DNA from: a virus
Lineage: Duplodnaviria > Caudoviricetes
IMG/VR virus record: IMGVR_UViG_3300048893_000029
Location: 1-34,639 of that record
DNA: 34,639 nucleotides
Reading direction: 5' to 3' (one strand)
The notes under the pieces: model-generated
Databases searched by the model: none
What the model was told of the DNA's origin: nothing
The model's input: the letters and a program-made list of their open reading frames with translations, nothing else
Program-made: the position numbers and the translations under genes
Part shown: one piece after another, positions 1 to 34,639 of the stretch
Layout of the letters: each line of letters starts with the position of its first letter
How positions within the stretch are numbered: position 1 is the first letter of the stretch

Positions 1-127
1 CAAATAAACGAATGAAGCAACTTTTGAACTTATTGTTCCGTTTGGACATGAATGTGATAATTACAAGCCATTCCAAGAATGAATACGGTCAAAATTTAGC
101 CGTTTTGGGGCAAACATTTGATTGTTA
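1..127. repeat. Terminal direct repeat, identical to 34513-34639 (circular assembly overlap)
   Basis: The first 127 nt recur exactly at the end, and the ORF starting at 34158 reads in frame through the join. Confidence 0.95.
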
Positions 128-491
128 CAAGAAACTCGATTACCTTTTCGATCTCGTATTTGAGATTCAAAAGCGTGGAGCGCACCGCGTGGGTATTGTG
201 AAGAAGTCACGCTTTGAGACATTCCAAGACTGTGACACATTCCCCTTCTCTTACGAAGAGATTGCAAGCCGTTATGGACGTGCGGTGATTGAACGTGAAG
301 CCGTTGCGCAAGAATTGGCAACTAATGAGCAAGTCAAAGAGATTACGCGCTTGATTGACTTACTCAAGGTTCCAGAAGAAACCTTTCAAAAATGGTTGGA
401 TAAAGCCAGTTCTGAGAGTTGGGAAGATATGCAAAAGGACTCGATACAAAAGTGTATTGACCATCTTAAATCTAAAATACAGGGAGAATAA
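1..491 (+). CDS. sak4: 3' part of Sak4-like AAA ATPase/single-strand annealing recombinase (starts at 34158; about 281 aa in total)
   Basis: In frame with 34158.. across the circular join; VIITSH motif; followed by an SSB gene as in Sak4 modules. Confidence 0.75.
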   Translation, partial: NKRMKQLLNLLFRLDMNVIITSHSKNEYGQNLAVLGQTFDCYKKLDYLFDLVFEIQKRGAHRVGIVKKSRFETFQDCDTFPFSYEEIASRYGRAVIEREAVAQELATNEQVKEITRLIDLLKVPEETFQKWLDKASSESWEDMQKDSIQKCIDHLKSKIQGE

Positions 492-494
492 TGT

Positions 495-995
495 ATGTTT
501 CAATATGATGTACTGAGCGAGCAGGAAGCTATGGAAGAACGTTTTCAGTTATTGAAGGAAGGTATCTATGATGCGGTTATTACTGCATCTCAAGATACGG
601 TTTCTGCAAATTCTGGAAACCCCATGATGGACATGACCGTTACTGTTTATGATGAAAATGGTAAGACTCACGACATCCGCGACTTTTTAGTGTTTACAAA
701 ACAGATGATGTGGAAGGTTGTACATTTTGCCGAGTCCGCAGGATGTCTTGCCGGGTACGAAGACGGGAAACTTTGCTCGGAAATGGCTATTAATAAATCG
801 GTTAAAGTAAAAATAGTTATCGAACAGGGTAGCGAAATTCCTCAAGATAAGTTAAAAGGCAAACCATTGGGAACAAGATACTTTGATAAAAACAAGGTTG
901 AAGATTACATCAAGAAAGGTGATCAAGGTGTACAAGGTGTACCAAAAGGCAATGAGCCACCACCATTTACTGATGACGATGTTCCGTTTTTATGA
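495..995 (+). CDS. ssb: Phage single-stranded DNA-binding protein (DUF669-like)
   Basis: LLKEGIYDAVI..S.NSGNPMM pattern, acidic tail DDDVPFL, position after Sak4. Confidence 0.75.
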   Translation: MFQYDVLSEQEAMEERFQLLKEGIYDAVITASQDTVSANSGNPMMDMTVTVYDENGKTHDIRDFLVFTKQMMWKVVHFAESAGCLAGYEDGKLCSEMAINKSVKVKIVIEQGSEIPQDKLKGKPLGTRYFDKNKVEDYIKKGDQGVQGVPKGNEPPPFTDDDVPFL

Positions 996-1132
996 CCGAA
1001 AGAGAATTAATTATGAGGCTTCTTAAAGCCGTTGGAGTGTTGTGTTGCGTGTTGGTTTTAAACCAACACGTCACTTTAGATTGGTGGGAAGGTGCGCTGC
1101 TTGGATTTGGAATAATGCTAATTTTGGATTAA
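992..1132 (+). CDS. Small two-TM membrane protein (46 aa, MTERELIMRLLKAVGVLCC...)
   Basis: Translated by hand; ATGA overlap with the ssb stop; two hydrophobic segments. Confidence 0.55.
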   Translation: MTERELIMRLLKAVGVLCCVLVLNQHVTLDWWEGALLGFGIMLILD

Positions 1133-1360
1133 GGAATAATCAATGTATTGCAATCAATGTGCATCATATAGTTGTATTCATTTATTACAAGGAATTGGAG
1201 GAATGGCCGCAGTTAAGCAACAAAAAGGGGCTTTTATGAGTGAATTAATGATGCAGCATTATAGAGGTGCAATTCCCATGTCTGATGTTGGTAAAGAGAT
1301 TGTTACTACTAATTCAAAACCACAAAATAAAAAGAAATTACTATTAATAAGGAAATAAAA

Positions 1361-1648
1361 ATGGCTCTATTAAAATACAAAGATGTTTTGATTCTGTGTA
1401 AAGACAAAATCAAAGAAGCAATGGCTCCGTTACGCGCCCGTGAAATGAAGAAGAAGGCCGAGCTTGAAGTATGCAAGATTGAATCTCAAATTGCTGAGAG
1501 TGAACAAAAGATTCAAGAGTTAGCCAGCGAATACCCTATAGACTTTCACAAGATGATTGATGCTATAGACGATTTGGATTTAGTTAAACGCCGTAAAGAA
1601 CAATTCGAATCAATCATAGAAGAAATGTTTGGTGAAGATAGTGAGTGA
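1361..1648 (+). CDS. Hypothetical coiled-coil protein
   Basis: AAGGA SD, heptad-rich 95 aa ORF. Confidence 0.7.
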   Translation: MALLKYKDVLILCKDKIKEAMAPLRAREMKKKAELEVCKIESQIAESEQKIQELASEYPIDFHKMIDAIDDLDLVKRRKEQFESIIEEMFGEDSE

Positions 1649-1886
1649 TGAATTTAATCCTCAATGCCCCAATTGTCAGGTGACGATTGGGCGCATACAA
1701 AAATGGATTGATCATATAGGATGTAGCCCACGTAAATTCAAACGTTATGACAGGCTTTTGGAGTTTGTTAAGATGATAGCTAAAGAAGAACTTGCTTATG
1801 GTAGTGATCTACAAAACAAAGAAACATTACACTGGATTTCTACCGCTTCAAAGAATCTTATAAAGGATATAGGCGAGAATGAATGA
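1641..1886 (+). CDS. Hypothetical protein with CxxC motif
   Basis: Probable GTG start overlapping the upstream stop; CPNC motif. Confidence 0.55.
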   Translation: MSDEFNPQCPNCQVTIGRIQKWIDHIGCSPRKFKRYDRLLEFVKMIAKEELAYGSDLQNKETLHWISTASKNLIKDIGENE

Positions 1887-2037
1887 CTTTACGAAAGAAC
1901 AAAATATTTGTCCTACTTGCGAAAAACCATTAGAAAGCGAATTTATTGATATCAATAATAAAATAGAAAAATGTTGGTGTTGTTATGAATGCAATTTGAT
2001 TTGTTCTCCGTTTTCGATATTTAAGGTGCTGGAATGA
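1879..2037 (+). CDS. Small Zn-ribbon protein (52 aa, MNDFTKEQNICPTC...CYEC)
   Basis: Translated by hand; overlaps both neighbours; two CxxC pairs. Confidence 0.6.
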   Translation: MNDFTKEQNICPTCEKPLESEFIDINNKIEKCWCCYECNLICSPFSIFKVLE

Positions 2038-2267
2038 GTGACTTCACTAAAGAAGAGCTTTGCGTTATTCATCTTGCAATAATTAGAGATATGAATCAGT
2101 TTGCGCTTATATTAAAATCTTCTCCATCCATGCTCAAAATACGCGACAAATTAGAATCAATGATTGATAACTTCTGCGATCATGAATCTAGTGAACCAAT
2201 ACTTGTTCTAAATAAAAAATGCATAAAATGTAATTGCCATTTAGAAACTAGACCTTGGGGTTTATAA
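2034..2267 (+). CDS. Hypothetical protein with C-terminal Cys/His cluster
   Basis: ATGA coupling; CDH...CIKC. Confidence 0.6.
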   Translation: MSDFTKEELCVIHLAIIRDMNQFALILKSSPSMLKIRDKLESMIDNFCDHESSEPILVLNKKCIKCNCHLETRPWGL

Positions 2268-2422
2268 TGATAATTAGCGAAAAACAAATTATCCAGTTAA
2301 TGGAATATGTCCGATTAATAAGCCTTAATGATCAAGAAGATTCAGAAATTAGATGGAATGCTGCTACCTTAATATCACAAATTAATAAACAACAATCCGA
2401 AAAATTAAAGGTGATTGAATGA
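2267..2422 (+). CDS. Hypothetical protein (51 aa, MIISEKQIIQLMEY...)
   Basis: Translated by hand; fills the gap with TAATG and ATGA overlaps. Confidence 0.55.
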   Translation: MIISEKQIIQLMEYVRLISLNDQEDSEIRWNAATLISQINKQQSEKLKVIE

Positions 2423-3003
2423 TTGAGACTTACTTTACATCAGACACACACTTTGGGCATAAAAACATTCTTGAATATGAAAAAGAAGCGCGCCCATTTG
2501 ATACCGTTGAAGAAATGAACGAACAGCTTATTGCCAATTGGAACGATACAGTTAATCAGAAAGATATTGTATTCCATCTCGGTGACTTTGCTTTCGGTGC
2601 TATCAATGTTCCTATTGCAGATAGGCTAAATGGTAATAAACGTTTGGTTATGGGTAATCACGATTGTCATAGTTTCGATTTATATGTACGTCATTTTCAA
2701 AAGCTTTTTGGCGCACATCATTGGAAGAGATGTATATTGACCCATATTCCAGTTCATCCTGAAAATTTAGGTCAAAGGTTTTGGCTTAATGTTCATGGCC
2801 ATTTACATAGCAAACAAGTTATGAAAGCCATTCCAGAATTACATGATTTAGCTACAGAGCTTGGACAAATAATTGTAAGACCTGCATTTGATTCACTTTA
2901 TGAACCCGATGAAAATTATTTTAACGTAGCCGTTGAGCGTCATAACTTACGGCCAGTACATAGCAGTTTAATCATGGATAGATTAAAGGAGATAGACCAA
3001 TGA
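2419..3003 (+). CDS. Calcineurin-like metallophosphoesterase
   Basis: Motifs SDTHFGH, GDFA, GNHD, THIP, HGHLH. Confidence 0.9.
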   Translation: MIETYFTSDTHFGHKNILEYEKEARPFDTVEEMNEQLIANWNDTVNQKDIVFHLGDFAFGAINVPIADRLNGNKRLVMGNHDCHSFDLYVRHFQKLFGAHHWKRCILTHIPVHPENLGQRFWLNVHGHLHSKQVMKAIPELHDLATELGQIIVRPAFDSLYEPDENYFNVAVERHNLRPVHSSLIMDRLKEIDQ

Positions 3004-3374
3004 ACTTTTGCGATGCAATGGATTTGCTAAAAGCAGGAAAGAAACTAACACGTAATGACTGGCGCGATGGCCTATATTTTGTGATGGAAGCTGGCAAAGT
3101 AAGTTCCTATCAGCCTGTAGTAGAGCATTATTTATATACCGAAGACATTATGGTGTCTGATGGTTGGATGGTCGAAGGAGCCAAGGAATCACAACCTTTT
3201 TGTAATATAATTCCCGACTTACAAAAAGGTGCTAAGGCTTGGATGGCTGATTGGAAACCAGAGTTTTATATATATCTCGATCATAAAGACGGATTGATTA
3301 TACATAAAATGTCTTTGTTTTCATTTAATCCTTCCTTCGTGGATTTTCAAGCAAATGATTGGGTTGAAGTATGA
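3000..3374 (+). CDS. DUF2829/Tad2-like protein, apparently two tandem units
   Basis: MNF.DAM..LKAGKKLTR.DW N-terminus and D..A.DW.EV C-terminus typical of DUF2829. Confidence 0.65.
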   Translation: MNFCDAMDLLKAGKKLTRNDWRDGLYFVMEAGKVSSYQPVVEHYLYTEDIMVSDGWMVEGAKESQPFCNIIPDLQKGAKAWMADWKPEFYIYLDHKDGLIIHKMSLFSFNPSFVDFQANDWVEV

Positions 3375-3571
3375 ATGAACAAGCGATAAAAGAATCACTG
3401 CAACGCGGTGATAGAGCAGCGTTACTTCTGGGTGAGATTACCGGAAGCCTTAGTGTTTTAGTGACTAAAACAGAAGGAAATGTTTATTGTGATGCGATTA
3501 AACATGATGTAAAAAACTTATTTAGTTTAGTAATGAACCGGGTTAATTCAATTTACTACGAGAACAAATAA
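3371..3571 (+). CDS. Hypothetical protein
   Basis: Translationally coupled ORF in the early operon. Confidence 0.6.
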   Translation: MNEQAIKESLQRGDRAALLLGEITGSLSVLVTKTEGNVYCDAIKHDVKNLFSLVMNRVNSIYYENK

Positions 3572-3909
3572 TGAATGATGCAATTTTTAGAATGTACTGT
3601 GAACAAAAAAACTTATTAAAACGAGCTGAGAAATCAGAAATTAAAGGGGTTGATGACCGAGAGTTAATACGAGATTGGCAACAAGCAATAGAAATATTGG
3701 AATCTTCTAGTCCTGATTATAAATACAGATATGATCAACTTATTAAAAATCAGGAATCATTTACACCTGAACAAATTAATTTTATTTGTTACCAAATTGG
3801 TGATTGGTATATCGAATGGAAAGACCGAATTGTTGTTGACTTAAAAGAAGGAACACATCGTTTGGGCTATGCTAAAGAACAACTTAAATCAATTATTTGT
3901 GGTGAATAA
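3571..3909 (+). CDS. Hypothetical protein
   Basis: Coupled ORF, 112 aa. Confidence 0.65.
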   Translation: MNDAIFRMYCEQKNLLKRAEKSEIKGVDDRELIRDWQQAIEILESSSPDYKYRYDQLIKNQESFTPEQINFICYQIGDWYIEWKDRIVVDLKEGTHRLGYAKEQLKSIICGE

Positions 3910-4094
3910 TGAGCGATTACGAAGAATTTGATACTTGGCACACTCAAGAAGTGATTTGCCCTCATTGCGGTCATGAGCATAGCGATTCATGGGAATTCCA
4001 AGATTCATGTACCACTGAGTGTCATAGTTGCGACAAGCTATTTATCATGGAACGCAATATAGAAATCACTTACTCAACTAGCAAGCAGGCTTAA
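3909..4094 (+). CDS. Acidic Zn-ribbon protein
   Basis: CPHC...CHSC. Confidence 0.65.
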   Translation: MSDYEEFDTWHTQEVICPHCGHEHSDSWEFQDSCTTECHSCDKLFIMERNIEITYSTSKQA

Positions 4095-4289
4095 ATGATC
4101 CCATTTAAAGACAAAACTTTCTGCGCCTCACCTCAATGTAAAAATGAGTGTGGGCGCAAGATGAGCAAGAGAGAAGAAGAGCAACTCGAAAAAATGAATG
4201 AGACTATGTGGGTAGGAGTCATACAGGGTTATTTTTGTGGAGAACCAGCAGAGGATGAAGACAATGAGTATCACGGAAGAAGCGCATAA
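4095..4289 (+). CDS. Cys-rich hypothetical protein
   Basis: KDKTFC..P.C...CGR pattern seen in small phage proteins. Confidence 0.6.
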   Translation: MIPFKDKTFCASPQCKNECGRKMSKREEEQLEKMNETMWVGVIQGYFCGEPAEDEDNEYHGRSA

Positions 4290-4527
4290 CTTAGTAAATG
4301 GAGACAGGCGTACAGATTACGGCGATATGGCCGATTCATTTAAAAGAATATCAGGTCTTTGGTCTGCCTATCTTGGAAGTCATGTTGATTCTCTCGATGT
4401 GGCAAAAATGATGATTCTTTTAAAAGTATCACGAACCAAGCATAACAATCACCGAGACAGTTACATTGATATAGTCGGTTATGTAGAATGTGCCGATCAG
4501 TTACTTAAACATGGAGATTTACAATGA
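4264..4527 (+). CDS. DUF6378-like protein (phage nucleotide-metabolism associated)
   Basis: EA..LV.GDR..DYG...DSF.RI..LWSAYLG...DVA.MMILLKVSR...H.DS..DI.GY signature. Confidence 0.8.
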   Translation: MSITEEAHNLVNGDRRTDYGDMADSFKRISGLWSAYLGSHVDSLDVAKMMILLKVSRTKHNNHRDSYIDIVGYVECADQLLKHGDLQ

Positions 4528-5147
4528 AAGGAAAGATTAAAATAACACCAGCACATGAATCTGAATGCACTGTAATTGGTGCAATGATATTAGATTGCCA
4601 GTTATTTCCAATAGTCAAAGAACATTTGTGCAAGAATGACTTCTATTACAGTAAGCATAAAAGAATTTTCCATGTCATGGGTGAATTATGGAATAAACAT
4701 AATAAATTTGATGCGGCTATGATTGTCGATCAAATAGATTACCTAAAAGATGGCGTATTAGAAGAAGAAGTCTATGGCCTAGCCAATGATTGCCCATCAT
4801 TAAAAAATGTTCGCTCTCATGTAGATATCATTCGTGAAAAATCAGTTCAAAGACAATTAATTCAAGTAGCAACCGAAATAGCCGAAGAAGCATCAAACCC
4901 AAAAACCGCAAACATAAAAGAAATTTTAGACAGAGCAGAAGAAAGTGTTATGAATTTATCAGAAGCATACGGCGTAAACATTTGCCCTTATCAGCACAGA
5001 TTGGCTTGCTACCTTAGAGAATTTGCAGAAGAGATAGCGAACACCGATTTAACCGAAGATTATTTGCATGAATGCATCGTTGAAGTGAATAAGGCTTTTA
5101 TTTCAACTTTAGAACATGTGGAAGGATCGCGAAGGATCGCATTGTGA
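4524..5147 (+). CDS. DnaB helicase N-terminal-domain-only protein
   Basis: ESE..VIGAMILD, DFY..KH..IF..M..L, NV..H.DIIREKS..RQLI; no Walker A/B. Confidence 0.8.
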   Translation: MKGKIKITPAHESECTVIGAMILDCQLFPIVKEHLCKNDFYYSKHKRIFHVMGELWNKHNKFDAAMIVDQIDYLKDGVLEEEVYGLANDCPSLKNVRSHVDIIREKSVQRQLIQVATEIAEEASNPKTANIKEILDRAEESVMNLSEAYGVNICPYQHRLACYLREFAEEIANTDLTEDYLHECIVEVNKAFISTLEHVEGSRRIAL

Positions 5148-5272
5148 CTAAATTTTTTTTGATGCTTCTAATATTTATGATTTCAGGATGTGATGGTCAT
5201 AGACCCAATCGTTGCAACCATGAAGAAAGCCCCGTTGAAAAATTATTTTTTAGCAGGGCTTGCAATGAGTAA
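5144..5272 (+). CDS. Small lipoprotein (42 aa, MTKFFLMLLIFMISGC...)
   Basis: Translated by hand; GTGA overlap; signal peptide with lipobox ISG|C. Confidence 0.55.
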   Translation: MTKFFLMLLIFMISGCDGHRPNRCNHEESPVEKLFFSRACNE

Positions 5273-5465
5273 TGTACATTGCAGTTTTTGCGAAAAAGAA
5301 ATACCCGAAACATCAGAATATGAATTCGATTATGATATGTCTTTTTTATGTGAAAACTGTGACAGCAAATCTTTATGGTTTACAGGAGGCATTCTGCTTG
5401 GAAGTATTGCAACGGCTGTATTTTTTTATTTACTTCACATTGACTACATTAACTACACTTATTAG
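5265..5465 (+). CDS. Zn-finger protein with C-terminal TM helix
   Basis: CSFC...CENC then hydrophobic LWFTGGILLGSIATAVFFYLL. Confidence 0.55.
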   Translation: MSNVHCSFCEKEIPETSEYEFDYDMSFLCENCDSKSLWFTGGILLGSIATAVFFYLLHIDYINYTY

Positions 5466-5510
5466 CTACGGTCTGATTATTGGAATAATCAGACCTAAGG
5501 AGAAATCTGT

Positions 5511-5576
5511 ATGCTTTCAATACCAGCTTGTATAATTATTATGTTTCTTGTTGCAGGAATTGGCTGGACAAAATAA
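5511..5576 (+). CDS. 21-aa hydrophobic peptide (MLSIPACIIIMFLVAGIGWTK)
   Basis: Strong SD AAGGAG; single TM segment. Confidence 0.4.
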   Translation: MLSIPACIIIMFLVAGIGWTK

Positions 5577-5643
5577 GCCCAACAAGATGGTTAACTTTTA
5601 TACCGTTTTTTAGTACTTAATTCATACAATAAGGATATTTATA

Positions 5644-5820
5644 ATGAAGAATGAGTGCCAACATAAATTCAATCGTGAACACCCCAATTTTTTACAATGT
5701 GAACGATGTGACAAAACTGTACCTGTAATTTTAATGCAACGGATGAGTGCAGAGAAATTTTCGGAATTATTTCCCTCTCTTCAAGTTCCAGTTGGCCCTA
5801 TCATAATTAACGATGAATAG
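5644..5820 (+). CDS. Hypothetical protein (58 aa, C/H motif CQH...CERC)
   Basis: Translated by hand; AAGGA SD. Confidence 0.55.
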   Translation: MKNECQHKFNREHPNFLQCERCDKTVPVILMQRMSAEKFSELFPSLQVPVGPIIINDE

Positions 5821-5873
5821 GAAGGGTTACAAACTCCTAGTTTCTACTCCTGTACTTTTAAAATAATTTATGC

Positions 5874-5902
5874 TTGCACTCAAGATCATGATTTTGTACT
5901 AT
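5874..5902 (+). promoter_or_regulatory. Sigma70-like promoter TTGCAC-N17-TACTAT
   Basis: Consensus match with 17-nt spacer upstream of the acidic ORF/WGR pair. Confidence 0.55.
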
Positions 5903-5925
5903 GCTTACTTTTTGGGCGTACACAC

Positions 5926-6063
5926 TTGAGATTTTATGTGGATGGCTTAGAACTGGATGTTCAAGACCCAAAATTCTTTATGGACGAAGAGGAATATAAA
6001 CACACCAAAGAAACACTAGAAGAGATGTTGCAAACTTATGTTGATTTACCAATGGCTCAATAG
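5926..6063 (+). CDS. Small acidic protein (45 aa, TTG start, MRFYVDGLELDVQDPKFFMDEEEY...)
   Basis: Translated by hand; overlaps the WGR gene start; weak SD. Confidence 0.4.
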   Translation: MRFYVDGLELDVQDPKFFMDEEEYKHTKETLEEMLQTYVDLPMAQ

Positions 6064-6271
6064 AGCTAAAGACCGTTTTTATAAAATCGCTGTGCAAAAA
6101 GATGGAACTAACGTTGTACTTGATTACCATTGGGGTAGCTGTAATACAAATCGCGGTGGCAAGAAAAGTATTTTGTTATGCTCCGAAGAAGAAGCGCAAA
6201 AGACAATTGAACAAATGATGAAACGGCGCAAAAGTCGTGGGTACGAACTCATTGCGCCAATTCCTTTTTAG
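6038..6271 (+). CDS. WGR-domain protein
   Basis: RFYKI.VQKD...V...WG......G.K.......EEA.......K.R..RGY pattern. Confidence 0.8.
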   Translation: MLIYQWLNRAKDRFYKIAVQKDGTNVVLDYHWGSCNTNRGGKKSILLCSEEEAQKTIEQMMKRRKSRGYELIAPIPF

Positions 6272-6513
6272 ATATTTTCTGCTTGATGCAGATCGGCAAG
6301 AGATTTTTTATATTTTCTTTTTGGATGCTCTGCTTTTGGTTCTTCTTTTAAATCAATTCCTACTGGTTTCGGAGGTTTTTCTTTTGCCAAGATACCTTGT
6401 AACCAAAAGTTTGACTCTTCAAGATGACCTTCAAGCTTTGAATAATTGGCTTTTAGAACTTCCATATCAGCTTTTATGGTATTAATACGTTCCATTATTT
6501 GCTCTTTTGTCAC
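6268..6513 (-). CDS. Hypothetical coiled-coil protein (possible tail-fibre chaperone)
   Basis: Last late gene, AGGAG SD, directly after the fibre gene. Confidence 0.55.
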   Translation of the reverse strand: MTKEQIMERINTIKADMEVLKANYSKLEGHLEESNFWLQGILAKEKPPKPVGIDLKEEPKAEHPKRKYKKSLADLHQAENI

Positions 6514-6534
6514 ATCTTTCTCCTATTTTCAATT

Positions 6535-8376
6535 TTATGGGAATGAATCCACCGCGATTGAAGCATAAAAGCTAGCTGTTGTTCCAGAGGCAAATAACAC
6601 ATTTCCGTTCTGAGCCGTTAATCCAGCAGCACTTGCTGATTGTAAACTGTAATTGATATAACCAACATTCTGCTTAATTAAGGTTGCTATCATGGCACCT
6701 GTTGCGACACTTATAACCATAGAACCCGCTAAGTTATTCCCATCTAATAATGTAGATGAAGATGTAATATTAGCATTCGTGCCGTTAAAGCCTAATGTAA
6801 TACGTGCTTCTGTAGCTGTTGCTGTACCTGATGCAAAAGAGCCTCTTATTTCTAAGTTACCACCAACTCTTCTTGACCATACCGCAACACCCGTAACTGT
6901 ACCAAAACCTGTAAAGGTAGGAGTATAAGCAACCCAAGGAGTTACAATACCGATTGTTTTACCACCAATAGTAATACCTGATGGCAAATCAGTGGATAGA
7001 GAAGGCACGCCGCCCGCACTTGTTACTAGCACGCTACTATTTGCTGTTGCGAGTCCTGAAACCACATTAGCAGCACTGGAATAAAGTATCTGATTAATGG
7101 TTGTCGTAGCTGGATAAGTAGCAGTTGACCATGCAGGAGTTGTGCTCGCTCCTGATTGAAGCATTTGTCCAGAAGTTGCCGTTCCTGATAAAATGGCCAG
7201 TGTGGTTGCATTACTGTAAACAATACCACCATTGCTCGCGGTTAAACTTGCAGCCGTACCACCTCGTGTCAAACCTAATTGGCCAGTCCATCCTAAGGTC
7301 AAAGAGGCTGCATTCACTAACGCAGTTGTAGGGCTTCCACCAAGCGTTAGAGTGACGTTTGTATCGTCTGTTTTTGTTAAAGCTGCACCTGTCGGGATTT
7401 GGCTTGTAGTGGCCAATGTTCCGCTTGTTGGGAAAGTGACGTTTGTTGTATTTGTAAATGTGAACGTACTAGCAAAAGCACCACTTAAAGTATGACTTCC
7501 ACCCATTGTTAATGTAGAAGAACCATTGTTAACACCTGTACCACCATAAGTAGAGCCTATCACCGTACCTTGCCAAGTACCTGTTCCAATGGTTCCTAAA
7601 GTGGTAATAGAGCTTTGACCTACATAACTTGCTGAAATATCAATTACAGGAGTTGTGCCACCTGTTGAGGTGATGCGGTTTAATGTACCTGATACGCTAG
7701 TTACAGAAGTTGCCGAAGTTTCAATTGTTGCCCAAGTACTTCCATCCACTGTTGCTTCAAATACGCTGGTTTGGGTATTAAAGCGCATTGTTCCCGCAGC
7801 CCCAGCGCGTGAGGCCGTGTTTCCTTGAGGCAATGTTACTCCACCAGTTCCGGGCAATACTGCATTTGAGGCAAGACCCACAGATACCGCACCTACTGCC
7901 GCGGAAACTGTAGTTTGATTTGCAACGGACGATAGACTTGTAACCGCTCCGGCCGCTGTTAGCAAAGTTCCAGAAGTTGGAAAAGTAACACTCGTATTTC
8001 CAGTTAATGTTCCGGTAAAAGTAAATGCACCTGAAAAGGCTGTGTTTCCGCCTAATGTTAATGTGCTTGTGCCATTATTAACTCCAGTACCGCCTCGTGC
8101 TGGAGATAAAAGACCAGACCATCCGAGCGTTAAAGAAACACCTTGCAATAAAGAGGTATTTGGTGTGCCACCAAGTGTTAGAGTCACATTTGTGTCGTTA
8201 GTACGCGTCAATGCAGCGGGCGTAAAAGGCGCACCAAATTGGGCTGCGAAATCAGAAAACAACATGCCAGCATCATTACCGGGCGAATAAGGAGATCGCG
8301 CAAAATACATTAAATCCGCGCCCTGATTCGTAGTGATCGGGTTGTCTGTAAATATTTGTTGTAATGTACGTGACAT
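6535..8376 (-). CDS. Tail fibre protein, T/G/S-rich with internal repeats
   Basis: RGGTG repeats, LPQGNTASR...GTMRFNT motif, position in tail module. Confidence 0.8.
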   Translation of the reverse strand: MSRTLQQIFTDNPITTNQGADLMYFARSPYSPGNDAGMLFSDFAAQFGAPFTPAALTRTNDTNVTLTLGGTPNTSLLQGVSLTLGWSGLLSPARGGTGVNNGTSTLTLGGNTAFSGAFTFTGTLTGNTSVTFPTSGTLLTAAGAVTSLSSVANQTTVSAAVGAVSVGLASNAVLPGTGGVTLPQGNTASRAGAAGTMRFNTQTSVFEATVDGSTWATIETSATSVTSVSGTLNRITSTGGTTPVIDISASYVGQSSITTLGTIGTGTWQGTVIGSTYGGTGVNNGSSTLTMGGSHTLSGAFASTFTFTNTTNVTFPTSGTLATTSQIPTGAALTKTDDTNVTLTLGGSPTTALVNAASLTLGWTGQLGLTRGGTAASLTASNGGIVYSNATTLAILSGTATSGQMLQSGASTTPAWSTATYPATTTINQILYSSAANVVSGLATANSSVLVTSAGGVPSLSTDLPSGITIGGKTIGIVTPWVAYTPTFTGFGTVTGVAVWSRRVGGNLEIRGSFASGTATATEARITLGFNGTNANITSSSTLLDGNNLAGSMVISVATGAMIATLIKQNVGYINYSLQSASAAGLTAQNGNVLFASGTTASFYASIAVDSFP

Positions 8377-8388
8377 AAATATCCTTAT

Positions 8389-8529
8389 TTATGCAAGTAA
8401 TAGATGAGTGAAATCTGTGAGCAAAAAATCCGTATGATCCGTTTGCAAAAAGAATCCTTCTGTTGGAGGAATTGCACTAGCTCCAGCATAAAGAAGAATC
8501 ATGATCAGCCCACCATAAGCACCCTGCAT
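8389..8529 (-). CDS. Small virion-module protein (46 aa, MQGAYGGLIMILLY...FLLTDFTHLLLA)
   Basis: Translated by hand; AAGGA SD; FxLTD repeats as seen in tail-fibre-associated peptides. Confidence 0.55.
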   Translation of the reverse strand: MQGAYGGLIMILLYAGASAIPPTEGFFLQTDHTDFLLTDFTHLLLA

Positions 8530-8543
8530 TTTAAAATCCTTTT

Positions 8544-8564
8544 AAAAAAGGGGGTTTCCCCCCT
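8544..8564 (-). terminator. Rho-independent terminator
   Basis: Minus strand AGGGGGG-AAA-CCCCCT followed by a U-tract. Confidence 0.7.
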
Positions 8565-8569
8565 AATAT

Positions 8570-9556
8570 TTATACAGTTGCAATTGTGCGGTAGTACACA
8601 TCAACAATCCAAGTACCGTCACCAGTCGTAAACGCACCAGTTAAGTTACTTAAATATATTGCAGCATTCGCACAGGTAGAGAATGGAGCACCAGTTGAAA
8701 GTCCACTTCCTAAACGGAACATTGTGCTTGCAGCAGCAAAGAAATCAGCAGCGGCTTCTGTTGAACTTGCAGCAGGGCCAGCACCATGTGCAGTTGAACC
8801 ATATTGAGCACCAACCACGCCACCAGCAGCATAAGCCGCAGATACGAACGTCATGCCTAAAGTAATTTGCTCAACTACGTTGATTTTATTAGCACCGGGT
8901 GCAGCTACTAATTGAACAGGAGTTGCATACATGCCATTCCATTGTGCAGCAGTTAAAGTAACTCGCGCATGTTGAAGCACGTTAGATACGTTAAATCCTG
9001 AATCTTGAATAGTTCCCGCAGTATCAGCAGCAGATACGAAGTTACCAGAAGTAAATCCAGAACCCGCGGTACTAGCAACATCACCAAGGGAGTTATTAGT
9101 TGCAGCTTTTGCACCAGCAGTTCCCAAAGCAGAGCTTAAAGGAGAAGATACATAAACAAATGCATCAACACCGATGTTTTGTGGAATGGGTTCAACCAGT
9201 GCGAAAGCAGCACCAGCATTCACAGTACCAGCACCAATTAAGATGAACTGGCCAGCTTTTAATTGCTCGATGTTTTGTTGGTCAAAAGCACGTTGCAAGA
9301 CTACGGTTGAAGTGATGAATTCAACAACATAAACGCCATTTTGAAGTGCGGCTGTTTGGTTTTGCAATAAAACCCTATCGCCAACTCTCAAAACCACGCT
9401 ATCAATTGTTAAAGAGCTAGCAGCAATAGTTAAAGTTGCGCCAACGCCATTGTTAGAGGGGCCATTGTTATAAGTTCCTGCTACGTTGGTTAAAGCCACC
9501 ACTCGCGCAGGGGTTAAATCGTTAAACAGTACTGTTTGTCCTAAACTTGTAGTCAT
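8570..9556 (-). CDS. Virion fibre/decoration protein
   Basis: IDSVVL.VGDRVLLQNQT....NGVYVV...QRA.D domain common in phage fibre proteins. Confidence 0.7.
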   Translation of the reverse strand: MTTSLGQTVLFNDLTPARVVALTNVAGTYNNGPSNNGVGATLTIAASSLTIDSVVLRVGDRVLLQNQTAALQNGVYVVEFITSTVVLQRAFDQQNIEQLKAGQFILIGAGTVNAGAAFALVEPIPQNIGVDAFVYVSSPLSSALGTAGAKAATNNSLGDVASTAGSGFTSGNFVSAADTAGTIQDSGFNVSNVLQHARVTLTAAQWNGMYATPVQLVAAPGANKINVVEQITLGMTFVSAAYAAGGVVGAQYGSTAHGAGPAASSTEAAADFFAAASTMFRLGSGLSTGAPFSTCANAAIYLSNLTGAFTTGDGTWIVDVYYRTIATV

Positions 9557-9603
9557 TTTAAAGTCCTTTTAAATGATTAGTAATATATTACCTTTGAAGT
9601 TAG

Positions 9604-9906
9604 CTAACTTCCCCATGCTATATTAGTTGCAGTAGTGCCGACCGAATTCACTTTAATCGAGAATATCGGATGCCATACACCCGCCGCCAATCCAACAAGA
9701 GTCTGTGTGGTACCATCCCATTTTGTATAGGATAAGTTACCTGTCACGCCAATATAAATCCAACGTGCAAATTCAACGGAGTTATTCGCTCCATAATAAG
9801 TATCAGGAGTTGCATCGCCTGTTTTTGCAACGCCGGACATTACCCTTGTTGGCCCGGTATAAGCATTCGGATCTAGGGGTGTAATAACTGATAATTGTAC
9901 GGCCAT
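9604..9906 (-). CDS. Small virion structural protein (fibre/spike base-like)
   Basis: R.IYIG..GNL......G.......L.AG..HPI....V...GTTAT.I pattern. Confidence 0.55.
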   Translation of the reverse strand: MAVQLSVITPLDPNAYTGPTRVMSGVAKTGDATPDTYYGANNSVEFARWIYIGVTGNLSYTKWDGTTQTLVGLAAGVWHPIFSIKVNSVGTTATNIAWGS

Positions 9907-9922
9907 TCTTTGGCTCCTTTAA

Positions 9923-11554
9923 TTAAAGTTTAATAAATATATTAGTGAATAAACTTGGTTGCATATTTCCATCAGCAGCCCCTTGAGTGTTCAATGTTCC
10001 ACCACCAGCAGCAGCAATATTTAAAGTAACAGCGGTTGGGCCACTTAAACTGGACTGTGACGCATTGCCACCAGCAGGGTTAACTTGTTGACCTGAGCCA
10101 ATCGCAACACTTGCCGTACTTCCAGCATGGTTATGCGAAGGCATTGCAGCATAACTAATGACTTCGCTACCAAGGAATTCACCTAATGCTCTAAATGTTA
10201 ATCCTGCGCCCGGTCCACCAGCACCGCCAAGTACTCTTCCTAATGCCCTAGGTAAAGTAAGTGTCTTTCCTGCAAGAAAGTCTGCTATTGCTGTAGCACC
10301 TCGTCCGCCAGAAACAGGTGCGAATCCATCTGCTACACCATCCCATATTGTTTTATACAATTGGAATGTATCAGCATCTGCGCGCGTTGTAGCACCTGAT
10401 CCCACATTCCCTATGCTGCCATCATTCATGACTGCCCATCCGGGTATGAAATTAGCAAACAATGTTGTTCTTATATCCCCAACTCTTGGAGTGCTGTTTA
10501 TAGAGTTGATTTGATCATAAGATTCAAATTCAAGTTCGGGATCTATAGCCCCTAAGAATAGCGCAGGTTTAGTAAACAATACATCACAGGCAACACCCAA
10601 AGGCATATCAATTTGTATGTAGAGTGCATCATCATCAGTTTGCAATCCCGGAGTACCAATCGAATTTCCTGCGACATTTGGTATAGTAAATTCTAATGGA
10701 AACCATGTCCAAGTTGATGTCAAAGAACAGGTTCCAATCAATGTTCTAGTCGATACTGATTCAGCAGTCGCACCTGTACCATTGCCATAATATTGTCGGC
10801 AATAAATATTAATGTCTACAGGTGTAGCCGTAACAGCCGCCCATACCCCAAAGGTCATGATTTGATTTGATAAATTCTTAACCTTTTGGGTTATAGGAAA
10901 TTGGAATGATTTATAGGTCTCACCAGCAGGAGTGTTTGTACATTGATAACGAACATAACTCACAGGAGTTACATCTCCAATTAATGGTGCGCTGGCTAAA
11001 GCAAATAAGGGAAAGGATAAATTGTCTACGGCATTCGTATTGTTTTTAACAAACCGGGTATCAGGGCCAACCACTCCATAAGTTCCGACTACTGGCACTT
11101 GAGCCGGGGTAAATCCTTGGTGATTAGATGGTGCGATTACTAGATTTGTAGGTAATGGCCCTGCTTGAGTACCAATATTGTCAATAAATTGATTGTTGGT
11201 AATGTAGTTTACTATAGGAATGTATGTAGTAACATCGCTACCACCACCGCCACCACTCGCAGGAAAATCGTTTGCTTGCCAAAGCAGATTGCCCTGTTTA
11301 TCGTACACTTCAACATAATATAGATCGGCCGGATTAGCACTATCTAATTTCCAATAAAACGGCCCACTCGTACCATTAAGTTCAAAAATAACAGGGTTTG
11401 GGTAAGCGAGTGTACCGCCAGCATCTTGATATACAACTTTTGGCTGTCTAGTAATAGAATCATAGGTGAACATTTGTGCGCCACCAGCGGCGAGACCATC
11501 AAGACCTACCACATACCAAATGGGGATGGCTGCTTGTATATAACTAATTGTCAT
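9923..11554 (-). CDS. Tail spike/fibre: P22-type head-binding N-terminus plus C-terminal tail-collar domain
   Basis: G..FTY...T..PK.VYQD..G....PNPVI; C-terminal GDI.....PGW....DG...LP...GRV...MPSHNH...NMQP. Confidence 0.75.
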   Translation of the reverse strand: MTISYIQAAIPIWYVVGLDGLAAGGAQMFTYDSITRQPKVVYQDAGGTLAYPNPVIFELNGTSGPFYWKLDSANPADLYYVEVYDKQGNLLWQANDFPASGGGGGSDVTTYIPIVNYITNNQFIDNIGTQAGPLPTNLVIAPSNHQGFTPAQVPVVGTYGVVGPDTRFVKNNTNAVDNLSFPLFALASAPLIGDVTPVSYVRYQCTNTPAGETYKSFQFPITQKVKNLSNQIMTFGVWAAVTATPVDINIYCRQYYGNGTGATAESVSTRTLIGTCSLTSTWTWFPLEFTIPNVAGNSIGTPGLQTDDDALYIQIDMPLGVACDVLFTKPALFLGAIDPELEFESYDQINSINSTPRVGDIRTTLFANFIPGWAVMNDGSIGNVGSGATTRADADTFQLYKTIWDGVADGFAPVSGGRGATAIADFLAGKTLTLPRALGRVLGGAGGPGAGLTFRALGEFLGSEVISYAAMPSHNHAGSTASVAIGSGQQVNPAGGNASQSSLSGPTAVTLNIAAAGGGTLNTQGAADGNMQPSLFTNIFIKL

Positions 11555-11672
11555 ATTCACATTCCTTGTGAAATTTTAATTATTTTACATTAATACTGAA
11601 TCATTTAGTATGAATGCTTGTTTTTTATTCAACTATTGTTCTATAATTACTCATTTAACCAAGAGTATAATT

Positions 11673-11756
11673 ATGCTAACTATTTTTCTCTTATGGATTG
11701 CTGCAATTTTTTGCGTATCTATAATTTTTCCAATGGTTTTAGTCTTGTTCCTCTGA
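11673..11756 (+). CDS. 27-aa membrane peptide with its own promoter (SieA-position moron)
   Basis: MLTIFLLWIAAIFCVSIIFPMVLVLFL; AT-rich insert with TTGTTT..TATAAT upstream; opposite strand to the late operon. Confidence 0.45.
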   Translation: MLTIFLLWIAAIFCVSIIFPMVLVLFL

Positions 11757-13658
11757 TGCTTTATGACCACCTATCAATGATAATTCCATTGGCTTAAGAC
11801 TGTTCACGCTTTTTTTGCTTTTAATCATTTTATTTACTAACTTTGTACGTGTCTTTTCAGATCGTAATTTTTTAGCCACTATTGGCGCACCTAACATTTT
11901 AGCACCTAAGCTAGCCGGAGACTTAGAAAGTAAAGGTAAAATGTCCATATTCATTTGACCTGTTTCTGGGTTTTGCATGAGCTTAAGGCCCTTTGTATTC
12001 ATATCTACAAGGTTAACATAATCTCTTAATGCATTTCTCAATACAGGGTTAGGGAATAAAGCTTCAAATTGTTTATTGCCTAATGAATTCTTGCTTAATA
12101 AATTTTTAAGCTTCAAAGGATTAAGGACATTATTTTCATCCATTGCACGTTGCAAATATCCATATCCTAATAAGTTACGGTCTTGTATAGGTAGCTTTTC
12201 AGTTAGTTTATTAATTAAATTCGCTCTATCTGTAGATTTTCCTGTTTTAACAAAAGATTGTATTAATGTTTCTGGATCGGCATTTCCATTGATGAATTTA
12301 TAAATCTGCTTGTCTAAGAAAGGAGAAAACTTCTTAGCATAATTTTCTTCGGCGGCTTTATAAGCTTTTTTCAAATCAGCATTACCAGACTTTTCTATCG
12401 CCCCTTCAATATCACCTTTCAAAGTTCTAGCAAGCCCACCAAAAACACCAGCTAAATGTCTATCAGATGGACTAGAAGAAGCTCCATGCTGATTAGCTAA
12501 TTGATTAAGTTTGCCTTTTAAAAGGTTCGCTTCTTCAAGTCTAGGTCTTGTAATTTTCGTTTCATTTAATAATGGCTTGCCAAATTCATCAACAATCTTT
12601 CCAGTTTTTGTTTCAGACTTCACAGGAGATTCATAACCACCAAGCTTTCTAAGTAGCCCTTGCATTTCCGGTTCATATTTCAGAATATTAGTATCTTCAA
12701 TAGCATTCTTGTGTTCTTTGACCTTCTTCGCAAATTCAGGCAAATCAAGTTCTAGCCCAGTTTTATCCGCAAGATTATTTACATTAGCGTAATGAGCATT
12801 CTTTTCGCCTTGGTGCGATTTGTACGATTCTTTTAATGCGTCATTTAAATATTTATCTAAATTCTCAATATTACTATTTCCAGCAAGTTGATCCAATAAA
12901 CCATGGCCTTTGTTGATAATTTCACCTGCATTCTTTTGCATGGATTGATTAACACCAGAGAAAGGTATTTTTGATAAAACATTTTCATTTAAGCGTTTCA
13001 GCATTGGATTGCCAATGACATCACCTAGTCCTGTTTCAGTTCCTTGAGTGATTCTTAAATTGTTCTTAAGCTCTTCGGGCGTTAGATTCCCACGTAAAAA
13101 GTTCTTAGGCTTTAATTTCCCAAGACTGCCCATAGCTTTTCCCGCGGGAAGAAGTGCCGGAGCATTTCGAACAGCACCACGAATCAATTTCTCACCAGCA
13201 TATTGAGGTTGATCGAATAATTGATTGATGGCTTCTGTTGTATCAGGAGTCACTTTATTTAAAAATTCAGGCACGGCTTTTGGAAGTAAATGCAGTCTTT
13301 TATTTGCATATTGTGCCAATCCTACGGGAATATGATTTAAAGAATTAATGGCTTCTTGGCTACCAGCCAAGGCTTGCATTGCCGCATGTGCTTTATGATT
13401 CTTGGCAATATCTAAAAGCCCCGGAACTTCTGTTTTAGCCTGTCTATAAAGTTCTGGTATCTTTTGGGCTGCATGATAAGCGCCCATTCCAACATCTTTA
13501 GCTACACGAAAAGGTGCGTAAGCCAAAGACTTAAGAAGGCTTTCATCTTCTTCTGGTTGTTGTCCTTCAACCGTCCAATCGGAAAGATCGCCTTTGGTTA
13601 CATTAGTACGTGAAGGTTTGCTTTCTTTTACCACTTCCCATCCAGAGAGATCAGACAT
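11739..13658 (-). CDS. DNA ejection protein (P22 gp16-like position)
   Basis: 639 aa, helical, third of three genes between tail hub and tailspike. Confidence 0.65.
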   Translation of the reverse strand: MSDLSGWEVVKESKPSRTNVTKGDLSDWTVEGQQPEEDESLLKSLAYAPFRVAKDVGMGAYHAAQKIPELYRQAKTEVPGLLDIAKNHKAHAAMQALAGSQEAINSLNHIPVGLAQYANKRLHLLPKAVPEFLNKVTPDTTEAINQLFDQPQYAGEKLIRGAVRNAPALLPAGKAMGSLGKLKPKNFLRGNLTPEELKNNLRITQGTETGLGDVIGNPMLKRLNENVLSKIPFSGVNQSMQKNAGEIINKGHGLLDQLAGNSNIENLDKYLNDALKESYKSHQGEKNAHYANVNNLADKTGLELDLPEFAKKVKEHKNAIEDTNILKYEPEMQGLLRKLGGYESPVKSETKTGKIVDEFGKPLLNETKITRPRLEEANLLKGKLNQLANQHGASSSPSDRHLAGVFGGLARTLKGDIEGAIEKSGNADLKKAYKAAEENYAKKFSPFLDKQIYKFINGNADPETLIQSFVKTGKSTDRANLINKLTEKLPIQDRNLLGYGYLQRAMDENNVLNPLKLKNLLSKNSLGNKQFEALFPNPVLRNALRDYVNLVDMNTKGLKLMQNPETGQMNMDILPLLSKSPASLGAKMLGAPIVAKKLRSEKTRTKLVNKMIKSKKSVNSLKPMELSLIGGHKASEEQD

Positions 13659-15012
13659 TTTTTACCCCTCTTTGTCGGGCTTCCCAAAGTGGAAGTCTAA
13701 TAGTTATGCTAGGATTTTTAGGGTCTTTTAAAGTAATCATAGGTGAAGTTAATTTTTTCACCTCTTGATCAATAGCTTTAACATCGACCATTTTGTTGGC
13801 TTTCTTTACTGCATCACCTAGATTCATGTGTTTGTTTTGCATCAAATCAAGCATGATGTCGTTTTTGCGTTCTGCAATCTCTTTCAATGATTTCAAGGCT
13901 GTCAATTTACCGCGTGCAGTATTAACCGTATCGTTCTCACTTGGCTTTAGCTGATCGGCATAATCAAATTCACGCTTCATAGATTGGCCTTTAAATGAGT
14001 TAACTGTAGCCCCTGCAAAGCTTTTAACATCGGCAATAAAGTTACCTATCATTTCTTGCTGCTCTGGAGTACCTACCTTACTCAAAGCAGTAAGTTGCAT
14101 GTCTTGATAGAAGGGAAAGTCATTGCGTAGTTCCATAAACTTAGGATCGTTAATGTCACCAACAAGCTTGTCTAAGTTAGCCCCTGTATTGCTAAGTTGC
14201 AATTGCTGTTCGCCAATGTCATTAATGACTTGCGCTCTATGTTTCCCTAGTTCTTTGCCTTCTTCTACTGTTCCTTTGTATTCACCTGTATTTTCAGCAT
14301 AGCTCTTGTTCCCTGGGTTCCCTGCATTCCCTCTTTGTCCTTCATTCAGTTCAAGCTCCATTGGAGTTTGACCAGCTTGTGGCTCTTCATCGGCATATAC
14401 TGGCTCACCTTTGGCGTTATACCATTGTTCACCTTCAAGCGTGACTCCATCTTTTGGCCTTTTCACTTGTCCTCTTGATGGCATAGCAGGAGCTTGAGGC
14501 ATAGGTTGCTGTTGTGGTGCGGGTTGTTGCATAAGAGTTTGATTTCCCATTTGTGCTAAAGGATTAGCTTGTGGGGTTTGTCCTCTACCTATTAAATTTT
14601 TGATCGCATTTTGCAAATAGCCTGAAAAATTATTGGTTGAGGGCTGGCCAATACCTGTAAATGTAGGAATGCCGTTACCTTGACCCATTTGGTTTAGAGT
14701 ATTTAATCCTGTTCCTTGACCCATTCCAGCCTGTACGGCTTTTTGCAGTGCAGCTTTTGCAGCCGGATCACCCATGTTAGCAATAGCAGAATCATTGCCT
14801 AATAACTTAGCCAAAAATTGCGGCCCCATGAGATTTGCATAGGCAAGTTTACTTGCAGCTTCGGAAGAGAGTGTGGCTGGCGTATAAGTTTTTTTAATCT
14901 GATTAATTTGGCGCAAAATATTCTCATTAGCCAATGAATTATTTGCTCTCATAGCCGCATTAAAGCCGCCTCCGGCTTCATTAGATAACATATTTACTGA
15001 TGGAATTGCCAT
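13651..15012 (-). CDS. DNA ejection protein (P22 gp20-like position)
   Basis: Q/G/A-rich flexible N-half; synteny. Confidence 0.6.
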   Translation of the reverse strand: MAIPSVNMLSNEAGGGFNAAMRANNSLANENILRQINQIKKTYTPATLSSEAASKLAYANLMGPQFLAKLLGNDSAIANMGDPAAKAALQKAVQAGMGQGTGLNTLNQMGQGNGIPTFTGIGQPSTNNFSGYLQNAIKNLIGRGQTPQANPLAQMGNQTLMQQPAPQQQPMPQAPAMPSRGQVKRPKDGVTLEGEQWYNAKGEPVYADEEPQAGQTPMELELNEGQRGNAGNPGNKSYAENTGEYKGTVEEGKELGKHRAQVINDIGEQQLQLSNTGANLDKLVGDINDPKFMELRNDFPFYQDMQLTALSKVGTPEQQEMIGNFIADVKSFAGATVNSFKGQSMKREFDYADQLKPSENDTVNTARGKLTALKSLKEIAERKNDIMLDLMQNKHMNLGDAVKKANKMVDVKAIDQEVKKLTSPMITLKDPKNPSITIRLPLWEARQRGVKNV

Positions 15013-15021
15013 TATTAATCC

Positions 15022-15627
15022 TTATAAAAAACTGCCAATCATACTTCCAACGCCGCCAGCAGTGTTCCAGAAATTATTTTGCTTGGCCGCCTCTTTATTA
15101 TAAGATTGTTCACCCATATTTTTGCCCATATTATTCATCATATCAGTCAATGCGTTTGCAGAAGTTTGACCAGTATTCATCAAATTGTTCTGTCCTTGTC
15201 CGTATTGAGTATTAATTCCCAATACATTTTGTAACCACTGGTTCATATCCTGATTAGCAATCGTTCCAGCATTTTGTTGCTGTTGTTGCATCAGCGCACT
15301 ACTTCCCATCATGCCACTGGCTGATGCTGCGTTATTACCCGCATTCATAGCTTGCTGTTGTAACTGATGAGCATAAGGGCTTTCTTGATAATCACCCATC
15401 ATCTTATTAATGAATTCAGTAGGGTTTTTTTGCTGATTTAACCAGTCTTGATATCCCTTAATGCCCTGTGTTCCTGCATCATAAAAGGGCTGTTGGGTTT
15501 GTTTTCCCTGATTAAAATAATTCTGGTATTGTTCCATGGCCTTATCATATGGCTTCCCGGAATCTCCAAAGAGACCTCCTAGAACACCACCTAAGCCACT
15601 TCCAAACATTTGTGGGTCAAAAGCCAT
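15022..15627 (-). CDS. DNA ejection/pilot protein (P22 gp7-like)
   Basis: Gly-rich hydrophobic N-terminus, QQPF..AG..G motif, Q/N-rich body. Confidence 0.7.
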   Translation of the reverse strand: MAFDPQMFGSGLGGVLGGLFGDSGKPYDKAMEQYQNYFNQGKQTQQPFYDAGTQGIKGYQDWLNQQKNPTEFINKMMGDYQESPYAHQLQQQAMNAGNNAASASGMMGSSALMQQQQQNAGTIANQDMNQWLQNVLGINTQYGQGQNNLMNTGQTSANALTDMMNNMGKNMGEQSYNKEAAKQNNFWNTAGGVGSMIGSFL

Positions 15628-15654
15628 GGTCACATTCCTTGTGCTAATTAATCT

Positions 15655-15954
15655 TTAAACAATGGTTGTCCATTGTCCAACTCCGGCAACTACTTGCCAT
15701 ATTTGTAACGCTGCCGTCCGTGGCAATGTTGGTGTATTTGAATCACTTACATAAATTGTTTGACCCTCTACAGGGTTTTGTATCAAATTTCGTTCGGCCA
15801 ATGTTATCGGTGGAAAGAAAACACCATGAGCAGATAAATATTGACGCAATGACTCTACAAAGGTAGCCATGAAATCGCCCCAAATATTGCTTAAATAAAC
15901 ATCATCCCTTACTAAGGGATCATAAGTTGGGAAGAAGTCAAAGTCACGAGCCAT
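15655..15954 (-). CDS. Small tail-module protein
   Basis: Between hub and ejection genes; T.AERN.I.NP.EG..IY motif seen in fibre proteins. Confidence 0.55.
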   Translation of the reverse strand: MARDFDFFPTYDPLVRDDVYLSNIWGDFMATFVESLRQYLSAHGVFFPPITLAERNLIQNPVEGQTIYVSDSNTPTLPRTAALQIWQVVAGVGQWTTIV

Positions 15955-15959
15955 CCTTT

Positions 15960-17774
15960 TTACTCCGGTAAAGTTTCATAATTCCAAGCCGCACCCAAGA
16001 CAATAAAGGGAATCTCACTAAAGAATTCGACTCTTGGAACAAATCCCTGTCCTCGTGGCGTGGTTCCGACTTTTCGCCATACGGTTCTATGGGTTCGCTC
16101 ACCTGTTTTGCCCATCGTTGCGTGTAAATTATTACCATAGCTTTGCCCCCCATCTTTTGAGACCGACAAATAAACGGTAGGTTGAGCATTTGGCGCATAA
16201 GGAATGGTTAAAATATTGTCCAAACCATGGTCTGGTGTGAACCCTAATGCCCCTGTAGATAACGCCCCTTGTAATAAATCAAGATGCCATCGGTCAATCC
16301 TCAATCGCTTATAACCCTTTGGAGTCATTTGACGACCTATTCTCATACGCCTGATGCGTTCACCGTTATTTGTAGTGACCTGATCACTTACGATGTAAAA
16401 TAGAGCCTTCTCATAATCTCCATAGAAATTAACACCAGCAAAATAAGCATGGGTCTGGGCGGGATGTCGATCCCCATTGATAACCTCCTCTTCATGCCAT
16501 TTAGGAGAATCAGAAGTACTCATGGACACATTAAGTACAAAAGTATGATTCGCCGCGGTAAAATTTAATCGATAAAATATCAATCCATTTTCTTTAATCA
16601 ATATGCCTCTTGCATCAGAAACACCGGGGCCAGCCGCATATTGTGCTAGCTGATAATCCAATGCCCTATTGCTTACCAAGAGTGATTCAGTACCTTTAAC
16701 TTCCATCACACCCGCAAGACCATCACGGTCTTGAGCCAAGAAGAACATTCTATCAAAACCCACGGCAACACTGGCAATAGCGGGTGTTCCAACTTCCATC
16801 AAGAGCGAATTATTGCGTCTGAATGGCAATGTGGTTCCAAGTCCTGCATTTTCCCAAACTTCACAATAGTACTGAGAAAATAAAAAGATACGTCTATGCA
16901 GCGTTTTACAAGCAACAATCGTTCCCGGATGTGAGGTAATGCTACCAAACTGCAATTGACCTGATACGGTAATAGTATTGGTCGGTGCTCCATTAGTTGT
17001 TAAATCAATCGCGGTTCCTGCGATGGCATTTGCATAACTTGTAGCCAGTTTAATCGTTCCCGGGTTAGTTGCCGGAGTACCAACCATAATCACATAATAT
17101 GTGGTGGTAGTATTTAAAGGTGCTGGCAATGTACCAGTCGTAGTAAAGGTAACTGGAACTCCTGTTTGGAAGTTCGCATTACTTGTGCTTAATGTAAGAA
17201 TATCGGTCGCACTGCTTGCTGTGAATGTCGCTGAACCACCACTCCAAACCATGCCATTGTTAATCAGTGACAAATAAAAATTATTAGTGCCGCCAGCGGC
17301 AACCAAAAAGAATCCATCGAGATAACACACATCAATGGGATCAGCGGGAAACCCGACATCAGTAATTTGCGCAAAAGTTGTAGCATTTGTATCCCATATG
17401 TAACCTAATACACCATCAACAAAAATCACCTGATACTGGTTTGCATCAATTCCTACATAACCAGCCGATGTACCAATAGCACCTATTTTTGATTTAACTA
17501 AGGAGCCAACCGTTCCCGTTATTAAAAATATCGAAGTACCAAATACTTGATAAATGGCATCTTGAAATACGAATGTAGCTCTTGAGCCACCCGTTTCAGG
17601 AGCAAATGACAAAGTAGAATCAACTAATCCAGAGGTTGATATAAGTGCCTTTGGCCTTTTGCCATTGGTATCTAAGTATTCAAATACGTTAACACTGCGT
17701 TCAGCATTAATAGTGCTGATTCTTTGGTTATCGTAGCTACCTACAAAATCATAATCTTCGCAATCACTTGCCAT
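15960..17774 (-). CDS. Tail hub / DNA stabilisation protein (P22 gp10-like)
   Basis: S.DGG.SYGN....MGK.GE...R..WR..G C-terminal motif; YLDGFF; synteny. Confidence 0.85.
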   Translation of the reverse strand: MASDCEDYDFVGSYDNQRISTINAERSVNVFEYLDTNGKRPKALISTSGLVDSTLSFAPETGGSRATFVFQDAIYQVFGTSIFLITGTVGSLVKSKIGAIGTSAGYVGIDANQYQVIFVDGVLGYIWDTNATTFAQITDVGFPADPIDVCYLDGFFLVAAGGTNNFYLSLINNGMVWSGGSATFTASSATDILTLSTSNANFQTGVPVTFTTTGTLPAPLNTTTTYYVIMVGTPATNPGTIKLATSYANAIAGTAIDLTTNGAPTNTITVSGQLQFGSITSHPGTIVACKTLHRRIFLFSQYYCEVWENAGLGTTLPFRRNNSLLMEVGTPAIASVAVGFDRMFFLAQDRDGLAGVMEVKGTESLLVSNRALDYQLAQYAAGPGVSDARGILIKENGLIFYRLNFTAANHTFVLNVSMSTSDSPKWHEEEVINGDRHPAQTHAYFAGVNFYGDYEKALFYIVSDQVTTNNGERIRRMRIGRQMTPKGYKRLRIDRWHLDLLQGALSTGALGFTPDHGLDNILTIPYAPNAQPTVYLSVSKDGGQSYGNNLHATMGKTGERTHRTVWRKVGTTPRGQGFVPRVEFFSEIPFIVLGAAWNYETLPE

Positions 17775-17776
17775 AA

Positions 17777-18514
17777 TTAATACGCCAGAATATTTTGCCA
17801 GTAGAACGGTTCTGGTCTGCTTAAGATTGCAGAAGGCCGTACTGTGACATCGGTTTCGTTAGCGTTCTTAATAGAGCTAAAATAATCGTTGTATTCATCT
17901 TCGGAAGTTTGAGGCCAATTCCCGGATGGATAATAAGATAGAAATTTTCTAGCCAAGCAATATTTCAAGAACCCGTAGTAAAAAGGTGGCAATCCAATAA
18001 GACTTTCATTTTCAATCACGCTGTCCATCATGCTCTTAACACCTAGCAAACAGGGATAGGGTTGATCGGGTGCGGGATATACCGTAATAAAGCTTTCTAA
18101 GGCTTGTTTGTCTAAAAATATAAAGCCCGGTCTCGTATTTAGAGGTAGCAGCCTTGTAACCCCATAGTATTGGGCTTTATTAATGATTTGGAGCGGATAG
18201 ATAATCCCTTGACCAGCACTTGGCACGGTATAGTTTGCAAAGGATAAATCAACAATCCTGTCTGCTCGAACATCAGGATTTGGAATAATATCCGAAATAG
18301 AATAAGTGGGCTGTGCCACAACAAAATTAAAATTTAATTCAGTCAAATAGGGAATATAAATGCTGTCTTCGGCAAATTTGGCCAATAGTTCATTAGTTAG
18401 TTCTAATCCTGAACTAAGCATAAAAGCATCTGGTGTTTCACCTACACCCAGTTCGCCAATGAGGTACAGTGAATTGATGATCAGCTGATTAACAGTCTTG
18501 ACTATTTGGGTCAT
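17777..18514 (-). CDS. Head-to-tail adaptor (P22 gp4-like)
   Basis: T...LI..SL..IG.L..GETP......GL..N.LL N-terminus; synteny. Confidence 0.75.
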   Translation of the reverse strand: MTQIVKTVNQLIINSLYLIGELGVGETPDAFMLSSGLELTNELLAKFAEDSIYIPYLTELNFNFVVAQPTYSISDIIPNPDVRADRIVDLSFANYTVPSAGQGIIYPLQIINKAQYYGVTRLLPLNTRPGFIFLDKQALESFITVYPAPDQPYPCLLGVKSMMDSVIENESLIGLPPFYYGFLKYCLARKFLSYYPSGNWPQTSEDEYNDYFSSIKNANETDVTVRPSAILSRPEPFYWQNILAY

Positions 18515-18533
18515 GGCTCATCTCCTTATGATG

Positions 18534-18577
18534 AAAAAAAGCGAGAAAATCGACACATCACATGGACGTGTCGATTG
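18534..18577 (-). terminator. Probable terminator after the coat gene cluster
   Basis: AATCGACAC...GTGTCGATT stem followed by a U-rich tract on the minus strand. Confidence 0.5.
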
Positions 18578-18584
18578 CTTCGAC

Positions 18585-18788
18585 TTATTTCAAAGGAAAT
18601 GCATCGTCTAAACCTTTACATAGTTTACGGCCGAATTCTTGCGCATTTTCGCCATCATTGCTCATATATGCGTTAAATTCTTCCATTTCCTTTTTCATTC
18701 TAGGACGGTCGCCCATCTTAGCCTTCATCTTGGATTGTTCTGCTCTAACAAACGCGTTGTTAGATTGAACCATTTTGTTGTCTTTCAT
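18585..18788 (-). CDS. Hypothetical protein
   Basis: AAGGAG SD, 67 aa. Confidence 0.65.
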   Translation of the reverse strand: MKDNKMVQSNNAFVRAEQSKMKAKMGDRPRMKKEMEEFNAYMSNDGENAQEFGRKLCKGLDDAFPLK

Positions 18789-18991
18789 GGCTTATCTCCT
18801 TTAATTTGTCCTTTAGCCTTAGGCTTTGCAGCCTCTAGCTTTTCGTTTTTTACATCCGCCTCAACTTTTTCTCGATAAGCTTTCGCTTTTCTTGGGCAAT
18901 CAAACCAAACACCTGATTCTTTTAGGCGATCTGCTTCGTCATGCTCAACCACTCGATAGTGGTCAAGCGGATGATAAATACAAGTGAGCAT
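18785..18991 (-). CDS. Hypothetical protein after coat (P22 orf186-like position; MLTCIYHP...)
   Basis: AAGGAG SD before ATG at 18991; W.D.P motif. Confidence 0.65.
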   Translation of the reverse strand: MLTCIYHPLDHYRVVEHDEADRLKESGVWFDCPRKAKAYREKVEADVKNEKLEAAKPKAKGQIKGDKP

Positions 18992-19002
18992 ATGCTTACT
19001 CC

Positions 19003-20214
19003 TTAAGACAACACACGCACGGCGTACTGTGCATGCCACTTAAATCCGCAAAGTAAGTCAATACGCATATAGTTTTGGTAGCCTAAGATGTCACCAGTTT
19101 GAGTAACTGCTAGTGATAAACCAGTCTCAGGATCAACCGCTACAGAAGCATAAGGAACTTGCAGTTTGTAAAGTGGAGGACAAACAATATCCAGACCCCG
19201 GCTTGGGTAAGCCACGTTCACGTTATGTGAACCAACCAAGGTGACAGCAGCATCATCAGGGATTGGATTACTTACGTTACGGTTAGGGTTCTGAGTATCA
19301 GAGATAATGATTGGAGCTACTTGTACAGTTAAGTTACCAGAGCCATCAGAACTTGCATTTGCAGTAACTACAAATTGCATGTCTTGACCAGTAGAAGCAC
19401 GACCTACAGGGTTAACTGATTGCACGCCAGCGATTGAGAACACATCACCAACCACAAAGTAGTTAGTTACGCTGATGGTTGCGCCATCCATAACGATTGT
19501 GTTACCAGAAGTAACTTGACCGTTAACCAATAGAGCATCAGAAGAATGCAAAGTTGGGCCTGCACCAGCTTGGTGACGTTTGATATTCTGAGATTGGAAA
19601 ATGTCAAAGTAGGACAAGTGACCAATTGCAGAAGAACGCACGATGTCTTCGTTAAATACAGGAGTGAAGTTGTTTAACAAAGCACCCTTGAGGCTTGAAC
19701 CATCACGAACTGTCATTGCCATGTAAGCATCAGATGCGATATTCACACCTTGCTCAAGCAATTTAGCTCCGGCCATATCTACAGTGGTAAATGAGTTAAT
19801 CGCTACACCCGCGGTTCCGGTGAAGAAGTTAAGCTCTTGTTCAGCACTTGCAGCTATATCTTTTTCCATTTGAGTAATTACTTCCTGAATAGCAGGAGCA
19901 ATAAACAAACGAGAGAAGTCTTCAATTCTTAAAGACAAATCTTGGATAGTATAAGCAATCAGAGCATGATATTGATGCTGAATGACTATTGTTTCTACAG
20001 TCTCAATGATTGATTGAGGGGTAGCTACTGAGCCATCACCAACAATAAAGTGGTTCTGTCTACGTACTTGTAACGTATCGCCAATTTTATATCCAGAAGA
20101 CACAAAGTCATCTTGATAAATACGTGATGCAGTCATCACGAAAGGCGCGTTGTTCGCGAACATTGCCAACGCAGTGTTTGACACTAGGTCGGTTGTAATA
20201 AATTGGTTAGCCAT
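19003..20214 (-). CDS. Major capsid protein (P22 coat-protein family)
   Basis: MAN.F.T...V, KIGDTL.VR, GDVF.IAGV.SVNP, RID.L.G; follows scaffold. Confidence 0.9.
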   Translation of the reverse strand: MANQFITTDLVSNTALAMFANNAPFVMTASRIYQDDFVSSGYKIGDTLQVRRQNHFIVGDGSVATPQSIIETVETIVIQHQYHALIAYTIQDLSLRIEDFSRLFIAPAIQEVITQMEKDIAASAEQELNFFTGTAGVAINSFTTVDMAGAKLLEQGVNIASDAYMAMTVRDGSSLKGALLNNFTPVFNEDIVRSSAIGHLSYFDIFQSQNIKRHQAGAGPTLHSSDALLVNGQVTSGNTIVMDGATISVTNYFVVGDVFSIAGVQSVNPVGRASTGQDMQFVVTANASSDGSGNLTVQVAPIIISDTQNPNRNVSNPIPDDAAVTLVGSHNVNVAYPSRGLDIVCPPLYKLQVPYASVAVDPETGLSLAVTQTGDILGYQNYMRIDLLCGFKWHAQYAVRVLS

Positions 20215-20298
20215 TTGCTAGTCTCCATTTAATCCGTTAAATGGGTACATAGCGGTGTACCAAGGGTTCCAGTGGGTTTCGTCCTTGAAACCCTTAGA

Positions 20299-21120
20299 TC
20301 ACTTCCATGTACCAGCCTTCATACGCCTTCGGATTTCACCCGGAGGCGTTTTGCCTGTAACAGCCGTGGATGAAGAAGCTGGATTTTGTCTAATGCTACC
20401 CATAGGGGTAGTTTTCTGGTTAGCAGTCGGCTTATTGCCGTGGTTCCCCATTAAACTAAATGACAGCTTATTAACTTCACGAGCTTGATCTAAGGGATGG
20501 AGTTTTGAAATACGTTCAAGTTCGCCACGATTTTTGCCTAACCTGTAAGCTACTTCAGCAGGGTTTTCAACGAGTAACAGTGCATCCCGCACATGTGGGG
20601 TAAAGGGAACATCGTTACCTCTAACCACATCGTCAAAATCATCGTACTTTTCTGATGCATTATCAAACTCATCGTTCAAACGTTGATACTGTTTGTGTAC
20701 ATGAGTTTGCATTTCTGCATTTTTGGCCTGTTTCTCTTCATGTTCCTTCATTCCAAGAGCCAAGCGTACTGCATGCTGTATACGTTCCTCTTCATTCATT
20801 CCGGGCGGTGCTGGTTGTCCGGGTGAATCATAAGGATTGTTATGTGTAACCATTCCGGGGTTCGCGCTATCACTGCCTCTCATTGATTCCATGTGCGATA
20901 TACGCTCATGAAGTTCTCTGATTTCCTTGCGGTGGTTGCGTTTAAGTGCATGTACTCTTTTTTGCACAGAAGACAGTTGTCCTTCACCGTCTTCGTGGTT
21001 TTCCTCGCCTACTTCCTGAGCTTCATGCTCTGATTCGTAGCCGGGATCGACCGCACCCGTTTGCCCATCTTGATCATCACCACTTACTTGTTCTGCTAAT
21101 GCGTTTTCGTCCTCGTGCAT
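20299..21120 (-). CDS. Capsid scaffolding protein
   Basis: Acidic N-terminus, coiled coil, Y.DFD.VV, AEVAY.LGKN motif, basic C-terminus. Confidence 0.8.
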   Translation of the reverse strand: MHEDENALAEQVSGDDQDGQTGAVDPGYESEHEAQEVGEENHEDGEGQLSSVQKRVHALKRNHRKEIRELHERISHMESMRGSDSANPGMVTHNNPYDSPGQPAPPGMNEEERIQHAVRLALGMKEHEEKQAKNAEMQTHVHKQYQRLNDEFDNASEKYDDFDDVVRGNDVPFTPHVRDALLLVENPAEVAYRLGKNRGELERISKLHPLDQAREVNKLSFSLMGNHGNKPTANQKTTPMGSIRQNPASSSTAVTGKTPPGEIRRRMKAGTWK

Positions 21121-21285
21121 CTCAACTACTCCATGTTGACATCTCCAAGATGTCAGTCGTCAATACGGTAGACAACTAACCCTAGACCTTCCGGCGGCCT
21201 GAGACCCTAGGCAAATCCTTTGCCCGATAGTTAAATATTAGACCTAACAAAACCCTTTTTCGACCCCACATATGGGGGTACGCAA

Positions 21286-23493
21286 TTATTTCATGTGTTT
21301 TTCTTGTGGATTATGATGTTTATGGATATCTGCAAGAACTGATGCAATGGTTCGTGAGAAGTCTTTCTCGGCCTTATCAGCGTCAAGAAGTAATTTCCCA
21401 TGATCAATCTTGATTTTCTGCTCTTCCATGCCCATCTTAGATTCCATCTGCTTGGCTTTTAGAATCATTTCAGCCTGATCGAGCATATGTTTCTCTTTGC
21501 GTATTTGAAGTTCTTCGGCTCGTTCCATTAAGGCCTGTTCTTCAAGCTGCATTTTTTGCTCGTTCATCTTCATTTCTTGCTGTTTCTGCATCATTTCTTG
21601 TTGCATCATCATTTCTTGTGGATTAGGTTGCTTAGGAGGAGGCGGCTTGCCTTCTTCTTTAGCAATAATTTCAGGTGGTACAAGCGTCTTAAAGCGTTCA
21701 GCAATTTGAGGCATGTATTGGACATCAAGGTTTTTAGCCCAAAGGTCAGCAACCAATGGGAAAGTTTGAGGTGCAGCGGCAAGTGTTTGCTGGAAGAACT
21801 CAAGCGCAATATCTTTTTGAACTGCGAAACTTGGGCCTGTGTCAATTTCGATGTCGTAATCACCGGAGTCGAGTACATTTTCTCTAATGGGATTTCCGTC
21901 TTCATCATCACCTACTACCTTGTTTAATACGATGGAATCAGTACGTCCATCCGCTTTTGATATAATCATGGGGCGTTCAAATTCACCTGCAATGACTGGC
22001 AATAGGTCAAGTACCACTCTTCCGCCCTGCTCAACGGCTTGATTCAGGTTATCGAACCATACATAAGCAGACATTGAGCCTTCCATTTTGCGCTCACGTC
22101 TTGCTTTTCCTGATATGTCCTTCCCTTGAAGTGCTTCGTTCTCAGAGAAACCTAAAATCTCGCGTATGTCTTGAGAAGCACGTTGATATTGAGCCAATAA
22201 GGAAGGGGAAATTTCCCAAGGTTGCATTTTAGAAGGCATTGCACCTGTTTTTGGATCGGGTTTTGCAATCAAAATACCATTTTGTAATTCTGGATTACGC
22301 CACATTTGCTCATTACCAAGAATGTTATCAGGGGTTCCAATCCATTGTTCACGTCTACGGTTCTTCACTTCGGCTGCAATTTCTGAACCCACATAGTTCA
22401 CGAACTTTTGCGCATCTTTAGCTTCATGAATGAACGAACGAGTATATTGTTGACCGTTAATGAAGTTAGAGTCTCCATCAACGAATATTTGTGGAAGATA
22501 CTTAGAAGGCCAATCGTTAAATTTAATGATTTGATTCTGAGTAAGCATGTATTGGCGAATCTTGTAGTCTTTGCTCATCCGTTCTGCGTGAACTTCTGGA
22601 ATACTTTTGCGAATCATATCCCCTACTACTTGGGAACTATCAGCCAGAGCACGTTTAAACTCTAACTCTTTCTTCATGTCTTCCCATTCTTCCTCTGTGA
22701 CGGTTGATCCATCAGTAAGAAGAAGTACTTTTATAGAGAACCATTCCTTGCGGGTGTACTTACATACCACGATGGAGTCGCGCGTTTCCCACTGAAAGTC
22801 CAATAGGGAACGCGGATCAGCGTAGCTAATAGGGTTAAGCACATGAGGATATGTCGCATAGAATTCTTCCTTCTTGTATACAAATTGCCTTGAACAAAAG
22901 TTTCCATCTCCTTTGTGTGGCTTTAATGCGGTTGGATCAAATGAAGTTCTAGTCACATCAGGGATAATGTCATAGCGGATTATTTGATTGAATGAGCGTG
23001 GGCTTTCGTACTCTAAAAGTATTTCAAATGCGCCATGACCCATCATTAACGCTTGCTTAAATGCGGTTTGATACACTAAATCATTTTGAGATTGATAAGA
23101 AATCGTGCGCACTAAATCTGCGCGTAAGTTGATTTGGTCTTGTGATGCATTGCCCGTTAGTGAGCGAACCATCAAATCAGGTTTGTTCTTGCGTTGCTCG
23201 CCAACAATCTTTTTAATTGGATCATAGAGTTTGTTAAAAACCATAGGAGGTTTAAACAATCTGCTAAATTCAGAACGCTCGACTGCCGACCATTGGTCAC
23301 GCAATACGAAGTTCATGTCATCTTTACCACGTACTTGGTTTTCACCAAAGTAGCCATCCCATTGCACCATGTCTTCACGGGCTTTGGTTATCACTTCTGC
23401 TTCATCTATCCCAGCATCATAGAGAGAAGCTTGCAACTCTTCGTTAATGCTATCAATATCTTCGATAGCCATTTGTTCAGCAATGATTTCCAT
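21286..23493 (-). CDS. Portal protein (P22-like, with C-terminal barrel)
   Basis: D..FV...QW, P...FN.L......IVGEQR.N.P, SGKA...R, YD..ID.GPSF...K; Q/M-rich coiled tail. Confidence 0.92.
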   Translation of the reverse strand: MEIIAEQMAIEDIDSINEELQASLYDAGIDEAEVITKAREDMVQWDGYFGENQVRGKDDMNFVLRDQWSAVERSEFSRLFKPPMVFNKLYDPIKKIVGEQRKNKPDLMVRSLTGNASQDQINLRADLVRTISYQSQNDLVYQTAFKQALMMGHGAFEILLEYESPRSFNQIIRYDIIPDVTRTSFDPTALKPHKGDGNFCSRQFVYKKEEFYATYPHVLNPISYADPRSLLDFQWETRDSIVVCKYTRKEWFSIKVLLLTDGSTVTEEEWEDMKKELEFKRALADSSQVVGDMIRKSIPEVHAERMSKDYKIRQYMLTQNQIIKFNDWPSKYLPQIFVDGDSNFINGQQYTRSFIHEAKDAQKFVNYVGSEIAAEVKNRRREQWIGTPDNILGNEQMWRNPELQNGILIAKPDPKTGAMPSKMQPWEISPSLLAQYQRASQDIREILGFSENEALQGKDISGKARRERKMEGSMSAYVWFDNLNQAVEQGGRVVLDLLPVIAGEFERPMIISKADGRTDSIVLNKVVGDDEDGNPIRENVLDSGDYDIEIDTGPSFAVQKDIALEFFQQTLAAAPQTFPLVADLWAKNLDVQYMPQIAERFKTLVPPEIIAKEEGKPPPPKQPNPQEMMMQQEMMQKQQEMKMNEQKMQLEEQALMERAEELQIRKEKHMLDQAEMILKAKQMESKMGMEEQKIKIDHGKLLLDADKAEKDFSRTIASVLADIHKHHNPQEKHMK

Positions 23494-23604
23494 GCTTTTC
23501 CCCGTCCGTTGGGTTAAACACATTAAATCGTGACTTCAACAAATCTATGTCAAAGTCACGTTTAAACGCTTTTAAATCGGCTCATCCTGAACCGACTTTG
23601 TTAC

Positions 23605-23856
23605 TTAAGCTGCTTCTTGGCTTTCTTGTTCTGCTTCGATAACAGGTTTTGGAGCTTCCCATTTAACCCAATCGTCACCTTCGAAGTCTGCAATGGAGAA
23701 AATGAAGTTACCAGCGTTTGCAGTAGGTTGAGTAACGATTTTCCATACGTAACTCATGTCTGGAAGAATCTTTAAATAACCTTCTTTTTCTTCCCATGCG
23801 CTTCTACGCATTGCATCGCCCGCTTTCATTTGTGCTAAAGCTTCTAAAAATAACAT
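23605..23856 (-). CDS. Second DUF2829/Tad2-like protein
   Basis: M.F.EAL..MKAG..MRR.AW ... S.AD....DW signature. Confidence 0.65.
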   Translation of the reverse strand: MLFLEALAQMKAGDAMRRSAWEEKEGYLKILPDMSYVWKIVTQPTANAGNFIFSIADFEGDDWVKWEAPKPVIEAEQESQEAA

Positions 23857-23876
23857 CCTTATTTCTCCTTTTTGGT

Positions 23877-24137
23877 TTATGGTAAAACTGTTAATTGGCA
23901 TGAGCCGTTAGTGAATACTGGCTTGTACCATTGGTGGCCATCAGAACCAACGGCTGCAATAAAGTCACTAGCGAGCAATTCATTGCCGTTTGCTTTTAGA
24001 TAACCATCTAAAAATCCAGCAGCGGCTATTTGAGCTAAAGTATTGTTAGGTGCATTTAATCGCCCCATACGTGGAGTTAATCCATTTTCTTGTCCGGGGA
24101 AATGTAGCTTTAAAGTTACTTGTGCTTGTGCTGTCAT
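23877..24137 (-). CDS. Putative capsid decoration/small structural protein
   Basis: TLA.I.AAGFL.......L..SD.I.....DG pattern seen in small phage structural proteins. Confidence 0.45.
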   Translation of the reverse strand: MTAQAQVTLKLHFPGQENGLTPRMGRLNAPNNTLAQIAAAGFLDGYLKANGNELLASDFIAAVGSDGHQWYKPVFTNGSCQLTVLP

Positions 24138-24148
24138 TTTAGATCTCC

Positions 24149-24301
24149 TTATCGATTAGCTAGTCGTTTACATACATCTTGTATGCTCTGGTTGTTTTTT
24201 ATCTTATCGAATGCCATCTCGTAAAGGCTTCTGCATTCCCTACACATTTTCTCATCTTTCTGTCGGTTATAGAACCTACCACATCCTGTACATTTAATCA
24301 T
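24149..24301 (-). CDS. Zn-ribbon protein (50 aa, MIKCTGCGRFY...CREC)
   Basis: Translated by hand; ATGA coupling; two CxxC pairs. Confidence 0.6.
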   Translation of the reverse strand: MIKCTGCGRFYNRQKDEKMCRECRSLYEMAFDKIKNNQSIQDVCKRLANR

Positions 24302-24471
24302 TTACCTACAGTCCTTAATAGTACAACATTATTCTCATATTTAGCTTCTTTCTTTGGCTTATTGTTGAGCATGTCTGTAATGTCACGTAATTCCTTCAAA
24401 CACTCAAGGCACTTTGTTGCCAACATTTTTCGCCCGTATCGTCCACAATAAACGCAGCGGGTTGCATTCAT
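24298..24471 (-). CDS. Zn-ribbon protein (57 aa, MNATRCVYCGR...CLEC)
   Basis: Translated by hand; two CxxC pairs. Confidence 0.55.
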   Translation of the reverse strand: MNATRCVYCGRYGRKMLATKCLECLKELRDITDMLNNKPKKEAKYENNVVLLRTVGK

Positions 24472-24474
24472 ATA

Positions 24475-24807
24475 TTAACCTTGCCTTACTTTACCTTTGC
24501 TTGTAATTATATATCGGCCATGATCAGCACCGCCTAAATAAATCTGCCGTGATTCCAATTCTTTCTGTCGCCTATTTCGTGCCAATTCTTCTTCACGTGC
24601 GTTCAATCGTTCCCTATATTCCCTTAGTTCCCTGAGTTTTATTTCAGTTTCTTCTAATTCTTGTTGACGCTTAATTTCATACTCTTTTCGCCTTAATTCT
24701 TGCTCAAGAGCATATTTTTCTCGTTCTTGTTCGTAAATAATGCGCTGTTCGTATGCGTTACGTCTATGTTCATAGTATTCATAAGAACATTCAGTGCCAC
24801 TTGTCAC
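24475..24807 (-). CDS. E/R-rich coiled-coil protein; start uncertain
   Basis: ORF track; frame stays open about 47 codons upstream with no ATG. Confidence 0.5.
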   Translation of the reverse strand: MTSGTECSYEYYEHRRNAYEQRIIYEQEREKYALEQELRRKEYEIKRQQELEETEIKLRELREYRERLNAREEELARNRRQKELESRQIYLGGADHGRYIITSKGKVRQG

Positions 24808-24932
24808 TAAATCCGCATAAGATTGACAGCTATTGATAGTCGTAAGCTTATCAATATTAAGCTTTCCGGTTTCTAAATCTTTGTACCTATAGTCAAATAA
24901 GTACTCGTGATGAGCGCTAATTTCATCATTCC

Positions 24933-25100
24933 TTATTTGGCTGAGAGCTTACGCAATGCCGCTTTTAATTCGTCAATATCAATATCAACCCCATTGACTT
25001 CATCACATACATGAACACGAATCTTGCTTTGGTCATCGGTACTATTAATAATCAAAGCAGGATTATCTTTTTCATCATAAATCGTAATAGAAACCATCAT
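24933..25100 (-). CDS. Small acidic protein (55 aa, MMVSITIYDEKDNPALII...)
   Basis: Translated by hand; starts directly after the terL stop. Confidence 0.55.
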   Translation of the reverse strand: MMVSITIYDEKDNPALIINSTDDQSKIRVHVCDEVNGVDIDIDELKAALRKLSAK

Positions 25101-26660
25101 TCAAAATATCCTCATCACTGGATTAAACATATTCTCATGCTTATTGTTGCCAACCTTGTCTTGTACAACTTGGTCACTAGCAATTTCTAAACACCCATAA
25201 CCCAAAGCATCCATAGGATGAGATGACATATTCTTGGTTGGCTTATCCTTGAATCGTTCCTCACCAGCAACGGCAATCCGGGCATAAACGTACTTCTTCA
25301 CAAAGCCCTTGAACAATGTAGGGCAATTCTTTTTGTCTAATAACAATGCAGGTTTACCATCAACCATACGATTTAGAAAATATCTAACCGCTCCTAGTCG
25401 TGGCTCAAGGTCATTAGTTCGTGCTGCAATTGTTGGAATCTCAAGTGAATTAAGCTCACCAATACAAGACATTTCCTCATGAATCTGATCGCGAGCATTT
25501 CCGGCTGGATCAGCTACAGACAAACCCACTTGGCAATAGGGAAAATCCTTGCGCAAACTAGGTATCACAATCATTTCTGCAAAGGTTCTTATGCCTAAGC
25601 CATCGCTCACATATTCTTTTAAAAGTAATATTTGACCACGAGCAGACAATTGAAGCACCACACAGGCCGGAGTTAAACCAAAATCCCAACCCAATATGAG
25701 CTTTTCACCTTGTATTGCTTCTAGTTTATCAACTGCATGTAAATCAGGGTTAAACTCAGGGAATACACGCTTGTCAAAGCCAACTGCACCATATTCACCT
25801 AAGCAAAACACTTTGATGAATTCCTCTGATTGCCCACTGGCTAGATTCTCATAGTAGCTATGGGGCAAATGCCCTGCATTATCAGCATTAGGGTTTCTAC
25901 GCCATTGATTCTCAGCGTTCTTAATTAATCCCGGTGGCTGCTTAAAAAGTATGTGATTCTCAGCGCAGTTCTCTTCAAAGTCTTTGAATATCCAATGGTC
26001 ATCTTCTGGCGGGTTAGTATCGGCTATGATTCCAGACCAGTAATGTTCTTTACAGAATGCCTTGGAAGGATAGCGATTCACACGGCCTTTCATATGTGCC
26101 AATGCTGCTTTTGGAACTTCGGATAATTCGTTAATGTAGCAACCTGTTAGCTCTAATGATTTAATCTTTCGAACGTCTTCTGGTCTATCTAATGCAATGA
26201 ATAGTAACTCAAGCTCTACAATTCCATTGCCATCATTGAAGCTATGCTCATAAGTAAGCATAGGCTTTTGACGCTTTCGAATATCTCCGAGTTCATCAAA
26301 CCATGCAAGCCATGTTGCTAGGGTAGTTGTTGAAAGTTCACCAGAAGTATTCCGCACGATTCCCCATCGGCTTCTTCGTCTACCGTTATTCCAAGCTGGA
26401 ACTTCACAGGCTCGTTTAACAATTTCAGCAATTGAGAGTGTTGACTTCCCACTTCCATAAGGCCCCATAATGACACGCACAAATTTATCGCAGTCATGAA
26501 AAAGAGCACCCGTGGGAGTCGGAACATAAATTTTATCCTGCTCATGCGCATGTATAATCATCCTATCAGGTTGAATGGTTAATTGTCTTTGAGTGCCTTT
26601 GTTAATCCCGGCCTCATATTCATTAAAGGTTTTCAAGAGTTCCGCAGCCGATCGAATCAT
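25101..26660 (-). CDS. terL: Terminase large subunit
   Basis: Walker A GPYGSGKS, Walker B YINE, DTNPP coupling motif, nuclease GWDFG, SH..DA..Y. Confidence 0.95.
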   Translation of the reverse strand: MIRSAAELLKTFNEYEAGINKGTQRQLTIQPDRMIIHAHEQDKIYVPTPTGALFHDCDKFVRVIMGPYGSGKSTLSIAEIVKRACEVPAWNNGRRRSRWGIVRNTSGELSTTTLATWLAWFDELGDIRKRQKPMLTYEHSFNDGNGIVELELLFIALDRPEDVRKIKSLELTGCYINELSEVPKAALAHMKGRVNRYPSKAFCKEHYWSGIIADTNPPEDDHWIFKDFEENCAENHILFKQPPGLIKNAENQWRRNPNADNAGHLPHSYYENLASGQSEEFIKVFCLGEYGAVGFDKRVFPEFNPDLHAVDKLEAIQGEKLILGWDFGLTPACVVLQLSARGQILLLKEYVSDGLGIRTFAEMIVIPSLRKDFPYCQVGLSVADPAGNARDQIHEEMSCIGELNSLEIPTIAARTNDLEPRLGAVRYFLNRMVDGKPALLLDKKNCPTLFKGFVKKYVYARIAVAGEERFKDKPTKNMSSHPMDALGYGCLEIASDQVVQDKVGNNKHENMFNPVMRIF

Positions 26661-26842
26661 TTCTCTAATATCCTCCGTGGCGGAGGCGTTTGATAGTTGG
26701 GATTTTCTCTAATGTTTTCTTGCGTTGAAAAGCGAACGCCGCATTTGATGCATTCGCGTCTTCTGATTATTTTATTTAGCCTATCATCCCGAGTTGTATC
26801 TATTACTCGTGACTCGGGATAGTTGCACTTATTGCATTGCAT
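26657..26842 (-). CDS. NrdR-like N-terminal Zn-ribbon protein (no ATP cone)
   Basis: M.C..C....SRVIDT......IRRRECI.CG.RFST.E. Confidence 0.8.
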   Translation of the reverse strand: MQCNKCNYPESRVIDTTRDDRLNKIIRRRECIKCGVRFSTQENIRENPNYQTPPPRRILEK

Positions 26843-27028
26843 CTATTTTCGAACCCCACGTAATGTTTTTACTAGGATGGCTGTCGAAGGAACAGAGAAC
26901 CTTTTTTTAGGCTTTTTGGCATCATGAGCGTATGTATCAGCTAATGGGTCTCGGTCATAAGAAGGTGCGGTCTCATGTTCTTTTTTCTTCTTAATCTTCT
27001 CAATCCAACTGTTTCTAATGGTAGCCAT
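26843..27028 (-). CDS. Small basic protein
   Basis: ORF with SD, Lys-rich. Confidence 0.6.
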   Translation of the reverse strand: MATIRNSWIEKIKKKKEHETAPSYDRDPLADTYAHDAKKPKKRFSVPSTAILVKTLRGVRK

Positions 27029-27059
27029 GTATTCACATCCCTATGTGTTATGTACCGCA

Positions 27060-27272
27060 TTACTTCTTCTTTTTTCCTAGAACTTTATCGGCTTTAGCAT
27101 CTATCTTCATTTTTGAATCCATTGATAGTTTGCCTTTTTTCTCCATTTCAGAAGCTCTTGCCTTTGCATTCTTTGCGTGGCTCTTATCTTCCATCGGATA
27201 GGCACGTTTTCCGGGCAACCCAAATTCGCCCTTTGGAATCTTATTGCGTTCTTTAGTGTCTAATTTAGCCAT
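27060..27272 (-). CDS. Small basic protein (DUF6582-like)
   Basis: L.TKERN.IP...FGLP..R.YP..D..HA.NA.AR motif. Confidence 0.7.
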   Translation of the reverse strand: MAKLDTKERNKIPKGEFGLPGKRAYPMEDKSHAKNAKARASEMEKKGKLSMDSKMKIDAKADKVLGKKKK

Positions 27273-27281
27273 GATATATCC

Positions 27282-27464
27282 TTATATTTTAATTGATATG
27301 TCTTCTATTAGTTCAGCGACTAGATGTATTTCCTTTTCTAGCTGTCTAGTAGAAGTTGTATAAATATTATCAATTGCGCCTTCAATCCTTGATGTATTGT
27401 CATAGACAGCTTGTGTAAGTCTGTCTAGAGAATCAATCAATGCTTGGCATTGTTCATCAGTCAT
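27282..27464 (-). CDS. Small acidic helical protein
   Basis: ORF coupled to the upstream gene. Confidence 0.55.
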   Translation of the reverse strand: MTDEQCQALIDSLDRLTQAVYDNTSRIEGAIDNIYTTSTRQLEKEIHLVAELIEDISIKI

Positions 27465-27616
27465 TTTCTAGCCTTTTTCTTCTTCTTACTTTCATCAGCT
27501 TCACTGTAAGCAATAGCTACTGCTTGCTTTTGTGGCTTGCCCGCTTCCATTTCTCGCTTGACGTTAGTGCCAAATCCTTTGCGAGTCTTGGCCTTAGCTC
27601 CTTTAATTAGCGGCAT
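27461..27616 (-). CDS. Small basic protein (51 aa, MPLIKG...EM.AGKPQKQAVAIAYS; DUF6496-like)
   Basis: Translated by hand; KQAVAIA motif; AAGGAG SD. Confidence 0.7.
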   Translation of the reverse strand: MPLIKGAKAKTRKGFGTNVKREMEAGKPQKQAVAIAYSEADESKKKKKARK

Positions 27617-27779
27617 GATCGGCTCCTTGACTAGATTGATTTAGTTTGCTTTCAGCCCATGCGATCACTTCGGTAGCTAGTGTATGAGCTTGCTTGATGA
27701 GGAACTCGGCAATAACTGGTTCTTGATTAACCAATTCAGCTTCGAGTTTGGGAAGAATAATAGAACTTAATAAACTCAT
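27603..27779 (-). CDS. Hypothetical protein (58 aa, MSLLSSIILPKLE...)
   Basis: Translated by hand; AAGGA SD. Confidence 0.6.
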   Translation of the reverse strand: MSLLSSIILPKLEAELVNQEPVIAEFLIKQAHTLATEVIAWAESKLNQSSQGADHAAN

Positions 27780-27788
27780 GATATGTCC

Positions 27789-27959
27789 TTATATCGATTC
27801 GATCATGTGATCGATTTCAATGATTGCGCCGTTAATGTTCGCAATCTCCTTCTTTATCACCTTAACGCGCTCCTTAAGCAAGTCCAAATCAACTTGGCTT
27901 GTAGTGAGGGTATTGGCTAAAGATTCCCTGCGTGCTTGCAATACTTCCAATGTAATCAC
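27789..27959 (-). CDS. Coiled-coil protein (56 aa, GTG start, MITLEVLQARRE...)
   Basis: Translated by hand; AAGGA SD. Confidence 0.55.
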   Translation of the reverse strand: MITLEVLQARRESLANTLTTSQVDLDLLKERVKVIKKEIANINGAIIEIDHMIESI

Positions 27960-27988
27960 GTGTCACGTTCCTTGTTGTTGAAGGCGCA

Positions 27989-28186
27989 TCATGCGCCCAC
28001 TAAATTCTCATCAATATATTTAACACCTTTCATCATTGCGCAATTGAAAGATTTAACATCTTCCCATCCCGCAATCAGTTCCCCGCATGGCTTCTTAACG
28101 TCTACGATGTAGGTTTTATCTATCATCTCGTAGATTGTAATATCAAAACCTTTGTACTCTTTATCACTCACATGGTTATACAACAT
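27989..28186 (-). CDS. Hypothetical moron protein with its own promoter
   Basis: GAGGAG SD; upstream TTGTTT-N17-TATAAT on the minus strand (about 28229-28257). Confidence 0.65.
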   Translation of the reverse strand: MLYNHVSDKEYKGFDITIYEMIDKTYIVDVKKPCGELIAGWEDVKSFNCAMMKGVKYIDENLVGA

Positions 28187-28271
28187 TTAACATCTCCTCA
28201 TCACAACAATTAACATTCAATGAGGAGTATTATATATTTACTGATTTAATTAAACAAGTATTTAATTACAT

Positions 28272-28445
28272 TTATTTCAAATAACCTTTCTTTCCGTAGT
28301 TCTCTTTACTTTGAGGCGGAAGATTACGAGATGCTCCTGCTTCTGCATAGGTGCGAATCTCTTGTTTCTGTTCACGCTCAAGGTAAATGTTATTGCGAGT
28401 AGCTTGATAGCCATCTGGTTTATGTGATGTGTATTTAGCGCCCAT
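28272..28445 (-). CDS. Hypothetical protein (57 aa, MGAKYTSHKPDGY...)
   Basis: Translated by hand; AAGGAG SD. Confidence 0.6.
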   Translation of the reverse strand: MGAKYTSHKPDGYQATRNNIYLEREQKQEIRTYAEAGASRNLPPQSKENYGKKGYLK

Positions 28446-28544
28446 GTTATTCTCCTTAATTGGTGGCTGCTCTGAGCTGACTCGTTGGTTATTCGTTCGC
28501 TTTAGTTCCCTTCAAACCTGGACTCTCAAAGACTTATGCCATAT

Positions 28545-28691
28545 TTAGTATTTGCAATCCTTCTTCTTCATCTTAGACTTGAGCACTTCATTGCCCATCA
28601 TCTTCTTGTCTTGCTTGGTGTCTTTGCGCTCTTCTTTCTTGTCATTACGCTTGATCATCTTCTTGATTTCGTTCTTCGTTACCTTTGCCAT
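28545..28691 (-). CDS. Very basic small protein (48 aa, MAKVTKNEIKKMIKR...)
   Basis: Translated by hand; AGGAG SD inside the terS 3' end. Confidence 0.55.
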   Translation of the reverse strand: MAKVTKNEIKKMIKRNDKKEERKDTKQDKKMMGNEVLKSKMKKKDCKY

Positions 28692-29103
28692 GTTTAGCTC
28701 CTGCCATTAAGTTCATACGTTCGTTTAGTTCTTTGAGCAATACGTTATTACCGAAGTACTTAGGCCATCTTCGCTCTAACATCCAAGCATCGGCTTGCCA
28801 TCTTTCAGGTTTAGCTGCAATCATGTCTGTATGCTCAAGGACTCTATCAAGTTCAGCCCTTTTTATAGACTCGGAAAACTTTGTATATTCTGTGTCCAGC
28901 CCTTGGAGTTGATGAGCCTTACCAGTATTGAGCCAATCATAGAGTGTGGCTTCGCAAATGCCGTTCGCTTCGGCTGCTAGCTCATAGGGAATACGCCTTG
29001 ATATGTCGTTTATGATTTTCGCCCGTCTTTCAGGGGTGAACTTGCTATTTCTAGCAATATCGGTAACTTCATCAGGCTTTTTAATCCTTGCGTTTCTAGT
29101 CAT
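28645..29103 (-). CDS. terS: Terminase small subunit (HTH)
   Basis: SKFTPE...I...I..., AA...GI...TLY.W...G, WQA.AW.LERR.P..FG motif. Confidence 0.8.
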   Translation of the reverse strand: MTRNARIKKPDEVTDIARNSKFTPERRAKIINDISRRIPYELAAEANGICEATLYDWLNTGKAHQLQGLDTEYTKFSESIKRAELDRVLEHTDMIAAKPERWQADAWMLERRWPKYFGNNVLLKELNERMNLMAGAKHGKGNEERNQEDDQA

Positions 29104-29143
29104 CGCACTAATCCTTTAGTGTATGTAAAACATGATATGAATA

Positions 29144-29362
29144 TTACTGTTTTTTGTTCTTTAATACTACCATAATGAAAAATAATACAACGGTTTCAAA
29201 GCCATCCAAAGAAGACAGCAACTGTATCACTGAATCATAATCAAACTTTCTAGCCTTCACCATTTCGATTAAGCTAGAAATAAATTGTATAAAGCACAAA
29301 AAAGTAGGAACAGTCATCACCGTTGCGGGCTTTGATTGAATATAATCTCGTATGCGCTTCAT
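29144..29362 (-). CDS. Putative holin
   Basis: Two hydrophobic segments, basic C-terminus, adjacent to the endolysin. Confidence 0.5.
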   Translation of the reverse strand: MKRIRDYIQSKPATVMTVPTFLCFIQFISSLIEMVKARKFDYDSVIQLLSSLDGFETVVLFFIMVVLKNKKQ

Positions 29363-29370
29363 TTGTCACC

Positions 29371-29784
29371 TCATACCACCAGTTCAAAGTGATCGGCATC
29401 ATTAAGCTGTCCGGGTCTATCAAGCTTTCCTAATCCATCCCAAGAACCACCCCAACGCACAGAATGGGTCATTTTCCCCTCATCCTTGAGTTTTTGAGCT
29501 ATACCCATGACATAACCACCAAACCATAGTGAAAGCTTCTCATCGTTTAAATTTACCGGGTAAGGTGTCACATCTACGGCCATTGAAGGGTTGGCATTAT
29601 GCTTGCCATGTGGCCAATGCAGTTTTGTATTGCCTTCTTCAAAGGCTTTCTCTTGGTCTGCTTCATTGCGATAGCCTTCAAGAATCGTGCAATCGAAGTA
29701 TTTAATCACCTCATAAAACAAAGCCTGTAAATCAGGATGGCATGTAGACAGCTTTGAAAATGATGCTTGGCTAAATTTTGGCAT
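29371..29784 (-). CDS. Endolysin, M15 family L-Ala-D-Glu peptidase
   Basis: HPDL, EGYR...Q, KH......AVD, RWGG.W, D..HFEL. Confidence 0.9.
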   Translation of the reverse strand: MPKFSQASFSKLSTCHPDLQALFYEVIKYFDCTILEGYRNEADQEKAFEEGNTKLHWPHGKHNANPSMAVDVTPYPVNLNDEKLSLWFGGYVMGIAQKLKDEGKMTHSVRWGGSWDGLGKLDRPGQLNDADHFELVV

Positions 29785-29889
29785 TAACTTTCCTTGTCTT
29801 GTTTAAATTAAGTGTAGCAAATAATAGCCCTATTGCTAGGGCTAGACAGGAGGGAAGTTACAATGAATCAGATTAATAATAATAGAAAT

Positions 29890-30297
29890 TTAAGCGTGGA
29901 GATAGCTTTCAATAATTCTTATGCCATCTTCCCAACCATAGCAGAAGTGACCGTCAAATCCTACTGTCTTCATGCGCTCTATCCAAATTTCTTGATTAAT
30001 CCAAGTCTCAGACTTCCTCGCTGATGGCGGGTAGTGCATATTGCGCTTCACTTCCAGCCAAAGCCCTGCATATAAACGTGTACGGCTCGGGTAAGGAATG
30101 AACAAGTCACTCACACCCGGGCGCAAACCCATTAACTTCAAGTTCCAAGTTTGGGCTTCTGTCCTTTTGCCTTCATTGTTGTTCTTGTAAAAGTAATCCT
30201 TCAAAACCGGGTGGAGACTCAGCCACTTGACCAGAGCACGTTGCTCTTGGTTCTCCGTGGGAATCAGAAACTTTCGTGTCATCCTTGACCTCATCAT
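29890..30297 (-). CDS. VRR-NUC domain nuclease (resolvase-like)
   Basis: E..EQ, NEGKR, G.RPGVSDL, LEVK (PD-D/ExK). Confidence 0.85.
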   Translation of the reverse strand: MMRSRMTRKFLIPTENQEQRALVKWLSLHPVLKDYFYKNNNEGKRTEAQTWNLKLMGLRPGVSDLFIPYPSRTRLYAGLWLEVKRNMHYPPSARKSETWINQEIWIERMKTVGFDGHFCYGWEDGIRIIESYLHA

Positions 30298-30347
30298 TTC
30301 CGTATAAGATTTTCATCAACGCTAAAACATCTTGTTTTTCACGCAAA

Positions 30348-30512
30348 TTAACCGACTTTTTTTTCATGCTTCTTTGCTTCCTCTTCATCCGCGCAACGGC
30401 GTAAAAATATTTCTGATGCTTCACTAATGGTCATGCTATTGGGTAAAAAACCCTTAACACATGCAAGCCACGCAACAAACTTCTTTGCTTTCTCTCCTTG
30501 AATCGTACTCAT
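30348..30512 (-). CDS. Hypothetical protein (54 aa, MSTIQGEKAKKF...)
   Basis: Translated by hand; AAGGA SD. Confidence 0.55.
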   Translation of the reverse strand: MSTIQGEKAKKFVAWLACVKGFLPNSMTISEASEIFLRRCADEEEAKKHEKKVG

Positions 30513-30527
30513 TTCATCATCCTTGTT

Positions 30528-30725
30528 TTAGTAGTACTTTAATTGACCAACCATCTCCTCGTAGCACTTGATGGCTTCCTCTATTTTTTCATCAGGGTGT
30601 GCGTCCAAGACTTCCTTGCAATGTTGCTGCAAGAATTCAATGTCATCACCGCCATGTCCATCTGAAACTTTTTTTATCAGCGTACACAAATAATTCTTAC
30701 GCGCTATCCATAACGCCTTATGCAT
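30528..30725 (-). CDS. Hypothetical protein
   Basis: TGATG coupling to the P-like gene. Confidence 0.6.
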   Translation of the reverse strand: MHKALWIARKNYLCTLIKKVSDGHGGDDIEFLQQHCKEVLDAHPDEKIEEAIKCYEEMVGQLKYY

Positions 30726-31645
30726 CAGTCATGCGCCCAATTTTTATACATTTTAGTAGGTCGCCCATTACCAGTTCTATCAGAGGCTTTCTGAGATGCA
30801 AACCCTTCACGCTGGCTAGGCGGTACGTAGCCTTGTTTCTTTAACCATTCACCTTGATCACGCATATTCAAAAACTTATTACGCTCCATCACATAAACAG
30901 GCGGTAAAATCATGGTTTCGGTCTCAGGAATGCTAAGAAGGTATGATTTGTATTCATCAAACACGGCCTGATCAAACTCTCTATGCCCCTTCTTTACCTT
31001 GTTTGCGTCAAATTCCTTGTAAGTCTTTCCACCACCAGCAATCTTTTTGCTTTGAAGTATTTCTTGGCATTTATTCATACACTCACGAAACGCTTTGCTT
31101 TCTTCTGTGCTTGGAATCTTGGATGGTGCGGGTAGTTCCTTGGGTCTGGAATTATATTCTTCAAGGTGCGCCCATGCTTTGTGAGGTTCAACATGAAACT
31201 CAGCCCTTAATGTGGCGTAGTGCTCTTTGACCTTGCGCTCAATCTCTTCTGCTTTGCCATTGGTGAGCGTCCATGAACCAATCTTGTCATACACCATCTT
31301 GACCAATGGATGGCTAAAGTCACGAGCAACCATCAAGCGGATCACCTCTTGCTGTGAAGGCATTCCAGACTCTTTCATGCATAATTCTACGAGTTGGCCT
31401 AATGTTGGCGGGTACTCTTCGAACTCTGTTAAAGTCTTGTTAACGGCTGCACGCACTTGGTCAATGGAGAACTTGCTAAGTTCTTCCAACCAATCTTCCA
31501 TGATGTATTCCCAATCATCATCATGGCTTGCTCGTGATGTCCAAAGATTGCCGTACCTTCCACGAAACCGCGCAAAGAGCCTAGCAATCAGTGAGGCATC
31601 AACGTAATGGGTCAATTGTATTACCGCTGGCGTGGTCATATACAT
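30725..31645 (-). CDS. Replication protein P-like helicase loader
   Basis: LF......YG..W..., W...L, PPTL.Q...LC; follows the initiator. Confidence 0.65.
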   Translation of the reverse strand: MYMTTPAVIQLTHYVDASLIARLFARFRGRYGNLWTSRASHDDDWEYIMEDWLEELSKFSIDQVRAAVNKTLTEFEEYPPTLGQLVELCMKESGMPSQQEVIRLMVARDFSHPLVKMVYDKIGSWTLTNGKAEEIERKVKEHYATLRAEFHVEPHKAWAHLEEYNSRPKELPAPSKIPSTEESKAFRECMNKCQEILQSKKIAGGGKTYKEFDANKVKKGHREFDQAVFDEYKSYLLSIPETETMILPPVYVMERNKFLNMRDQGEWLKKQGYVPPSQREGFASQKASDRTGNGRPTKMYKNWAHD

Positions 31646-32414
31646 TTCCCTTGTTCAAGTGCCTATTGATTACCCGTGATAAAGCATCACCGCCTGTGTT
31701 TCTGGGTTTTTGGGTTTTGGGTGGAGTAAGCGCATCATGCCATCGTTCGTTTTGTAGGTAGGTTGAAGGGTGAGGTATGAATTGAAGCTCTTGCCATTGT
31801 CCATCGTTAACAAGGCGGTTGCTCACATCATTCATGATTTGTTCTGCATTAGTGTTCAGCGCGTACTTATCCCAAATCTTTTTGGCGCGCACTTTGTTTT
31901 TCTTTATGGGGTATATATTCCAGAATTCATTAAAAGCACATGGTTGGCGCGTTTGTGCTTCGGTAGAAGCACTATTGTTTTTAGATCTTTCTTTTGTATC
32001 TTCTTTCTTTTCTACACTGTTTCTTTTATAGGTGCTGTTATCCGTAGCACGGTTATCCGTGTCACGGTTTTCAGCAAACGGTGCACATTTTTCCTCAGAG
32101 TCCTTGATTATAAAGGCCGTTCCGTCATTTACCTGTAAATCAAAGTGTGCAAATCTACCTTTTTCTGTGCGAACTTGCACAGTTTTTATGAGTGCATGTT
32201 CTTCAAGTATCGCTAGTAATGAATTGAGCTTATTGATTCCTAATAGTGCATGTTTTCTTAAGTGGTTTTTGTGGAATTCCCAACCATGAGGCATACTTAA
32301 AAGAAAACAATATAATCCTAAAGCTTCCATATTGCGTAAGTTTTGAAGAACCTTGTTTGGAAAAGTTGTAAAATTACCTTCATTCTTGCTTACCTTATAT
32401 TTTTGTACACTCAT
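31599..32414 (-). CDS. Replication initiator (lambda O analogue)
   Basis: N-terminal wHTH NFT..PN...LGLY.FLLS.P..W; C-terminal F.EFW..YP.K..K and FIPHPSTYL..ERW.D. Confidence 0.85.
   Translation of the reverse strand: MSVQKYKVSKNEGNFTTFPNKVLQNLRNMEALGLYCFLLSMPHGWEFHKNHLRKHALLGINKLNSLLAILEEHALIKTVQVRTEKGRFAHFDLQVNDGTAFIIKDSEEKCAPFAENRDTDNRATDNSTYKRNSVEKKEDTKERSKNNSASTEAQTRQPCAFNEFWNIYPIKKNKVRAKKIWDKYALNTNAEQIMNDVSNRLVNDGQWQELQFIPHPSTYLQNERWHDALTPPKTQKPRNTGGDALSRVINRHLNKGNVYDHASGNTIDPLR
31976..32083. other. Putative replication origin: iterons plus asymmetric AT-rich tract inside the initiator gene
   Basis: CTGTTATCCGTAGCA / CGGTTATCCGTGTCA / CGGTTTTCAGCAAA at about 15-nt period next to a T-rich tract. 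Confidence 0.65.
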
Positions 32415-32462
32415 GGCTAAATCCTTTTAATAGGGTGAACAGCACATCTTGTGCATAAGGAA

Positions 32463-32491
32463 ACTATAAGGTTTGGAATGGAATAGTGCAA
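32463..32491 (-). promoter_or_regulatory. Leftward promoter TTGCAC-N17-TATAGT for the replication operon
   Basis: Consensus match with 17-nt spacer. Confidence 0.65.
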
Positions 32492-32498
32492 AGAAAGG

Positions 32499-32527
32499 TT
32501 GTGATTGGCCGATGACATGATTATAAT
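32499..32527 (+). promoter_or_regulatory. Rightward promoter TTGTGA-N17-TATAAT
   Basis: Perfect -10, 17-nt spacer, back-to-back with the leftward promoter. Confidence 0.6.
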
Positions 32528-32533
32528 TGCCTT

Positions 32534-32690
32534 ATGTGTATGGACGCACTTAGCCGTTTTATGCCAAACAATGGCGTCCGGTAGTTCTTAAAGCATGATT
32601 GACTCAACTTGGCGGTCTAGCAATCACGCGACTATAAAAGTTCCAGCAGCATGGAACAGTGAAGTAACTTGCTGCTAACCCTTCTAGTTT
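32534..32690 (+). ncRNA. Candidate structured small RNA or leader
   Basis: GC-richer island with three stems downstream of a promoter; no ORF with an SD. Confidence 0.4.
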
Positions 32691-32782
32691 ACCCTTTAAA
32701 TTTTACTGATCCTAATATATTTCATCTACTAATGTAAATAAAAATTATTATTACATATTTACATATTTATTTTGTTTTCCTA

Positions 32783-32811
32783 TTGTGTACTTAAATAATT
32801 ATTGGTATGAT
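32783..32811 (+). promoter_or_regulatory. Promoter TTGTGT-N17-TATGAT with extended -10, for the early operon
   Basis: TGG-TATGAT, 17-nt spacer; TTACATATT repeats just upstream. Confidence 0.6.
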
Positions 32812-32850
32812 TCACTTATTGAATTAAACAACACAACAAAAAGAGAATAA

Positions 32851-33048
32851 ATGATGAAAGATTATGTAAATTTAACTACATTTAATATGAGAATTGATCG
32901 AGAAGTTTTAAAGTTTTTAAAGATGCAAGCCATTCATCTTGAATGCTCTATGACTGACTTGGCCAATAAATTATTTAGTGATTATAAAACAAAAATAGAG
33001 AAGAAAAGAAAAGAAGAAGTCCTTAAGGAAGATTCACTTAAGGATTAA
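32851..33048 (+). CDS. Ribbon-helix-helix (Arc/CopG-like) regulator
   Basis: TFNMRID.EV...LK..A......SM..L pattern. Confidence 0.75.
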   Translation: MMKDYVNLTTFNMRIDREVLKFLKMQAIHLECSMTDLANKLFSDYKTKIEKKRKEEVLKEDSLKD

Positions 33049-33051
33049 TAA

Positions 33052-33228
33052 ATGAAAGAATTAATCATTAAAATAGAACAACAATTGCAAAATCAAGTAG
33101 ACCATATTTGTAGGAATTATGAACAAAAAGAATTAAAACAAAAGATGTATGATTTAGCAATTGAATGGTACGTTAAGGGAATTAAATCTTGGGATGGTTT
33201 AAAAAATGAAGGCGATAATGAAAGATGA
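33052..33228 (+). CDS. Hypothetical protein (58 aa, MKELIIKIEQQL...)
   Basis: Translated by hand; AAGGA SD. Confidence 0.55.
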   Translation: MKELIIKIEQQLQNQVDHICRNYEQKELKQKMYDLAIEWYVKGIKSWDGLKNEGDNER

Positions 33229-33391
33229 ACAATACATTGAGCATGAGGTTCAATTACGAGTTCATGATGAACGATTCAAGGTTCAAGATGAACGTTTTGT
33301 AAGACTTGAATCCAAAATGAACTGGTTAATCAGTTTAGTAATTGGAGGTTGGCTTGTTCCTATTGGGTTACATTTTATGAAATTAGGTTAA
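33206..33391 (+). CDS. Coiled-coil protein with C-terminal TM (XhlA/DUF1640-like architecture)
   Basis: VHDERF/VQDERF heptads, then WLISLVIGGWLVPIGL. Confidence 0.6.
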   Translation: MKAIMKDEQYIEHEVQLRVHDERFKVQDERFVRLESKMNWLISLVIGGWLVPIGLHFMKLG

Positions 33392-33468
33392 TATTTTAAG
33401 GCTGTGAATGACTGGCTGGAACCAATCATTCACTGAACATAACAAACATCCGTTGCAGGAGATTAATA

Positions 33469-33981
33469 ATGCACGCATTAAGTTTAGCGTATTCTAACGC
33501 ACAAAAGCAATCATCATGGATTGATGATCCCTTTGAAGGGTTTGTTACAGGAGTAACACCATTGTCACATAAACGCCGATTAGAAGACTATGCACTAGAA
33601 TTAGTTGCAAGTTATGGCGAATTCATCAACAACCAATACGAGCTTAACTTCGAAAAGCTTTCATCCCCTTATCAGCTTGAACTGACACGCCTGTACATAG
33701 AATCAATAGACCGCGAAATAGAGTGGGCTTGCTATGGCGATGATCAATCAATCAATAGCGATTTTCTTTGTGCCATGCTTGCCATGCTTAAAGATTCTAA
33801 CCCAAAAACTCGCTCTAAATTCGCTCAAGTTACAACACGAAACCTTATAGCCTATTACAAAGATGCGCTTCAATCCGTATTAGATACCGCATGTCATGAC
33901 CTTCAATGCAGTGAAATGAACAATGCAGGATTCCACTGCGAACAAGATTTGAATAACGGCGACTTTTATTGGAGCAAATAA
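33469..33981 (+). CDS. Hypothetical protein
   Basis: AGGAG SD, 170 aa. Confidence 0.7.
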   Translation: MHALSLAYSNAQKQSSWIDDPFEGFVTGVTPLSHKRRLEDYALELVASYGEFINNQYELNFEKLSSPYQLELTRLYIESIDREIEWACYGDDQSINSDFLCAMLAMLKDSNPKTRSKFAQVTTRNLIAYYKDALQSVLDTACHDLQCSEMNNAGFHCEQDLNNGDFYWSK

Positions 33982-34063
33982 TAATGATTAAAGATTACAT
34001 GACACCAAAAGAGAGATTGAACTTTCCAAAGCGTAAATGGTTCTGGAATAGATAAACACTTTA

Positions 34064-34101
34064 TAAGTCCAGAAAACCCAATCTGGGTTTCTGGGTTTAT
34101 T
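34064..34101 (+). terminator. Hairpin, probable terminator
   Basis: CCAGAAAACCCA-ATC-TGGGTTTCTGG then TTTATT. Confidence 0.5.
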
Positions 34102-34157
34102 CGGAGTTTATTTAAGACCTTAAATGGTCATATTATGTTAACAGTTAGGAGTTTAAA

Positions 34158-34639
34158 ATGGCGTTAAAAGCAAAAAAACCATCAGTAGTTGATTGCAGAC
34201 TTAAAGCATTGTTCTATGGTTCGGCGGGAGTCGGTAAGACCTACGCAGCAATTCAATTCCCAAAGCCGTACATCATAGATACCGAAGGATCAACCAATAA
34301 GCCTCAGTACGTGAAGCTTATAGAAAAATCAGACGGCGCAGTGCTTATGACCGTAGATTTTGACGAAATGATTAATGAAGTCCGTGAACTGCTTACTACC
34401 AAACACGATTACAAGACATTGATTCTTGACTCGCTTACCTTGGCTTATAATGATTTGCTTGAAAAAGCCGAGCGAAAGGTTGGTACAGACTTTGGCCGTC
34501 ACTACGGCGAAGCAAATAAACGAATGAAGCAACTTTTGAACTTATTGTTCCGTTTGGACATGAATGTGATAATTACAAGCCATTCCAAGAATGAATACGG
34601 TCAAAATTTAGCCGTTTTGGGGCAAACATTTGATTGTTA
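34158..34639 (+). CDS. sak4: 5' part of Sak4-like AAA ATPase (continues to 491 across the join)
   Basis: LKALFYGSAGVGKT Walker A, IDTEG, TLILDSLT Walker B; AGGAG SD; missed by the ORF track because it runs off the end. Confidence 0.8.
   Translation, partial: MALKAKKPSVVDCRLKALFYGSAGVGKTYAAIQFPKPYIIDTEGSTNKPQYVKLIEKSDGAVLMTVDFDEMINEVRELLTTKHDYKTLILDSLTLAYNDLLEKAERKVGTDFGRHYGEANKRMKQLLNLLFRLDMNVIITSHSKNEYGQNLAVLGQTFDC

Follow-up and report, generated by a model that had tools for sequence, protein, structure and literature searches.

GGA-loop hairpins at late gene starts of an uncultured P22-like phage family as candidate docking sites for host CsrA

The window analysed here is a stretch of viral DNA of 34,639 nucleotides. 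Its structural module is that of a P22-like podophage, with P22-type portal, coat, scaffold, head closure and ejection proteins identified. The portal is less than 27% identical to the best 30 listed of 114 named phage records, and it belongs to a family of uncultured phages with 75 loci and portal identities of 58–100%. No integrase was found among the phage's proteins, no RNA-binding family was recognised among those scanned, and several small core proteins have no assigned family. The following hairpins lie at gene starts and hold GGA in the loop; fractions give how often they are kept in relatives.

8374..8393, minus strand: Shine-Dalgarno (SD) hairpin of the tail fibre gene (pairing probability 0.98 in context; z −2.7)
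8529..8547, minus strand: SD hairpin of a 46-aa gene (moderate in context; 14/22)
9553..9576, minus strand: SD hairpin of a 328-aa decoration/tail-fibre-like gene (moderate in context)
11556..11572, minus strand: SD hairpin of the tailspike-like gene, which starts at 11554 (pairing probability at least 0.9; 24/27)
15631..15643, minus strand: SD hairpin of the gp7-like ejection protein gene (moderate in context; 14/17 orthologous leaders, 20/28 whole genomes)
15959..15972, minus strand: hairpin with GGA loop ahead of a 99-aa gene, its 5' arm overlapping the end of the upstream coding region (weak in context; 17/29)
18518..18534, minus strand: SD hairpin of the adaptor-like gene (weak, pairing probability 0.05 in context; 12/33)
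21122..21139, minus strand: scaffold SD within a hairpin loop, AUGGAGUA (weakly kept, 5/40)
23501..23513, minus strand: portal leader hairpin CCC-AACGGAC-GGG (predicted portal start 23493)
27034..27047, minus strand: SD hairpin of a 61-aa gene (moderate; 14/27, with wholly rewritten stems in relatives)
27780..27795, minus strand: SD hairpin of a 58-aa gene (weak in context, often kept, 10/16)
29106..29121, minus strand: SD hairpin of the terminase small subunit gene, terS (in-context pairing probability at least 0.9)
32418..32429, minus strand: SD hairpin of the replication initiator gene (weak alone)

A preliminary description of this DNA had listed 14 hairpin strings, all of which lie at their given coordinates; it had overlooked those at 15959 and 23501. 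The listed sites differ in quality, and those at 18995 (7/35), 27274 (3/20) and 5628 (1/6) are at chance level. The terS stem is identical or near-identical in 12 of 13 orthologous leaders (protein identity 55–100%) with diverged flanks, and the hairpin is present in 21/26 across whole genomes. In the tail-fibre/decoration family, which covers the genes at 8374 and 9553, 36/67 have the hairpin. The portal leader carries one of at least 4 bp in 20/42 orthologous leaders, and its stem is rewritten in three loci (L021, L050 and L055).

Gene starts were called blind to hairpins. Of the 57 genes called, GGA falls within the SD zone in 46. At 20 of these 46 starts the GGA lies in the loop of a Watson-Crick stem of at least 4 bp, and stems of at least 5 and 6 bp were found at 11/46 and 5/46. 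SD-preserving shuffles gave only 5.0, 1.6 and 0.5 for the three thresholds, with a maximum of 12 in 2000 for at least 4 bp. When 5' and 3' arms were swapped between genes, 7.7, 2.6 and 0.7 were expected (p=0.0005). AGGA within coding regions had a stem of at least 4 bp at 11.5% of 96 sense and 13.3% of 60 antisense sites. Control phages run through the same pipeline were at background (P22 2/47, Sf6 2/35, T7 3/42, VvAW1 1/32, LME-1 1/24), and 360 kb of a host-order chromosome gave 13/168 starts against 14.8 expected. The hairpin excess is real and not due to chance.

The excess reached p≤0.05 in 23 of 31 phage records; relatives among them are not independent of one another. The 8/31 records without it include family members G010, G012, G018, G019, G024 and G025; in a quick portal tree such records were mostly basal, plus G010 and G012. 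Enrichment was also seen in two P22-like prophages of host-order genomes (12/35 and 15/45), which are distant (portal/coat identity 24–27%) and have few non-structural proteins in common with the family. The term "genome-wide", used at first, is better replaced by "late-strand": across 28 records, 263/826 late-strand starts carry a hairpin against 107 expected, compared with 71/415 against 54 on the other strand. Replication genes had been counted among the carriers together with packaging and virion genes. Packaging and virion genes do carry hairpins, but early genes mostly do not (AAA ATPase 0/20, SSB 0/25, P-like loader 0/5), so the regulon would be chiefly one of packaging and virion genes. 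The initiator alone keeps its hairpin, with differing stems, in 7/10 GGA-bearing orthologues; 5 further orthologues have no GGA.

Compared with swapped controls, late leaders have a more open GGA and more paired flanks, which indicates that the SD is displayed rather than buried. ANGGA occurs at 203/236 hairpin and 340/540 non-hairpin late starts, a difference that follows in part from A-U closing pairs. Stem stability is often low (0 to −4 kcal/mol), and several stems have 7–8 bp; instead of hexaloops, many sites have AGGA or GGA loops with A-U closing pairs.

At SD sites, GGA is required for the SD anyway. The strongest evidence comes from hairpins outside the SD in the leaders of scaffold and capsid; the preliminary description had overlooked them.

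20225..20244, minus strand: capsid leader hairpin at −21 with ANGGAN loop, its 3' arm overlapping the first SD bases
20274..20293, minus strand: upstream capsid leader hairpin (−70), non-SD, with GGA in 31/41 loops and 10/41 without
21137..21155, minus strand: second scaffold leader GGA-loop hairpin, non-SD, within the ~27-nt insert of long-leader scaffold UTRs
21209..21225, minus strand: 7-bp scaffold leader GGA-loop hairpin, non-SD, close to where the scaffold-capsid transcript is predicted to begin
21235..21240, minus strand: predicted −10 element of the scaffold promoter (TAATAT here, TATAAT consensus in relatives)
21263..21279, minus strand: palindrome conserved in the alignment, ahead of the predicted scaffold promoter

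The hairpin at 21209 lies 98 nt before the AUG here and ~72 nt before it in short-leader relatives. In the alignment, 95.7% of its cells are paired, with 69 compensatory cells against 16.0 in shuffles (0/500). GGA is present in 40/44 loops; three of the 4/44 without it are AUGAU. Every aligned long scaffold leader carries an inserted extra GGA hairpin near the SD, that at 21137, with GGA in the loop in 9/9, 100% pairing and 11 compensatory cells against 3.9. The window's own copy has the loop UUGGA, not A(N)GGA, and is out-competed in the local fold. In the capsid leader, the −21 hairpin is present in 46/54 distinct leaders (8/54 without) and 99% paired. Its loop is ANGGAN in 39/41, where N is A in 17, U in 11 and C in 11. 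Non-SD covariation in the capsid leader amounts to 33 compensatory cells against 8.2. Slid controls for non-SD covariation were far lower. Compensatory changes in stems support selection on RNA structure, as the preliminary description had proposed. The two capsid-leader sites are ~49 nt apart; the 5' arm of the −70 hairpin can instead pair with a downstream arm, and its GGA is unpaired in the centroid fold. As many as five GGA loops occur in the scaffold-capsid unit.

Long-range pairing between the scaffold and capsid leaders was rejected, as own pairs were no better than swapped ones (p=0.56). The palindrome at 21263 may be bound by a late transcription regulator; scanning for its pattern matched no genome more than once and missed the window's own variant. 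A consensus promoter scan found fewer sites than in shuffles. In one peat metatranscriptome, contigs of a relative span scaffold-capsid and one ends within the scaffold leader; contigs from this single study cannot give transcript start, strand or level and were left out of the evidence.

One listed element has a different nature.

5470..5495, no strand: dif/XerL-type DNA recombination site with 11-bp arms, a DNA palindrome outside the RNA regulon

It had been read as an RNA hairpin for CsrA. Its arms correspond to those in the published att of LME-1 and in attL/attR of the G535 prophage. Across other phage contigs its spacer is free to vary, and we rejected the element as a CsrA site. The dif pattern was found in 133/206 host-order genomes (reversed control 0) and in 2/301 class-wide genomes, both of the host order. 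Ten of 31 phage records carry a dif-type site; in the portal tree, dif site and resolvase are scattered among records. The window's spacer had 0 exact matches and 7 with one mismatch in the 206 genomes. Integration at host dif was seen only for the distant G535 prophage, whose AAA ATPase is 84% identical to that of a family member; no close family member was found integrated. Like an IMEX of dif/XerL, the phage carries a mimic of dif and lacks its own integrase. The site indicates a host among the Legionellales and accounts for the missing integrase, whose absence is then no argument for the earlier suggestion that CsrA replaces a lysogeny machinery. Together with DotA in G093, the match to the LME-1 att makes Legionellales the likely host order.

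Other host leads added little. An accessory secreted protein matched a Legionella lytica plasmid only (Atlas lead NttC at 0.80), a weak hint, and longer relatives of it were not found. Matches of the WGR protein to Piscirickettsia plasmids are another weak hint; the resolvase was uninformative. We rejected assignment from binned genomes, where the portal sat on short contigs of gammaproteobacterial and planctomycete bins and was likely co-binned. The order of G327 gave 0/12 DNA matches. Of 16 short DNA matches inspected for CRISPR spacers (window 14640–34639, two candidates scored per genome), none lay in a repeat array.

No CsrA (PF02599) was found in the window or in 37 virus records. Our own CsrA profile, in a sequence-level search of 14,501 six-frame segments from 31 records and 2 prophages, gave a best E of 2. 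CsrA is present in 5/5 host-order genomes tested. RsmE/CsrA follows the loop rule ANGGAN, its dimer bridges sites over 10–63 nt, and glgC has a hairpin-plus-SD layout (PMC7652899); the first G is described as critical for CsrA (PMC7366521). The phage leaders expose GGA in a hairpin loop, keep A and GGA fixed with N free at the capsid −21 site (4/44 exceptions at the scaffold site), and place the site on the SD or have a second site within 10–63 nt. Given the ANGGAN rule at non-SD sites, the lack of a detected phage CsrA and the presence of CsrA in the host order, the hairpins are probably docking sites for host CsrA. By this reading, CsrA would keep late translation low until it is titrated by Rsm sRNAs.

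In such a mechanism, host CsrA would bind the GGA loops of late leaders. In single-site leaders (terS, ejection, tailspike, fibres) it would cover the SD and repress; in the capsid and scaffold leaders a CsrA dimer would bridge two sites, again with repression. Legionella CsrA and RsmXYZ control the replicative-transmissive switch (PMC5338858). As there, CsrA would act during the replicative phase and be sequestered once the transmissive switch occurs, and virions would be built once the bacteria have spent their protist host. Several observations stand against host CsrA as the reader. The 4/44 scaffold and 10/41 capsid −70 loops have no GGA, and the cultured Legionella phage LME-1 has no hairpin excess. 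Stems of 7–8 bp also exceed those of SELEX hairpins, mostly ≤4 bp (PMC7652899), and many loops are not hexaloops. A bolder version, which we consider unlikely, makes host Csr/Rsm the main late switch and the scaffold-capsid mRNA both target and sponge. Past a threshold of phage copies or Rsm, free CsrA would collapse and all virion genes would turn on; the infected cell would be pushed to the transmissive state, with lysis timed to protist exit.

The reader could instead be a late phage protein other than CsrA, for example free scaffold, the terminase small subunit or a small conserved protein, that binds GGA loops and balances virion stoichiometry. The trait tracks the P22-like clade and is missing from LME-1 of the same host order, AUGAU loop variants occur, small core proteins without a family are available, and P22 scaffold reportedly regulates itself. 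We nevertheless judge this improbable: the loop rule is that of CsrA, and the likely hosts' CsrA would bind such loops anyway. No RNA-binding family appeared among the scanned proteins, and the distant prophages show hairpins despite sharing few non-structural proteins.

Host CsrA may also bind with a mainly positive or indirect effect, either by flhDC-like 5'-end protection of the scaffold-capsid mRNA or because late mRNA soaks up CsrA and triggers the switch. The most covarying hairpin directly follows the predicted transcription start, like the flhDC sites (PMC7652899), and the scaffold-capsid unit has as many as five GGA loops. This too seems improbable, since at most sites the loop contains the SD, so that bound CsrA should keep the ribosome out. 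A phage Csr-type decoy sRNA was sought and not found: GGA motifs form no dense sRNA-like array, and Rfam gave no match, which counts against this reading as well.

Equally improbable in our view is that no protein is needed and weak stems tune ribosome loading while 5' hairpins stabilise mRNA: most SD-loop sites belong to genes of low-copy proteins (terS, ejection, tailspike, fibres), stems are often weak and a 5' stem-loop can protect RNA regardless of its loop, but this leaves unexplained why GGA is kept in non-SD loops while stems change (40/44, 39/41, 9/9) and why A is fixed and N free, and the simplest tuning stem would be one that pairs the SD itself, whereas GGA is more open than in controls.

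If docking of host CsrA is correct, a phage with no CsrA copy of its own would read the host's global growth-phase regulator at translation, at many late genes. Phage output would be tied to the alternation of intracellular Legionella-type bacteria between replicative and transmissive phases, and the cue would be SOS-independent. LME-1, itself without the hairpins, is described as not induced by mitomycin C or UV, its trigger undefined. Through its dif site, a large family of uncultured phages also gains a likely host order.

Within the literature accessible to our search, no published phage regulon run by host CsrA was found. The nearest known leaders are those of CsrA/RsmA/RsmE targets such as E. 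coli glgC and Pseudomonas hcnA, which likewise display GGA in the loop of a short hairpin, hold A and GGA constant while N varies, place their sites at the SD or a little upstream, and have paired sites within bridging distance (PMC7652899). The phage differs in its putative targets, packaging and virion genes, and in some longer stems (7–8 bp). With the Legionella CsrA-RsmX/Y/Z switch it has the likely host order and the A(N)GGA loop motif in common; the published targets are host genes, and the word "phage" is absent from that paper's main text (PMC5338858). CsrA-type control has been linked to phages through phage-encoded homologues (PMC7366521; PTXU04 gp28, PMC11879866; VvAW1 gp26). Those phages bring their own CsrA, whereas searches of this family turned up none, and in VvAW1 late hairpins are not in excess (1/32). 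LME-1, a Legionella phage and IMEX of dif/XerL, has a dif-type site with the same arms as the window (PMC5071653, PMC9765430, PMC12407071), one att arm being shortened compared with the full 11-bp arms here. It has a few small genes in common with family members, and unlike the window it has a different virion module, best matched by the unrelated record G036, and no hairpin excess.

We called start codons blind to hairpins and scored each start by the maximum length of Watson-Crick stem around a loop containing the GGA of the Shine-Dalgarno (SD) zone. Among the 46 GGA-bearing starts in the window, 20 had stems of at least 4 bp, 11 of at least 5 bp and 5 of at least 6 bp. SD-preserving shuffles gave 5.0, 1.6 and 0.5, and between-gene arm swaps gave 7.7, 2.6 and 0.7. 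The same scoring returned background levels for P22 (2/47), Sf6 (2/35), T7 (3/42), VvAW1 (1/32) and LME-1 (1/24), and for 360 kb sampled from a host-order chromosome (13/168 against 14.8 expected). The preliminary description had claimed GGA-loop hairpins at ribosome-binding sites across the genome and proposed a comparison with SD-preserving shuffles and with P22, Sf6 and T7; the excess is confirmed. All 14 hairpin strings that it named were found; the ones at 18995, 27274 and 5628 do not exceed chance.

The record is a complete 34.6-kb genome with terminal repeats and 39.7% GC. Its 67 scanned ORFs include P22-type portal, coat, scaffold, head-closure and ejection proteins, plus a replication gene pair resembling lambda O/P; none was recognised as an integrase. 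Named phages are distant, with portal identity below 27% among the best 30 listed; IMG/VR holds 75 loci with portal identity of 58-100% and one distant locus. Two genes carry Tad2-like (Thoeris anti-defence) domains, at 3000-3374 (+) and 23605-23856 (-), a family with 48 copies across 26 of 31 phage records. A secreted 111-aa accessory protein at L132:9251-9586 (-), in a related locus, occurs in 4/31 records and resembles a Legionella protein domain.

Hairpins were enriched at p≤0.05 in 23 of the 31 records, all complete or nearly complete phage genomes, and not in the other 8; the set includes G035-G037, recruited via a tail gene and distant or unrelated. Over 28 non-independent records, the portal strand had 263/826 against 107 expected, and the opposite strand 71/415 against 54. 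Counts were high in tailspike-like (24/27), terS (21/26) and ejection gp7-like (20/28) genes, followed by fibres/decoration (36/67). Certain late genes also lack the hairpin, as in the 86-aa gene (2/25) and at the capsid SD itself (3/28). Of the replication genes, which the preliminary description had placed in its candidate regulon, the initiator has the hairpin (7/10) and the early AAA ATPase (0/20) and SSB (0/25) families do not.

The scaffold and capsid leaders carry further GGA-loop hairpins, absent from the earlier list. Because these hairpins are not ribosome-binding sites, their GGA is not imposed by the SD. The scaffold leader has the following elements:

21263-21279, - strand: conserved palindrome of the CCCC-ATAT/GT-GGGG type, ~22 nt upstream of the -10-like element; a late activator or repressor may bind here
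21235-21240, - strand: -10-like element before the scaffold gene
21209-21225, - strand: scaffold 5' hairpin, directly 3' of the palindrome and TATAAT-like element

We aligned 44 scaffold leaders: the window's own and 43 from a set of 48 distinct sequences, after removal of one identical and four near-duplicate rows. The 5' hairpin was paired in 95.7% of cells, against at most 58% in the slid control. Stem covariation, which the preliminary description proposed to look for, was observed as 69 compensatory cells versus 16.0 shuffled (0/500) here and 33 versus 8.2 in the capsid leader; these figures are not probabilities, since the shuffle control ignores relatedness. GGA was retained in 40/44 loops. 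A ~27-nt insert in long scaffold leaders carries another GGA hairpin with rewritten stems (9/9 aligned, 100% paired). In three loci (L033, L018, L040), AUGAU replaces AGGAU in an intact stem, and hairpin counts are low overall (3/13, 2/19 and 2/25); the regulon may have been lost or retuned there. At 21184-21208 (-), nearly all aligned leaders have a conserved GGGTYTCAG, then an AGGCC...GGTCT hairpin, its loop usually without GGA, and AGGG. Long-range pairing was rejected as its role.

The capsid leader has two hairpins spaced ~49 nt. The -21 hairpin is present in 46/54 distinct leaders. In the alignment of 40 leaders plus the window, which leaves out 8 without the hairpin, one identical and five near-duplicate rows, pairing was 92.4%. 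The -21 loop is A-N-GGA-N in 39/41, where N is A, U or C. The window segment 20225-20312 (-) has strong predicted structure (z -5.6); a 5' arm there can pair with either of two partners, and a two-state switch is possible.

The 11-bp stem at 5470-5495, listed as an RNA site, is better read as DNA. Its dif-type arms match the att of LME-1, a cultured Legionella phage/IMEX (PMC5071653), and the direct repeat flanking a prophage of 35 kb in G535, a 3.3-Mb chromosome. The LME-1 att is described as the dif site of Legionellales, on which XerL acts (PMC9765430). Of 206 genomes from the order around G093, a bacterial genome with DotA and five CsrA hits, 133 have the arm pattern (reversed control, 0); class-wide it occurs in 2/301, both from this order. 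A Legionellales host is therefore likely for the phage. The exact spacer of the window is absent from all 206. The window arms are complete, whereas one LME-1 arm is shortened, which stabilises integration (PMC9765430).

Among the 31 phage records, 10 have a dif-type site, 11 a serine resolvase (G002, G003, G005, G008, G009, G010, G017, G021, G030, G031 and G034), 3 both and 13 neither. The resolvase occurs mostly where the dif-like site is missing (8/11), and the two are possibly alternative dimer-resolution systems. Episome dimers could be resolved by either, or dif could serve integration.

The G535 and G533 prophages have early and tail genes in common with the window's family, with portal/coat identity of only 24-27%, and are also hairpin-enriched (12/35 and 15/45). 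CsrA was present in 5/5 host-order genomes tested. The P22-like prophage at G535:C1:1738541-1774200 is integrated between dif-type att sites; the junction seems to split its replication initiator, an arrangement also found in LME-1, and another dif-like site lies ~70 bp in from the right end.

In replicating Legionella, transmissive traits are repressed by CsrA, which RsmX/Y/Z sequester once the cells starve (PMC5338858). We consider it fairly probable that the host's CsrA occupies the late leaders and keeps ribosomes off them until Rsm RNAs rise; we infer binding, direction and timing. Since the block would last until that rise, particles would form once the bacteria cease growth inside the protist host. 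This reading is weakened by loss of GGA in 4/44 scaffold and 10/41 upstream capsid loops, by stems longer than typical SELEX sites, and by LME-1 and six family members that show no excess.

Neither the window nor any of 37 virus records yielded a CsrA; a profile of eight CsrA segments, run against 14,501 six-frame segments, reached E = 2 at best, its control VvAW1, a phage with its own CsrA, being also part of the seed. Neither an Rfam match nor a dense GGA array was found. The window has four candidate regulators:

32851-33048, + strand: small protein, ribbon-helix-helix-looking by eye, without Pfam match
26657-26842, - strand: NrdR-like zinc ribbon
4524-5147, + strand: stand-alone DnaB N-terminal domain
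6038-6271, + strand: WGR protein

A late phage protein that reads the GGA loops is unlikely as the main explanation; stabilisation or sponge effects are equally improbable, and tuning by the hairpins without any protein is marginally less plausible still.

In the mostly non-subscription literature searched, we found no earlier account of host CsrA controlling a set of phage late genes. The capsid leader resembles known RsmE/CsrA targets. It follows the same loop rule, in which A and GGA are conserved and N varies; its spacing falls within the 10-63 nt that dimers bridge; and it has a hairpin near the SD, as in glgC, where the site sits just upstream (PMC7652899).
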